Below, one piece after another: positions 1 through 29,353 of a stretch of 29,353 nucleotides of DNA. Position numbers and translations under genes: made by a program. Source of the DNA: a virus; the IMG/VR virus record IMGVR_UViG_3300045988_109387, positions 1-29,353 of that record. The stretch is one strand, 5' to 3'. The notes below the pieces were generated by a model, which saw only the letters and a list, made by a program, of their open reading frames with translations, was not told the origin of the DNA and did no database searches. How positions within the stretch are numbered: position 1 is the first letter of the stretch; each line of letters begins with the position of its first letter.

Positions 1-55
1 AACAACCGGGGCTTTACCATATCAGACCGACCACGACAACGTCGCCGAAGTCCAC
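1..55. repeat. Terminal direct repeat, copy 1 (identical to 29299..29353); circular-assembly overlap
   Basis: Bases 1-55 (aacaaccggggctttaccatatcagaccgaccacgacaacgtcgccgaagtccac) match 29299-29353 base for base. The ORF at 22..927 and its terminator run across the junction. Confidence 0.9.
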
Positions 56-927
56 GCACCCGTCTCATACGTGATATCCTTAAGAGGTCTCACATACAAT
101 CCAGTCTCATCCAACTGAAAACCACTATACTCAACACCAACAGCCGGAACATTCAAATCAGTCACATTCGGCTTCACATACTCCGGGAACGTCAAAATCT
201 GACTCTTCGACCACGCCTTCGCCTCCCATGCGGGGCCTCTCGTCGCCTTAACGGCCATACTGACAATATTACCGGACATCGAACACTCATACCAGACAGA
301 CCAATCCTTCGCCCATTGGCCCTGACCCAACCGAATATTAGTCAATGACAGCCACTCATCATTGATACGACGATACCGCTGGCCATCGGACGATGTAACG
401 GCTTCAACCCCATTGACAGCCCAAACCGCGATCAACTGATTCCAATCATTCACCTCGATCGTGCCATCAACATGGATCTTCGGAGCCACATCAGACACGG
501 TACCAGCCGTAACCCTAGCGATGACCAGACCATTGATCTGCGCGTTGGGAATACTGGCATCCCACGACTGCAACCACGCGCCCGGAGTCTCACCATGAGA
601 CAGACTCGGATCATAAGCGGCGACCACAATCTTATAATCACCCGTCGAATCAGCCACGTTCACCGTCATAGGCTCCGTTACCGCATAAGTGTACGAGCCG
701 GTCTCATTCCACGGTCTCACGGTACCGCAATGAGGCTTAACGGTGACAGTCAACCCGTCAATCGTCACCAACGGGCTAGGACTGCCATACCGGACACCCT
801 GAACGCCACCGAAAGCAGAACCATCGGACGGGACCAAGAACGGATTGACAACACGCCGATAATCATCAGCCGTATAAGTCGGAAGCCCGTTCAAAGCAGT
901 CAAAGGATGCAATACGATATCCGTCAT
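22..927 (-). CDS. Putative tail fibre / receptor-binding protein (last gene of the tail module)
   Basis: 301-aa ORF from the track. It is the last gene of the minus-strand tail module, after the Tal-like and fibre-like genes, and is followed by a terminator hairpin plus T-run across the circular junction. I recognise no named motif, so the function is by position only. Confidence 0.45.
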   Translation of the reverse strand: MTDIVLHPLTALNGLPTYTADDYRRVVNPFLVPSDGSAFGGVQGVRYGSPSPLVTIDGLTVTVKPHCGTVRPWNETGSYTYAVTEPMTVNVADSTGDYKIVVAAYDPSLSHGETPGAWLQSWDASIPNAQINGLVIARVTAGTVSDVAPKIHVDGTIEVNDWNQLIAVWAVNGVEAVTSSDGQRYRRINDEWLSLTNIRLGQGQWAKDWSVWYECSMSGNIVSMAVKATRGPAWEAKAWSKSQILTFPEYVKPNVTDLNVPAVGVEYSGFQLDETGLYVRPLKDITYETGAWTSATLSWSV

Positions 928-943
928 AAATCATTCCTCACAA

Positions 944-1618
944 TCAATTCTTCGACGTGGACACACCCATTTTACCCACCACGGAAGATAGTCGGGAAAC
1001 CTCCGCCCTAAGCTCGTCCACCCCATCCATAGCCTCCTGAACCAAACGCAAAGCAGCCACACTCAACCTCGGATAGTCAACGCCGACCGGATTCCCCTCA
1101 TCATCGTATTCGCAGAAGAAGCCAAGCCCGGCATCATCCAAATCTTCAGCCAGAAACCCGACAACCGGCTGAGCGTCATCAAGCTTCAGGTTCAGATCAT
1201 CATTCAGGAAATACACCTTCCACCCCAACCGACGGAGAGCGCCAACGGGAATGAACCCATCAGCATCAGTGACACCCGACACCGAAGACGCCGACGAACA
1301 ATCAACCCCCAACACGCCATCATGAAGACAATAAACCGGCTTCCTATAAGTCGACGAAAGCGGATTATCATACATGTTACGAACACCGGTACCACCATGA
1401 GCAGACACCACCACCGCATTTGCCTCGCCAACATCAGCCTGATTCTGCTTAGTGGCCAACGATTCAAAATCCTTCTCGACATCAGAAACACGTTCACCCA
1501 ATCGACTGACACTCTTACCGACACTAGCCAGCAGTTCCCGCAACTGACGGTGAACCTCCGCGAACTGACGGGCGGTAGCATCCACCCCATCGAGAGAAAA
1601 CCTGAACTTACTTTGCAT
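944..1618 (-). CDS. Tail-fibre-like protein with a C-terminal intramolecular chaperone (peptidase S74-like) domain
   Basis: 224 aa. The N-terminus looks coiled-coil (RQLRELLASVGKSVSRLGERVSDVEKDFESL). The C-terminal stretch VVGFLAEDLDDAGLGFFCEYDDEGNPVGVDYPRLSVAALRLVQEAMDGVDELRAEVSRL fits the pattern of the tail-fibre auto-chaperone domain. Confidence 0.5.
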   Translation of the reverse strand: MQSKFRFSLDGVDATARQFAEVHRQLRELLASVGKSVSRLGERVSDVEKDFESLATKQNQADVGEANAVVVSAHGGTGVRNMYDNPLSSTYRKPVYCLHDGVLGVDCSSASSVSGVTDADGFIPVGALRRLGWKVYFLNDDLNLKLDDAQPVVGFLAEDLDDAGLGFFCEYDDEGNPVGVDYPRLSVAALRLVQEAMDGVDELRAEVSRLSSVVGKMGVSTSKN

Positions 1619-1627
1619 CAGAACCTC

Positions 1628-2734
1628 CTACTGCAATACAGGCGTAATAGTCCACACGCCACTAAAATCAATGTCATATCCGACGACACGAGCCTCACCA
1701 TGATCAAACCCATCGAAACGACCATCATCATCGGAGACGGTCCACGCGACCACATCCCCGGGCCTCCACTCCTCGTAAACGATCGGAGCGGCCAACAGGC
1801 TCAACGTCATGCTTATAGTATTCGTACCATCCCGCAATTGCCGCAACGAAGCCGAAGCGTGAGCATTCAAAGTCTCTTTCTGCGTAATGCTCAACGACGG
1901 ATGAACAACATGCTCCACAACAGGACGATAAGACTGTTCGGCCACCATCGTATCGGAACGCAACAGGGTTTCGCCGGTCGTATCCCCGACCGCCACGACC
2001 ATGTTCGCACCATAGCCAGCCGTATAATCCTCCAATACCCTGAAAGACGTCATCACGCTCTCCTCAAACGTCGTGACCGGCGTAACGGAACCTATCCTAT
2101 CCGCAACCGTCAAAACCGGCAGGTACCCGCCATCAACGGCCCTCCATGACGTACACCATTCCGGGCCATTCTGCACGTTCGACAACTCCTGAAGAACACT
2201 CAACAACGTCTTATCGGAAGACTCCTTATACGTCCTATCACGCTTAACGGAGCTATGTTTCGTCTCCACGTCGAACACGAACCGGTGATCCTTAAACGTA
2301 GACTTCACGAGATCATCCACGATCCGAGTCTGCCCCCAAGCGGAATAGGAATGATCCCCCACATACACGCTATCGAAATAATGCTCAACGGTCGCCACCG
2401 TGAGCGTCAACCCATCGCCCTGCAACGTCCGTTCACGTTTAACGACAATACCACCCCATAACACCGTCGAACCACGAACCAAAAGAATCGCCACTCCATA
2501 CGGGATCGTAGCCTCATTCCAATTGGACGGAACATTCGCCCACGGAAGCGTCATCGTCTCACTCGTCGCCTCCTCAAACCGATACGAAAGCTTGGAAACC
2601 TGCAAGTCCGGAAACTCAGCCAATACGATCCCACTGGTCAAAGACACGGCAAGAAACTGAAAACCTGCAGTATCCCACATGACGCGACCACGACCGAAAA
2701 TAGAAACCCCATTCAAAACATTAGTCGAACCCAT
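1628..2734 (-). CDS. Tal-like minor tail protein / tail tip hub
   Basis: 368 aa, immediately downstream of the Dit-like gene in the canonical TMP-Dit-Tal order of siphoviruses. There are 12 nt between the upstream stop codon and this ATG. Confidence 0.55.
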   Translation of the reverse strand: MGSTNVLNGVSIFGRGRVMWDTAGFQFLAVSLTSGIVLAEFPDLQVSKLSYRFEEATSETMTLPWANVPSNWNEATIPYGVAILLVRGSTVLWGGIVVKRERTLQGDGLTLTVATVEHYFDSVYVGDHSYSAWGQTRIVDDLVKSTFKDHRFVFDVETKHSSVKRDRTYKESSDKTLLSVLQELSNVQNGPEWCTSWRAVDGGYLPVLTVADRIGSVTPVTTFEESVMTSFRVLEDYTAGYGANMVVAVGDTTGETLLRSDTMVAEQSYRPVVEHVVHPSLSITQKETLNAHASASLRQLRDGTNTISMTLSLLAAPIVYEEWRPGDVVAWTVSDDDGRFDGFDHGEARVVGYDIDFSGVWTITPVLQ

Positions 2735-2746
2735 GGCATTCCTCCT

Positions 2747-3637
2747 TCACAGGTAAGCCGGGTAGAACGAAACCGTCATCCGAGCCGTATTTGAATACTC
2801 ACCAGCATTGAAACCCCAAACATTCAACCCGGGTTCCGCCTGACTCCACTCACGACGAACGACACGACCACGGGCCGGATCCGTACCATCAACCAGAATC
2901 TCATGCGTCACACCATTGATGGTCACATAATGGGCACTACCAAGGCTCATATTAAAAGCAATGGTATGCCCACTCCCCACATGCGATACCTGCGGGTTGA
3001 CGACAGGACCGTCAATACGGATCATCATCGGGCTGGGAGCTGTACCATCATTCGACAGGGACACCTTGCCGGATATGACAGTCTCGCTCCACACCCATTG
3101 AGACAACGATTCGGTGGGATCCTCGAACCTGTAAGGGAAGGTCATACCCCCCGACGCGTTCGGTAGGAAGGAAGTACCGGACACGGGATCCAACCCATGC
3201 AGGTACGGGCTCAAAGACGTCAACCCAAGACTGAAACGGAGAATATTCACCCCATCCCATTTGATCAACGGTGCTGGCCCAGACTGCCATACCCGTACCT
3301 GACGGCCAATCTTCCCCAATCGTGCGATCAGCAGCATTCCACCAGTATCCAAAACGCTCTTAAACGCATTCCACGAAGTAATGCATGATTCCGTACAGCG
3401 GCCGATGATATGACCTTCGATCGTAATGGTCCGGCCTTGCAAGCGTGGTAGGTTACCATACCAGCCATCAGTCATGGTCTTTTCGCTCGTTTTCAACGTG
3501 GACGCGACACCGTCGAACAAGCCGGACACGTCCTGAAACGTCACATGCCATTCGCACCCGTTATCATCTACCCCATACAAGGGAAAACCATTCAACGTCA
3601 ATTGAAGATCGCGAGGATCAGTAGGAAACATGCTCAT
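2747..3637 (-). CDS. Distal tail protein (Dit-like)
   Basis: 296 aa, the first gene after the tape measure. Both position and size are typical for Dit. Confidence 0.55.
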   Translation of the reverse strand: MSMFPTDPRDLQLTLNGFPLYGVDDNGCEWHVTFQDVSGLFDGVASTLKTSEKTMTDGWYGNLPRLQGRTITIEGHIIGRCTESCITSWNAFKSVLDTGGMLLIARLGKIGRQVRVWQSGPAPLIKWDGVNILRFSLGLTSLSPYLHGLDPVSGTSFLPNASGGMTFPYRFEDPTESLSQWVWSETVISGKVSLSNDGTAPSPMMIRIDGPVVNPQVSHVGSGHTIAFNMSLGSAHYVTINGVTHEILVDGTDPARGRVVRREWSQAEPGLNVWGFNAGEYSNTARMTVSFYPAYL

Positions 3638-3655
3638 AAAACCATCATACCCTTA

Positions 3656-5707
3656 TCACACGTAGCAGAAATTAATCATTCGTACCGTTTCACGAGCCGC
3701 CATCGTCGGATCGGAAGCATTAACGGTAATCGGAGCCGACACTCGAGGACCACTGTTCGTGTCCGCTAAAACCGGAGACGAGACAGGAAGACCTGCCGGG
3801 CTGTTCAACAGACTGTTCGGCATGATGTCAGCGACCATGTGTTGGACCGGGTTCACAGCCAAACTCATGTTCGCTTCAACGCCCTTGCCTAAACCGGCCG
3901 GGATCATCTTGCCTATCTCGTCACGGAACACGCGAGACGGGGAATGAATACCCAACGCGGACTTAGCGGCGTTCACGACATTGGCGGCCGCGTTCTTAGC
4001 TGCCGACACTGCGCTGCTGATAGCGTTCTTAATACCGTTGACCAGACCCATGATGATGTTCTTACCGGCATCCAACAACCAGTTACCGGCCCCGTTGAAC
4101 GCGCCCTTGATCTTACCGCCGATACCCCGTACGGTGTTCATGACACTGTTGACACCATTCGACACGGCACTGGTGATACCATTCCACGCACTTGACACCA
4201 GTCCCTTGACCGAATTCCAAACACCAGTCCAATAAGCGGCGATGGAGCCCATGACCGAACTGATCACGCCTGAAACAGCGTTGATAGCGGCTGACACGTT
4301 GGCTTTAATACCATTCCATACGGTTGTGATGACATTGCCGATACCATTCCACACGCCATCCCAATCACCCTGCACCGCCGCCAGTACGGTAGTGATAATC
4401 GCGTTGATGACATTCATCACCGAACTGATGACCGTCTGAATATACGGGAACACCGCATCGATGGCACCCTGAATGGTTGACGCGACCGTCGTAAACGCGG
4501 CCTGAACAGTCGGCAACGCCGCCTGTACCACCGCAGCCAGATTATTGATGACCGGCGTGACAGTGGTCATGACCGTCGTCCCAACCTCCGTGAGTTTCGC
4601 GACCAGTGACCCCAACACCGGGGTGAAAGTTTGGAACGCAGCACCCAACACAGGCATGATCGCACTGCCGAGATTCTGACAGGCTTGCATGAACTGTTGC
4701 AAAACAGGCAACAATTGGCTGGACACGATCTGGGCTACCGGAGCGAAAGAAGACTGGAACACGCTACCGATCTGCTGTAAAACCGGACCAGCCGACGATA
4801 CGAGACCCTTGAACATTCCGGGCAGACTGCCGATACCATCAGCGAGTACGCTCATTCCCTCCGTCAACGGGCCTTTGAACGAGTCCAATATTTGTACGCC
4901 CACATTCACGACGGACGCTTCCAAATTACCCATGGCACCCTCGATGGTTTGAGTGCTCGTGGCCGCTTCCTTCGCAGCATCGGTCATACCCAAATCCATG
5001 ACGGCCTTATTGAATTCCTCGGCCGATATCTTACCCTTGGCCATCGCATCACGAAAATCACCCGTGTATGCGCCGTTCTTCTTCATGGCTTCCTGAAGTT
5101 TGCCGGATGCGCCCGGGATAGCATCACTTAACTGGTTCCAGTTTTCGGTCGTGAGCTTGCCGGCACCAGCCGTCTGAGTGAGTACCATGCCAACTGATCG
5201 GAACGTGTCCGCGTTACCGCCGGCTACCGCGTTCAGGTTACCCGCGGCTTCAGCTAAGTCGGCGTATCCGTCCACGCCGTTCGCTGCCAGTTGGGCTGTC
5301 GTGTTGCGAATGTCGGACAGGTCGTATACTGTCTGGTCGGCGTATTTTTGCGTGCTTGCGGTAAGTTTGTCGATGGTGCTTGTGTCCAAGCCAGCGAAAG
5401 ACAATGTGCTAGCGAACTTCTGAGCACTGTCGGAGGCTTCGATGATACCACCGCTAAGATTCGAGATAGCGTCCACGGCCATATTAACGCCAGTGGAAAC
5501 CAAACCACCCATCGCTCCCGCGATAGCAGCGAATTTACCGGCACCCCCGGAAGCCTTGGTGGACGACTTATCAATCTGGTCCATGCCTTCGCCGGCTTGG
5601 CGAGCGGATTGTTCTATCTGTCGGCTACCGGATTGAATGGTTTTAACACCGGCTTCCCAATCACTGGTGTTAATTTCAGCGTCGAGTATGAGCGTGGAGT
5701 CAGCCAT
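3656..5707 (-). CDS. Tape measure protein
   Basis: 683 aa and Ala/Gly/Ser/Val-rich. It has repeated W-x-G motifs (VWNGIGNVITTVWNGIKANVSAAINAV...WTGVWNSVKGLVSSAWNGITSAV) and follows the G/T chaperone pair. Confidence 0.9.
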   Translation of the reverse strand: MADSTLILDAEINTSDWEAGVKTIQSGSRQIEQSARQAGEGMDQIDKSSTKASGGAGKFAAIAGAMGGLVSTGVNMAVDAISNLSGGIIEASDSAQKFASTLSFAGLDTSTIDKLTASTQKYADQTVYDLSDIRNTTAQLAANGVDGYADLAEAAGNLNAVAGGNADTFRSVGMVLTQTAGAGKLTTENWNQLSDAIPGASGKLQEAMKKNGAYTGDFRDAMAKGKISAEEFNKAVMDLGMTDAAKEAATSTQTIEGAMGNLEASVVNVGVQILDSFKGPLTEGMSVLADGIGSLPGMFKGLVSSAGPVLQQIGSVFQSSFAPVAQIVSSQLLPVLQQFMQACQNLGSAIMPVLGAAFQTFTPVLGSLVAKLTEVGTTVMTTVTPVINNLAAVVQAALPTVQAAFTTVASTIQGAIDAVFPYIQTVISSVMNVINAIITTVLAAVQGDWDGVWNGIGNVITTVWNGIKANVSAAINAVSGVISSVMGSIAAYWTGVWNSVKGLVSSAWNGITSAVSNGVNSVMNTVRGIGGKIKGAFNGAGNWLLDAGKNIIMGLVNGIKNAISSAVSAAKNAAANVVNAAKSALGIHSPSRVFRDEIGKMIPAGLGKGVEANMSLAVNPVQHMVADIMPNSLLNSPAGLPVSSPVLADTNSGPRVSAPITVNASDPTMAARETVRMINFCYV

Positions 5708-5708
5708 T

Positions 5709-6038
5709 TTATCGATCCTTTCCGAGTTCGTTTATGATGCGGCTGATTTTCTGGTCTCCATGTTTGGTGAATGCGGCTGTCAAGCATTCGAAGGTCAACC
5801 GGTATTGTTCGGCTAAACGGATTTGATGCAAGTGTTGGCCTTCTTTGATCAGGTCGAGCATTAGGCTTGGTGTTAGCTTGTTTTCCAATGCGTCATGGAT
5901 AGCTTCCCACCCGTATAGGTTGCCGAGTTCGGCAAGGATGCGAATACTGGGTGAAGCATGTTGGCGTGTTTCCTGTTGTTTGAATGCTTGCATCCGCTGT
6001 TTTTCAGCGGGGGTGAGAAGACTATCCCATGAACGCAT
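5709..6038 (-). CDS. Tail assembly chaperone, T-like segment
   Basis: 109-aa ORF between the G-like gene and the TMP. It lies in the -1 frame relative to 6047..6397. Its TAA stop (5711..5709) is one nucleotide upstream of the TMP ATG (5707). Confidence 0.5.
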   Translation of the reverse strand: MRSWDSLLTPAEKQRMQAFKQQETRQHASPSIRILAELGNLYGWEAIHDALENKLTPSLMLDLIKEGQHLHQIRLAEQYRLTFECLTAAFTKHGDQKISRIINELGKDR

Positions 6039-6046
6039 GTTATATG

Positions 6047-6397
6047 TCAGCCTTTGATGTCGAGGGTGAGGTTTTCAGCCATAAGCTTGCAGAGCGCGGT
6101 CATTGCCTGCAGGTAGGCGAGGTCGCTACGCTGTCTGGTCTGTTTAGCCCATTCTCGGAAAGCATCGTCAGGACTCATGAGTGATTCGACGAGGGGGAAG
6201 ATGATTTCTTCCGCGACGGTGAGCGTGTCCTTGGTCATTCGGCCGGTAGCGAGCTTGTCGAGTGCTTCGGCATTGTCGAGGATGGTGAGTATGTCTTTCG
6301 ACCCGAGTGGACGCATGGTGTAGGTGATGCCGTCGATTTTGACGGTGAGCTCGCGGAAAGCCTTGCGAGTATCGATGTTCAGGATTGGCGTGGTCAT
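6047..6397 (-). CDS. Tail assembly chaperone, G-like
   Basis: I chose the ATG at 6397 (MTTPILNIDTRK...) because AAAGGAG lies 5 nt upstream. The track ORF extends to 6472, but that extension overlaps a hairpin. The gene sits between the major tail protein and the TMP. Confidence 0.55.
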   Translation of the reverse strand: MTTPILNIDTRKAFRELTVKIDGITYTMRPLGSKDILTILDNAEALDKLATGRMTKDTLTVAEEIIFPLVESLMSPDDAFREWAKQTRQRSDLAYLQAMTALCKLMAENLTLDIKG

Positions 6398-6506
6398 TTC
6401 TGCTCCTTTGAATATGGTATTATGGGTATTGGCTCCTTTATTTGCCATTGTGTTGACTGGAAGGCCCGTCATCGTATTGGAACGGTGACGGGCTTTCTTA
6501 GTTGGT

Positions 6507-7331
6507 TCAGGCTGTCACGTTAACGTTGACGACGGTCTGCACGCTTCCGCTCTTGAAGGTGATGGTGCCGGTACCTTCCTGTTTCAGGGTTACTGTCCAT
6601 GTGCCATCACCATTGTCGGAGGCTTCAGCCAATTCTGGTCCGGTGATGGTGGCGGTAATGTCACCGGTGGAACCGTTCGGCATGGTGGTCACGTTGATTT
6701 TCATCGTGTCGTTGACTTTGCCGGTGATGGTGGATGGGGTGGCGGTTAGTTCAGTGATTGAACTTTCTGCTGTTTTGATCGTTCCGGTGGTCTCATCATA
6801 GTAGGATGGCGTGTCGAGGCTGAGTTCGCCCATGACTACTGCGCCTTCGGAGCTGGCGGTCATGGTGCCGGTGAGGGTTACGACGAAGGGGTCGCTGAGA
6901 CTGATGTTGAATTCGCCTCCGGCGCTGATGAGGGCTTGTGGGATGCGGAAGTCTTGTGCGCTGGAGTGTCCGTCGCAGACGTTGTGGATGATGATGTCGC
7001 GTGGCGTGTTGCTGACGCATTCGTTGCCGCCGAATCGGACTTGGCCGGTTTCACTCATGTTTCCGCTGATGACGCGTTTGAATGAGGCGTTGTGGTAGAG
7101 TTCCGGGAACAGCATGCCGAGGAAGCGTACGCTTGGGCAGATGATGTTGAGTTCGAAGCTCATTTCGTCGTAGCTGCCGTTTGGTACTTTGATGGTGCCT
7201 GACTGGCTGGCAATTTCGGTGGTGCTTGGGGTGAGGGTGATGGTGCCGACTTCGTCTTGGATGTAGTCAGGTGGGATGATCATGTCGTCGATGTAGACGG
7301 TTTTTTTGCCGATGATTGGGTAGGATGCCAT
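6507..7331 (-). CDS. Major tail protein with a C-terminal Ig-like (Big_2-type) domain
   Basis: 274 aa, positioned upstream of the chaperones. The C-terminal ~80 aa (ITGKVNDTMKINVTTMPNGSTGDITATITGPELAEASDNGDGTWTVTLKQEGTGTITFKSGSVQTVVNVNV) match the Big_2 pattern. Confidence 0.75.
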   Translation of the reverse strand: MASYPIIGKKTVYIDDMIIPPDYIQDEVGTITLTPSTTEIASQSGTIKVPNGSYDEMSFELNIICPSVRFLGMLFPELYHNASFKRVISGNMSETGQVRFGGNECVSNTPRDIIIHNVCDGHSSAQDFRIPQALISAGGEFNISLSDPFVVTLTGTMTASSEGAVVMGELSLDTPSYYDETTGTIKTAESSITELTATPSTITGKVNDTMKINVTTMPNGSTGDITATITGPELAEASDNGDGTWTVTLKQEGTGTITFKSGSVQTVVNVNVTA

Positions 7332-7385
7332 TTTTGTTCCTTTCGGTTGGCGTGTTTGTTTTTGGTGTGTTGTGCCGTTTTTATT

Positions 7386-7811
7386 TTACAGTGTCGTTGG
7401 GTTGAGTTTGTAGTCGATTTGGAACCGGATGCTTTTTACCCAGTGGCCTTCGTGGTCGATGGCGTCTAGGTCGATGGCGGTGGCTGGGTGGGTGCGGATG
7501 CTTTCGTAGGTGATGTTGGTGATTGGTTGGCAGGTGAGTTGGCAGTAGTGGGGGAGTGTGTTGTTGATGAGGTTGAGGAGTCGGAGCATGAGTCGTCCTT
7601 GGGTGAGGACGTCGTTGTGGCGGCTGCTGATGGTGATTTGGTCGGTGTAGAGGTCGCCGTTGATGTCGACGGTGTTGGCGTTGACCCAGATGCCTTCTTG
7701 GTTGGTGATGGTGCCGGTGTCGAGGATGGGGCTGGTGCCGAAGAAGAGGTTTTGGCCGTAGGTGCCGTAGCCTTCGTTTTGGAGGGTCATGCATATTGCG
7801 AGGTCTATCAT
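7386..7811 (-). CDS. Tail terminator / tail completion protein (by position)
   Basis: 141 aa, immediately upstream of the major tail gene and downstream of the gp10-like gene. The opposite-strand and alternate-frame ORFs here are Arg/Pro/His-rich shadow ORFs. Confidence 0.45.
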   Translation of the reverse strand: MIDLAICMTLQNEGYGTYGQNLFFGTSPILDTGTITNQEGIWVNANTVDINGDLYTDQITISSRHNDVLTQGRLMLRLLNLINNTLPHYCQLTCQPITNITYESIRTHPATAIDLDAIDHEGHWVKSIRFQIDYKLNPTTL

Positions 7812-7819
7812 GGGGGTCC

Positions 7820-8140
7820 TTAGAGGTTGAAGTAGGTTTTGATTTTGTTGTTTGCTGTGGTGGCGGCGCGTTCCAAGTATCTGGTGGTGTTGGGGTGGAG
7901 CCGGTTGGTGTGTTCGCGGAGGCGGGCGTAGGGGATGCGACTATTGCCGAAGGTGATTCGCCAGTGGAGTGTGCCGGCTTGTTGGAAGCGGCCGCTGTTG
8001 CGTAGGGCTCCGGTTTGGACTGGCGCGTTTTGGCGGGCTAGGCGGAGGATGTCGGTCATCATTCGGACTCCGCCTTTGTTGAGTTGTTGGGTGGAGAGTT
8101 TGCGGGTCCATGATGGGTTGGTTTTGAGTTGGTAGCTCAT
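7820..8140 (-). CDS. HK97 gp10-family head-tail joining protein
   Basis: 106 aa. LARQNAPVQTGALRNSGRF matches the conserved (a)P-x-x-TG-x-L-r-x-S core of the gp10 family. Its start overlaps the stop of the upstream gene by 4 nt. Confidence 0.6.
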   Translation of the reverse strand: MSYQLKTNPSWTRKLSTQQLNKGGVRMMTDILRLARQNAPVQTGALRNSGRFQQAGTLHWRITFGNSRIPYARLREHTNRLHPNTTRYLERAATTANNKIKTYFNL

Positions 8141-8508
8141 AGGCTAGTCCTTGCGTAGGGGTTACCGGTGAGGGTGATGAATTGGGTTTTACCGGTGTCC
8201 ATGTCGTCTCCGCGGCTGGCTTTGGTGATTTGGTAGGTGCGTCCGTTGTTGAGTTGGAGTATGAGGTCTGGCCATGCTTCCATATCTGTTTTGAGGTCGT
8301 CGGGGAGGTTGTCGGGTTGGATGTGGAAGCGGCGACTGGTGATACGGCTACCGTATTCGGCGGGTTGGTCGCTTTCGGTGGAGTGTTTGATGATTGTTTT
8401 CACGTTGGCGAGTTTGATGTTGTCGAGGCCTGGTGCCGTGTATTTCCAGATGGTGGCTGTTTGGGTTTGGTTGGGGAATAGGACGAATGGGTTACATTGC
8501 GGTGCCAT
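8137..8508 (-). CDS. Head closure / head-tail adaptor protein (by position)
   Basis: 123-aa ORF in the connector block, overlapping both neighbours (translational coupling). Confidence 0.45.
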   Translation of the reverse strand: MAPQCNPFVLFPNQTQTATIWKYTAPGLDNIKLANVKTIIKHSTESDQPAEYGSRITSRRFHIQPDNLPDDLKTDMEAWPDLILQLNNGRTYQITKASRGDDMDTGKTQFITLTGNPYARTSL

Positions 8509-9148
8509 ATGTGTAGTCGCCTCCTAGGTAGTCTTGCGTATTGAGCCACCATGGCTGGTTGTGGTGGGGTTTTGGCATGCTGAGGATGCCGCCGGTGTTT
8601 GTCGCGGGGCAGAGCCTCCACTGGTCAAGCAGCGCGAGGTAGGGGGCGAGGGCGTGTTCGAGTGTGGTTTGCGTGCTGGTGGCGTAGGAGACGCTTACGT
8701 CTTCGATCTTTTTCGAGGTGATGCTGTCTGATCGGTCCATCATTGACTGGTCGGCTTGGATAATGGCCGTGAGGATGCTTGTGAATGGTGCGGGGAGTTT
8801 TGCGAATCCGTGCGTACCGGTGATGGTGACGGCCATGTCCGGCAGGTATGGTGTGGTGAGCGTCAATGTTTTGGCGTATTTGGTTTCGGGGTCCAGCCCG
8901 TCTGACTTGGTGTATTCGATGGTGTATTCGAGGCTGGTATCGTATGTGGATTTTACGCTGGTTACGTTCGAATACCATGCTGGTAGGTGTACGTGTCGGC
9001 CGTCGTCGCTGACGATGCCTGTCAGGGTTTCCGTTGACTGGTCGAAGCTCATGCAGAGCATATTGGCAAGATCGGCCAATGCGGCGTCTTTCCATGTCGT
9101 GTAGGCGGTGTCGCCGACTTGGGTGCGTATGTTGTCGTCTATTATCAT
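8492..9148 (-). CDS. Head-tail connector protein (by position)
   Basis: 218 aa. GGAGGAAAA precedes the ATG at 9148. It is the first gene after the capsid / collagen-like genes. Confidence 0.4.
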   Translation of the reverse strand: MIIDDNIRTQVGDTAYTTWKDAALADLANMLCMSFDQSTETLTGIVSDDGRHVHLPAWYSNVTSVKSTYDTSLEYTIEYTKSDGLDPETKYAKTLTLTTPYLPDMAVTITGTHGFAKLPAPFTSILTAIIQADQSMMDRSDSITSKKIEDVSVSYATSTQTTLEHALAPYLALLDQWRLCPATNTGGILSMPKPHHNQPWWLNTQDYLGGDYTYGTAM

Positions 9149-9221
9149 TTTTCCTCCGGGGAAATGAATAGGTCCTACCGTTTATTGTAACGATAGGACC
9201 TAATTGTTTACTGGCTGGTTA

Positions 9222-9509
9222 TCAGGCGGATGCCATTAGTCCTGCGTTGATCAGGGCGTTCACTACCTGTTCTATCGTGCCGGTGGTCGGGGCGACGTAA
9301 GCGGCCTTGGTGATCGTGGCGGCGGGGCCAACGGGGCCAGCCGGGCCAGCCGGACCAACATCACCCTTGGGGCCAGCCGGGCCTTGAGGGCCCTGTCCGA
9401 AAGCCACCGGCTGCCCCTCCTCGTCCACGAAGTTGATGACCTTAACCGTGTTCAGATTATCTTCCGGCAGTGCCTTGCCGCCGATTCGGGAATACATTTC
9501 AGCGCTCAT
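9222..9509 (-). CDS. Collagen-like repeat protein (possible head fibre or decoration)
   Basis: 95 aa with eight uninterrupted G-X-Y triplets (GPQGPAGPKGDVGPAGPAGPVGPA). The ATG at 9509 lies 2 nt after the capsid TGA (9514..9512). Confidence 0.7.
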   Translation of the reverse strand: MSAEMYSRIGGKALPEDNLNTVKVINFVDEEGQPVAFGQGPQGPAGPKGDVGPAGPAGPVGPAATITKAAYVAPTTGTIEQVVNALINAGLMASA

Positions 9510-9511
9510 GA

Positions 9512-11317
9512 TCAGGCCTTCGGCTTGATGACCACTGCGGACTTTTCAGCATCCAAACCACCGCCAGCGTAGATTTCCTGCAAGTATTCGTTGGTGTTGG
9601 TCTGGAGGGCGAAGTTCGTGAACGCTTCGATGGAAGTGTCACCGACGAGAGCGTAGTGGGAAGCCGACATGACTACGCCGGCCACCTTCTTGTCGTCTTC
9701 CGCGGTCCACCATTCCGGGGTGATGATCTGGGAGACGCCAAGAGCGCGGGCGAGGGTGTCGTCACCGCCGAGGGCGATGTACGTGTTACCGTTCGCATTG
9801 GCGGACAGGAGCAGGTCGGCTACCGTGTCGGCATTGCAGACGAGGACCTTGTTGCCCTGCGCGCGGACCATGTGGGAGGCCTTCACGAAGCCCATGAGCG
9901 GTGCGTCTTCGGTGAGCGTGTAGGTGCGGGCGAACTTGTTGCCAGCCCATTCCGACTCGGAGTCGGCTGCGTCGGTGGTGACGGAACGGAAGTGTGCCAT
10001 GTCATCGTAGCCGCCGAGCACGACCTGACGTTCGATGGTCTGGACGATGTAGTTCGGCAGTTCGGAGAGGATGTAACGGAGCAGTGCGCCCGGCCTCTGC
10101 GTACGACGGATGTCACCCTTGTTCAGGGTGATGTACTTGTACGTGTAGTCGGCGGTGAGTTCACGCTTCACGAAAGCCACGGACTGGTTCCTCTTCTGGG
10201 TGCCGTAGGAGGAGACCGGGTAGCCGTGAGCGCGGGACGCTTCGACTAGGCCGACGGTGTTGCCGCCGATGGTGAGACGGTCCATGCCGGTCTTACGGAA
10301 CAGGTTCCACAGGCCGGAGCCGCGAGTATTCAAAGCGTCACTGATCGTGGTGATGGCTTCGGTCGGGATGAACTTGCTCACGTCTCCACTGATTACGCCG
10401 AAGGAAGCGGTGTCAGACATGTTGCGGGACACGGTGTCGGACCATTCCTTGTGGAAGGCTTCCACGCCCTTGTTATCGTTGTTGACGAGGGCGTGTTCGA
10501 ACGCGGCCATGGCGTTCGGGGAGTCGAGCCACGTTTCACGGGAATGGGAGAAGGAGGCGACGCCGGACTGCTTGGCGGTGCGGTTGTTCTTGTTGATGAT
10601 GACGAGCGGACGCTTGTTGGCGGACTGTACCGGTTCCTCCGGGGTGGTGGTCGCTGCGGTTTCGTTGGCGTCGGTCTGGTTGCTGACCGCTTCGGTGAGG
10701 TCTTCGGCGGCGTTCTGCATGATGTCGGTGATGGACGAGGTCAGGTTGGCGGCTTCGTCCGGGGTGAGTTTGAATTCGGCGACGGTGCGTGCCACCTTGT
10801 TCATGAGGTTCGGGTTCATGTTATCTCCATTTCTTTGGTTGATTGATGTGAAGGCTGCTTTCGGGTCGGCTCCACGGTAGACGACGCTGATTTCGACCAG
10901 TTCGCTGTCATGGATGATGCCGTCCTTGTTGGGCCGTTCGGGGAATTCGACGGTGATACTGAAACTGTTGGTCAGACATCCGTCTGCAGCGAGACGTCGG
11001 ACGCGTTCGCCGTTGTCGACTTCGCTGAGCTTCGCTTCGGCCATGAGTCCGGCGTCGGTGATCCATAGGCGGGTGATGGTGCCTGCCTGTGCTTCGATGC
11101 TGGGCTCGTGGTCGATGAGAAGGGGGAGTGTGAGTTGGTCTGATTCCGTGAGCTCGTCCACGAGTTTCAACGTGCCGTCGATGAGTGGCGCTTTGAGCGT
11201 GGCTAGGTCCACGGTGAGGCCGTTGCTCATTTTCTTACCGCTGTTGGCGAGGAATGTGAGGGTTCGACCTTCGGTTTCAGCGGCACCGCCGTGAGTGAGA
11301 CTCTCGCGAATCTTCAT
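9512..11317 (-). CDS. Prohead protease (HK97/S78-like) fused to an HK97-fold major capsid protein
   Basis: I chose the ATG at 11317 (MKIRESL) because AAAGGA lies 6 nt upstream. The N-terminal ~170 aa fit the HK97 prohead-protease pattern (LPLLIDHEPS...SFSITVEF...LVEISVVYRGADPKAAF). The C-terminal ~300 aa have the length and position of a capsid protein. It is one uninterrupted frame of 601 aa. Confidence 0.75.
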   Translation of the reverse strand: MKIRESLTHGGAAETEGRTLTFLANSGKKMSNGLTVDLATLKAPLIDGTLKLVDELTESDQLTLPLLIDHEPSIEAQAGTITRLWITDAGLMAEAKLSEVDNGERVRRLAADGCLTNSFSITVEFPERPNKDGIIHDSELVEISVVYRGADPKAAFTSINQRNGDNMNPNLMNKVARTVAEFKLTPDEAANLTSSITDIMQNAAEDLTEAVSNQTDANETAATTTPEEPVQSANKRPLVIINKNNRTAKQSGVASFSHSRETWLDSPNAMAAFEHALVNNDNKGVEAFHKEWSDTVSRNMSDTASFGVISGDVSKFIPTEAITTISDALNTRGSGLWNLFRKTGMDRLTIGGNTVGLVEASRAHGYPVSSYGTQKRNQSVAFVKRELTADYTYKYITLNKGDIRRTQRPGALLRYILSELPNYIVQTIERQVVLGGYDDMAHFRSVTTDAADSESEWAGNKFARTYTLTEDAPLMGFVKASHMVRAQGNKVLVCNADTVADLLLSANANGNTYIALGGDDTLARALGVSQIITPEWWTAEDDKKVAGVVMSASHYALVGDTSIEAFTNFALQTNTNEYLQEIYAGGGLDAEKSAVVIKPKA

Positions 11318-11413
11318 ATCATCCTTTCGGATTGGGGCAGTGGTGCTCGTCAGTGGCACCAGTGGTTGATGTACTGACGAGCACAATGATATCACGGTAA
11401 TTGGTGCGGCTGG

Positions 11414-13507
11414 TTAGTCTTCCGCGACTTCGTAGGCTTCGTAGCAGCGGCATCGTGGGTGGCCGTTCGGCGTGCTCATGGTTTCGAAGCTGTTGGTGTA
11501 GGTGTGGTCGCCGATGTTGATAACCGCGTCTTTTGGCATGTAGGCGGAGTCGAGTGGCTTTGTCGTGCCTTCCATGTGTTGGCAGAAGTCGCATGTGTTA
11601 CCGTCTCCGGTGGTGCGCCATACTTTCTGGAGTTTGACGCCTAGTGTTTCGCTGAGGTTACGGGCGCTGTATAGGCTTCCGAGTCTTTGGGATTGGACGG
11701 TTTCACATCTTGCTATTAGTTCGGCGTGGCCGTTGCCCATTCGGGTTAGTTCGTTGTTTAGTCGGTGTGCGTCCCATTGTTCCGTGTCGGCTCGTTTTAG
11801 GAGTTCCAGGGTTTTGTGGGTGATGGTTTGGGATGTTGTGTCGGCTATTTCGTGTAGGTGGGTTTCGTAGGCTGTTTTGATGTTGTCGGGTAGTGTGGTC
11901 CACTCGTAGAGTTTCTGCCAGTCGTTGGTCGTGTAGGACTGGATATCGATGGCGATGGGGTTTTCGGGGTGGATTTCGGCCCATGCGGTGAGGATTTGTT
12001 CGAGTTTCATGCCGGTTTTGCGCGCGTATTCGGTGAGGTGGGCGATGAGAATGTCTTCTACGTCGTTGACCCATTGGCGGCTGATGGTTTCGAGGTCGTT
12101 TTTCAGTCCGTTTTGGGTGTGTCGGGTGAGGCGGATGATTCTGTCGACGTATGTGTGGGTTGCTGGCAGTATTCGGTTTTCGGTTGGCATGTCGTCTGTT
12201 TTCTTGGCGGCTTTCGTGATGTTTCTTTTCGAAGGGAGGGATGGGAGTGGGGTTATGTCGTTTTGGCGGAGGTTGAGGCGCTTGTAGGAGTCGGGGAGTC
12301 CTAGTGCTTCGACTGCGCTTTCGACCGTGGCTCCCATGTTGACGAGTTGGATGAGGTTGTCGACGCGGATCTGTTGGGTTTCCGCTTGTGTTTTCTCGAC
12401 TTCTGTCTGTGCTGGCAGGTCGAGGTCGAAGGCGATGCCGTAGCCGAGGCCTCCGGTGATGCGGTCGAGCTCGAACTGCCATTTGTCCCATACGGTCATG
12501 CAGAGGGGTTTGAGGGTGTTTTCGATGAAGGCGCGTTCGGCCATTTCCGCGTTGGCGTAGGTTTGGCCGTTGTCGATGCCGCGGACGATGTCGGGGACGG
12601 CGAGCGCGTTGGCGAGCCGGTTGTTGACTACGTTGGATACGGTTTGCAGGTCGAGCGTGTCGTTGGAGTTCTGGAATGGGACCCAGACGAGTTTGCTGGT
12701 TTGGCTTGGCTTGTGGGTTGTCGGGTCGACGGGCACCATGTTGTATACGATCCCGTTGTTGTTGCCGGCCCCGCGGAAGGTTTCTTCGAGGCGTGCGCGG
12801 TTGCGTTGGAAGTCTTCGGCGTTTTCGGAGACGATGCCGAGCATGCCGGCCGGTACTGCATTGTTGCCGAAGAAGCCGCGTTCGTAGTCGGCGATCATGT
12901 CGTCCACGTTGGCCCATTTTTTGATGGTCATGGCGGGGCTGATGCCTCGGGTGGGGTCGTTCGGGTGGCGACTATAGCTTAGGGAGATGGTTTCGTCTCG
13001 GGTGAATTCGTAGGGGCGGGGACCGTCTCCGAGGTCCATGGTTACGCGGTGGTACCAGTCGCTGCGGCTGTCGTTGTATACGCGGCTGTTCGTGGGGAGG
13101 ATAGTGTAGCCGGTGATGTTGTCGGGGGTGATGTTGCCGCCGGGGCCTTCCGTTGTCCAGACGAGGATGTCGACGTGGGATTGGGTGAGCATGCCGGATG
13201 CGATTAGTTTAAGGAATTCGAGGCAGCTGTAGGTGTCGTTTGGTGCGTATAATGCTCTCAGCGCTGCAGGGGCTGGGTTGAGTTTCTCGCCATCAGTGGT
13301 GACGGCGTAGGGGATTACTGTACTAAAGCGTTGTGCAATGGCGTTGACGTAGGGGAAGATGTTGTCGTAGATGTCGTGCATTGGGATGGTGTTGCCTCCC
13401 ATTGGCTGCCATGTGTTGCCGCCTGCTGGGGTGGGGGTGGTGTGTGGGGCGTTGGTACGGCCGAAGGCGCTTGTGAAGCCTGCACGAATGTTGTTGAGAA
13501 TGGTCAT
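11414..13507 (-). CDS. Portal protein fused to a MuF-like (SPP1 gp7 family) minor head domain
   Basis: 697 aa. The N-terminal ~420 aa are portal-like (FFGNNAVPAGMLGIVSENAEDFQRNRARLEETFRG). The C-terminus carries the MuF signature (ARCETVQSQR...WRTTGDGNTCDFCQHMEG...PNGHPRCRCY). Confidence 0.8.
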   Translation of the reverse strand: MTILNNIRAGFTSAFGRTNAPHTTPTPAGGNTWQPMGGNTIPMHDIYDNIFPYVNAIAQRFSTVIPYAVTTDGEKLNPAPAALRALYAPNDTYSCLEFLKLIASGMLTQSHVDILVWTTEGPGGNITPDNITGYTILPTNSRVYNDSRSDWYHRVTMDLGDGPRPYEFTRDETISLSYSRHPNDPTRGISPAMTIKKWANVDDMIADYERGFFGNNAVPAGMLGIVSENAEDFQRNRARLEETFRGAGNNNGIVYNMVPVDPTTHKPSQTSKLVWVPFQNSNDTLDLQTVSNVVNNRLANALAVPDIVRGIDNGQTYANAEMAERAFIENTLKPLCMTVWDKWQFELDRITGGLGYGIAFDLDLPAQTEVEKTQAETQQIRVDNLIQLVNMGATVESAVEALGLPDSYKRLNLRQNDITPLPSLPSKRNITKAAKKTDDMPTENRILPATHTYVDRIIRLTRHTQNGLKNDLETISRQWVNDVEDILIAHLTEYARKTGMKLEQILTAWAEIHPENPIAIDIQSYTTNDWQKLYEWTTLPDNIKTAYETHLHEIADTTSQTITHKTLELLKRADTEQWDAHRLNNELTRMGNGHAELIARCETVQSQRLGSLYSARNLSETLGVKLQKVWRTTGDGNTCDFCQHMEGTTKPLDSAYMPKDAVINIGDHTYTNSFETMSTPNGHPRCRCYEAYEVAED

Positions 13508-13566
13508 TTTACCTCGTTTTGCAGTGGTATGTTGTATGTTTCATAGTTTATCGCAGTGTATGTTGG

Positions 13567-14826
13567 TTAGCATACTGCGACGTCCCATGAGGGGAGTTTT
13601 GGTGGTTCGTAGCAGGCAAGGAGCAGGCTGTCGGCGAGGTCGGGGCTCCCGAGGTTCATTGAGTCCTTGTAGTCTTGTTTGCTTTCTATTTGCCGTTGGT
13701 TGCGGCTGGTTATGTGCCATTTGCGTGTGGTTAGTTCGGTGGTGAGTTTGGGGAGGTCGGCGAGTTGGGGGTTGATGCTGAGTTGGGGGAGCATGGTAGC
13801 GAAGTCGAACCATAGTTCCGAAGCGATGTTGGGGTATTGCTGATCTTTGGCTTTGCCGGCGTAGTTGATGCCGGTAACTGGTAGTCCGTATGTCTTGAGT
13901 AGGTCGGTGACTCCTCCGCCGACGCCTGTATCGTCGACGCGGATGTCGATCGGCTGGTGTTGGGATGCGCGTAGTCTGATTCGTTCGACTGTGTCGACGA
14001 TGCTTGCGTGGGTCCATGATTCGAGTGTTTCGATCCGGTTGCCTGTTTTGATGGTGAGGGCGGTGCGGTCGTTGCCGTATCGTGCGACGTCGACTCCGAA
14101 GGTTGTGGGTCCGTCGGTTGCCGTGCGTTGGAGGGCTTCGTTGATCATGGTGTCGCTGATGAGCTGGTTGTTGGTGTCGGCGTATGGGAGACCGAGCCAG
14201 ACGTGTCCGTAGTCGGCTGTCTGCTTGTCGGCTTCGATCATGTCGAGGACGTCTTGGCTGATGAATCGGCGTACGTCTTCGAAGGTGGTGTGCCAGTGGC
14301 ATGTTTGGCGTAGTCGTTCTTCCGAGTCTGTGGTGATGAAGTATGCCCAGATCGGATCATGGCTGGTGAGGGGGTTCCAAGTGAAGATCAGGGTCGAGTT
14401 GGGGCGTCTGATGGTCGGGATGAGTGTTGTCAGGCTTGTTTTGCTGATGGTTTGTGCTTCTTCGACCCAGCAGACGTCGATGCCTTCGATGCTTTTGATG
14501 GATTGGAGGTTGTCGTGGAGGCCTCGGAAGATGAAGCTGCTGCCGTTGATGTGGCTGATGCCGTCGCGTCGTATTTCGAAGCCTTGCAGTCCGAATTTTT
14601 CGATGGTTCCGGTGAGGAGTTTGTAGACGGAGTCGGTGATGGAGTTCTGGAATTCTCGGGCGCAGAGGACGGTGATTGGCTGTACGGAGGCTCGGAGGAT
14701 AAGGCTTTGCGCGACGGCGGTGCTTTTCCCTGAGGCTCGGCCGCCTGAATAGCAGTAATAACGATATGGTGGCGTCTCCGTGTGGATCCACCACCATAGA
14801 TCGCGGTATGGTCTTGCTATCTGCAT
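13567..14826 (-). CDS. terL: Terminase large subunit (PBSX/Terminase_3-like)
   Basis: 419 aa with Walker A GGRASGKS, Walker B DVCWVEEA and a C-terminal nuclease-like half. It lies directly downstream of the small ORF called TerS. Confidence 0.9.
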   Translation of the reverse strand: MQIARPYRDLWWWIHTETPPYRYYCYSGGRASGKSTAVAQSLILRASVQPITVLCAREFQNSITDSVYKLLTGTIEKFGLQGFEIRRDGISHINGSSFIFRGLHDNLQSIKSIEGIDVCWVEEAQTISKTSLTTLIPTIRRPNSTLIFTWNPLTSHDPIWAYFITTDSEERLRQTCHWHTTFEDVRRFISQDVLDMIEADKQTADYGHVWLGLPYADTNNQLISDTMINEALQRTATDGPTTFGVDVARYGNDRTALTIKTGNRIETLESWTHASIVDTVERIRLRASQHQPIDIRVDDTGVGGGVTDLLKTYGLPVTGINYAGKAKDQQYPNIASELWFDFATMLPQLSINPQLADLPKLTTELTTRKWHITSRNQRQIESKQDYKDSMNLGSPDLADSLLLACYEPPKLPSWDVAVC

Positions 14827-14843
14827 GTGTCCTGTTTAGGTGT

Positions 14844-15254
14844 TTACTGGCTGTCTTTACTGTTTGTTGGGTTGTCGTCGAAGACTTCGAGGGTGATGTT
14901 CGGCGGTTCGTATCCGGTGACGTTTACGTCGGTGGATTGGCGGGCCTTGCCGTCGAGTCGGTCGATATAGTCGGCTGCAACCTTTGGGTCCTTGGAGGCG
15001 TTGAGGATGTGTTTGATGGCGATTTTCTGGACCATGGTGAGGTTCGGGTCTTTTATTTTTTCGTTGAATTCTACGGCGGTGAGCTTGCTGAATTCGCGGA
15101 TCCAGCGGGTGGGGCTGGTGTCTTTGGTCCACGAGCCTCGGTCCTGTGGGCGTTCTTGGAATCCGCCTTTGCCTGTTGGATTGCATACTCCGCTGATGAT
15201 TCGGCCGCGGTGGTCTCTTACTACTTCTGTCATATTGCCTATTTTAGCAGGCAT
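14844..15254 (-). CDS. terS: Terminase small subunit (putative)
   Basis: Sits immediately upstream of terL. It has a basic N-terminus containing NPTGKGGFQERPQD. I chose the ATG at 15254. The track's GTG at 15269 lies inside a terminator stem, and the ATG at 15233 is an alternative start. Confidence 0.55.
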   Translation of the reverse strand: MPAKIGNMTEVVRDHRGRIISGVCNPTGKGGFQERPQDRGSWTKDTSPTRWIREFSKLTAVEFNEKIKDPNLTMVQKIAIKHILNASKDPKVAADYIDRLDGKARQSTDVNVTGYEPPNITLEVFDDNPTNSKDSQ

Positions 15255-15255
15255 G

Positions 15256-15283
15256 GAAAAAGCCCCCACGTTGGGGGTGGGGG
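15256..15283 (-). terminator. Intrinsic terminator between the early minus-strand block and terS
   Basis: The minus strand reads CCCCCA-acg-TGGGGG followed by CTTTTTCC and then the terS ATG. An A-run on the other side means it could act in both directions. Confidence 0.65.
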
Positions 15284-15289
15284 CCGTGG

Positions 15290-15427
15290 TCAGGCGAGGA
15301 TGAAACAGATGAGGAGTTTCAGTAGTGCGACGCTGCCTGTTATGAGAAGGATGGCCGCGATGGCGATGAGGAGGTAGGCGAGGGTTTTTCCTATCTTGTA
15401 GCTGATTGGGGTATGTTGCTTGTTCAT
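15290..15427 (-). CDS. Small membrane protein (45 aa, below the ORF-track cutoff)
   Basis: Hand translation gives MNKQHTPISYKIGKTLAYLLIAIAAILLITGSVALLKLLICFILA*. It has one clear TM helix, sits between the ssb stop and the terminator, and has a weak RBS. Confidence 0.35.
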   Translation of the reverse strand: MNKQHTPISYKIGKTLAYLLIAIAAILLITGSVALLKLLICFILA

Positions 15428-15442
15428 GTCGTTCTTTCTATT

Positions 15443-15898
15443 TTACCATTCGTCGACGGTGGAGAACTGTGTGTACGGGTCGGGCTGGTTGGTGTTTCCC
15501 CAGTTTGCGGCCTGTTGCTGTGGTGCCGGCTGCTGTGGCGCGGACTGTTGGGATTTGGCTTTCTTGAGGATCAAGGTGATGGTCGCGTAGTTGATGGTGA
15601 AGTCGGTGCGTGGCTGCCCGTTGCGGTCGGTGTCTGTCTGCCATTTCAGGTCGCCTTCGACGCGTACCGGGGTGCCCTTGTGGAGCGTTTGAAGGTAGGT
15701 GGCCGCGAGTCTCTGGTCGTATTCGAAGATGGTGGCGAACATGGTGTTGTGACCCACCCACTGCTGGGTCTGCTTGTCTTTGTGGACGCCGTTGGCGGCT
15801 ACGCGGATGAGGAGGTATGGGGTGCCGTTCTTGGTCTGCTTTTGTTCCGGTTCGGCGACGAGGCGGGCTGAGGGGAGGATGATGTGGGGGTCGTTCAT
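15443..15898 (-). CDS. ssb: Single-stranded DNA-binding protein
   Basis: I chose the ATG at 15898 (MNDPHIILPSARLVAEPEQKQTKNGTPYLLIRVAAN...) because GAAAGG lies ~10 nt upstream. It has an OB-fold SSB pattern, a Gln/Pro-rich tail and ends in FSTVDEW. The longer track ORF overlaps the Bro gene. Confidence 0.8.
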   Translation of the reverse strand: MNDPHIILPSARLVAEPEQKQTKNGTPYLLIRVAANGVHKDKQTQQWVGHNTMFATIFEYDQRLAATYLQTLHKGTPVRVEGDLKWQTDTDRNGQPRTDFTINYATITLILKKAKSQQSAPQQPAPQQQAANWGNTNQPDPYTQFSTVDEW

Positions 15899-15921
15899 GG
15901 GTGTTGAGCCTTTCTTTTGGG

Positions 15922-16728
15922 TTAGTTGGTGGCTGTTCCGAGGGCTTTGGTCAGGAGGGTTTCTCCGATCCGTTTGTGGAGGAGGGCCAGTCCTTTTCTG
16001 GTGATGCGTACGGTTGGCGGGAAGGCGAATTTCGTACCGTCCGTTTTGGTACCGTGTTTTGTGGACATGACCATTACGAGGTGCCCGGCCGTGCAGTGTT
16101 TTGCTGTCGCATGCCATGAGCCATTGGTTTTGTAGATCCAGTCGTTGTCGCTCATCCATTCGCGTAACTGTTTTTCGCTGATTGGTGTGCCGGAGTTGGA
16201 GAGGATCTTTGCTGCGTCGCGGACAAGCAGTCGATCTTCCACGTTGGTGAAATCGTCAAGCGCTTGTGCTTTTGGTTCCAGTTCCTTGATTTGAGCGTCT
16301 TTGGTTTGGAGCTGTTGGTTCTTGAGTCCGATGGTCTTCTGTGCGACAAGCACGGCCTTCGCGAGGATGGCCATATCATCGTCCGTGTCCGTGGTTGGGA
16401 TGTAGCCGCCAGTACTGCGAATCTGCGGCAACACTTCATGCGTCACCCAACGTTGGAATTCCTTGGCCTCCGGTTTACGAGACTTCATCACGAGACGGTA
16501 GAAGCCAGATTCAGAGATGATGTATGCCTGTTGCCTACGGCCAATCGAATCGATGACTTCAGTAGTACTGAACTCGTCATCATCGAACATTTTGACGGTC
16601 TCGGTTGGATTACCGAGGTTAAGGATGCTCATGCAATCCTTGAGTACAAGCCACGGTTCACCGTGCTCGTCGGTCAGCGTGCGCATTGGTATGTCGTTGA
16701 AGGTGAATGTTTGGATTTCGGTGTTCAT
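15922..16728 (-). CDS. Bro-N / KilAC-domain antirepressor
   Basis: 268 aa. The N-terminus matches Bro-N (FTFNDIPMRTLTDEHGEPWLVLKDCMSILNLGNP...EAKEFQRWVTHEVLPQIRSTGGY). The C-terminal half resembles the KilA-C/ANT domain. Confidence 0.8.
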   Translation of the reverse strand: MNTEIQTFTFNDIPMRTLTDEHGEPWLVLKDCMSILNLGNPTETVKMFDDDEFSTTEVIDSIGRRQQAYIISESGFYRLVMKSRKPEAKEFQRWVTHEVLPQIRSTGGYIPTTDTDDDMAILAKAVLVAQKTIGLKNQQLQTKDAQIKELEPKAQALDDFTNVEDRLLVRDAAKILSNSGTPISEKQLREWMSDNDWIYKTNGSWHATAKHCTAGHLVMVMSTKHGTKTDGTKFAFPPTVRITRKGLALLHKRIGETLLTKALGTATN

Positions 16729-16786
16729 TTTGGTGCCTTTTTTGGTGTGATTGCATAGGTTGTTTGTCTACTGTGGTGCCGTTAAA

Positions 16787-16812
16787 GGGGTGGATGATCC
16801 ACCCACCCCCTT
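16787..16812 (-). terminator. Weak stem-loop after the HTH gene
   Basis: The minus strand reads GGGGGTGGGTGG-atcat-CCACCCC followed by only TTTAAC. The short U tract makes this uncertain. Confidence 0.3.
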
Positions 16813-16835
16813 AAGTCGACTGGTTGGTTGTGGAG

Positions 16836-17015
16836 TTACTTGTCTGACGAGTCCCCTTCTTTGTCGGGGATTACGTCCGGGTCGAGGAAGTAGCATCGGC
16901 CGACCTTGACTGCGTGGAGTCGTCCCTCGCGGATGAAGCGGCGGACGGTCTGGATGTTGAGCTTCCAGCGGGATGCGTATTCGGGAACTGTTGCTGTGTA
17001 ATCTTTAGCGTTCAT
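16836..17015 (-). CDS. Excisionase-family/MerR-like HTH DNA-binding protein (59 aa), apparently leaderless
   Basis: EYASRWKLNIQTVRRFIREGRLHAVKVGRCYFLD fits the excisionase-type HTH pattern. I chose the ATG at 17015 because it has no SD and lies 7 nt after a TATAAT box. The track's TTG at 17051 is the alternative. Confidence 0.6.
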   Translation of the reverse strand: MNAKDYTATVPEYASRWKLNIQTVRRFIREGRLHAVKVGRCYFLDPDVIPDKEGDSSDK

Positions 17016-17022
17016 AGGTCTT

Positions 17023-17051
17023 ATTATATAACGGTTCGAGTGCCTGTACAA
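17023..17051 (-). promoter_or_regulatory. Sigma-70-type promoter: TTGTAC-N17-TATAAT
   Basis: On the minus strand the -35 TTGTAC is at 17051..17046 and the -10 TATAAT at 17028..17023, with an exact 17-nt spacer. The ATG at 17015 begins 7 nt after the -10. Confidence 0.6.
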
Positions 17052-17110
17052 CTTGTTTCACATCGGTATGTCGTTGGAGTGTGGGGGCATGGCCCGGAGG
17101 TTCCGGGTAT

Positions 17111-17158
17111 AAAAAAGCGCCCAACCGGGGGGAAGCATATGGAAACCCGGTTGGGCGC
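17111..17158 (-). terminator. Strong intrinsic terminator with no annotated gene upstream on that strand
   Basis: A 13-bp GC-rich stem pairs 17117-17129 (GCGCCCAACCGGG) with 17146-17158, around a 16-nt loop. On the minus strand it is followed by TTTTTT (17116..17111). Confidence 0.65.
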
Positions 17159-17276
17159 TCATCGGGGGAGAATATACGCGATGAGGTACAGGAACCAGTA
17201 TGGCTTCGTTTTGCCCGGATTGCAACCGTCGTGTGCGGCGTCTCGTCGTCCGTTCGGCGTGTCGCGATGGCGAACA

Positions 17277-17285
17277 TGATATTGT
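17277..17285 (+). promoter_or_regulatory. Extended -10 promoter PA (TGATATTGT) with upstream CGGCGTGTCG motif
   Basis: Member of the repeated promoter family. The motif is at 17255-17264, with a near-copy CGGCGTcTCG at 17236-17245. The conserved downstream sequence gaatACATCAAac is present. Confidence 0.5.
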
Positions 17286-17342
17286 GAATACATCAAACAA
17301 CGTAGGGCATCAAAAACCTACCAACATTGAAAGGAACAGAAA

Positions 17343-17564
17343 ATGACCGAGCAGAACACCAACCAGAACGAAGTCCAGCCGACCCAGCAGCCGACTCAGC
17401 AGCCGATCATCATCAACAACGTAGTCGCGGACCAGACGGACGACAAGGGCAAGAAGAAGGCCCCAGGCTTCATCAAGGTGTGCGTATACAGCTTCCTTAC
17501 TTGCGGCATCTACTTCTTCTACTGGCTCGTCAAGAGCCTGAACGGCGGATACCGTAAGCGCTGA
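17343..17564 (+). CDS. Small membrane protein, DUF4234-like
   Basis: 73 aa with GAAAGGAAC as RBS. It has a Gln/Thr-rich N-terminus and a C-terminal TM segment with FLTCGIYFFYWLVK, reminiscent of DUF4234. It has its own promoter and terminator. Confidence 0.55.
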   Translation: MTEQNTNQNEVQPTQQPTQQPIIINNVVADQTDDKGKKKAPGFIKVCVYSFLTCGIYFFYWLVKSLNGGYRKR

Positions 17565-17574
17565 CGCAAGCACT

Positions 17575-17620
17575 AAAAAATAATACCCACCCGGGCATTC
17601 GCTTGGGTGGGTATTATTTT
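17575..17620. terminator. Bidirectional intrinsic terminator
   Basis: A 13-16 bp stem (ATAATACCCACCC / GGGTGGGTATTAT) with a 12-nt loop, flanked by an A-run upstream and TTTT downstream. Confidence 0.75.
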
Positions 17621-17669
17621 ATCCAATGAAAGGCAGTCGGGAAGGGAAACCAAAAAACTTACCGACATC

Positions 17670-17675
17670 GATAAT
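17670..17675 (+). promoter_or_regulatory. Possible -10 (GATAAT) upstream of dut
   Basis: Lies between the terminator and the dut RBS. It lacks the TG extension and the upstream motif, so support is weaker than for the other promoters. Confidence 0.3.
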
Positions 17676-17697
17676 CATAACACAAAGGAGAAACACC

Positions 17698-18108
17698 GTG
17701 GAAATCATGCTGGACAACGGAGCGCACATGCCGTCACGAGGCCACGAGACCGATGCCGGACTGGACCTGCGCACGCCGAAGGCCGTGACGGTACCGGCGT
17801 ACGGAAGCACGACAGTCGATACTGGAGTGCACGTGACGTTGCCTCACGGGTGTGCCGGACTGCTCGTCAGCAAGAGCGGCCTCAACGTCAAGCACAGCAT
17901 CACCAGCACCGGACTCATCGACGAAGGCTACACGGGAAGTATCGTAGTCAAGCTCTACAACAATGGATGCGAGGACTATGAGGTAAAAGCCGGTGATAAG
18001 ATCACGCAGCTGGTCGTGATCCCAGTAGTCGATGAGTCGTTGGAACAGGTCTCTGCGTTCAATGCGACGGAGCGTGGAGATAACGGCTTCGGGAGCACCG
18101 GAAGGTAA
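17698..18108 (+). CDS. dut: dUTPase (trimeric dUTP diphosphatase)
   Basis: I chose the GTG at 17698 because AAAGGAG lies 7 nt upstream. The motifs DAGLDLR, GLIDEGYTGSI and RGDNGFGSTG are present. Confidence 0.85.
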   Translation: MEIMLDNGAHMPSRGHETDAGLDLRTPKAVTVPAYGSTTVDTGVHVTLPHGCAGLLVSKSGLNVKHSITSTGLIDEGYTGSIVVKLYNNGCEDYEVKAGDKITQLVVIPVVDESLEQVSAFNATERGDNGFGSTGR

Positions 18109-18111
18109 GCC

Positions 18112-18447
18112 ATGTGGAGCGGACGGAGCAAATACCATGCGAAGAAAACCGTCGTCGACGGCATCACCTTCGACTCGCGTAAGGAGGCCGACAGGTATCT
18201 CGTCCTGAAGGGCATGGAGGAGGATGGAGCCATCGAGGGCCTTCACAGACAGGTCCGCTATGAGCTCGTGCCGGCCTTCGACGTGGACGGCAGACATTAC
18301 CGGCCCGTCTATTACGTGGCTGACTTCGTCTATGTGGAGGACGGCAAAACGGTAGTCGAGGATGTGAAAGGCATGAGGACCGACGTGTACAGGCTCAAGA
18401 GCAAGCTCTTCGCACGACGGTATGGCATGAGTATCAAGGAGACGTGA
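18112..18447 (+). CDS. DUF1064-family protein (PD-(D/E)xK-like nuclease fold)
   Basis: 111 aa. SKYHAKKTVVDGITFDSRKEADRY...YYVADFVYVEDGKTVVEDVKG matches the DUF1064 pattern. Confidence 0.75.
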   Translation: MWSGRSKYHAKKTVVDGITFDSRKEADRYLVLKGMEEDGAIEGLHRQVRYELVPAFDVDGRHYRPVYYVADFVYVEDGKTVVEDVKGMRTDVYRLKSKLFARRYGMSIKET

Positions 18448-18465
18448 CGGTCTAGGAGCGTGCGT

Positions 18466-18518
18466 GGCCCCGGTTGGTCTTGGGAAGAGATTCCCGGACT
18501 GGCCGGGGCCTTGTTTTT
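18466..18518 (+). terminator. Intrinsic terminator after the dut-DUF1064 unit
   Basis: GGCCCCGG (18466-73) pairs with CCGGGGCC (18503-10). The interior has wobble-rich pairing, and TTGTTTTT follows. Confidence 0.65.
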
Positions 18519-18586
18519 CAGCCATTCCTGACATGGTAAGGAGGTGGGCAGAAAACCGACTACCTTCAATATTTGAGATTGACCCT

Positions 18587-18650
18587 TCAATACCTAGGTA
18601 TCGACCCCTTCGATACCTAGGTATCGAACCCCTCGATACTCAAGTATCGA
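18587..18650. promoter_or_regulatory. Three 18-bp dyad-symmetric sites at exact 23-bp spacing (operator- or iteron-like)
   Basis: O1 is TCAATACCTAGGTATCGA (18587-18604). O2 is TCGATACCTAGGTATCGA (18610-18627), a perfect palindrome that extends to 20 bp at 18609-18628. O3 is TCGATACTCAAGTATCGA (18633-18650). Each is preceded by CCC(C)T. Confidence 0.7.
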
Positions 18651-18660
18651 ACAAAGACCC

Positions 18661-18716
18661 CTCTACTAGAGACCCTTCTACTAGAAGATCCTTCCACTAG
18701 ACCCTTTTAAGTAAGA
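18661..18716. repeat. Second set of short dyad repeats (CTCTAcTAGAG, CTTCTAcTAGAAG, plus two degenerate copies)
   Basis: The two clear copies are at 18661-18671 and 18675-18687, and the degenerate ones at 18691-18701 and 18704-18716. The period is ~15 bp, and each copy is again preceded by CCCYT. Confidence 0.55.
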
Positions 18717-18717
18717 C

Positions 18718-18775
18718 GGCTCCCGAGGGGAGCCGCGTGCGGCCCGAGGGGAGCCAATCCCAACCCAAAGGGATT
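18718..18775. repeat. GC-rich hairpin / direct-repeat cluster
   Basis: A hairpin GGCTCCC-gag-GGGAGCC lies at 18718-18734. CCCGAGGGGAGCC is repeated at 18722-34 and 18743-55. A second hairpin, AATCCC-N8-GGGATT, lies at 18756-75. Confidence 0.55.
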
Positions 18776-19249
18776 GGGAGCCGAGAGCGGTGAGGGGCCT
18801 AGCCTCGATGGCTTAGGTGACTGAGGCATGGAGCCATGGAGTCTGACCTGATGTCTTCCATGCTTCTTCCATGGCTCTGAGCATCGAGGTGGATACCGTC
18901 TGGGCTTCGATGCTGCCCTTCGGGCCTTGGTCTCGGTTCCCGACCTGTGGGGAGCATGGAGGAGAGTTGGTCGGCGCTTGGCTTAGGTGGCCCTCTCACG
19001 GCTTGTCGTTCTCGATGCTTTTTCGGTGCTTGTTTGGTCTGGAACGTCGCTTTCGTGCGTAAAGGCCTTTTTGACGGGCTGTCGTATGTAAGTCTTGACG
19101 AGTTACCGGAGTTGCCGGGAAAATCGGTCTGAAGGGCCTTTACGTGCGTTCTAGAGGCATATGCGGTAGAAAGCATGGGAGAGGAATGCCTTGAATGGAA
19201 GACTGAGCCACGCTGGCAGGCCCGAACTCAATGCCTTTTCCGAGACTTG

Positions 19250-19258
19250 TGGTATACT
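19250..19258 (+). promoter_or_regulatory. Extended -10 promoter PC (TGGTATACT)
   Basis: Lies ~35 nt upstream of the 19293 ATG and has the same TGnTATAYT form as the other family members. Confidence 0.45.
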
Positions 19259-19292
19259 TAAAGCAACACCAACACTAAGAAAGGATCACGCA

Positions 19293-19538
19293 ATGGATAT
19301 CTACGAAGCCATCAACAATCTCCTCGTCAAGAGGTATGGCGTCCACTTCAGCAAGGAAGGCGAAGAAAAGTCACGAAAGTTCTTCGACGGACTGTGTGCG
19401 AAGTTCGGTGACGAGGAAGTATCCGAAGCATGGGAGATCGCATGCGGGAAGTACGACAATCCGGTGACCGCGCTTTCGAAGCTCGGAGGCATCCTCTACA
19501 ACCGCAGCATCTTCAGCTCCTTCATCGAGGAGGCCTGA
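19293..19538 (+). CDS. Hypothetical protein (81 aa)
   Basis: The ATG at 19293 has AAGAAAGGA upstream. The longer track ORF starts in non-coding DNA. It is tightly coupled to the next gene. Confidence 0.55.
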   Translation: MDIYEAINNLLVKRYGVHFSKEGEEKSRKFFDGLCAKFGDEEVSEAWEIACGKYDNPVTALSKLGGILYNRSIFSSFIEEA

Positions 19539-19539
19539 C

Positions 19540-19830
19540 ATGGGAAAGCTGTCATTCGACGAAGGCCTCGCCGAAGAGATAGGCCTCAATGCGGCAATCA
19601 TCCACGAACGCCTTTCCGACCTCTGCGCAGAAAAGGCGAGAAACAACGCCGACTACCACGACGGGTCATTCTGGATTCGAATCACACGGAAAGAACTACC
19701 CGGACTTTTCCCGTACATGCCTCCGACTGCCGTCATCAGGGCGATGAAAAAACTGACAGACGGAGGCTACGTCCTCGTCGGCCATTACGATGAAGACCAC
19801 AACGTCACCAACTGGTACACTGCAACCTGA
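19540..19830 (+). CDS. Hypothetical protein, possibly winged-helix
   Basis: 96 aa, starting 1 nt after the upstream stop codon (one intervening base). LPGLFPYMPPTAVIRAMKKLTDGGYVLV resembles a wHTH recognition region. The function is uncertain. Confidence 0.45.
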   Translation: MGKLSFDEGLAEEIGLNAAIIHERLSDLCAEKARNNADYHDGSFWIRITRKELPGLFPYMPPTAVIRAMKKLTDGGYVLVGHYDEDHNVTNWYTAT

Positions 19831-19857
19831 AAACATCGGCGTGTCGTCCAGAAAACG

Positions 19858-19866
19858 TGATACACT
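19858..19866 (+). promoter_or_regulatory. Extended -10 promoter PD (TGATACACT) with CGGCGTGTCG at 19837-19846
   Basis: It has the same motif-to--10 spacing (~11 nt) as PA and PE. Unlike the other cassettes, a terminator follows this promoter instead of preceding it. Confidence 0.45.
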
Positions 19867-19928
19867 AGAGACATACGCCATGTGAGGCACTCCTACCACT
19901 CACTTGGAGAGCATAAATCACATGGTAT

Positions 19929-19988
19929 GAATCCCATTGATTGCCACCGGGGTAGGAGACGGTAACAGTCGGTGGGATTCACTTTTTT
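19929..19988 (+). terminator. Long leader hairpin plus T6 just upstream of the replisome-organiser gene (attenuator candidate)
   Basis: GAATCCCA (19929-36) pairs with TGGGATTC (19973-80). There are ~7 further pairs (3 of them wobble) and an apical ACCG/CGGT stem with a 10-nt loop GGGTAGGAGA. TTTTTT is at 19983-88, the GGGAG RBS at 19989-93 and the ATG at 20004. Confidence 0.6.
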
Positions 19989-20003
19989 GGGAGCGTAATC
20001 AAA

Positions 20004-20882
20004 ATGAAATACACGATCGAAGGCTTCAGCCAAGAAGCGGCGCTGTCCATGCAGGCCACCATCACCGAAAACGGAAACACGAAAACCATCAAACTCGACA
20101 TCGTCGACCTGACAATCCTCCGCTGGATCGTCGACTTCTACCCGAACATGAAAAAGACCATCATCGACGGCACGGAATACGCATGGCTCGACTACACGGC
20201 CTTCATTGAAGACATGCCCCTTCTAGGACTCAGCAACCAGTCACTGTACAAGCGGTGCATCAAAATGGTCCAGCTAGGCATACTCAAGCACAAGACAGTA
20301 CGCAGCAAGGGCACCTTCTCTTATTATGGCTTCGGCCCGGAATACCCACACCTCGTCAGCCGCAGCAACAAGACGGCCAACGCACCGGCATCAACCCAGA
20401 ACCACGCCCCCTCCACAGAACACGACCCATGGGCAGACACTACAACCGCAACCACCGAACAACCCCAACTCCCCATCGCCGAACCGGAACCCCAGCCACA
20501 ACCGAAAAAGACCCGCAAAGCCAAAAGCTTCGACGACATCATCGACGCCTACACCAACGACCCGACGACCAAGGACCTGCTCAGAGCATGGCTCCAAAAC
20601 CGCAAAGCCAAGCGCTCAGCCATGACCGACAGGGCCATCAAAAGCTGCATCGACAAACTCGACAGGCGCGCACAGGAAAGCCATATGAGCGTCAACGACT
20701 ACCTCGATGAGGTCATCTGCCGCGGCTGGAGCGCCTTCTTCCCAATCGAAAACTACCGAAACAACGGATACCAGCAAAAACCTCGGCAGCAATCCCAGCA
20801 GCCACACTGGGACCTCACGGAAGAGGAGCTGCGCAGACAAAAGGAAGCAGACGACGAGTGGATGAAAAACTGCGTCTTCTAA
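20004..20882 (+). CDS. Replisome organiser / DnaD-like replication initiation protein
   Basis: 292 aa with a wHTH-like N-terminus and a Pro/Gln/Thr-rich linker. The C-terminal segment LLRAWLQNRKAKRSAMTDRAIKSCIDKLDRRAQESHMSVNDYLDEVICRGWSAFFP is typical of phage replisome-organiser or DnaD-type C-terminal domains. It lies upstream of the DnaC-like loader. Confidence 0.65.
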   Translation: MKYTIEGFSQEAALSMQATITENGNTKTIKLDIVDLTILRWIVDFYPNMKKTIIDGTEYAWLDYTAFIEDMPLLGLSNQSLYKRCIKMVQLGILKHKTVRSKGTFSYYGFGPEYPHLVSRSNKTANAPASTQNHAPSTEHDPWADTTTATTEQPQLPIAEPEPQPQPKKTRKAKSFDDIIDAYTNDPTTKDLLRAWLQNRKAKRSAMTDRAIKSCIDKLDRRAQESHMSVNDYLDEVICRGWSAFFPIENYRNNGYQQKPRQQSQQPHWDLTEEELRRQKEADDEWMKNCVF

Positions 20883-20929
20883 ACCACGACGCGCCGACAG
20901 CACAATGCCGACGACACATGAGATAACAT

Positions 20930-20938
20930 TGTTATAAA
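20930..20938 (+). promoter_or_regulatory. Possible extended -10 (TGTTATAAA) upstream of the loader gene
   Basis: It lies within the dyad ATAACattGTTAT, 22 nt upstream of the ATG at 20960. There is no upstream motif copy, so support is weak. Confidence 0.3.
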
Positions 20939-20959
20939 CAACAAAAAGGAAACCAAACC

Positions 20960-21808
20960 ATGGAAAACGGAATCGACATCATCAACACCATCAACGCACG
21001 AGCTGCACGCCAATACGCGGAACACGAAGGAGACTACCGCAACGAAGACGGCCTTCTCATGTGCGGCAAATGCCACTCAGAGAAGGAGTGCGTCCTAACC
21101 AGGCCCGACGGCACCACGAAAACCGTCCACTGCGCATGCGACTGCAGTGTCGCACAGCACAAAAAGGAAGACGAAGAAAAACGCAAGCGCGACCGCATGC
21201 AATACCTCGACAGCATGAGACGCACCGGCTTCCCAGACGCGGAAATGCGCGAATGGGCCTTCGCCAAATCCGACCACGGCGACCAACGGAACGAAACCAT
21301 CGCCCGCAAGTACGTGACGAACTTCGACGCCATGCGCGAACAAGGCACCGGACTGCTCCTCTGCGGTCAGGTAGGCACCGGCAAAAGCTTCCTCGCGGCA
21401 TGCATCGCCAACGAGCTCATCAGCCAAGGCACTCCATGCCTGATGACCAATTTCAGCCGTCTCATCAGCCGGATCAGCGAAAAATTCGGAGGAGACCAGA
21501 AATACCTCGACAACCTCAACCGCTTCGACCTTCTCATCATCGATGATCTGGGAGCGGAACGCGATTCGGACTTCACATGGGAGAAGGTAATGAACGTCAT
21601 CGACGCACGATACCGTGCCGGATTGCCGATCATCATCACCACCAACCTCGGTCCGAAGGACTTCGCCGATCGTGGAGACATCCGCCGTCAGCGCGTCTTC
21701 AGCCGTTTGAAGGAGATGTGCATCTGCCTTGAAGTCAAAGGCGAGGATAGGAGAGGGAAGAAAATGCAAGACAAGCTGACATCGGCCAGACCACTCCTCG
21801 GCATCTGA
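20960..21808 (+). CDS. DnaC/IstB-like AAA+ helicase loader with an N-terminal Cys-rich region
   Basis: 282 aa with Walker A GQVGTGKS, Walker B LLIIDDLG and sensor IIITTN. The N-terminus has CGKCHSEKEC...CACDC. Confidence 0.85.
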   Translation: MENGIDIINTINARAARQYAEHEGDYRNEDGLLMCGKCHSEKECVLTRPDGTTKTVHCACDCSVAQHKKEDEEKRKRDRMQYLDSMRRTGFPDAEMREWAFAKSDHGDQRNETIARKYVTNFDAMREQGTGLLLCGQVGTGKSFLAACIANELISQGTPCLMTNFSRLISRISEKFGGDQKYLDNLNRFDLLIIDDLGAERDSDFTWEKVMNVIDARYRAGLPIIITTNLGPKDFADRGDIRRQRVFSRLKEMCICLEVKGEDRRGKKMQDKLTSARPLLGI

Positions 21809-21818
21809 CCTATACCAA

Positions 21819-21850
21819 GGCGACACGTGTAAAAACGTGCCGCCTTTTTT
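21819..21850 (+). terminator. Intrinsic terminator after the replication unit
   Basis: GGCGaCACGT-gtaaaa-ACGTGcCGCC (one mismatch) followed by TTTTTT. Confidence 0.7.
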
Positions 21851-21884
21851 CATCTCCTTCGGCGTGCCATATCACGATTGTGGG

Positions 21885-21890
21885 TATAGT
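21885..21890 (+). promoter_or_regulatory. Promoter PE -10 (TATAGT) with the variant motif CGGCGTGCC at 21860-21868
   Basis: The conserved downstream sequence gttAGATATtaGGCAAGGA resembles the PF/PH leaders. Confidence 0.45.
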
Positions 21891-21945
21891 GTTAGATATT
21901 AGGCAAGGAAAACACCGGGCCACCAAACAGAAAAGGAAACCAAAA

Positions 21946-22242
21946 ATGAAAAAGAACGACAACATCCACATCCTCTTCAAAACCCTCACCGACACCCTCC
22001 CCTACGAATACAACGAAGAACTCATCGACAACGAAAACACCATCGTCATCACCAAGGAAGGCTCCGACTACGCCATGGCCATCAGCCCGGACGAACTCCA
22101 CGCCGACAACTTCGAAGTGACCGTAAGCCACGACGACACCACCAAAGGCAACTACAAGGAACACGAGCTCTTCTACTGGACCACCGAAGAAGAAAAGATC
22201 CCCATCAGCGACATCATCACCGACATCAAAAACCGCTTCTGA
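21946..22242 (+). CDS. Small acidic protein (98 aa), paralogue of the next gene
   Basis: The ATG at 21946 has AAAAGGAAAC upstream. With 22274..22573 it shares the segments TIVITKEGSD/AIRITKRNSE and ISDIITDIKNRF/ENIADYIIKSL at the same relative positions. Confidence 0.6.
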   Translation: MKKNDNIHILFKTLTDTLPYEYNEELIDNENTIVITKEGSDYAMAISPDELHADNFEVTVSHDDTTKGNYKEHELFYWTTEEEKIPISDIITDIKNRF

Positions 22243-22273
22243 CAAACCAAACAAACAAGAAAAGAGCCAAAAA

Positions 22274-22573
22274 ATGAGCAACGAAAACAAAATCAGGAAC
22301 ATCAACCACGAAATGGCAGACGCACTACGACTCCTCGGCGACGACTACACGACAACCGAAGTCGAATGCGACCCCGGAGACTCAGCAATACGCATCACAA
22401 AGCGGAACAGTGAAAAAACACTGTACATCATCGCCTTCAGAGATCCGGTCGAGACTGAAATGCAACTATACGACGGACCCGACTCACTGATCTCCTACCA
22501 CATCTTCCACGACGGATCCCCAGACGATCCCACCCCAGAGAACATCGCCGACTACATCATCAAAAGCCTCTGA
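22274..22573 (+). CDS. Small acidic protein (99 aa), paralogue of the previous gene
   Basis: See 21946..22242. It has the same length class, charge and conserved segments. Confidence 0.6.
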   Translation: MSNENKIRNINHEMADALRLLGDDYTTTEVECDPGDSAIRITKRNSEKTLYIIAFRDPVETEMQLYDGPDSLISYHIFHDGSPDDPTPENIADYIIKSL

Positions 22574-22590
22574 AAAGAAGAGGAATCGAT

Positions 22591-23025
22591 ATGGCAAGAA
22601 AGAAAACACCGGAACCAATCAACCTTGACGACGCCGGCCTGATGGACTGGATCAACGAAATGCGCAACAGTCAGCCCTCCGCCGCCGAACGGCGTAAAAT
22701 CAGCGACTGGGAATACTACCACAACCACAAGGAAGAAAGAACCGAAGCAAACCGCAAATGGCGGGAAGCACACGCCGAACACTACGCCGAAAAACAGAAA
22801 GAATACCACAGCAAACCAAAAACATTGAAAAAGAAACGCGAAGCCGCCCGAACCCGATACCACACCGACCCGGAATGGCGAGAGAAAATGCTCTCCAAAC
22901 AAAAAGCACGATACCATGCGCTGACCCCGGAACAGAGAGCCGAATACGTGCGGAAACAAAGGGAACGGGCCCGAATCCGACGAGCAAAAGCCAAAGCCGC
23001 AAAAGAAGCAAAGGAAAACAAATGA
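22591..23025 (+). CDS. Lys/Arg-rich helical repeat protein (144 aa)
   Basis: It has internal repeats of a basic helical motif ending in Y/H (ANRKWREAHAEHYAEKQKEYH, AARTRYHTDPEWREKMLSKQKARYH, EQRAEYVRKQRERAR). An ATGA overlap joins it to the next gene. Confidence 0.55.
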   Translation: MARKKTPEPINLDDAGLMDWINEMRNSQPSAAERRKISDWEYYHNHKEERTEANRKWREAHAEHYAEKQKEYHSKPKTLKKKREAARTRYHTDPEWREKMLSKQKARYHALTPEQRAEYVRKQRERARIRRAKAKAAKEAKENK

Positions 23026-23378
23026 CCAGCAACGTCAACCATCCAAAGCATTACACCTGCCGCAACATCGGCTACGAATGCATCGACATCACCCAATACC
23101 AGACCTTCTGCACCGGCAACGTCATCAAATACCTATGGAGGCACAACGGCAAAGGAACACCGCTGGAAGACCTCCAGAAAGCACGATGGTATGCGCACAG
23201 AGCCTCGACGATGCAGGAACAGGTCGACCTCAACATCGGATGCTGCAGGACGATACTGCTGAGACTCGTCGAGACCACGGGCGGATACGAATCCGCAGCA
23301 TGGTACGGACTACTGGAAAACGAATGGCATGCCGTGTTACACGCACTTGACACGATGGTAAAGGAGGAAAGCAAATGA
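23022..23378 (+). CDS. DUF3310-family protein
   Basis: I chose the ATG at 23022 (MTSNVNHPKHY...). NHPKHY...ECIDI...GNVIKYLWRHNGKGTPLEDLQKARWY matches the DUF3310 pattern. The upstream part of the longer track ORF overlaps 22591..23025 in another frame. Confidence 0.7.
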   Translation: MTSNVNHPKHYTCRNIGYECIDITQYQTFCTGNVIKYLWRHNGKGTPLEDLQKARWYAHRASTMQEQVDLNIGCCRTILLRLVETTGGYESAAWYGLLENEWHAVLHALDTMVKEESK

Positions 23379-23551
23379 CATACAGGCTCCATGACGTACC
23401 GCTCGAAAGGATCATGGTGGAACATTACCTCTTCGACCTCGAGCAGGATGTCGAAAAGACCGCCGAAATCCTCTCGATGGATGAGGACCGCGTCAGAGAG
23501 ATTTACGACAATTACATGAAATTCATCATGCCGATAGGGGGAGGCAAATGA
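23375..23551 (+). CDS. Small protein (58 aa), sigma region-4-like HTH (tentative)
   Basis: Hand translation gives MTYRLHDVPLERIMVEHYLFDLEQDVEKTAEILSMDEDRVREIYDNYMKFIMPIGGGK*. ATGA overlaps at both ends suggest coupling. It is below the ORF-track cutoff. Confidence 0.45.
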   Translation: MTYRLHDVPLERIMVEHYLFDLEQDVEKTAEILSMDEDRVREIYDNYMKFIMPIGGGK

Positions 23552-23718
23552 AGAAAGCGACGAGGAACCAGATCATCAAATGGTATGAGGACGGTCTGAC
23601 CGTCGACGAATTCGCGCCGCTCATCCCGCAATATTGTCGACAGGAAATCGAAGCCGTCATCAAGGAGTACAGGAAAGAGAAGGAATGGAACCGGCTGATT
23701 GGTGTCTCGCGTTCATGA
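23548..23718 (+). CDS. Small protein (56 aa), HTH-like (tentative)
   Basis: Hand translation gives MKKATRNQIIKWYEDGLTVDEFAPLIPQYCRQEIEAVIKEYRKEKEWNRLIGVSRS*. GGGGGAGG lies upstream. It is below the ORF-track cutoff. Confidence 0.45.
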   Translation: MKKATRNQIIKWYEDGLTVDEFAPLIPQYCRQEIEAVIKEYRKEKEWNRLIGVSRS

Positions 23719-23781
23719 TGATCGCACCCACGATACTTTTTTACTGCAGGAGACGATAAGAGCGAGAAATCGACGGTCTAC

Positions 23782-23811
23782 GGCGTGTCGCACTAACGTG
23801 GCACGCCTTTT
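23782..23811 (+). terminator. Hairpin plus TTTT built from the CGGCGTGTCG motif
   Basis: GGCGTG (23782-87) pairs with CACGCC (23802-07), then TTTT follows. The full motif is at 23781-23790. Confidence 0.5.
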
Positions 23812-23812
23812 A

Positions 23813-23821
23813 TGATATATT
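23813..23821 (+). promoter_or_regulatory. Extended -10 promoter PF (TGATATATT) with conserved leader
   Basis: 23811-23869 is ~83% identical (50/60 by hand alignment) to 27159-27218. This includes the leader hairpin CAAGC-aagga-GCTTG (23830-44). Confidence 0.55.
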
Positions 23822-23866
23822 AGACATATCAAGCAAGGAGCTTGGCAAACACAAAAGGAGCAACCA

Positions 23867-24223
23867 ATGAACACCATCACCACCGACGAAGTCAAAACCA
23901 TGATGCACAACATCGACGTCCGCCTCGACCAGAAAAGCCACTACGACACCGGCCACACACCCAAAGGCGTCATCTACCACGTCGGCGACCACAAATACGT
24001 CACACTCGACGACTACTCCCAAGCCTTCGAAGACTACGAATGGGACCACAACGGCGCGGAATGGGCATGCTACCTCTACACGCTCACCAAGAACAATCCG
24101 GAACGCATCGACTTCTACGCACAGGCATACAACATCGGAGGCATGGAAACCCTCGAAGTCATCTACAACAACGTCACGGAATCAACGCCGATGGCCGTCG
24201 TCTACCCAATCTACAAGCACTGA
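23867..24223 (+). CDS. Small acidic protein (118 aa), unknown function
   Basis: AAAAGGAG is the RBS. It is the first gene of the recombination unit, upstream of erf. Confidence 0.6.
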   Translation: MNTITTDEVKTMMHNIDVRLDQKSHYDTGHTPKGVIYHVGDHKYVTLDDYSQAFEDYEWDHNGAEWACYLYTLTKNNPERIDFYAQAYNIGGMETLEVIYNNVTESTPMAVVYPIYKH

Positions 24224-24254
24224 CATCCAACATAAGGCAGAAAAGGAACCAACC

Positions 24255-24857
24255 ATGGAAAACAACAACGCCAGCAACCTCAACCGGAAATTCGCCGAAG
24301 TCCTCAACGAAGTCCCGAACTTCAGCACCGATGAAACCGCCAACGCCGGAAGCCGCACCTACAAGTACCTCAACCTCGCCACGCTCCTCAAGAACATCAA
24401 ACCGATCTTCGCAAAGCACGGGCTCGCATTCACCCAAAAAGTAACCTTCGACGGCCCCGGAGATGGACGCCAGATCCTCGGAACCATCGAAACCATCATC
24501 TTCGACGACACCGACCAGATGACGGTCTGCGAATACCCCTTCTTCGTCACCGGAGACCCACAACAGGTCGGCAGCGCCATCACCTACGCACGCCGCTACA
24601 GTCTCACCACCATCCTCGGCATCTTCCCCGACAAGGACGACGACGGAAGCTACGCAAAACAGCAATACAACACCGCCGACAAGCCGATAGGAGCAGACCA
24701 GTACGCCACCCTCGTCAAAGCCATGGACGCACGCCACCTCCCAACCGAAGCACGAGGCGAATTCATCAGCGGCACACTCAACCGGCCCGTCAAAGGCTGG
24801 CGAGGAATCACCCAAGCAGACCTGACCAATCTCATGGACGCCATCAACAGAATGTGA
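24255..24857 (+). CDS. erf: ERF-family single-strand annealing protein
   Basis: 200 aa. YKYLNLATLLKNIKPIFAKHGLAFTQ...GSAITYARRYSLTTILGIFPDKDDDGS matches the ERF pattern. Confidence 0.8.
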   Translation: MENNNASNLNRKFAEVLNEVPNFSTDETANAGSRTYKYLNLATLLKNIKPIFAKHGLAFTQKVTFDGPGDGRQILGTIETIIFDDTDQMTVCEYPFFVTGDPQQVGSAITYARRYSLTTILGIFPDKDDDGSYAKQQYNTADKPIGADQYATLVKAMDARHLPTEARGEFISGTLNRPVKGWRGITQADLTNLMDAINRM

Positions 24858-24861
24858 CACA

Positions 24862-24890
24862 AGACCCCGGCACGCCACCGGGGTCTTTTC
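24862..24890 (+). terminator. Intrinsic terminator after erf
   Basis: AGACCCCGG-cacgcca-CCGGGGTCT followed by TTTTC. Confidence 0.75.
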
Positions 24891-24937
24891 CATATCCGAA
24901 TCACGACACGCCGTGTGTCATCCAACCACATACAAGC

Positions 24938-24946
24938 TGATATAAT
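24938..24946 (+). promoter_or_regulatory. Extended -10 promoter PG (TGATATAAT), with the motif in inverted orientation at 24904-24913
   Basis: CGACACGCCG is the reverse complement of CGGCGTGTCG. The downstream aaAGATATCAAcTTCAAGGA resembles the other leaders. Confidence 0.5.
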
Positions 24947-24977
24947 AAAGATATCAACTTCAAGGAAAGGACCAACA

Positions 24978-25880
24978 ATGAAAATCATCAACCTATCACA
25001 AGCCAACAACACCAACGCATGGCTCCAAGAACGCCTAGGCCGCATCACCGGCACCAAAAGCGGCAACCTAGCCCTAGACCACTACCAGCAAACCGACACC
25101 AAAAAAATCCTCGAATACCGAGACAAAGCACTCAAACAATCAAAAGAAGCAACAACAAGGGACGAAACCGAAGAACACTACCGGGCAGCACTGAAATACG
25201 ACGAACTGCTCGCCAAAACCGAAACCAAAAACAAACGCCTCAAAGTCGGCATCGACTTCTGGAAATTCCTAGCCGAAACCATGGCCGAACAGCCAGACGG
25301 AGAAAACCCCATGGAGCGCGGCCACAGACTCGAGCCTGAAAACATCCAACTCACCCTCCAACAACTCGGCTACAAGCAGGACAACTGCATCACCGACTGC
25401 GGCATCTGGGAAAGCGACGAAGACAACCGAATCGCCTGCAGCCCGGACGCCTACCAAGCATCCGAAAACCCAACATGGGCCATCGAATGCAAAAGCCTCG
25501 GAAGCGCCTACCACCTCCAAACCGTCATCCCATGGATGATCCACACACAACTCATCCGCCACCACACCCTACCCGACAACCTCGCCGACGCAGCCGCACA
25601 AGTACTCCCCCCAACAACCACAAGCCTCAACGCCACCGGCATGGACTTCATCCCCAGCACATACCGGGCACAAGTCCTCCAATACTTCGTCGTCTGCGAC
25701 ACACTCGAAACCCTCTACTTCAGCATGTACGACCCCCGCGTCTACGGCGACGCACGACACCAAATCATCCCAGTACACCGAAAGGATATCAAACCACTCA
25801 TCGCCGACCACAAACGCAAACAACTCAACGTCCTACATATCATCGACACCATCACCGAAGCAACAGGAGCATCATTCTAA
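24978..25880 (+). CDS. YqaJ-type (lambda Exo-like) recombination exonuclease
   Basis: I chose the ATG at 24978 because AAGGAAAGGA lies upstream. WLQERLGRITGTKSGN, SPDAY and ECKS fit a YqaJ / PD-(D/E)xK pattern, and the gene is paired with erf. Confidence 0.7.
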   Translation: MKIINLSQANNTNAWLQERLGRITGTKSGNLALDHYQQTDTKKILEYRDKALKQSKEATTRDETEEHYRAALKYDELLAKTETKNKRLKVGIDFWKFLAETMAEQPDGENPMERGHRLEPENIQLTLQQLGYKQDNCITDCGIWESDEDNRIACSPDAYQASENPTWAIECKSLGSAYHLQTVIPWMIHTQLIRHHTLPDNLADAAAQVLPPTTTSLNATGMDFIPSTYRAQVLQYFVVCDTLETLYFSMYDPRVYGDARHQIIPVHRKDIKPLIADHKRKQLNVLHIIDTITEATGASF

Positions 25881-26122
25881 TGACAATCGACACCCTCCTC
25901 AAAAGCCCAGACATCTACGTACTCTTCGACGGCTGCCCCACATGCAAACCAGAAGACGCAGCATTCCTCGACTCATGCCGCGCGGCAGCGCAATACATGC
26001 AGAAACAGCTCCAAGTCGTACCATCCGGCAGCCCCACCGCAACCGTCATCCGCACCATCGCCAAAAACCAAAACAAACCAATCGAATACCCACTGGTACT
26101 GTTCGACGGAAAAATCCACTAA
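25880..26122 (+). CDS. Glutaredoxin/NrdH-like small redox protein (tentative)
   Basis: 80 aa with a CPTC motif after a beta-strand-like IYVLFDG, and a C-terminal YPLVLFDGKIH. The start overlaps the exo stop (TAATG). Confidence 0.5.
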   Translation: MTIDTLLKSPDIYVLFDGCPTCKPEDAAFLDSCRAAAQYMQKQLQVVPSGSPTATVIRTIAKNQNKPIEYPLVLFDGKIH

Positions 26123-26163
26123 ACCCCAACCGAACCCATCAACAATAACGAAAGGACTGCAAA

Positions 26164-26499
26164 ATGAAAACCGAATGGTGGACCGCGGTCATCACCACAG
26201 GACTCACAGCCGGATACGCCACCACAGTAACGCAACTCTCCCCCGGCCCCGGTAACATCTTCTCCAAACTCCGGAAAAAGCTCACCGCCAAAACCGAAAA
26301 CGCAACCAATGAAACCATCCATAGTCTCAGCAGCCTCGCCTACTGCGGATGGTGCCTCAGCCCATACGCGACACTACCGGTATGGACGGCCGCGGCGAAA
26401 GCCTTCCATGTCCGCTTCGGTATCAAATGGTTAGCCGGACTGATGACAACCACGGCCATCGCAGCCTACTACCGACACCAAGCAGAAAGCAGGATCTGA
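26164..26499 (+). CDS. DUF1360-like membrane protein (tentative)
   Basis: 111 aa with hydrophobic segments and CGWCLSPYATLPVW, which is reminiscent of DUF1360. Confidence 0.45.
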   Translation: MKTEWWTAVITTGLTAGYATTVTQLSPGPGNIFSKLRKKLTAKTENATNETIHSLSSLAYCGWCLSPYATLPVWTAAAKAFHVRFGIKWLAGLMTTTAIAAYYRHQAESRI

Positions 26500-26786
26500 T
26501 GCACAACATCCCACAACTCCACGTCGTCACCATCCTCTCCCTATTCAAGGAGCCAATCACTCAAGAACACCTGACTTCAATAGCATCGACGCTCGGATAC
26601 CACGACACTCCGCAAAGCCTGAGAAGCCGCATGGTCGAACTCGAACGAGCAGGATACACCCACCGCGTCGACAGGAACGGGACAAGCATCAGGAAACGAC
26701 CATGCTGGCGATGGACACTCACCAAAAAAGGTCAGGAATACATGCAAGAACTCCTCGACATCACAACACCGGGCGAAAGGGAATAA
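26499..26786 (+). CDS. Winged-helix DNA-binding protein (tentative)
   Basis: The ATG at 26499 overlaps the upstream TGA by one base. LRSRMVELERAGYTHRVDRNGTSIRKRPCWRWTLTKKG looks like a wHTH wing. Confidence 0.5.
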   Translation: MHNIPQLHVVTILSLFKEPITQEHLTSIASTLGYHDTPQSLRSRMVELERAGYTHRVDRNGTSIRKRPCWRWTLTKKGQEYMQELLDITTPGERE

Positions 26787-26792
26787 GAAACC

Positions 26793-27119
26793 ATGGCAAC
26801 GGAACCATTCACCGCCATCATCAAAGGCGAGAAAGTCACGATCCACCAGAACGCCTATACCGGACTCTTCTATGCCATCACACGCAACGGCAGTCATACC
26901 CCAGTCGACTACGGGCTCATAAGAACGCAGACGACCAGCCTACAGCGACTCAAATACTGGCAACACCGTTTCGGATACACCCAAGCCGAACTCGCAAAAC
27001 TGATCCACGTATCCAGTCCGACCATCGTCATGATGTGGGAAAACGGGTTAAGACACCCACGCAAGGAATACCGACAGCGAATCAATGCCGAGCTCGGCGG
27101 CGACATCTTCTTTGAATGA
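26793..27119 (+). CDS. XRE-family (Cro/C1-type) HTH protein with an N-terminal extra domain
   Basis: 108 aa. FGYTQAELAKLIHVSSPTIVMMWENGLRHP is a typical HTH_XRE motif. Confidence 0.7.
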   Translation: MATEPFTAIIKGEKVTIHQNAYTGLFYAITRNGSHTPVDYGLIRTQTTSLQRLKYWQHRFGYTQAELAKLIHVSSPTIVMMWENGLRHPRKEYRQRINAELGGDIFFE

Positions 27120-27127
27120 CTCATCCT

Positions 27128-27156
27128 GCGGCGTGTCGCGTTCGAACACACGCCGC
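27128..27156 (+). terminator. Perfect 9-bp hairpin built from the motif, with a weak U tract
   Basis: GCGGCGTGT (27128-36) pairs with ACACGCCGC (27148-56), followed by ATTAT. It could equally be a dyad protein-binding site. Confidence 0.4.
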
Positions 27157-27160
27157 ATTA

Positions 27161-27169
27161 TGCTATACT
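27161..27169 (+). promoter_or_regulatory. Extended -10 promoter PH (TGCTATACT) with conserved leader
   Basis: Near-duplicate of PF. The leader hairpin CAAGC-aaaga-GCTTG is at 27178-92. Confidence 0.55.
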
Positions 27170-27215
27170 AAATACATCAAGCAAAGAGCTTGGCCAACAC
27201 AAAAAGGAACAAACA

Positions 27216-27485
27216 ATGGAAACCGTCAAATACCTCGCCACCATCATCAGCCTCATCATGCAACAACCAAAAATCGGCACCATCCTCGACGAAGACGGAC
27301 TCGACCCGGAAATCAACTACGGCAACATCGGCATCCAAGACTACCACGCCTTCATCGACCTCTATGGGCTCCTCAACGGCATTGAAGAAGTCGGAACCAC
27401 GCCAATCCACGAAATAGACAACGGTAACGGACACGACTTCACCATGACAGCCCCAATCACCATCCGCTTCTTCCACTGGAAGTAA
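27216..27485 (+). CDS. Small acidic protein (89 aa), stand-alone cassette
   Basis: It has its own promoter PH and a downstream hairpin. I recognise no motif. Confidence 0.55.
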   Translation: METVKYLATIISLIMQQPKIGTILDEDGLDPEINYGNIGIQDYHAFIDLYGLLNGIEEVGTTPIHEIDNGNGHDFTMTAPITIRFFHWK

Positions 27486-27501
27486 CCCCAGAACATACAG
27501 A

Positions 27502-27542
27502 AACGCCCCGCAGACGGCCGAACAAGCCGAACACGGGGCGTT
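27502..27542. terminator. Hairpin between convergent genes
   Basis: AACGCCCCG (27502-10) pairs with CGGGGCGTT (27534-42), with an inner CGGC/GCCG stem. The flanks are only modestly U-rich in both directions. Confidence 0.45.
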
Positions 27543-27559
27543 CTCATAACAGAGGCAGA

Positions 27560-27859
27560 TTAACGGCTCACACCGACATAATGCACGCCGAACAAGCCAG
27601 CCACACCAGAACCAACCAGCGCACAAGCACCACCAACCACGGCAACCCACGATGGGACACCCGGAACGGCACTCACAAGACTCGCAACGGCACCGGCAAT
27701 ACCCACCAGCCCGGACACCAAATACGCCCAACGACGAGTATCAACATCAAACGTCGGCACATAATTGTCCGAACCGTCCGCACACTCATTCGTCATCGCG
27801 GTGTCAATCGTCGGCTCACCAGTCAGCTCATCATCAGCCAACACCACATGCTTAGCCAT
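27560..27859 (-). CDS. Holin-like membrane protein (two C-terminal TM helices)
   Basis: I chose the ATG at 27859 because AAAGGA lies ~10 nt upstream. WAYLVSGLVGIAGAVASLVSAV and WVAVVGGACALVGSGVAGLFGV are TM-like. It lies immediately downstream of the endolysin. Confidence 0.5.
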   Translation of the reverse strand: MAKHVVLADDELTGEPTIDTAMTNECADGSDNYVPTFDVDTRRWAYLVSGLVGIAGAVASLVSAVPGVPSWVAVVGGACALVGSGVAGLFGVHYVGVSR

Positions 27860-27877
27860 AAACAACAATCCTTTCAA

Positions 27878-28720
27878 TCAGTCGAAAATACGACCGTCGT
27901 TAAGCCGCTTCTGGAACTCCTTCACGGCCATACTCGGGACAGGACTAATCATACCGTCACCCGGAAAACCGTTCATCTCCATAAGGAAACGGTGAATGAA
28001 CTCCGGACCAGCATTACGCGGACGATCCGTGATACCGAAACGATGCGACATCCACTCAACCCAATCACTACCAGAAGTACCCTCCTCCAAACAGGCGATA
28101 TTCTGATTCTCTAAACACTTGATCTGCCCGGACATGACACCGTCCACCGACGTGCCAGCCACCTCCTGAGCACGACGCATAGTCAAAGGGCCCCACGAAC
28201 CATCAACATTAAGCTTCGTCACCGACTGTGTAGCCGGCTGAGTAGGTATCGGATTCGAAGGAGCCACCAAACCACGAGCCAAACGATCCAACCGATCCAT
28301 ATCATACGAGCCCGGACACTGCGTAGAGGAACAATCCCGGTGACGGATCAACGGCAGATCACCATACTCGGCACGCAAATCACGAATCAAAGCGGCAATC
28401 GTCGCATAATCCCCATCCGACTGGCGAGGGTTACACTCGATACCAATGCCCATGTCATTGCCCTTCGAGCCGACGCCGACACCGTCACCGGCATGCCAAG
28501 CACGATCATCCGGGTCCACGATACAGGCCACACGGCCAGCCTCGGCCACATAATGAGCGGAAGCGCCACGACCTTTACTGCACAGGGTATTGATCACACC
28601 CTCGAACGTCGGATGCGTATTCGGATCACCCCACCAGTGGATCACAATATACTTGATCCCATACGGGCGACCACTCGTATAATTCGGACTATCATACTTC
28701 GTAATGTATTCATATGACAT
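27878..28720 (-). CDS. Endolysin: N-acetylmuramoyl-L-alanine amidase (Amidase_2/PGRP) plus a C-terminal wall-binding region
   Basis: I chose the ATG at 28720 (MSYEYITKYDSPNY...) because AAAGGAG lies 6 nt upstream. IVIHWWG, SAHYVAEAGR, AWHAG and the IRHRD...CPG motifs are present. LNVDGSWGPLTMRRAQE resembles a PG-binding repeat. Confidence 0.85.
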   Translation of the reverse strand: MSYEYITKYDSPNYTSGRPYGIKYIVIHWWGDPNTHPTFEGVINTLCSKGRGASAHYVAEAGRVACIVDPDDRAWHAGDGVGVGSKGNDMGIGIECNPRQSDGDYATIAALIRDLRAEYGDLPLIRHRDCSSTQCPGSYDMDRLDRLARGLVAPSNPIPTQPATQSVTKLNVDGSWGPLTMRRAQEVAGTSVDGVMSGQIKCLENQNIACLEEGTSGSDWVEWMSHRFGITDRPRNAGPEFIHRFLMEMNGFPGDGMISPVPSMAVKEFQKRLNDGRIFD

Positions 28721-28731
28721 ATTGTCTCCTT

Positions 28732-28881
28732 TCAGACAGTCAAAACATACCAAATGGTAAAAAGAAAACGTGCGAAAGCCGGAATCCCGGTAACAAGCAG
28801 ATAGCCAGCCACTACCATGACGCCGACAAGGAACGACGACAAGAGGATAAGCAAAACATTCTCGATAAATTCCTGACGCAT
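28732..28881 (-). CDS. Small two-TM protein (49 aa), holin candidate upstream of the endolysin
   Basis: Hand translation gives MRQEFIENVLLILLSSFLVGVMVVAGYLLVTGIPAFARFLFTIWYVLTV*. Its TGA lies within the endolysin RBS region. It has a weak RBS of its own and is below the track cutoff. Confidence 0.4.
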   Translation of the reverse strand: MRQEFIENVLLILLSSFLVGVMVVAGYLLVTGIPAFARFLFTIWYVLTV

Positions 28882-28922
28882 ATAACCAGCATACCAAAAC
28901 CACCTAAGATAAACTTAGTCAT

Positions 28923-29270
28923 ATGACCGAACTAATATCATCCATCATCGGACTCGCCGGCATAGCAGTAGGCGGCACCATCACATGGGCAAGCACCCGA
29001 CGCAACAACCTCACCACCGCCTACCAACACCTCGTCGAAGCCCAAGGCGAACTCAAAAAACAAATAGACGCACAAGACGAAAAAATCAACAAACTCGTCC
29101 AAACACGAGACGAACTCCAACACGTCAGCGACCTCGAAACAGGCTACATACGCTCACTAGGCCACTGGCTCGCCAAATTCTGCGAAATCATCGACGACAA
29201 GGAATTCCTCACACGCAACCCCAAACCATCACTACCAGACGAACTCAGAGACCGCATCTGCCCACTCTAA
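28923..29270 (+). CDS. Membrane-anchored coiled-coil protein (115 aa), opposite orientation to its neighbours
   Basis: It has an N-terminal TM segment (LISSIIGLAGIAVGGTITWA) followed by a coiled coil (QHLVEAQGELKKQIDAQDEKINKLVQTRDELQH). It ends 20 nt before the bidirectional terminator. Confidence 0.6.
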   Translation: MTELISSIIGLAGIAVGGTITWASTRRNNLTTAYQHLVEAQGELKKQIDAQDEKINKLVQTRDELQHVSDLETGYIRSLGHWLAKFCEIIDDKEFLTRNPKPSLPDELRDRICPL

Positions 29271-29285
29271 CCCCACACCAATACG

Positions 29286-29313
29286 AAAAACCCCGGCAAA
29301 CAACCGGGGCTTT
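29286..29313. terminator. Bidirectional terminator ending both the late operon and the 28923 gene
   Basis: AAAAA-CCCCGG-caaacaa-CCGGGG-CTTT. On the minus strand it is followed by TTTTTCG. Its right half is also present at 6-11 because of the terminal repeat. Confidence 0.75.
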
Positions 29314-29353
29314 ACCATATCAGACCGACCACGACAACGTCGCCGAAGTCCAC
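29299..29353. repeat. Terminal direct repeat, copy 2 (identical to 1..55)
   Basis: Exact 55/55 match to the start of the window. Confidence 0.9.

What the first reader, a model, noticed from the sequence alone, without database searches (positions are those of the whole stretch)
1..29353. Extreme G+T versus A+C strand asymmetry that flips at ~5 kb (inside the tape-measure gene) and ~17.29 kb, independent of gene orientation
Hand counts of plus-strand G+T per 60 nt were as follows. At 7501-7560 it was 48, at 12001-12060 40 and at 5301-5360 42. At 22001-22060 it was 16, at 2001-2060 22, at 4501-4560 26 and at 28381-28440 24. The plus strand is therefore keto-rich from ~5.3 to 17.29 kb and amino-rich over the rest of the circle. 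This is not a sense-strand effect, because minus-strand genes fall in both arcs. Tail and lysis genes use T/G-ending codons (for example ...ACT TCG GCG ACG TTG TCG TGG TCG GTC TGA at 22..927). Minus-strand head genes use C/A-ending codons (ATG ATA GAC CTC GCA ATA TGC ATG ACC CTC CAA AAC GAA GGC TAC at 7811). The ~5 kb transition is gradual, between ~4.9 and 5.8 kb, and lies within one ORF, the TMP. The 17.29 kb transition is sharp, at the divergent promoter. The pattern resembles two replichores: under the usual leading-strand G/T rule, an origin near 5 kb and a terminus near 17.3 kb, or the reverse if the polarity is unusual. The amplitude is far larger than I would expect. Alternatives are a mosaic of modules from phages with opposite bias, or a strand-specific mutational process such as deamination of a displaced strand.
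Basis: partly seen in the sequence, partly recalled or inferred. Interest (0 to 1): 0.7.

Follow-up and report, generated by a model that had tools for sequence, protein, structure and literature searches.

The report
Replichore-like extreme strand bias in phage
A circular 29.3-kb Bifidobacterium-type phage genome is split into two nearly equal arcs with opposite and extraordinarily strong G+T versus A+C strand bias that ignores gene direction, most likely the footprint of two replication forks that leave an iteron origin and meet inside the tail tape-measure gene.

Summary
All seven hand counts are exact. At four-fold sites the plus strand is 86% G+T in the head-gene arc and 78-89% A+C in the other arc. 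Tail and lysis genes, on the same strand as the head genes, carry the complementary codon bias.

About 34 collinear relatives (76-88% nt identity) share the pattern. A collinear sister clade and the nearest cultured phage (Bifidobacterium phage BlindUri1) do not. The bias therefore arose in place, in opposite directions in the two halves of one operon, and a mosaic origin is rejected.

Spacers and amino-acid replacements follow the arcs, so codon selection is not the main cause. The asymmetry lies mainly in transitions: C>T and A>G are 7-9 times more frequent on the G+T-rich strand.

The cumulative-skew extremes (19.2 kb and 5.06 kb) split the circle 47-54% in eight genomes. One extreme lies just right of an iteron array (18,583-18,709), beside the initiator genes. 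The array's repeat type covaries with the initiator's N-terminal domain.

Best reading: two replichores with an iteron origin and a diffuse antipodal terminus in the tape-measure gene. Polarity is then inverted (leading strand A+C-rich), so the cause of the bias remains open.

The parts
5063..19198 (+). Arc 1: the plus strand is G+T-rich (core 6.5-16.2 kb). All genes here are on the minus strand: head, packaging, SSB and Ant.
   Evidence: Cumulative G+T skew has its minimum at 5,063 and its maximum at 19,198. Four-fold sites on the plus strand: A .056, C .085, G .61, T .25. Spacers are 0.70 G+T, n=560.
19199..29298 (+). Arc 2, first part: the plus strand is A+C-rich (core from 20.3 kb). It holds plus-strand replication and recombination genes, the minus-strand lysis genes, and the plus-strand gene 28,923-29,270.
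   Evidence: Four-fold sites on the plus strand are A .31, C .58, G .086, T .024 in plus-strand genes. The endolysin phase-1 plus-strand G+T is 0.15-0.31.
1..5062 (+). Arc 2, second part: the plus strand is A+C-rich although all genes (tail genes and the 3' two-thirds of the tape-measure gene) are on the minus strand.
   Evidence: Four-fold sites on the plus strand are A .39, C .39, G .18, T .034 in tail and lysis genes. In two-fold codons NNC is 24% and NNA 15%, against 91% and 83% in head genes.
2800..7300 (.). Gradual sign change (inferred fork-meeting or terminus zone). The zero crossing is near 5.06 kb, inside the tape-measure gene (3,656-5,707, minus strand).
   Evidence: Plus-strand position-3 G+T falls from 0.94-0.97 to about 0.2 across six genes. 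Within the tape-measure gene, averaged over 24 genomes, it falls from 0.64-0.76 through 0.5 to 0.26-0.31. Position-3 diversity there is mostly 0.3-0.5 (range 0.25-0.55), so the sites are saturated.
17016..19500 (.). Low-skew zone around the inferred origin. Composition here follows local gene direction with small amplitude.
   Evidence: Mean profile of 8 genomes aligned on the iterons: 0.41-0.53 over the plus-strand dUTPase and RusA genes, 0.64 over the minus-strand gene 18,799-19,176, and below 0.40 only from +1.75 kb onwards.
18583..18709 (.). Iteron arrays: three 23-nt units (each holding TCGATACCTAGGTATCGA), then 3-4 units of 15 nt (AGACCCTTCTACTAG). They lie in a convergent intergenic region. 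Inferred replication origin.
   Evidence: Arrays found. The same two-part array occupies the same place in every relative examined, with varying sequence. Repeat type covaries with the N-terminal half of the O-like initiator.
19540..21808 (+). Replication genes: a DnaD-like/initiator fragment (19,540-19,830), an O-like initiator (20,004-20,882) and a DnaC-like helicase loader (20,960-21,808).
   Evidence: PHROG hits phrog_11233, phrog_678 and phrog_50.
27560..28903 (-). Lysis genes on the minus strand inside arc 2: an Amidase_2 endolysin (homologues are 280 aa, so the likely gene is 27,878-28,720) and a downstream 105-aa ORF.
   Evidence: Pfam PF01510. Homologue lengths. Third positions follow the arc.
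28923..29270 (+). Plus-strand gene embedded between the minus-strand lysis and tail genes. Its third positions are 97% A/C with no T.
   Evidence: phrog_1397. Position-3 G+T is 0.03.
29291..29309 (.). Hairpin CCCCGG-N7-CCGGGG with a T-run on the minus strand. Probable bidirectional terminator ending the late operon.
   Evidence: Read from the sequence.
29299..29353 (+). 55-nt repeat of positions 1-55 (assembly overlap, showing a circular contig).

Best explanation
The window is the complete circular genome of a tailed phage. Its host is probably a Bifidobacterium. It carries a strand-specific substitution bias tied to the direction of replication, and that bias has run almost to saturation.

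Two forks leave an iteron origin at about 18.6-19.2 kb, beside the O-like initiator and the DnaC-like loader genes. They meet, without a fixed terminator, in a zone a few kb wide centred on the antipode, which falls in the 5' half of the tape-measure gene. In each replichore the leading-strand sequence becomes A+C-rich and its complement G+T-rich. This happens mainly because C>T and A>G substitutions are 7-9 times more frequent on one strand than on the other. A weaker second component, about a quarter of the size on a logit scale, makes sense strands slightly A+C-rich.

The tail and lysis genes lie beyond the point where the two operons converge but before the antipode. They are replicated head-on, so they carry the complementary codon bias.

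Shown: the two-arc geometry, its independence of gene direction, its in-place origin, and the transition-dominated asymmetry. Inferred: that forks cause it, that the iterons are the origin, and what produces the inverted polarity. Two possible causes of the inverted polarity are G.T/T.G misincorporations fixed preferentially in the lagging nascent strand, and some other strand-specific repair or fidelity difference.
For: Strand, not sense. (1) Genes of both orientations share the plus-strand composition in arc 2. Four-fold A+C is 0.89 in plus-strand genes and 0.78 in minus-strand tail and lysis genes. Minus-strand head genes in arc 1 are 0.86 G+T. Three changes of gene direction at 27.5, 28.9 and 29.3 kb leave plus-strand composition unchanged.

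Geometry. (2) The cumulative-skew extremes are 0.47-0.54 of the circle apart in eight genomes.

Origin. (3) Iteron arrays sit 0.6-1.6 kb from the skew maximum in all eight genomes. Repeat type covaries with the initiator's N-terminal type: AGACCC-type repeats (3 or more copies) occur in 5/5 against 1/6 genomes, and CAAAA-type 22-mers in 0/5 against 5/6. The genes in between do not covary in this way. The sister clade has similar arrays inside its own initiator gene.

Not codon selection. (4) Spacers follow the arcs, 0.70 against 0.41 G+T. Amino-acid replacements relative to the unskewed sister are shifted to A/C-rich codons in head genes (.33 against .45) and to G/T-rich codons in tail genes (.54 against .40). 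The most highly expressed gene, the capsid gene, is the least biased and keeps AAG and CAG.

In-place origin. (5) The sister clade and BlindUri1 share the gene order but have ordinary codon usage. The pattern is uniform across 34 relatives.

Active maintenance. (6) Synonymous sites are saturated (position-3 diversity mostly 0.3-0.5) and the gradient inside the tape-measure gene is smooth.

Substitution spectrum. (7) A strand-symmetric substitution model is rejected (2dlnL 286-399). About 90% of the gain comes from asymmetric transitions. There is no strong neighbour context.

Precedent. (8) Inverted GC-skew polarity has been reported in an actinobacterium: in S. coelicolor the origin lies at the cumulative-skew maximum (PMC1285363).
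Against: Polarity is opposite to the near-universal rule that the leading strand is G+T-rich. It is also opposite to what deamination of the exposed lagging-strand template predicts, although the asymmetric substitutions are exactly the deamination types.

The switch on the origin side is not a step. It is a low-skew zone of about 2.5-4 kb in which skew follows gene direction. I can explain this only by inference: Okazaki-length uncertainty in where leading strands start, or turnover of accessory genes.

The iteron-initiator covariation rests on 11 genomes, and the elements are only 1.3 kb apart.

No replication data exist. Transversions are also significantly asymmetric, which a pure deamination or misincorporation model does not require.
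Confidence: 0.55

Rival explanations
1. Two replichores with the usual polarity. Forks start in the tape-measure/tail region (about 5 kb), for example from R-loops formed by the G-rich late transcript, and converge on the iteron region (about 18.6-19.2 kb). Classical deamination of the exposed lagging-strand template then makes the G+T-rich strands.
For: The asymmetric changes are C>T and A>G on the G+T-rich strand, the classical single-strand deamination signature. By the usual rule the cumulative GC-skew minimum, here 5 kb, marks the origin and the maximum the terminus (PMC7111523). The geometry is equally antipodal.
Against: The only origin-like element and all replication genes lie at the other switch point. 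No synonymous-site conservation marks an element embedded in the tape-measure gene: position-3 diversity there is 0.25-0.55. About 80% of the genes would be transcribed head-on to replication. The 5-kb transition is a broad gradient.
Confidence: 0.12
2. The bias is linked to transcription. The non-template strand becomes A+C-rich, and the tail/lysis region is dominated by antisense (plus-strand) read-through from the early right-arm operon that fades out in the tape-measure gene.
For: Over about 24 of 29 kb the sense strand is the A+C-rich one. In the 17-19.5 kb zone skew follows gene direction. A plus-strand gene (28,923-29,270) sits among the minus-strand late genes.
Against: Hairpins at 27,502-27,542 and 29,291-29,309 lie in the path of such read-through. 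The late operon that gives head genes their bias also transcribes the tail genes. The lysis genes have the reversed bias from their first codons. The switch sits at the antipode of the iterons in eight genomes, not at the operon ends. The known transcription-linked bias has the opposite sign, with the sense strand G+T-rich (own knowledge).
Confidence: 0.08
3. Selection on strand composition, not mutation bias. Examples would be an unstructured A+C-rich lagging-strand template or mRNA, codon choice that differs by gene class, or avoidance of restriction sites.
For: The amplitude is extreme, and no T at all occurs at third positions of two genes. Transversions between A/C and G/T are also asymmetric (p about 1e-2 to 1e-8). 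Parsimony counts show an excess of common-to-rare changes on the tree.
Against: Spacers and replacement sites shift as well, and the gradient runs through a single gene. That argues against selection at the level of translation. The capsid gene is the least biased. Six-base palindromes are no rarer than in unskewed relatives: 11.3-12.5 per kb against 7.8-8.6. That argues against restriction avoidance. The parsimony excess is expected from saturation, about 3 changes per site. Selection on strand composition tied to fork direction is not excluded.
Confidence: 0.15
4. Mosaic genome: the tail/lysis module came from a phage with the opposite bias.
For: Tail genes are more diverged among relatives than head genes. 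Other phages show gene-by-gene patches of bias, for example a TerL with position-3 G+T of 0.20 next to a portal at 0.45.
Against: The same unskewed sister clade holds collinear orthologues of both modules: TerL 81%, portal 72%, tape measure 65%, Dit and minor tail 63%. The transition is a smooth 4.5-kb gradient at saturated sites. All 34 relatives share it. Arc 2 continues unbroken into the right-arm genes.
Confidence: 0.03

Closest known systems
Replication-associated strand compositional asymmetry of bacterial chromosomes and plasmids (replichore GC/keto skew)
   Same: There are two arcs of opposite sign on a circular replicon. The switch points lie at an origin-like site and at its antipode. 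The bias is independent of gene direction and strongest at synonymous and non-coding sites.
   Different: The amplitude is far larger. Four-fold-site GC skew is about +/-0.75, and 1-kb window GC skew reaches 0.45. Chromosomes typically show a few hundredths to about 0.1 (own knowledge). Polarity is inverted if the iterons are the origin. The transitions occupy about 15% of the replicon.
Vertebrate mitochondrial DNA heavy/light-strand asymmetry
   Same: The amplitude at four-fold sites is comparable. The same pair of asymmetric transitions (C>T, A>G on the G+T-rich strand) dominates. Amino-acid composition is dragged along with the bias.
   Different: In mtDNA one strand is biased all the way round, as a gradient without a sign flip. 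Here the sign flips twice and the arcs are equal.
Streptomyces coelicolor genomic GC skew (origin at the cumulative-skew maximum)
   Same: It is an actinobacterial replicon whose origin lies at the maximum, not the minimum, of cumulative GC skew (PMC1285363).
   Different: It is a linear 8.7-Mb chromosome with a weak skew. No cause has been shown to be shared.
Transcription-linked skew of phages such as T7 and lambda (Szybalski's rule)
   Same: In most of this genome the skew sign coincides with gene direction, and a small sense-strand component exists.
   Different: The tail and lysis genes violate the rule. The sense strand here is C-rich, whereas under the rule it is G-rich (purine-rich).
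Bifidobacterium phages BlindUri1 and BlindBasel1 (honeybee gut, host B. asteroides)
   Same: They are the nearest cultured relatives (portal 50% identical). The genome size is about 32 kb and the two-arm architecture is the same, including a small opposite-strand gene between the tail and lysis genes.
   Different: BlindUri1, the one examined, has only an ordinary weak skew: position-3 G+T is 0.35-0.57 in nearly all genes (extremes 0.23 and 0.65) and the 3-kb window span is 0.14, against 0.34 in the window clade.

Membership tests
Replichore-type (replication-associated) strand asymmetry | Exactly two sign changes on a circular replicon, splitting it into two arcs | tested here: met
   The cumulative G+T skew has one maximum (19,198) and one minimum (5,063). 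The GC-skew extremes are at about 19.5 and 5 kb.
Replichore-type (replication-associated) strand asymmetry | Arcs of similar length (terminus antipodal to origin) across relatives | tested here: met
   The extremes lie 0.47-0.54 of the circle apart in 8 genomes (ratios are my arithmetic).
Replichore-type (replication-associated) strand asymmetry | Sign independent of gene orientation | tested here: met
   Tail and lysis genes (minus strand) and right-arm genes (plus strand) share the plus-strand composition. A small sense-strand component is superimposed.
Replichore-type (replication-associated) strand asymmetry | One switch point coincides with the replication origin | tested here: inconclusive
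   An iteron array that covaries with the initiator lies 0.6-1.6 kb from the skew maximum. Origin function is inferred, not measured. The switch is a low-skew zone, not a step.
Replichore-type (replication-associated) strand asymmetry | Leading strand enriched in G and T (usual polarity) | tested here: not met
   With the origin at the iterons, the leading-strand sequence is A+C-rich in both arcs. This feature is met only if the origin is near 5 kb.
Replichore-type (replication-associated) strand asymmetry | Fork directions measured (marker frequency, Okazaki mapping) | not testable with these tools
   No read-level or experimental data are available.
mtDNA-type strand-displacement deamination asymmetry | Excess of C>T and A>G on one strand | tested here: met
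   Maximum-likelihood rates on the plus strand of arc 1: A>G 4.3 against T>C 0.59, and C>T 3.3 against G>A 0.38. The pattern is mirrored in arc 2. Transitions give about 90% of the likelihood gain.
mtDNA-type strand-displacement deamination asymmetry | The same strand biased around the whole circle (gradient, no sign flip) | tested here: not met
   There are two sign flips.
Transcription-associated skew | Sign follows the sense strand in every transcription unit | tested here: not met
   Seven minus-strand genes (tail, lysis and the 3' part of the tape-measure gene) have the opposite sign to the minus-strand head genes.
Mosaic of modules with different ancestry | Sharp breakpoints, and different nearest relatives for the two parts | tested here: not met
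   The gradient is smooth over 4.5 kb. Both parts have collinear orthologues in the same unskewed sister clade.
Lambdoid-type iteron origin with O-like initiator | Tandem direct repeats of about two helical turns next to or inside the initiator gene | tested here: met
   Three to five units of 22-23 nt plus 3-5 units of 13-16 nt lie 1.3 kb upstream of the O-like gene. The sister clade has 21-nt and 15-nt arrays inside its initiator gene.
Lambdoid-type iteron origin with O-like initiator | Iteron sequence covaries with the initiator's DNA-binding (N-terminal) domain | tested here: met
   5/5 against 1/6, and 0/5 against 5/6. Fisher p is about 0.013 (my arithmetic). The sample is small and the elements are physically linked.
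Lambdoid-type iteron origin with O-like initiator | Initiator binding and origin firing demonstrated | not testable with these tools
   This needs experiments.

The most novel reading that the evidence does not exclude
A clade of double-stranded-DNA tailed phages replicates with a fork asymmetry that is both mtDNA-like in strength and inverted in sign. Transitions are 7-9 times more frequent on one strand. The cause might be error-prone or uncorrected lagging-strand synthesis, or a long-lived single-stranded intermediate of unexpected geometry. The result is that a 29-kb genome carries two near-saturated replichores whose terminus lies inside an operon. If so, the clade is a compact natural system in which the contributions of replication and transcription to strand asymmetry are cleanly separated. 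It would also show that the leading-strand G+T rule is not universal.
Probability: 0.3. Interest if true: 0.78.

Novelty: new variant of a known kind. Interest (0 to 1): 0.62.

Why it matters
Whether strand compositional asymmetry comes from replication or transcription, and from mutation or selection, is still debated. In most genomes gene direction and fork direction are confounded and the signal is weak. Here about 6 kb of essential tail and lysis genes lie on the 'wrong' side of the point where the two operons converge. The signal is close to saturation. Graded comparators also exist: a sister clade and a cultured relative without the bias.

Three practical consequences follow:
- Skew-based origin calling would place the origin of these phages at the wrong pole.
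- Codon-usage host prediction and gene callers will be misled, because half the late operon uses the complementary codon set.
- Protein sequences in the two halves are being pulled in opposite compositional directions.

Tried and rejected
- Near-identical DNA in cultured phages: none found.
- Prophage relatives in 185,579 species genomes, searched with the portal protein and with a five-sequence portal alignment: none found.
- tRNA genes: none.
- A deaminase, a base-modification gene or a DNA polymerase gene that could explain a mutator effect: Pfam and PHROG searches of the right-arm ORFs found none. The hit annotated 'nucleotide kinase' is only DUF3310.
- Restriction-site (palindrome) avoidance as the benefit of skew: rejected. 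The window clade has more six-base palindromes per kb than its unskewed relatives.
- A motif-specific deaminase: no strong neighbour context for the depleted bases.
- A cis element embedded in the tape-measure gene at the zero crossing: synonymous diversity dips only mildly, to 0.25 at 4,988-5,047.
- Polarised parsimony counts of substitutions: discarded as biased, because sites carry about 3 changes each. Replaced by a 12-rate likelihood model.
- Consensus terminator and promoter scans: uninformative. Hairpins were read directly from the sequence instead.
- Literature searches for this phenomenon in phages: nothing specific found.

Full report
**What the window is.** The 29,353-nt window ends in a 55-nt copy of its own start, so it is a circular assembly of a 29,298-nt unit.

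Profile searches identify a complete siphovirus-type genome.
- On the minus strand: an unidentified 301-aa ORF (22-927), a tail protein (944-1,618), minor tail (1,628-2,734), Dit (2,747-3,637), tape measure (3,656-5,707), neck and adaptor proteins, a protease-capsid fusion (9,512-11,395), portal (11,414-13,507), large terminase (13,567-14,826), SSB and an anti-repressor.
- On the plus strand: dUTPase, RusA, a DnaD-like initiator fragment, an O-like initiator (20,004-20,882), a DnaC-like loader (20,960-21,808), Erf and an exonuclease.
- An Amidase_2 endolysin lies on the minus strand at 27,878-28,903.

Two lines of evidence point to a Bifidobacterium host. The endolysin's named homologues are from Bifidobacterium species. 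The nearest cultured phages are Bifidobacterium phages BlindUri1 and BlindBasel1, with a portal 50% identical. No prophage relatives exist in 185,579 species-representative genomes.

**The observation.** All seven hand counts are exact.

One-kb GC skew runs from -0.29 to +0.45, and AT skew from -0.48 to +0.56.

The bias sits at third codon positions. Sense-strand G+T at position 3 is 0.06-0.22 in head genes and 0.03-0.28 in right-arm genes. It is 0.78-0.80 in tail genes, which are on the same strand as the head genes.

Four-fold sites, read on the plus strand:

| Gene class | A | C | G | T |
|---|---|---|---|---|
| Head genes (minus strand) | .056 | .085 | .61 | .25 |
| Right-arm genes (plus strand) | .31 | .58 | .086 | .024 |
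| Tail and lysis genes (minus strand) | .39 | .39 | .18 | .034 |

The tail and lysis genes therefore carry roughly the complement of the codon bias seen in all other genes. Plus-strand composition stays continuous across three reversals of gene direction, at 27.5, 28.9 and 29.3 kb.

Two-fold codons agree. In head genes NNC is 91% and NNA 83%. In tail and lysis genes they are 24% and 15%.

On a logit scale the data fit a large positional term (about 1.7) plus a small sense-strand term (about 0.4). This is my arithmetic.

**Boundaries.** The switch near 5 kb is broader than reported. Plus-strand position-3 G+T falls smoothly from 0.94-0.97 at 7.4-7.8 kb to about 0.2 at 2.8 kb, across six genes. 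Inside the tape-measure gene, averaged over 24 genomes, it falls from 0.64-0.76 to 0.26-0.31.

At the other side, 17.29 kb is a true divergent junction (17,016-17,342), but only a small shift occurs there. From 17.0 to 19.5 kb the skew is weak and follows local gene direction. Full amplitude returns only beyond 20.3 kb.

The cumulative G+T skew peaks at 19,198 and bottoms at 5,063.

**Relatives.** About 34 contigs of 28-31 kb share tape-measure proteins 74-92% identical. All show the same pattern. Eight could be rebuilt to near-completeness; they are collinear with the window at 76-88% nucleotide identity.

A large sister clade has collinear orthologues of both head and tail genes: portal 72%, TerL 81%, tape measure 65%, Dit and minor tail 63%. 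Its codon usage is ordinary (four-fold C .4, G .3, T .2, A .1). It shows only a faint gradient of the same shape.

BlindUri1 has the same architecture and no strong skew.

The span of G+T content in 3-kb windows is 0.34 in the window clade. It is 0.15 in the sister clade, 0.14 in BlindUri1 and 0.06 in distant relatives.

The bias therefore arose in place, in opposite directions in the two halves of a single operon. The mosaic hypothesis fails.

**Not a translational effect.** Three observations argue against codon selection:
- Spacers follow the arcs: 0.70 G+T (n=560) against 0.41 (n=1,001).
- At amino-acid replacement sites relative to the sister clade, first-plus-second-position G+T is .33 against .45 in head genes and .54 against .40 in tail genes.
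- The capsid gene, presumably the most highly expressed, is the least biased. It keeps AAG and CAG.

**Ongoing process and its spectrum.** Synonymous sites are saturated within the clade; position-3 diversity is mostly 0.3-0.5. The local composition therefore reflects a local equilibrium, and the smooth gradient is a property of the process and not a relic.

I fitted an unrestricted 12-rate model to conserved four-fold sites on a 24-genome tree. It rejects strand symmetry (2dlnL 286-399). About 90% of the gain comes from transitions. On the G+T-rich strand, A>G runs at 4.3 against 0.59 for T>C, and C>T at 3.3 against 0.38 for G>A. The other arc mirrors this.

Transversion asymmetry is smaller but significant. 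There is no strong neighbour context.

**Geometry and origin.** In eight genomes the two cumulative-skew extremes are 0.47-0.54 of the circle apart.

The maximum lies 0.6-1.6 kb from a two-part iteron array. In the window this is three 23-nt units at 18,583-18,651 and 3-4 units of 15 nt at 18,655-18,709. The array occupies the same convergent intergenic spot in every relative examined, with differing sequence.

Repeat type covaries with the type of the O-like initiator's N-terminal half:
- AGACCC-type repeats: 5/5 against 1/6 genomes.
- CAAAA-type 22-mers: 0/5 against 5/6 genomes.

The genes lying between the array and the initiator do not covary in this way. The sister clade has analogous arrays inside its own, different, initiator gene. 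I infer that the iterons are the origin.

The antipode then falls in the tape-measure gene. The tail and lysis genes are replicated head-on, which explains why they alone carry the reversed bias.

Each transition is about 3.5-4.5 kb wide. That is roughly what uncertainty of one or two Okazaki-fragment lengths in strand identity, plus variable fork-meeting points, would give on so small a replicon. This is inference only.

**The polarity problem.** With the origin at the iterons, the leading-strand sequence is A+C-rich. That is opposite to the usual rule, under which cumulative GC skew peaks at the terminus (PMC7111523). It is also opposite to what deamination of the exposed lagging-strand template predicts, even though the asymmetric changes are the deamination types.

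An actinobacterial precedent for inverted polarity exists in S. coelicolor (PMC1285363). That paper also reports that genomic GC skew does not reveal the origin in B. longum.

A mechanism that fits the sign is preferential fixation of G.T/T.G misincorporations in the lagging nascent strand. This is inference only.

The alternative is an origin in the tape-measure region with normal polarity. It lacks any origin-like element or synonymous-site conservation there. It would also make about 80% of the genes head-on to replication.

**Other rivals.** Antisense read-through transcription is unlikely, given the hairpins at 27,502-27,542 and 29,291-29,309 and the behaviour of the lysis genes.

Restriction avoidance is rejected, because six-base palindromes are more frequent than in the unskewed relatives.

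Selection on strand composition tied to fork direction cannot be excluded with these data.

**Verdict.** The replichore interpretation is supported, with revised boundaries and an inverted polarity. The phenomenon is a known kind, replication-linked strand asymmetry, but in an unusually extreme and informative form that is restricted to one clade of phages.

Noticed in passing
window 18,583-18,709; the same spot in L081-L095 and in the merged genomes: A two-part tandem-repeat array (22-23-nt units, then 13-16-nt units, followed by a GC-rich hairpin) is conserved in position but not in sequence. Some relatives (L090, L093) carry two different arrays side by side in a longer spacer, as if an origin module had been added rather than replaced.
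   Followed up: partly
window 9,222-9,509 (-): A small gene between the capsid and adaptor genes encodes a collagen-like G-X-Y run (GQGPQGPAGPKGDVGPAGPAGPVGP). It has almost no third-position skew, unlike its neighbours.
   Followed up: partly
window 9,512-11,395 (-): A single 627-aa ORF matches both head-maturation protease and major capsid protein families, so it is a protease-capsid fusion. Its third-position bias is weaker than in the portal and terminase genes, and it prefers AAG and CAG.
   Followed up: partly
window 28,923-29,270 (+): A 115-aa gene with an N-terminal hydrophobic segment and a coiled-coil-like remainder (phrog_1397; weak, sub-threshold HEPN_Apea hit) lies on the opposite strand between the tail and lysis genes. 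BlindUri1 has a small opposite-strand gene in the same place. Function unknown.
   Followed up: no
window 17,577-17,620 and 17,116-17,159: Two perfect hairpins (16-bp and 14-bp stems). The first has A/T runs on both sides, making it a likely bidirectional terminator after a 73-aa plus-strand gene (17,343-17,564).
   Followed up: no
window 27,878-28,903 (-): The endolysin ORF is 341 aa from its first GTG, but all close homologues are 280 aa. The real start is probably internal, near 28,720.
   Followed up: partly
L071, L073, L076, L077 (about 1-5 kb) and L045, L047 (about 0-6 kb): Distantly related phages show patches of third-position bias gene by gene. One example is a large first gene at 0.18-0.20 G+T next to a neighbour at 0.43-0.47. 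In L045 and L047 there is a gradient of the opposite sign, 0.75 falling to 0.47 along the late operon. Strong strand bias may therefore be more widespread in this group of phages.
   Followed up: partly
window (whole); L099, L141, L176: Six-base palindromes are under-represented in all these phages, at 8-12 per kb against about 16 expected. The depletion is weaker in the skewed clade than in the sister clade or BlindUri1.
   Followed up: partly
window 15,443-16,159 and 15,922-16,728 (-): The SSB ORF as listed overlaps the anti-repressor gene by 238 nt. The SSB homology starts at residue 98, so the true SSB start is probably downstream, near 15,870.
   Followed up: no
L143 (contig IMGVR_UViG_3300045988_006865, 56,432 nt): One sister-clade contig is nearly twice the usual genome length. 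It could be a dimeric assembly or a phage joined to other DNA. Not examined.
   Followed up: no

What the first reader, a model, noticed from the sequence alone, without database searches (positions are those of the whole stretch)
18448..19292. An ~840-bp ORF-poor island in an otherwise densely coding phage genome
Elsewhere, intergenic gaps are 0-170 bp. Here ~845 bp separate the DUF1064 stop from the next convincing start at 19293. The three-plus ORFs the track reports in it are repeat-derived or Arg/Ser/Pro-rich and look non-coding. The island is internally organised. In order it contains a terminator, a perfect SD-like AAGGAGGTG (18535-18543) with no start codon after it, two families of dyad repeats, GC hairpin repeats, a ~400-nt structure-rich segment and then a promoter. 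It sits just upstream of the replication genes, where one would expect an origin, an immunity or operator region, or a phage ncRNA locus. None of these can be assigned from known motifs.
Basis: partly seen in the sequence, partly recalled or inferred. Interest (0 to 1): 0.7.

Follow-up and report, generated by a model that had tools for sequence, protein, structure and literature searches.

The report
Phage origin repeats plus conserved non-coding element
The 845-bp gene-free island of this ~30-kb human-gut phage is real. It holds repeat arrays that match the phage's own replication initiator (probably the replication origin), followed by a ~400-nt conserved non-coding, probably RNA-forming, element that fits no catalogued family.

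Summary
18448-19292 lies between a DUF1064 gene and a conserved 81-aa gene and does not code for protein. In 28 related phages, 26 of 28 indel intervals are not multiples of 3, and there is no codon periodicity.

The island has two parts.

(1) 18560-18712 is a repeat cassette: four 23-bp-phased units, each built on an 18-bp dyad, then three or four 15-bp direct repeats. Relatives carry six alternative cassettes at this position. The cassette type matches the N-terminal cluster of the O-like initiator (20004-20882) in 29 of 30 genomes, even though the DNA between cassette and initiator gene is recombinationally scrambled. This is best read as an iteron-type origin.

(2) 18798-19197 (extending 5' to about 18713) is a conserved core. 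It is 84% identical across relatives, against 66% at four-fold synonymous sites of the flanking genes. It is 62% G+T on the + strand and folds better on the + strand (alignment z -4.2 to -5.4 versus -1.9 to -2.0). It has no Rfam match. Covariation is weak, no promoter was identified, and at least one relative lacks the core, so it is accessory.

My best reading is an origin-linked structured RNA, or a structure formed by the + single strand of DNA. This would be a new variant of a known kind and is of moderate interest.

The parts
18468..18516 (+). Intrinsic terminator of the upstream operon (dUTPase and DUF1064 genes). It is a long imperfect hairpin, GGCCCCGG...CCGGGGCC, followed by TTGTTTTT.
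   Evidence: The scan finds the inner stem at 18492-18508 plus a T-run. The sequence is conserved in nearly all relatives.
18538..18546 (+). SD-like AAGGAGGTG. This is a chance match, not a ribosome-binding site.
   Evidence: No start codon lies 5-12 nt downstream. The motif is not conserved in relatives, e.g. GGTAGGGGAATGG, GATGGAAGGCGG, AATAAGTGGCG.
18560..18651 (.). Long-repeat array ('P type'): four units at a 23-bp period. The first (18560-18582) is degenerate. Each unit is built on the 18-bp dyad TCGATACCTAGGTATCGA. These are the proposed iterons bound by the N-terminal domain of the O-like initiator.
   Evidence: TRF gives period 23, 3.1 copies, score 100; D1 and I1-I3. Relatives carry 3-5 copies. 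The repeat type co-varies with the Rep N-terminal cluster in 29 of 30 genomes.
18655..18712 (+). Short direct repeats ('short A'): AGACCC(C/T)TCTACTAG x3 at 15-16-bp spacing, plus a fourth degenerate copy, AGACCCTTTTAAG.
   Evidence: TRF gives period 15, 3.1 copies, score 68; D2 and D3. Short A goes with P/T long repeats and W-type Rep. Short B (GATACTCTAG) goes with Q/R/S repeats and X/Y/Z Rep.
18713..18797 (+). 'Form A' 5' extension of the conserved element. It has GC hairpins GGCTCCC-GAG-GGGAGCC (18718-18734), a repeated CCCGAGGGGAGCC, and CCAATCCC-N8-GGGATTGG (18754-18777). In R/S-type relatives a different hairpin module ('form B', GAAAGAAAGAT..ATCTTTCTTTC) takes its place.
18798..19197 (+). 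Conserved non-coding core. It is under purifying selection, is 62% G+T on the + strand, and is more stably and more consistently folded on the + strand. The best-supported helices are 18831-18842/18868-18879, GCATCGAGG/CTTCGATGC (18881-18917), GCCC-TTC-GGGC (18918-18928), and the long hairpin at about 19056-19146.
   Evidence: nhmmer finds it in every ~30-kb clade member except deletion variants. Identity is 0.84, against 0.66 at four-fold sites. 26 of 28 indel intervals are out of frame and there is no codon periodicity. Alifold z is -5.4 (+) versus -1.9 (-), and -4.2 versus -2.0. There is no Rfam match.
19250..19258 (+). Extended -10-like promoter element TGGTATACT for the 81-aa gene and the replication operon. 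The RBS AAGAAAGGA is at 19278-19286 and the ATG at 19293.
   Evidence: Exact match. The same GTGGTATACTT motif lies upstream of the 81-aa gene in L063, with near-identical variants in L207 and L233.
20004..20882 (+). O-like/DnaD-like replication initiator, lying outside the finding. Its variable N-terminal ~125 aa is the proposed iteron-recognition domain. An IstB/DnaC-like loader gene follows at 20960-21808.
   Evidence: PHROG 678 'replication initiation O-like', E=1.4e-16. Pfam IstB_IS21, E=6.5e-15. N-terminal clusters.

Best explanation
The island is the replication-control region of this phage and has two functional parts.

Part 1 (the association is shown; the function is inferred). The repeat cassette at 18560-18712 is the cognate DNA-binding array of the phage's O-like initiator. 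Dimers of its variable N-terminal domain would bind the four 23-bp-phased dyad repeats, as lambda O binds its iterons. The adjacent 15-bp repeats belong to the same specificity module. This array most likely marks the origin, where the initiator, together with the DnaC-like loader encoded just downstream, brings in the host helicase.

Part 2 (inferred). The adjacent 400-490 nt (18713/18798-19197) is a non-coding element kept by selection for its sequence and for the fold of its + strand. It is most likely transcribed rightward from the cassette as a structured RNA that assists or tunes initiation. It could do this by activating the origin through transcription, by forming an R-loop or primer, or by acting as a regulatory leader of the replication operon. 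Alternatively it could work as the displaced + single strand of DNA once the origin fires. The element is accessory rather than essential, because natural variants lack part or all of it.
For: Non-coding:
- No Pfam match for any ORF in the island.
- ORFs are not kept in frame in relatives.
- 26 of 28 distinct gap intervals are not multiples of 3. Variability by position mod 3 is 13.2/14.9/11.2, against 8.9/8.1/23.4 in the DUF1064 control gene.

Selection:
- Core identity to 16 relatives averages 0.84. Four-fold synonymous sites of the flanking genes average 0.66, and codon positions 1+2 average 0.89.
- Alignability stops at about 19197.

Iterons:
- These are the strongest tandem arrays in the window. 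The dyads repeat at a 23-bp period.
- Relatives carry six alternative long-repeat families (P, Q, R, S, T, U) at the same place.
- The family next to the core matches the Rep N-terminal cluster (W, X, Y, Z, W*, V) in 29 of 30 distinct genomes.
- The core between cassette and Rep gene does not track cassette type: same-type identity is 0.849 against 0.842 for different types, and the nearest neighbour is of the same type in only 11 of 23 cases. The optional element B and the 96-aa ORF also assort independently of type. Matched pairs are therefore maintained against recombination.
- Rep hits 'replication initiation O-like' (PHROG 678), and an IstB/DnaC-like ATPase gene follows it.

Structure and strand:
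- Alignment-fold z is -5.4 on + and -1.9 on - with 18 sequences, and -4.2 versus -2.0 with 28 sequences. The central domain gives -2.5 on + and +0.9 on -.
- Single-sequence MFE is -229.5 on + and -163.9 kcal/mol on -.
- The + strand is 33% G and 29% T.
- In predicted pairs there are 426 G-U cells against 19 A-C cells. Transitions:transversions are 179:52 in paired columns and 219:209 in unpaired columns.
- There are two independent compensatory changes in the GCCC-UUC-GGGC hairpin.

Rightward transcription is plausible:
- L063 has TTTACA-18-GATACT spanning the last long repeat and the first short repeat.

Precedents:
- The essential non-coding origin transcript of phage c2 (PMC7150918).
Against: - No sigma-70-like promoter is found upstream of the core in the window, and no terminator downstream. 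Transcription is therefore unproven.
- Covariation is weak. Only 6-7 pairs change on both sides, and the covariation score barely exceeds shuffles (53 of 500 reach it).
- The structure conservation index is only about 0.5, and the 3' domain alone is not significant (z -0.8).
- DNA energy parameters give an equally strong + strand signal (z -4.9), so RNA and ssDNA cannot be told apart.
- The G-U versus A-C count is partly circular, because the structure was predicted on the + strand.
- L207 lacks the core yet keeps the iterons. L233 and L234 carry partial cores.
- The window's cassette has no clear AT-rich unwinding element (minimum 33% GC) and no DnaA boxes.
- One genome (L293) pairs a Y-type Rep with only a Q-type cassette. 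It is a 99.9%-identical deletion derivative of L013.
- The cumulative G-C maximum at 19489 has the polarity of a bacterial terminus, not an origin.
- Matching between iterons and Rep would also fit an autoregulatory operator.
Confidence: 0.5

Rival explanations
1. The core acts as single-stranded DNA, not RNA. When the origin fires and a fork moves rightward, the + strand is the lagging-strand template. Its hairpins would form a primosome-assembly, priming or helicase-loading signal. Known analogues are the ssi/pas sites downstream of the ColE1 origin and the dispensable, orientation-specific single-strand origins (sso) of rolling-circle plasmids.
For: - The + strand folds significantly better than shuffles with DNA parameters as well (z -4.9 on +, -3.5 on -).
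- No promoter was found for an RNA.
- The element is strand-biased, lies next to the iterons, and is dispensable in natural variants, as sso elements are (own knowledge).
Against: - 400 nt is much longer than known ssi sites.
- The ssoA CS-6 motif TAGCG(T/A) is absent.
- The heavy use of G-T wobble positions suits RNA better than DNA.
- The direction of fork movement is unknown.
Confidence: 0.17
2. The core is a trans-acting phage ncRNA unrelated to replication, for example in host takeover, as a decoy against a defence system, or as a sponge. It merely sits in the one permissive non-coding slot next to the origin. Element B in relatives would be a second such RNA gene.
For: - The core is dispensable and occurs as deletion variants.
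- The same slot holds a second, optional, structured non-coding element that appears to be convergently oriented.
- The core does not co-vary with iteron or Rep type.
- Sequence is conserved strongly even in unpaired blocks.
Against: - No promoter or terminator defines a gene.
- The core is always directly fused to a cassette, and its 5' 116-135 nt are duplicated together with cassettes.
- It is found only in this one phage clade.
- No target or partner protein could be identified.
Confidence: 0.18
3. The repeat cassette is a transcriptional operator, not the origin. Rep, or a co-inherited regulator, would bind it to control a promoter that reads through the core into the replication operon. 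The core would then be a long regulatory 5' leader.
For: - Three or four dyads at a 23-bp period resemble the tripartite lambda operators (own knowledge).
- -10-like hexamers (GATACT/GATAAT) are embedded in the short repeats of relatives, and a TTTACA-18-GATACT candidate exists in L063.
- No terminator separates the core from the 81-aa gene in the window.
- L234 has lost the TGGTATACT promoter, so its next gene would need upstream transcription.
Against: - The replication genes have their own conserved promoter-like sites downstream of the core.
- In half of the relatives, element B, with a strong hairpin, lies between the core and the genes.
- Initiator-specific iterons are the defining mark of origins.
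- Operator and origin roles do not exclude each other.
Confidence: 0.1
4. The island is a decayed gene, junk, or a conserved 'boundary sequence' that only serves homologous recombination between modules. Alternatively, it encodes a small protein.
For: - The core 5' segment is a recombination joint: it is duplicated, and deletions occur at short direct repeats.
- High-GC ORFs of 79-122 codons exist in every genome.
Against: - The core is far more conserved than synonymous sites (0.84 versus 0.66).
- The fold signal is strand-specific.
- There is no codon periodicity, and indels shift the frame.
- There are no protein family hits.
Confidence: 0.05

Closest known systems
ori-lambda and O protein of lambdoid phages (PMC7466680)
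   Same: - Three to six tandem initiator-binding iterons.
- An O-like initiator followed by a helicase-loader gene.
- Iteron specificity tied to the initiator.
- Lambda initiation also needs transcription through or near the origin.
The dyad symmetry of each lambda iteron and the N-terminal location of O's DNA-binding domain are from my own knowledge.
   Different: - The lambda origin lies inside the O gene and has an adjacent AT-rich tract. Here the array is about 1.35 kb upstream of the initiator gene, in a non-coding island.
- A second family of short direct repeats accompanies the array.
- There is no clear AT-rich tract in the window's cassette.
- A 400-nt conserved structured element follows the array.
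Origin of lactococcal Ceduovirus (c2-type) phages with the non-coding transcript PE1-T (PMC7150918, citing Schiemann et al. 2004)
   Same: - A non-coding region at the head of the early/replication genes, flanked by promoters.
- No ORF and no RBS.
- It produces a non-coding transcript whose length, sequence or structure matters for origin function.
- Several exchangeable origin types exist within one phage group.
   Different: - c2 origins replicate plasmids without any phage protein and have no initiator-matched iterons.
- In c2 the transcript region is what varies between origin types. Here the repeats vary and the structured element is conserved.
- Here the element is missing in at least one relative.
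- Transcription has not been shown here.
ColE1 RNA II primer with the downstream ssiA/pas site, and the sso elements of rolling-circle plasmids (own knowledge)
   Same: - A several-hundred-nucleotide, G-rich, highly folded, strand-specific non-coding element beside an origin.
- sso elements are dispensable and orientation-specific.
   Different: - No sequence or Rfam similarity.
- ColE1 has no Rep or iterons.
- The ssoA CS-6 motif is absent.
- Whether the element acts as RNA or as ssDNA is unresolved here.
SPP1 oriL/oriR 'AB boxes' bound by the replisome organiser G38P (own knowledge, not tested)
   Same: - A phage of a Gram-positive host.
- The origin is built from two kinds of short repeats recognised by a DnaD-like or organiser-type initiator, followed by a loader.
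   Different: - SPP1 oriL lies within gene 38 and has an AT-rich region.
- No associated conserved structured element has been described.
Large phage-associated structured RNAs GOLLD and ROOL (Rfam; 10.1101/2024.12.08.627333)
   Same: - Several hundred nucleotides long.
- Non-coding and carried by phages or prophages.
- Function unknown.
   Different: - No match to these or to any of the 4227 Rfam models, even at E up to 10.
- Covariation support is far weaker.
- The element is restricted to one narrow clade.

Membership tests
Iteron-type phage/plasmid origin (lambda O-like) | Three or more tandem repeats at a regular, helically phased spacing | tested here: met
   There are four units at a 23-bp period (TRF score 100, the highest in the window). 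Relatives have 3-5 units.
Iteron-type phage/plasmid origin (lambda O-like) | A cognate initiator gene and a helicase-loader gene nearby | tested here: met
   The gene at 20004-20882 hits PHROG 678 'replication initiation O-like' (E=1.4e-16). The gene at 20960-21808 hits Pfam IstB_IS21 (E=6.5e-15).
Iteron-type phage/plasmid origin (lambda O-like) | Repeat sequence co-varies with the initiator's DNA-recognition domain | tested here: met
   29 of 30 genomes match across six repeat families and six Rep N-terminal clusters, despite recombination of the DNA between them. The one exception, L293, is a deletion derivative of L013.
Iteron-type phage/plasmid origin (lambda O-like) | An adjacent AT-rich DNA-unwinding element | tested here: inconclusive
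   In the window the lowest 30-mer in 18520-18800 is 33% GC, at 18550. The R-type relative L063 has a 20%-GC 30-mer between its long and short repeats.
Iteron-type phage/plasmid origin (lambda O-like) | The initiator binds the repeats, and the fragment supports initiator-dependent replication | not testable with these tools
   This needs EMSA or footprinting, a plasmid replication assay, or origin mapping.
Any described RNA family (Rfam 15, including GOLLD, ROOL, hammerhead, riboswitches, tmRNA, group I/II introns) | A covariance-model match at the gathering score | tested here: not met
   There are no matches at gathering score in the window or in six relatives. Only chance-level hits appear at E up to 10. 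There are no tRNA or tmRNA genes.
Structured non-coding RNA (generic) | Conserved secondary structure supported by compensatory changes | tested here: inconclusive
   96.6% of cells are paired, and 52 pairs are polymorphic between Watson-Crick and G-U. Only 6-7 pairs change on both sides. 53 of 500 shuffles reach the covariation score. SCI is about 0.5. Sequence divergence is too low (82-85% mean column identity).
Structured non-coding RNA (generic) | A defined transcription unit (promoter, terminator, detected transcript) | tested here: inconclusive
   No consensus promoter or terminator flanks the core in the window. L063 has a candidate, TTTACA-18-GATACT. No expression data are available.
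Origin-transcript RNAs (c2 PE1-T, ColE1 RNA II) | The transcript is required in cis for origin function | tested here: inconclusive
   L207 keeps the iterons but lacks the core. L233 and L234 have partial cores. This argues against essentiality, but the viability of these metagenomic variants is unknown.
Protein-coding gene | A reading frame kept across relatives, with three-base periodicity of substitutions and in-frame indels | tested here: not met
   26 of 28 gap intervals are out of frame. Variability by position is 13.2/14.9/11.2, against 8.9/8.1/23.4 in the control gene. There are no family hits.
ssoA-type single-strand origin | The conserved CS-6 motif TAGCG(T/A) in a terminal loop, with orientation-specific function | tested here: not met
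   There is no TAGCGT or TAGCGA anywhere in 18448-19292. Function cannot be tested here.

The most novel reading that the evidence does not exclude
The core, and with it the optional convergent element B found in relatives, would be a new family of large (~400-500 nt) structured phage RNAs carried in the origin region of a clade of human-gut, probably actinobacterial, phages.

Two functions remain open. One is an RNA-based layer of replication control or priming that works with interchangeable Rep-iteron specificity cassettes. The other is a trans-acting RNA directed at the host.
Probability: 0.3. Interest if true: 0.75.

Novelty: new variant of a known kind. Interest (0 to 1): 0.55.

Why it matters
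If the reading is right, this clade gives a clean natural experiment in origin specificity. Six interchangeable iteron cassettes are each paired with a matching initiator N-terminal domain, in otherwise near-identical gut phages. That would be useful for predicting origins and replication incompatibility in uncultured phages.

It also points to a selected ~400-nt structured non-coding element fused to the origin that is in no RNA catalogue searched here. Origin-linked RNAs are known from only a few model systems (ColE1, T4/T7, phage c2). A conserved one beside a Rep-iteron origin would be a testable new case.

If the core turns out to be ordinary, the island is simply the phage's origin or regulatory region.

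Tried and rejected
- **Rfam.** Scans at gathering score and at E up to 10 on the window and on relatives gave nothing meaningful.
- **tRNA/tmRNA.** None found.
- **Isolated phages.** blastn of the island against 50,697 phage records gave no match. By large terminase the nearest isolates are Bifidobacterium asteroides phages, at 49% identity.
- **Genome scan.** My 14-base pattern was too short and returned only chance hits. None aligned to the island. The host was therefore not identified directly.
- **Metagenome scans.** The first pattern had a spacing error and found nothing. The corrected scan found 13 contigs. Those long enough to judge are ~29-30-kb contigs of the same clade, and several are labelled human gut.
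- **Hammerhead idea.** A hammerhead-like CUGACGAG...GAAA motif in the core caught my eye, but no hammerhead model matched.
- **SD-like AAGGAGGTG.** Not conserved in relatives.
- **ORFs.** The minus-strand 125-aa ORF and the plus-strand 63-aa ORF are not kept in frame in relatives.
- **The 96-aa winged-helix protein and the 81-aa protein as iteron binders.** The 96-aa ORF is absent from several genomes that have iterons. Identity of the 81-aa protein does not follow repeat type.
- **More distant relatives.** In L237 (DUF1064 69% identical) the gap between DUF1064 and Rep is only 135 bp, and nhmmer finds no core.
- **Other motifs.** No DnaA boxes and no ssoA CS-6 motif.
- **GC skew as an origin marker.** The extremes at 5288 and 19489 are almost antipodal, but the polarity is opposite to the bacterial convention and the pattern may reflect coding composition. 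I treat it as inconclusive.
- **PDB and NCBIfam searches** of Rep and of the small proteins added nothing.
- **Complementarity.** A 10-nt complement between the core (19093-19102) and the 81-aa ORF (19323-19332) was not followed up. It overlaps a conserved codon block.
Full report
**Context**

The window is a ~29.4-kb tailed-phage genome with 54% GC.
- Structural genes lie on the minus strand: large terminase 13567-14826, portal, capsid/protease, tape measure 3656-5707.
- An early/replication arm lies on the plus strand: dUTPase 17626-18108, DUF1064 18112-18447, an 81-aa protein 19293-19538, a 96-aa winged-helix protein 19540-19830, an O-like/DnaD-like initiator 20004-20882, an IstB/DnaC-like loader 20960-21808, and later ERF and YqaJ recombination genes.
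- The nearest isolated phages by large terminase are Bifidobacterium asteroides phages BlindBasel1 and BlindUri1, at 49% identity.
- DNA relatives are ~29-31-kb contigs in IMG/VR, and ~29-30-kb metagenome contigs, several of them labelled human gut.

**1. The observation**

- The 845 bp between the DUF1064 stop and ATG 19293 contain no supported gene. The mechanical ORFs there have no Pfam match.
- Corrections are as follows. The SD-like AAGGAGGTG is at 18538-18546 and is not conserved. The 15-bp family is direct, not dyad. There is a fourth, degenerate 23-bp unit at 18560-18582. One other gap, 17052-17342, is about 290 bp.

**2. The island does not code for protein, but it is under selection**

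- blastn and nhmmer show it is conserved in every member of the ~30-kb clade, at 73-90% identity.
- In a 28-genome alignment of the core, 26 of 28 distinct gap intervals are not multiples of three. Variability by position mod 3 is flat (13.2/14.9/11.2). The neighbouring DUF1064 gene gives 8.9/8.1/23.4 and has only 3- and 6-nt gaps.
- Stop-free frames differ between genomes.
- Core identity to 16 relatives averages 0.84. Four-fold degenerate sites of the flanking genes average 0.66, and codon positions 1+2 average 0.89.
- Alignability ends abruptly at about 19197. The core is therefore constrained almost as tightly as coding positions.

**3. The repeat cassette**

- In the window, four 23-bp units each carry the 18-bp dyad TCGATACCTAGGTATCGA. 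They are followed by AGACCCTTCTACTAG x3-4.
- Relatives have the same architecture with different sequences:
  - Long repeats come in types P, Q (CCGCAAAATCAKGG), R (CTGYAAAATTTRCA), S (CTCAAAATGAGGGTG), T and U.
  - Each long-repeat array is followed by a short-repeat family: 'short A' CTTCTACTAG with P and T, 'short B' GATACTCTAG with Q, R and S.
  - A hairpin module follows, either form A or form B.
  - Several genomes carry two cassettes in tandem, each with a copy of the first 116-135 nt of the core.
- The N-terminal 130 aa of the initiator fall into clusters W, W*, X, Y, Z and V.
- The cassette next to the core matches the cluster as follows: W-P (4 genomes), W*-T (1), X-Q (8), Y-S (8), Z-R (7), V-U (1). 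That is 29 of 30 distinct genomes.
- The one exception, L293, is 99.9% identical to L013. It lacks the S cassette and one copy of the duplicated core segment, so it is either a recombinational deletion or an assembly collapse.
- The DNA between cassette and Rep gene is scrambled with respect to type:
  - Core identity is 0.849 within types and 0.842 between types, and the nearest neighbour is of the same type in only 11 of 23 cases.
  - The optional element B and the 96-aa ORF assort independently of type.
- Matched cassette-initiator pairs are thus maintained against recombination. This is the signature of a protein and its cognate binding array. With an O-like initiator and a DnaC-like loader, an iteron origin is the most economical reading. 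A Rep operator is the alternative, and the two are not mutually exclusive.

**4. The conserved core**

Rfam finds nothing.

Evidence for a structure on the + strand:
- Alignment folding gives -94.9 kcal/mol, against -69.0 +/- 4.8 for column shuffles (z -5.4). The minus strand gives z -1.9.
- With 28 sequences the values are z -4.2 versus -2.0. By domain:

| Domain | z on + | z on - |
|---|---|---|
| 5' hairpin domain | -5.9 | -3.7 |
| central domain | -2.5 | +0.9 |
| 3' domain | -0.8 | -1.0 |

  The overall SCI is about 0.5.
- The + strand is 33% G and 29% T. It folds to -229.5 kcal/mol, against -163.9 for its complement.
- In predicted pairs, variation is almost all wobble-compatible: 426 G-U cells against 19 A-C cells. 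Transitions:transversions are 179:52 in paired columns and 219:209 in unpaired columns. This count is partly circular, because the structure was predicted on the + strand.
- The hairpin GCCC-UUC-GGGC shows two independent compensatory changes.

Limits of that evidence:
- Only 6-7 pairs change on both sides, and 53 of 500 shuffles reach the covariation score. The sequences are too similar for a decisive test.
- DNA energy parameters give the same strand preference (z -4.9 versus -3.5). RNA and + strand ssDNA cannot be told apart.
- No consensus promoter precedes the core in the window and no terminator follows it.
- In L063 a TTTACA-18-GATACT candidate spans the last long repeat and the first short repeat. 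The short repeats of Q/R/S cassettes contain -10-like GATACT/GATAAT hexamers.

**5. Dispensability**

- L207 keeps the terminator, iterons, form-B hairpin and downstream promoter but lacks the whole core. The junction is at an AAGCCTT/AAGGCTT microhomology.
- L234 fuses the first ~170 nt of the core to the middle of the 81-aa gene.
- L233 lacks one sub-domain, deleted between the direct repeats AGCATCGAGG and AGCATGGAGG.
- More distant relatives have only 135 bp between DUF1064 and a single-chain Rep, and no core.
- The core is therefore an accessory, clade-specific addition to the origin region.

**6. Mechanism proposed**

- Shown: the island is non-coding, the core is under selection, the repeats match the Rep type, and the fold signal is biased to the + strand.
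- Inferred: Rep N-terminal dimers bind the phased dyads and nucleate an origin complex. The core, transcribed rightward or exposed as the displaced + strand, helps or tunes initiation, or acts as a leader for the replication operon.
- Rivals are listed with probabilities in the rival-explanations section: an ssDNA priming signal, an unrelated trans-acting RNA, an operator plus leader, and junk or coding sequence.

**7. Comparison with known systems**

- The cassette works like ori-lambda with O protein (PMC7466680), but it lies outside the initiator gene and has a second repeat family.
- The pairing of an origin with a non-coding structured element recalls the c2 PE1-T transcript (PMC7150918) and ColE1 RNA II/ssiA. 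Here, however, the structured part is conserved while the protein-binding part varies, and the element is not essential.
- It is not a member of any Rfam family.
- Large catalogues of candidate structured RNAs from IMG/VR and from human microbiomes exist (PMC10690425, PMC8040213). I could not check whether this element is listed in them, because no supplementary files are held.

**Verdict**

The island is a real, organised, non-coding region. It is probably the phage origin with exchangeable specificity cassettes, plus a constrained ~400-nt element of unknown role that is best explained as an origin-linked structured RNA. I class it as a new variant of a known kind, with interest 0.55.

Noticed in passing
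L063:6262-6830; L001:2583-3096 (absent from the window; the insertion point corresponds to window ~19206/19241): About half of the relatives carry 'element B', a ~480-540-bp non-coding insert between the core and the 81-aa gene. Its centre is 85-95% conserved, with 1-4-nt gaps. It has no Rfam or tRNA match. It folds strongly in alignment (z -5.5 on +, -6.0 on -) and is C/A-rich on the + strand. A strong minus-strand intrinsic terminator sits at its left edge (17 pairs plus a T-run). It is probably a second structured RNA, on the minus strand and convergent with the core.
   Followed up: partly
L207:~3600-3990; L234:4660-4960; L233:4660-4990; L293 versus L013: Natural deletion variants of the island exist. 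The whole core is lost in L207. In L234 the 3' part of the core and half of the 81-aa gene are lost. L233 has lost one sub-domain. L293 has lost one cassette. All junctions lie at short or long direct repeats.
   Followed up: yes
L009, L011, L013, L061, L069, L200, L225, L259 (upstream of their cores): These genomes carry two repeat cassettes in tandem, most with a duplicated copy of the first 116-135 nt of the core after the distal cassette. This implies that cassettes are exchanged by recombination within the 5' end of the core.
   Followed up: partly
window 5288 and 19489: Cumulative G-C has its minimum at 5288, inside the tape-measure gene where gene orientation does not change. Its maximum is at 19489, about 200 nt right of the island. 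The two points are 14,201 nt apart, or 48% of the genome. The near-antipodal pattern hints at replication asymmetry, but the polarity is that of a bacterial terminus at the island. It may instead reflect codon composition.
   Followed up: partly
window 17052-17342: This is the second-largest non-coding gap. It is the divergent region between the minus-strand HTH/excisionase-like gene (16836-17051) and the first plus-strand gene (17343). It contains a perfect 14-bp inverted repeat, AGCGCCCAACCGGG/CCCGGTTGGGCGCT, at 17116-17159. It is probably the early regulatory switch.
   Followed up: no
window 19540-19830; L237:4472-5251: The 96-aa protein is a stand-alone winged-helix domain that matches the N-terminus of a PHROG 'replication initiation protein' family. 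By eye its sequence resembles the N-terminus of the single-chain Rep of the more distant relative L237. The ORF is present in only some clade members, so the initiator module appears to be split or variable.
   Followed up: partly
window 19095-19124: A promoter-like site lies inside the core: TTGACG, an 18-nt spacer, then GAAAAT. Its hexamers overlap blocks that are invariant across relatives (ACGAGTTA and AAA.CGGT). It could be an internal rightward promoter or a chance match; 2.2 such sites are expected by chance in the scanned region.
   Followed up: no

Follow-up and report, generated by a model that had tools for sequence, protein, structure and literature searches.

A candidate dyad-iteron replication origin and its likely cognate initiator in a group of uncultured ~30-kb phages

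An array of dyad-symmetric repeats in a metagenomic phage genome is probably the initiator-binding part of the phage replication origin, bound by the product of the gene at 20004-20882 (hereafter Rep) and operating by a logic like that of lambda ori. We reach this reading by sequence comparison, and three observations carry it: the repeats lie in the replication module, they are kept in every syntenic relative, and they covary with the predicted recognition helix of Rep. Origin iterons were among the likenesses raised in a first-pass annotation of this DNA, and it is this one that the observations favor. As we envisage the process, Rep dimers would occupy the three to four 23-bp dyad iterons through the N-terminal recognition helix, the bound array would bring about opening of an adjoining low-GC stretch, home to the TCTACTAG repeats and delimited by a GC-rich palindrome, and the conserved Rep C-domain would recruit a DnaC-like loader (20960-21808), which in turn would deliver a host helicase. 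All of these events are inferred: the contact of Rep with the iterons, the melting of the short-repeat stretch, the loading of helicase, and the activity of the region as an origin.

The repeat cassette and its genomic setting

The window, by which we mean the whole 29,353-bp stretch of DNA that was analysed, has the appearance of an almost complete siphovirus genome (~30 kb, 54% GC). Its minus strand encodes tape measure, head and protease, portal and large terminase proteins together with an SSB, an antirepressor and an Xis-like HTH protein. The plus strand from ~17.3 kb encodes a small membrane protein, a dUTPase and a DUF1064 protein, followed by an 845-bp gap devoid of a credible ORF and then by p81, a 96-aa winged-helix protein (wHTH96), Rep, a DnaC/IstB-like loader, Erf, an exonuclease and an XRE protein. 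The repeat cassette sits at the start of this gap, heading the replication module ~1.35 kb upstream of the Rep gene, which is itself followed directly by a gene for an IstB/DnaC-type AAA+ protein, as in organiser-plus-loader modules. The features to which we refer below are as follows.

14857-15186, minus strand: putative small terminase; the terminase genes lie ~3.5 kb from the cassette
16836-17051, minus strand: excisionase (Xis)-like HTH protein, 1.5 kb from the cassette
18466..18518, plus strand: rho-independent terminator, GGCCCCGG...CCGGGGCC then TTGTTTTT, ending the dUTPase/DUF1064 transcription unit
18563..18582, unstranded: degenerate first (fourth) iteron CCTTCAATATTTGAGATTGA, 21 bp upstream of iteron 1
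18583..18651, unstranded: three 23-bp iterons, CCCYTC + GATAC-CTAG-GTATC + GA, candidate sites for Rep dimers
18587-18604, unstranded: dyad 1, read as TCAATACCTAGGTATCGA
18610-18627, unstranded: dyad 2, TCGATACCTAGGTATCGA, a perfect 18-bp palindrome
18633-18650, unstranded: dyad 3, read as TCGATACTCAAGTATCGA
18655..18713, unstranded: short-repeat stretch, AGACCCYTCTACTAG three times plus a degenerate fourth copy; low in GC and the proposed DNA-unwinding element
18655, unstranded: short repeat 1, AGACCCCTCTACTAG
18670, unstranded: short repeat 2, AGACCCTTCTACTAG
18686, unstranded: short repeat 3, AGATCCTTCCACTAG
18699, unstranded: degenerate short repeat 4, AGACCCTTTTAAGTA
18707..19240, unstranded: conserved ~550-bp noncoding block, rich in conserved inverted repeats
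18717..18735, unstranded: GC-rich palindrome CGGCTCCC-GAG-GGGAGCCG, directly 3' of the short repeats
19250..19258, plus strand: extended -10 element TG-n-TATACT (TGgTATACT) of the replication operon, by consensus match only
19293..19538, plus strand: p81, 81 aa, opens the replication operon; identity of 71-89% across all relatives
19540..19830, plus strand: wHTH96, 96 aa, matching phrog_11233 (replication-initiation N-terminal type) at E=1.3e-18
20004..20882, plus strand: Rep, 292 aa, replication initiator/replisome organiser, matching phrog_678 ('replication initiation O-like') and also phrog_6451
20960..21808, plus strand: DnaC/IstB-like AAA+ helicase loader (Pfam IstB_IS21, 6.5e-15; phrog_50, 6.7e-58)

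Direct reading of the sequence, repeat finding and a consensus search all bear out the three 18-bp dyads at exact 23-bp phasing that the first-pass annotation had described. The dyads start at 18587, 18610 and 18633, with intervals of exactly 23 and 23 bp; repeat finding returned three 23-nt units starting at 18583, 18606 and 18629, each opening with CCCTT or CCCCT; and the dyad consensus, with up to three mismatches allowed, occurs at these three sites only in the 29,353 bp, where 100 shuffles give an expectation of 0.00. A search of the window with GATACnnnnGTATC likewise gave 3 matches against 0.41 expected, and the iteron cassette is unique within the genome. The middle dyad is a perfect palindrome over 18 bp (18610-18627), as had been claimed. 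What was taken for a half-site copy at 18563-18571 is real and forms the left part of a longer degenerate unit at 18563-18582; relatives L002, L011 and L077 likewise carry a degenerate first copy. As is characteristic of iteron origins, the array thus comprises at least three tandem repeats at a regular spacing of about two helical turns (23 bp, or 21 bp for the degenerate unit).

The second repeat family reported after the dyads is also real and consists of four copies spaced by 15, 16 and 13 bp; judged by itself it is statistically unremarkable, with 4 matches (up to three mismatches) against 2.1 expected. A CCCYT prefix, said to precede every unit, is present in six of the seven full units, the exception being the third short repeat, which has TCCTT. 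The short-repeat stretch has a GC content of 42%, compared with the window mean of 54%, and the 40-mer at 18675-18714 is the 8th least stable in the window (z=2.89); the 40-mer at 18561-18600, over the degenerate iteron, is the 6th (z=2.97). The stretch melts only moderately easily (42% GC, z ~2.9), and the least stable spot of the window lies elsewhere. On its 3' side, the palindrome belongs to the most stable stretch of the region, with 78% GC at 18720-18760. DnaA boxes were not found near the cassette, and GC skew is uninformative as an origin marker, with the cumulative maximum, not the minimum, near 19-20 kb; skew in this genome appears to track transcription.

Conservation in relatives and covariation with Rep

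Many relatives of ~29-30.5 kb are present in IMG/VR and in metagenome assemblies, some at high coverage (225 for ERZ18775559 NODE_539), and our comparison set comprises 34 related ~30-kb metagenomic phages, the window included. Among cultured phages, the large terminase is nearest to those of the honeybee-gut Bifidobacterium phages BlindBasel1 and BlindUri1, and at 49% identity it leaves the host uncertain; the noncoding gap of BlindBasel1 holds no such cassette, and a megablast search of 17600-19600 against GenBank phages returned no match. Relatives of p81, a protein that matches neither Pfam nor PHROG, were not found in GTDB genomes, and hence there is no evidence for a prophage state.

The gap has the same order in 34/34 genomes: terminator, spacer of ~50-75 nt, iterons, short repeats, palindrome, ~550-bp block, promoter, p81. 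The cassettes of these genomes contain 2-6 (or more) iterons of 21-23 bp and, after them, 3-4 short repeats (13-16 bp) within DNA of low GC, 31-46% in every cassette type compared with 54% for the genome, a modest depletion that recurs throughout. The palindrome at 18717-18735 is kept in the A, B, C and D cassettes, and the E and F cassettes carry a different one, GAAAGAAAGAT..ATCTTTCTTTC, in that slot. Absence of the repeats from otherwise syntenic relatives had been named as evidence that would weigh against the operator or origin reading; every relative examined carries them.

While this anatomy is constant, the cassette nearest to the conserved block varies with the type of Rep N-domain, and across the 34 genomes each of the six N-domain types has its own iteron type.

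Type I-A, helix LS[NKRH]QSLYKRC.KM: iteron GATACnnnnGTATC; the window and 11 other genomes
Type I-B, helix LGKRAL[SF]DRL[RK]KMET: iteron GGAAGnnnnCTTCC; 5 genomes
Type IIa (Pfam HTH_36): iteron GCCGCAAAATCAG, in inverted orientation in L012 and L020; 9 genomes
Type IIb: iteron CCCTCAAAATGAGGG; 4 genomes
Type IIc: iteron GCTGCAAAATTTACAGC; 3 genomes
Type III: iteron AAATGAATTTGGGTG; 1 genome

The type II iterons occupy the same slot as non-palindromic direct repeats, with no dyad symmetry. Within type I, the helix region exists as two discrete alleles among the 120 homologues listed, designated A and B here; Rep homologues number 863. The A allele, SNQSLYKRC, occurs with GATAC..GTATC dyads in 12/12 genomes and the B allele, GKRALSDRL, with GGAAG..CTTCC dyads in 5/5, a perfect split whose exact probability is 1.6e-4, to be read with the caveat that the genomes are related and the counts not fully independent. 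For the allele test, contigs were fetched by protein identity alone, blind to their iterons, and the further genomes so obtained follow the same pairing (B iterons with 4/4 B alleles, A iterons with 8/8 A alleles). A single-residue rule was also sought, but Rep residue 78 showed no consistent relation to the seventh base of the half-site.

The association is sharply localized. Identity over Rep residues 63-100 is 74-97% between A-class proteins and 89-100% between B-class proteins as against 47-55% between classes, the two alleles disagree at 11 of 16 positions in the 75-90 segment, and among the segments compared only residues 63-100 split cleanly by iteron class. Nucleotide identity within classes minus that between classes is close to zero elsewhere: -1.2 for DUF1064, -0.1 and +1.7 for the two halves of the conserved block, -0.7 for p81, -0.5 for the 3' end of Rep and -0.5 for DnaC. 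The wHTH96 gene lies between the iterons and Rep. Its products in the window (A) and in L069/L070 (B) share 90-92% identity, those of L077 (A) and L003/L073 (B) share 70-73%, and the gene is missing from L001, L076, L079, L081 and L082. By these comparisons, the DNA from the iterons to the Rep helix, the wHTH96 gene included, recombines freely. The pairing of iteron and helix is accordingly not simple linkage; its maintenance over ~1.4 kb of recombining DNA is what functional coupling predicts.

Several proteins had been proposed as possible binders, and the covariation favors one of them, the 20004 product Rep, through its recognition helix; the 19540, 26793 and 16836 products show no association. 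Specifically, wHTH96 (19540) is 90-92% identical in B-class phages and absent from some A-class phages, the XRE protein (26793) shows no association with iteron class, and neither the Xis-like HTH at 16836 nor p81 tracks it; we reject all four as binders. Among 42 window proteins compared across 18 loci, no other protein tracking the A-type dyads was found.

The covarying residues can be placed on a recognition helix through an AlphaFold2 model of Rep residues 1-125, built on an alignment of 31 sequences (mean pLDDT 92.4). The predicted N-domain has N-terminal beta-hairpins, helices at 33-48 (long), 64-70 and 78-90, and a beta-wing at 94-110. The model supports assignment of residues 1-~120 to a winged helix-turn-helix fold in which the third helix, residues 78-90, would be the recognition helix. 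The top 50 Foldseek matches are to winged-helix DNA-binding regulators and the DnaD N-terminal domain (2v79), with probabilities of 0.96-0.98, TM scores of 0.4-0.46 and E-values all at or above 0.03. Close homologues in nr have been named 'RepA N-terminus' by annotators; membership in RepA_N (PF06970) is nonetheless not supported: Rep gave no Pfam match to it at E<=1 and no PDB sequence match, and the RepA_N structures 4PTA/4PT7 are not among the top 50 Foldseek matches. The N-domain of Rep matches no family in Pfam, and some relatives carry HTH_36 and Phg_2220_C organisers in the Rep slot.

Additionally, the Rep C-domain pairs with the loader. Phages with the window-type C-domain have loaders 78-93% identical to that of the window, whereas those with the Phg_2220_C C-domain have loaders only 45-50% identical to it, a pairing expected if the C-domain recruits the loader.

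The conserved noncoding block and competing readings of the repeats

The short repeats follow a different specificity. Position and sequence of the TCTACTAG repeats are conserved in all relatives with the same (type-I) initiator, and type II and III phages have other short repeats in their place, so that the repeat follows the fold type of the N-domain (TCTACTAG for I-A and I-B, GATACTCTAG for IIa-c and CAGTTGTAAC for III) independently of the helix allele, the C-domain, p81 and wHTH96. One hypothesis is that a second surface of the Rep N-domain reads them.

Beyond the palindrome lies the ~550-bp block, which is 74-88% identical in nucleotide sequence across all relatives, whichever initiator or loader type they encode; the phages that share it have two types of loader and initiator N-domains of three unrelated kinds. 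Relatives also carry an extra block of 430 nt. Indel lengths in its alignment are not multiples of three, and its inverted repeats include GAGCCATGGA..TCCATGGCTC and CGTAAAGGCC..GGCCTTTACG. We rejected a structured RNA as its explanation: the RNAalifold covariation term is -1.1, with compensatory changes in 7 of 140 pairs, the structure conservation index is 0.3-0.67, and the column-shuffle z is significant on both strands and only in the palindrome-rich first ~240 columns. Rfam searches of the window and seven relatives gave noise-level matches only, at gathering and permissive thresholds alike, and a tRNA search of the window found none. The signal looks like DNA-level inverted repeats, with no convincing RNA, and the block may be part of the origin.

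A more speculative, composite view of the origin can also be put forward, which we consider rather improbable. According to it, an interchangeable 'address' cassette would be plugged onto a universal ~550-bp core; the iterons would be read by the Rep helix and the fold-type-specific repeats by a second N-domain surface, perhaps in single-stranded form; the core would carry the actual helicase-loading or priming function; and recombination within the core would leave relic cassettes (L009, L011, L013, L058, L061, L068). Five type II/III phages (L009, L011, L058, L061 and L068) do retain A-type dyads, one to three each and in part perfectly palindromic, distal to the cassette that matches Rep; these may be relics, or something else may also read them. 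Duplicated 5' pieces of the conserved block flank the distal cassettes in L009, L013 and L061, an arrangement that, as judged from the sequences, would fit cassette replacement by recombination.

Turning to transcription, the terminator scan placed a hairpin and T-run at 18492-18508, and a terminator is found at the same location in all relatives; by its sequence and position, the element at 18466-18518 would shield the cassette from transcription upstream. At the other end of the gap, a ribosome-binding site, AAGAAAGGA, and then the start codon, an ATG at 19293, come after the -10 hexamer of the extended -10 element (19253-19258), and GTGGTATACTT is invariant in the alignment of relatives (alignment A1). 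This arrangement bears on the chief competitor of the origin-iteron reading, namely that the dyads are transcriptional operators for the replication operon or a neighbour, bound by Rep or another regulator, and not initiation sites. Three ~18-bp dyads at regular spacing do resemble OR/OL, and covariation with Rep would be expected under autoregulation as well; initiators often autoregulate through their own iterons, as in iteron plasmids. However, promoter-like sites were not detected on either strand between 18520 and 19090, at or adjoining the sites, and the conserved -10 element lies ~600 bp downstream of the iterons, which themselves come after a terminator. The absence of a divergent repressor gene had already been remarked, correctly: the neighbours are DUF1064 and p81/Rep, with no adjacent HTH repressor. 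With neither an overlapping promoter nor a flanking repressor/cro pair, the lambdoid tripartite operator that had been suggested is not supported. A copy number that ranges from 2 to 6 or more, and the non-palindromic direct repeats in the same slot of type II phages, also speak against operators, and we judge this alternative unlikely.

Phased arrays of direct or dyad repeats are also typical of partition centromeres and of pac sites bound by the small terminase, and the excisionase-like HTH encoded only 1.5 kb away could suggest integrase/excisionase arm sites. Against these functions, neither ParA/ParB/ParM nor an integrase or recombinase was found among the window proteins scanned, the terminase genes lie ~3.5 kb away on the opposite strand, and repeat class is tracked by Rep 63-100 alone and not by the small terminase or the Xis-like HTH, which makes such roles very improbable. 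Least credible of all are RNA or single-strand hairpins acting in processing, termination or priming in place of duplex protein sites: each 18-bp palindrome could form a 7-bp stem and the region has many inverted repeats, yet a conserved asymmetry (TCAATAC...GTATCGA) leaves an uncompensated A-C mismatch in most copies, the units of L006, L076, L081 and L082 are poor palindromes and well-conserved direct repeats, the type II iterons in the same slot lack dyad symmetry, and the cassette lies behind a terminator with no promoter detected and no Rfam match.

Significance and comparison with known replication systems

The analysis supplies a likely origin and cognate initiator for an abundant group of uncultured ~30-kb phages that recurs in many assemblies, is apparently gut-derived, and has replication proteins otherwise without Pfam annotation. 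Two helix alleles and two dyads in recombining genomes constitute a natural specificity-swap series for winged-helix initiators, and such allele/iteron pairs would permit the design of orthogonal origin/initiator pairs. The probable relic cassettes, moreover, would document swapping of replication modules like that reported for the PLE satellites.

The closest functional likeness is to lambda ori. There, a palindrome follows the melting tract, the N-domain of O reads the iterons, and its C-domain recruits the loader. Lambda ori has four 19-bp iterons that are imperfect inverted repeats, together with an AT-rich tract (PMC7466680), and the window shares with it the plan of three to four (up to six) imperfect-dyad iterons of ~18-19 bp at about two-turn spacing, then a candidate melting tract, then a palindrome; the PHROGs label of Rep, 'replication initiation O-like', points the same way. 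The systems differ in that the cassette of the window is noncoding and ~1.35 kb upstream of the initiator gene, whereas that of lambda lies inside the gene; no sequence relation between the Rep N-domain and lambda O is detectable; ordered 13-16-bp repeats make up the melt region, in place of a plain AT tract; and the loader, P in lambda, is DnaC/IstB-like here.

The RepA_N origins of pSK41/pTZ2162 and of the Vibrio cholerae PLE satellites offer a second parallel. The RepA_N initiator of PLEs binds semi-palindromic iterons in a noncoding origin (PMC7145576), origin and cognate N-domain are swapped together (PMC8263062), and C-domains shuffle independently (PMC7145576, PMC8263062). The window resembles these systems in its noncoding origin candidate, as in PLE, and in the co-swapping of origin and N-domain; however, the central poly-A tract that is described for RepA_N is absent from its iterons. 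Membership of Rep in RepA_N or the lambda O family, by sequence or fold, is not shown.

SPP1 and many lactococcal phages have their origin within the organiser gene. The Gram-positive phage modules, exemplified by SPP1 G38P/oriL and by lactococcal and streptococcal phages, share with the window a two-domain organiser followed by an IstB/DnaC-like loader (PMC5737612, SPP1), as well as direct and inverted repeats adjoining the replication genes. They differ from it in that the origin candidate of the window is outside the organiser gene and the N-domain matches no Pfam family. Among phage replication modules, that of the window falls in the class that pairs a replisome organiser with a DnaC-like loader.

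Finally, RK2 oriV/TrfA and E. coli oriC offer a likeness to the window in its iteron array with three to four repeats of 13-16 bp behind it in low-GC DNA, and the initiator-type-specific short repeats are reminiscent of the sequence-specific contacts that initiators make with one strand of the unwinding element (reviewed in PMC5043065). Unlike at oriC and RK2, there are no DnaA boxes near the window cassette and the short repeats are only moderately AT-rich. While the mechanism itself is textbook knowledge, these phages add to it a clean swap series and a modular cassette-plus-core layout.

Mosaic initiators and tandem cassettes of the proposed origin

The initiators of the related ~30-kb phages are mosaics in which N-domains of types I, IIa-c and III are combined with a C-domain that is either of the type found in the window or Pfam Phg_2220_C. 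The type of the C-domain tracks that of the DnaC-like loader, the loaders being 78-93% vs 45-50% identical to that of the window. One of these mosaics, a type III Rep, carries a winged-helix N-domain fused to the Rep C-domain, and this N-domain belongs to the same family as a stand-alone 96-aa winged-helix protein encoded in the window. The free-standing copies of this protein, which are shuffled or missing among the phages independently of iteron class, look like detached initiator N-domains.

Initiator, loader and winged-helix genes
Window 19540-19830: stand-alone 96-aa winged-helix protein
Window 20004-20882: Rep, the proposed replication initiator
Window 20960-21808: DnaC-like loader
L009:3626-4474: type III Rep of a relative
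L052:10736-11557: Rep of a relative
L060:8001-8858: Rep of a relative

Exchange may also have affected the cassettes, the arrays of iterons and short repeats proposed as the origin read by Rep. Several relatives carry two such cassettes one after the other: first comes the distal one, which is reduced and of a single type, sometimes with a second copy of the 5' part of the adjoining conserved noncoding block behind it, and then the one matching the resident Rep. Such an arrangement looks like the trace left by replacement of an origin/initiator module.

Tandem cassettes in relatives
L009:1340-1860
L011:2050-2320
L013:1390-1990
L058:8690-8900
L061:1350-1730
L068:9540-9760

The iteron array of a public scaffold contains a run of N (L082:1799-1898). 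Iteron repeats apparently break assemblers, and the iteron copy numbers in metagenomic contigs may therefore be underestimates. At L008:41-712, in a more distant relative whose Rep is 46% identical, a 24-bp unit is repeated in 24 tandem copies ~3.3 kb upstream of the Rep gene; this may be either coding sequence or an array resembling iterons.

Noncoding blocks beside the cassette

The conserved ~550-bp noncoding block (window 18707-19240) retains 74-88% nucleotide identity across all relatives, regardless of initiator or loader type. Its plus strand is G+T-rich, and invariant inverted repeats are abundant within it (GAGCCATGGA..TCCATGGCTC and CGTAAAGGCC..GGCCTTTACG); as an RNA structure, this block is a weak candidate. 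In many relatives a second noncoding block of ~430 bp, absent from the window, lies between the ~550-bp block and the promoter of p81, the first gene of the replication operon (L001:2585-3010, minus strand; also L006, L009, L010, L012, L013, L020, L058 and L064-L067). Read on the minus strand, this second block ends in a hairpin and U-run terminator, and RNAalifold applied to seven sequences identified compensatory changes in 16 of 120 pairs. No match to this block was found in Rfam, and we regard it as a candidate new structured RNA, putatively transcribed divergently from the replication operon.

Strand skew, lifestyle and host clues

Over the first 5 kb (window 1-5000) the signs of the skews, negative for GC and positive for AT, match those of the block of plus-strand genes. 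Its long ORFs nevertheless lie on the minus strand, among them a PHROG-supported tape measure gene (3656-5707); the 6-17 kb block likewise carries minus-strand ORFs, but its skew is opposite to that of positions 1-5000.

Window 15922-17051 encodes a Bro-N/KilAC antirepressor together with an HTH protein that resembles an excisionase, but scans of the window detected no integrase and no repressor of the CI type. GTDB genomes yielded no relatives; the nearest cultured terminase is that of Bifidobacterium phages, at 49%.

What the first reader, a model, noticed from the sequence alone, without database searches (positions are those of the whole stretch)
18800..19200. Structure-rich ~400-nt segment with locally inverted base skew: candidate large ncRNA or inverted remnant
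The plus strand here is G+T rich (40/60 at 18961-19020 by hand count), while flanking plus-strand DNA is A+C rich (G+T 25/60 at 19301-19360). The segment is therefore compositionally 'upside down' relative to its arc. It contains nested long-range helices: CCTCGATG (18803-10) with CATCGAGG (18882-89), enclosing GAGCCATGGA (18831-40) with TCCATGGCTC (18868-77). There is a GCC-cUUCGg-GGC tetraloop hairpin on the plus strand (18915-25). CGTAAAGGCC (19058-67) pairs with GGCCTTTACG (19135-44), extendable with wobbles. TGGCTTAGGTG is repeated at 18809 and 18979, and TCGATG-type boxes recur four times, which could allow alternative pairings. All six frames look non-protein-like.
Basis: partly seen in the sequence, partly recalled or inferred. 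Interest (0 to 1): 0.65.

Follow-up and report, generated by a model that had tools for sequence, protein, structure and literature searches.

The report
Conserved structured core of phage origin
A 400-base non-coding stretch of a small human-gut phage is conserved and rich in hairpins, always sits beside the repeats that mark the replication origin, and so is most likely the constant part of that origin rather than a gene or a decayed remnant.

Summary
The segment 18798-19197 is a discrete module. I found 34 distinct versions, all in ~30-kb human-gut phage contigs, with 83% mean column identity. Third codon positions of the neighbouring genes are only 65-78% identical, so the segment is under purifying selection. 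It is not protein-coding: substitutions show no 3-base periodicity, 1-nt indels are frequent, and the 125-aa minus-strand ORF is not kept in frame. It matches no Rfam family, and BLAST searches of the phage and plasmid record collections found nothing. The plus strand folds much better than shuffled controls (alignment z = -5.95, against -2.7 for the minus strand). Covariation is thin: one 4-bp hairpin carries three independent compensatory changes, and the structure as a whole does not beat the controls. No conserved promoter precedes the segment on either strand. In every locus it lies just downstream of an iteron cassette. The cassette type matches the DNA-binding domain subfamily of the replisome-organizer protein in 27 of 27 loci, although the DNA between them recombines freely. 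Best reading: the constant, single-strand-structured part of the phage replication origin. Whether it acts as a transcript or as unwound DNA is unresolved. Interest is moderate.

The parts
18492..18518 (+). Intrinsic terminator (6-bp G+C stem followed by a T run) that ends the upstream dUTPase-DUF1064 operon. It shields the origin region from rightward transcription.
   Evidence: terminator scan. The surrounding block 18448-18532 is 82-94% identical in most related loci.
18583..18651 (.). Three 23-nt tandem repeats, each with the palindromic core TCGATACCTAGGTATCGA. Part of the variable left side of the origin region; the binding partner is unknown.
   Evidence: D1, I1-I3. The sequence differs between related loci.
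18655..18709 (+). Iterons: four ~15-nt direct repeats AGACCCTTCTACTAG (type 'a'). Inferred binding sites of the replisome-organizer protein, i.e. the specificity part of the origin.
   Evidence: D2, D3. The iteron type matches the organizer N-terminal subfamily in 27/27 loci, while the intervening promoter segment assorts independently.
18718..18734 (.). Hairpin GGCTCCC-GAG-GGGAGCC (7 bp), followed by a partial repeat of its 3' arm at 18743-18755.
   Evidence: D9. Conserved in loci with the 'type 1' upstream arrangement.
18754..18777 (.). Hairpin CCAATCCC-(8 nt)-GGGATTGG. In other loci an unrelated hairpin, GAAAGAAAGAT..ATCTTTCTTTC, occupies the same position, so a hairpin just upstream of the core is kept while its sequence is not.
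18798..19197 (+). The core: a conserved, non-coding, G+T-rich, hairpin-rich module. This is the finding itself.
   Evidence: Both boundaries are mosaic junctions in the alignments. 34 distinct versions with 83% mean column identity. Non-coding. More conserved than flanking third codon positions. Fold z-scores.
18831..18877 (+). 5'-domain hairpin: arms GAGCCATGGA(G) / (C)TCCATGGCTC with a variable apical part. The nine central base pairs are invariant in all 34 sequences. Five distinct genomes (L009, L013, L076, L077, L101) carry a second upstream copy of this domain; L108 and L112 carry extra partial matches.
   Evidence: I11; helix 3.
18915..18925 (+). Hairpin GCCC-UUC-GGGC, the only helix with clear compensatory support: three independent double changes in L009, L063 and L111.
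   Evidence: helix 7, 98.5% of cells paired.
19039..19154 (+). 3' domain, the most conserved part. A long imperfect inverted repeat (19039-47 with 19146-54; 19057-75 with 19127-45) encloses YTGACGNG direct boxes: two in the window, three in the family consensus.
   Evidence: I5, D7; helices 10-14; one G-C to U-A compensation in L115. The L007 24-nt deletion removes one box unit.
19250..19258 (+). Extended -10 promoter element TGgTATACT of the replication-gene operon (P_rep), 35 nt upstream of the first ORF.
   Evidence: Read directly from the sequence. The TGnTAnnnT motif recurs at about the same offset from the core in 27 of 34 loci.
19293..21808 (+). Replication operon: orf81 (19293-19538), a 96-aa winged-helix initiator-like protein (19540-19830), the 292-aa replisome organizer (20004-20882) and a DnaC-like helicase loader (20960-21808).
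   Evidence: Pfam, PHROGs. Related loci show the same gene order with HTH_36 / Phg_2220_C and IstB_IS21 hits.

Best explanation
The segment is the constant part of the phage's replication-origin region. The origin has a variable specificity part: iteron cassettes bound by the N-terminal winged-helix domain of the phage replisome organizer. It also has a constant ~400-bp core next to them, which is kept whatever initiator type, helicase-loader type or promoter type the phage carries. The core most likely works in single-stranded form. Either the G+T-rich top strand folds into hairpins once the organizer has opened the DNA, which would leave the poorly folding A+C-rich bottom strand free for helicase loading or priming. 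Or a top-strand origin transcript folds in the same way, as in the lactococcal phage c2 origin. Shown here: the core is conserved, non-coding and under purifying selection; its fold stability is strand-asymmetric; it adjoins iterons that co-vary with the organizer. Inferred: that the iterons are the origin, that the core takes part in initiation, and how it does so.
For: 1. Module and constraint. There are 34 distinct versions, 76-90% identical to the window, with sharp mosaic boundaries at 18798 and about 19197. Third codon positions of the flanking dUTPase, DUF1064 and orf81 genes are only about 0.65-0.78 identical.
2. Non-coding. Period-3 power is not above shuffles (p = 0.24), 1-nt gaps are frequent, and the minus-strand ORF changes frame between homologues. 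Its only database relatives are 24 singleton ORFs with 48-77% amino-acid identity.
3. Origin context. The core lies between a terminator-bounded iteron region and the replication operon. The iteron type (a, b, b*, c, d) matches the organizer N-terminal subfamily in 27/27 loci. The class A/B promoter segment lying between them occurs with every major type, so the pairing is held by selection rather than by linkage alone.
4. Single-strand structure. As RNA the plus strand gives z = -4.1 and as DNA z = -5.1. The consensus fold of the alignment gives z = -5.95 on the plus strand and -2.7 on the minus strand. There are three independent compensatory changes in hairpin 18915-25 and one in helix 19039-47/19146-54. 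Among columns invariant in a training half of the sequences, predicted paired columns vary about half as much in the held-out half as unpaired ones.
5. Shielding from transcription. A plus-strand terminator lies upstream. In class B relatives a canonical minus-strand terminator abuts the core's right end.
6. Base skew. Third-position skew forms two arcs that ignore gene orientation. The switch points lie at about 5.1-5.3 kb and about 17.3-19.5 kb, roughly opposite each other on the 29.3-kb circle. This places an origin or a terminus in this region.
7. Precedent. The lactococcal c2-type origin is a non-coding stretch between two promoters whose structured transcript is needed for replication (PMC7150918).
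Against: There is no direct evidence of replication function. No AT-rich unwinding element is present: 100-nt windows in 18500-19299 have 47-67% G+C. The sign of the skew is opposite to the bacterial rule if the origin is here: leading strands would be A+C-rich, so on skew alone this site could equally be the terminus. Covariation over the whole structure does not beat the slid-partner controls. The excess of G-U-compatible substitutions is largely explained by a general A/C-to-G/T substitution bias. Some helix positions break without compensation: the centre of helix 18880-18914 in at least 9 sequences, and G19064-C19138 in 6. The helices are largely built from one repeated box (RGCATSGAGG, about 9 copies in both orientations), so part of the apparent structure could be a by-product of a protein-binding array. 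For the transcript version of the model, no conserved promoter was found.
Confidence: 0.5

Rival explanations
1. A free-standing, trans-acting structured ncRNA of about 400-490 nt, transcribed from the plus strand. It could be a regulator, a decoy or an anti-defence RNA. Its position beside the origin would then be incidental.
For: The composition is G+U-rich and opposite to its surroundings. The plus-strand fold is much better than controls and much better than the minus strand. Compensatory changes occur in hairpin 18915-25. Stable hairpins of two unrelated sequences sit just upstream, where a 5'-terminal stem-loop would be. In class B relatives a hairpin follows the core.
Against: No conserved sigma-70 or extended -10 promoter lies upstream in any of 34 loci, although such motifs are obvious at P_rep. 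A strong terminator lies about 280 nt upstream. No plus-strand terminator follows the core in the window's class. No Rfam family matches. Covariation is not significant overall. The strict adjacency to iterons of every type is left unexplained.
Confidence: 0.2
2. A double-stranded protein-binding array: the repeated boxes (RGCATSGAGG in both orientations, YTGACGNG direct repeats) are sites for a phage or host DNA-binding protein, as in a DnaA-box cluster or an enhancer of P_rep. The predicted hairpins would be a by-product of inverted box copies.
For: About 8-9 box copies lie within 215 nt, roughly ten times the genome-wide density. The arms of the 5' hairpin are invariant while its loop varies. 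Box centres vary without compensation. Natural deletions fall between direct repeats (L007).
Against: The three compensatory changes in 18915-25 preserve only complementarity, which a base-specific duplex-binding protein would not select for. The strand-asymmetric composition and the plus/minus fold asymmetry are not expected for duplex binding sites. Conservation extends over the full 400 nt, not only over the boxes.
Confidence: 0.13
3. A non-functional relic: an inverted gene remnant, or a conserved linker kept only because it mediates homologous recombination between mosaic modules.
For: Its composition resembles that of the left arc, where genes lie on the minus strand. A 125-aa minus-strand ORF spans it. 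Both boundaries are mosaic junctions, and five genomes carry a duplicated 5' domain flanking an exchanged iteron cassette.
Against: It is 83% conserved, against 65-78% at flanking third codon positions. No protein homologue exists outside these phages, and amino-acid identity is below nucleotide identity. Substitutions show no codon periodicity. Fold stability is well beyond chance.
Confidence: 0.07
4. A real protein-coding gene on the minus strand (125 aa) or a small plus-strand ORF.
For: The minus-strand frame 18799-19176 is open. Gene callers annotated ORFs of 74-203 aa here in other contigs.
Against: The frame is not conserved. 1-nt indels are scattered through every candidate frame, and there is no period-3 signal. 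There are no Pfam or PHROG hits. All database relatives are singleton clusters. Open frames are expected from the low T content of the minus strand.
Confidence: 0.02

Closest known systems
Origin region of lactococcal prolate phages (c2 type) with its non-coding PE1-T transcript
   Same: Both are a non-coding stretch of a few hundred bases inside the origin region, bounded downstream by the next early promoter. Both have no ORF or ribosome-binding site, and in both sequence and structure are conserved within a type. In c2 the transcript's length and structure are reported as crucial for origin function (PMC7150918, citing Schiemann et al. 2004).
   Different: The c2 origins need no phage initiator and have a defined upstream promoter (PE1). 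Here the core adjoins iterons matched to a phage-encoded organizer, and no upstream promoter could be found. There is no sequence similarity: a BLAST search of the phage record collection found nothing.
Iteron-type origins with matched initiators (lambda ori and O protein; SaPI ori and Rep; iteron plasmids). Comparison from general knowledge.
   Same: Direct repeats lie next to the initiator gene, and repeat type and initiator DNA-binding domain change together (27/27 loci). The organizer is followed by a DnaC-like loader, as with lambda O and P.
   Different: Those origins pair the iterons with a short AT-rich unwinding element. Here the adjoining conserved element is 400 bp long, has ordinary G+C content, and is G+T-rich on one strand and hairpin-rich.
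Single-strand initiation signals (ssi/pas sites, the phage G4 complementary-strand origin, sso of rolling-circle plasmids) and the primer RNA II of ColE1. Comparison from general knowledge.
   Same: All are orientation-specific, non-coding elements of 100-500 nt whose function depends on hairpins formed by one strand, as DNA or as RNA, at or near an origin.
   Different: The phage encodes no rolling-circle Rep or dedicated primase. No sequence motif of those elements was recognised, and no promoter for a primer RNA was found.
Large phage-associated structured RNAs in Rfam (GOLLD, ROOL, HEARO and others)
   Same: They are large, structured and non-coding, and are found in phage or prophage DNA.
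   Different: No match to any of 4227 Rfam models, even at E <= 10 over 18400-19400. Those RNAs have strong covariation support and are not origin-linked.

Membership tests
Any Rfam 15 RNA family | Covariance-model score at or above the family's gathering threshold | tested here: not met
   No hit in the whole window at gathering thresholds. The best hits at E <= 10 in 18400-19400 are chance-level miRNA and CRISPR models outside the core or far below threshold.
Structured ncRNA (general criteria) | Fold more stable than shuffled controls, on one strand | tested here: met
   Single sequence, plus strand: z = -4.1; minus strand: z = -1.8. Alignment consensus: z = -5.95 on plus and -2.7 on minus.
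Structured ncRNA (general criteria) | Significant covariation supporting the helices | tested here: inconclusive
   9 pairs show double changes, against 4.3 +/- 1.7 in shuffles (6/500 shuffles reach this), but slid controls give 2-10 such pairs (five of the six give 7-10). Only hairpin 18915-25 is convincing, with 3 independent compensations. The sequences are about 83% alike, so power is low.
Structured ncRNA (general criteria) | Own promoter and terminator | tested here: not met
   No conserved extended -10 or -35/-10 pair upstream on either strand in the loci scanned (34 for the extended -10, 28 for the -35/-10 pair), and no plus-strand terminator after the core in the window. Only consensus-type promoters were tested.
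Iteron-type replication origin | Direct repeats adjacent to the initiator gene | tested here: met
   Four 15-nt iterons at 18655-18709, about 1.3 kb upstream of the organizer gene. Equivalent arrays are present in all related loci.
Iteron-type replication origin | Iteron sequence co-varies with the initiator's DNA-binding domain | tested here: met
   27/27 loci are concordant over five types, while the promoter segment between them assorts independently.
Iteron-type replication origin | AT-rich DNA-unwinding element next to the iterons | tested here: not met
   G+C is 47-67% in every 100-nt window of 18500-19299.
Iteron-type replication origin | Strand-composition switch at the origin | tested here: inconclusive
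   Third-position skew switches at about 17.3-19.5 kb and about 5.1-5.3 kb, independent of gene orientation. The sign is the reverse of the bacterial leading-strand rule, so the site could be an origin or a terminus.
Iteron-type replication origin | Supports autonomous replication when the initiator is supplied | not testable with these tools
   Requires cloning and a host.
Transcription-dependent origin (c2 PE1-T, ColE1 RNA II) | Promoter directing a non-coding transcript through the origin | tested here: not met
   No conserved promoter motif upstream, and a terminator lies at 18492-18518. Read-through or a non-consensus promoter cannot be excluded.
Transcription-dependent origin (c2 PE1-T, ColE1 RNA II) | Non-coding, stably folded stretch bounded downstream by the next early promoter | tested here: met
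   (P_rep at 19250-58).
Protein-coding gene or pseudogene of a known protein | Conserved reading frame, codon periodicity, homologues in protein families | tested here: not met

The most novel reading that the evidence does not exclude
The core encodes a new class of ~400-490-nt structured RNA that is an obligatory, initiator-independent component of a phage replication origin. It could be a primer or R-loop-forming transcript, or a scaffold for helicase loading. It would be conserved across phages that have swapped initiators, loaders and promoters.
Probability: 0.22. Interest if true: 0.75.

Novelty: new variant of a known kind. Interest (0 to 1): 0.45.

Why it matters
Replication origins of uncultured gut phages are almost never mapped. 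Here comparative data alone locate one. They also split it into a swappable specificity part (iterons matched to the initiator) and a 400-bp constant part with unusual properties: ordinary G+C content, one-strand G+T richness and hairpins, in place of the classic AT-rich unwinding element. If the constant part acts as a folded single strand, as RNA or as DNA, it would be an origin architecture not described for iteron-type phage origins. It would also give a defined cis element for building vectors or for typing this phage group. If it is only a binding-site array, the finding is ordinary.

Tried and rejected
- Rfam at gathering and at permissive thresholds: nothing (related loci).
- tRNA and tmRNA scans: none.
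- blastn and tblastn of the region against the phage collection, and blastn against plasmids: no match.
- Two pattern scans of 185,579 species genomes: six hits. The four from the first scan showed no further similarity to the core in blastn. The two from the second scan gave no nhmmer match. So no prophage or host copy was found.
- The metagenome pattern scan added only two new variants.
- A profile-HMM search of all fetched loci, including more distant relatives of the replication protein and Bifidobacterium phage BlindUri1, found no diverged copies.
- Pfam and PHROGs on the 125-aa ORF: nothing.
- An all-against-all search for covarying column pairs was swamped by transition noise. Restricting it to transversion compensations left only hairpin 18915-25.
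- The apparent excess of G-U-preserving substitutions largely disappeared in a held-out test, once the A/C-to-G/T substitution bias was accounted for.
- A promoter-like site inside the core (TTGACG-18-GAAAAT at 19095-19124) is not conserved.
- A DnaA box (GGTGGATAC at 18888-96, 7/9 match, judged by eye) is not conserved.
- A rolling-circle nick motif (CTTGATA) occurs in only one sequence, and no such Rep gene is encoded.
- attP was rejected because no integrase was found. A packaging site was rejected because the terminase genes lie about 3.5 kb away, and the clustering of contig ends near the core is explained by assembly breaks at a conserved segment flanked by variable ones.
- A covariance model was not built, because only sequence already held could be searched and the HMM search had found nothing further.

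Full report
**Setting.** The window is a complete, circularly permuted phage genome of about 29.3 kb: its first 55 bases repeat at its end. Structural genes run leftward on the minus strand, from large terminase, portal and protease-capsid to tape measure and tail proteins. Early and replication genes run rightward from about 17.3 kb. The portal protein is about 50% identical to those of two Bifidobacterium asteroides phages. All close relatives come from human-gut metagenomes. No integrase was found.

The finding lies in an 845-nt gap between a DUF1064 gene (18112-18447) and a small ORF (19293-19538). That ORF opens the replication operon: a 96-aa winged-helix protein, a 292-aa replisome organizer and a DnaC-like loader.

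**Checking the observation.** The G+T excess is local. The segment has G+T of 0.62, against 0.354 +/- 0.049 in the arc to its right, and both flanks are near-neutral. The predicted structure is well beyond chance, more so on the plus strand. As RNA, z = -4.1 (plus) and -1.8 (minus). As DNA, z = -5.1 and -3.6.

Two details need correcting. The hairpin at 18915-25 is a 4-bp stem with a UUC triloop, not a cUUCGg tetraloop. A 125-aa minus-strand ORF spans the segment.

**The segment is a discrete, conserved, non-coding module.** Searches used the neighbouring replication protein, two conserved DNA patterns, and the spurious ORF as a handle into protein databases. They gave 34 distinct versions. 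In many loci similarity to the window starts abruptly at 18798, and in all it ends near 19197. Beyond those points the sequences fall into unrelated classes.

- Mean column identity is 83%. Third codon positions of the flanking dUTPase, DUF1064 and orf81 genes, in the same genome pairs, are 0.65-0.78 identical. The module is therefore under purifying selection.
- It is not coding. The minus-strand ORF changes frame between homologues. Variability shows no 3-base periodicity (p = 0.24), and 1-nt gaps are frequent. Candidate plus-strand ORFs are interrupted by 1-nt indels in a third of the sequences.
- Among 5.8 billion proteins, the ORF's only relatives are 24 unnamed singleton ORFs with no Pfam domain, most from similar ~30-kb contigs. 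Their amino-acid identity (48-77%) is lower than the nucleotide identity. Open minus-strand frames are expected because that strand is poor in T.
- This removes the pseudogene and inverted-remnant readings.

**Structure and strand.** The RNAalifold consensus of 22 sequences has an energy of -90.6 kcal/mol on the plus strand, against -60.6 +/- 5.0 for column-shuffled alignments (z = -5.95). The minus strand gives -39.2 against -26.7 (z = -2.7). About 96-97% of cells in 98 predicted pairs are standard pairs.

Covariation is thin because the family is shallow.

- Pairs with changes on both sides number 9, against 4.3 +/- 1.7 in shuffles. Slid-partner controls give similar counts.
- The clear case is hairpin 18915-25, with three independent compensatory changes in three different pairs. 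Helix 19039-47/19146-54 has one G-C to U-A change.
- An apparent sevenfold excess of G-U-preserving over pair-breaking transitions largely disappeared in a held-out test. It reflects a general bias toward G and T on this strand.
- That same test showed that predicted paired columns vary about half as much as unpaired ones.
- Some helix positions break without compensation.
- Most helices are built from one box, RGCATSGAGG. It is present about nine times in both orientations within 215 nt, roughly ten times the genome-wide density.

Selection on intrastrand pairing is demonstrated for at least one hairpin and is plausible for the long 3' inverted repeat. The full model is unproven.

**Transcription signals.** An intrinsic terminator at 18492-18518 closes the upstream operon. 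An extended -10 element (TGgTATACT, 19250-58) lies 35 nt before orf81, and a TGnTAnnnT motif recurs at about the same offset in 27 of 34 loci. No extended -10 or -35/-10 pair is conserved upstream of the core on either strand.

In one class of relatives (class B), a hairpin abuts the core's right end. Read on the minus strand it is a canonical terminator with a U run, so leftward transcription is kept out of the core. The region from the terminator to P_rep therefore looks shielded from transcription. That fits an origin better than a highly expressed RNA gene. Read-through or a non-consensus promoter cannot be excluded.

**Context: an origin of replication.** Upstream of the core every locus has a cassette of short direct repeats, followed by a stable hairpin of one of two unrelated sequences. 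The cassettes fall into five types. The window's type is AGACCCTTCTACTAG repeated four times (18655-18709), preceded by three 23-nt palindrome-containing repeats.

- The N-terminal winged-helix part of the organizer protein falls into matching subfamilies, and the match is perfect in 27 of 27 loci.
- The segment lying between them, either the short class A promoter region or the ~470-nt class B region, occurs with all four major iteron types.
- Recombination has therefore repeatedly separated the two partners, and selection has kept them paired. This is the signature of an initiator and its binding sites.
- The core sits within about 90 nt of the iterons in every type. It is the same whichever organizer type, loader type (about 47% or 78-100% identity to the window's) or promoter class is present.
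- Synonymous-site skew forms two arcs that ignore gene orientation. Tail genes and head genes, both on the minus strand, have opposite third-position skews. The switch points are at about 5.1-5.3 kb, inside the tape-measure gene, and about 17.3-19.5 kb, nearly opposite on the circle. This fits bidirectional replication from, or to, this region. The sign is the reverse of the bacterial rule and remains unexplained.

**Interpretation.** The best-supported reading is that the core is the constant part of the origin, next to the type-specific iterons. It most likely acts as a folded single strand. The compensatory changes select for complementarity, and the composition and fold are strongly strand-asymmetric.

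Two mechanisms fit:

- After the organizer binds, the top strand folds into hairpins and the structure-poor A+C-rich bottom strand is left free for helicase loading or priming.
- A top-strand origin transcript folds in the same way, as in the lactococcal c2 origin, where a non-coding structured transcript between two promoters is needed for replication (PMC7150918).

I cannot separate these two. The missing promoter and the flanking terminators lean toward DNA. The G+U richness and the larger plus/minus asymmetry under RNA parameters lean toward RNA.

Against the origin reading as a whole stand three points: there is no AT-rich unwinding element, the skew has the wrong sign, and there is no functional evidence.

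The rivals are a trans-acting ncRNA, a duplex protein-binding array, a neutral linker and a gene, in decreasing order of likelihood.

**Natural variants.**

- Five distinct genomes (L009, L013, L076, L077, L101) carry a second copy of the first ~95 nt of the core upstream of the iterons; L108 and L112 carry extra partial matches to it. The cassette there is flanked by direct repeats of the 5' domain, which probably traces cassette exchange by recombination within the core.
- L108 lacks alignment columns 112-187, and L111 lacks 139-158.
- L007 lacks one 24-nt YTGACGNG unit.
- Three loci (L067, L108, L114) carry an 11-nt insert ending in CATGGCTT.
- The middle of the core therefore tolerates loss, while the 5' hairpin and the 3' domain are always present.

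**Novelty and verdict.** The module matches nothing in Rfam or in the phage and plasmid record collections. It was absent from the bacterial species genomes scanned (185,579 species). It is confined to one clade of small gut phages. As an origin-associated non-coding element it belongs to a known kind. Its architecture, a long strand-asymmetric hairpin-rich constant core in place of an AT-rich element, is a new variant. Interest is moderate and would rise sharply if a discrete origin RNA were detected.

Noticed in passing
window 1-5300 versus 5600-17200 (switch near 5063-5288, inside the tape-measure gene 3656-5707): Tail and head genes lie on the same (minus) strand but have opposite third-codon-position skews: GC3 +0.27 / AT3 -0.64 for tail genes, -0.57 / +0.53 for head genes. 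The strong base skew therefore follows two genome arcs rather than gene orientation. If the origin is at 18.6-19.3 kb, the sign is the reverse of the usual leading-strand rule.
   Followed up: partly
L010 2346-2970, L020 605-1165, L120 and L121 (reverse strand of each locus), and other 'class B' relatives. Absent from the window.: Between the core and orf81 these loci carry an extra ~470-nt conserved stretch with no convincing ORF. It has a plus-strand extended -10 promoter (TGCTATGAT) embedded in a hairpin that reads as a canonical terminator on the minus strand. About 40 nt further right there is a convergent minus-strand extended -10 (TGTGGTATACT). This suggests a short countertranscript plus a long structured leader. 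There was no Rfam, tRNA or tmRNA match.
   Followed up: partly
window 1-55 and 29299-29353: The two ends of the window are identical over 55 bases, so the contig is a complete circular or circularly permuted genome.
   Followed up: yes
window 18583-18651: Three 23-nt tandem repeats with the palindromic core TCGATACCTAGGTATCGA lie upstream of the iterons. Related loci have different repeats in this position (for example CTCAAAATGAG palindromes or GCCGCAAAATCAG). They may be sites for a second, hypervariable DNA-binding protein.
   Followed up: no
window 19540-19830; L009 organizer gene (L009 about 3626-4474): The 96-aa winged-helix protein is hypervariable between relatives (28-42% amino-acid identity), while the adjacent orf81 is 71-89% identical. 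In L009 a similar domain forms the N-terminus of the organizer itself, and that locus has its own iteron type (CAGTTGTAA, three copies).
   Followed up: partly
L013 1638-1730, L077 4024-4118, L076 477-573, L009 1523-1613, L101 12370-12468 (minus strand); extra partial matches also in L108 and L112: A second copy of the first ~95 nt of the core, including the GAGCCATGG hairpin, lies upstream of the iteron cassette, so the cassette is bracketed by direct repeats.
   Followed up: partly
L108 3078-3420, L111 2996-3379, L007 2430-2807: Natural deletion variants of the core: L108 lacks about 76 alignment columns in the middle, L111 lacks 20 nt, and L007 lacks 24 nt plus 4 nt. L067, L114 and L108 carry an 11-nt insert ending in CATGGCTT.
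   Followed up: partly
window 18804-19018: About eight to nine copies of an RGCATSGAGG-like box, in both orientations, are packed into 215 nt, about ten times the genome-wide density. They form the arms of most of the predicted helices.
   Followed up: partly
Contig ends in L020, L012, L079, L061, L065, L067, L078, L109-L111, L120, L121: Many independent assemblies break within a few hundred bases of the core. This is probably because a conserved segment flanked by strain-variable cassettes forks the assembly graph. Physical genome ends were considered and judged unlikely.
   Followed up: no
L107 (Bifidobacterium phage BlindUri1) 15240-16084: The nearest cultured relative by portal protein has an 846-nt unannotated gap at its divergent gene junction. 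It shows no sequence similarity to the core.
   Followed up: no
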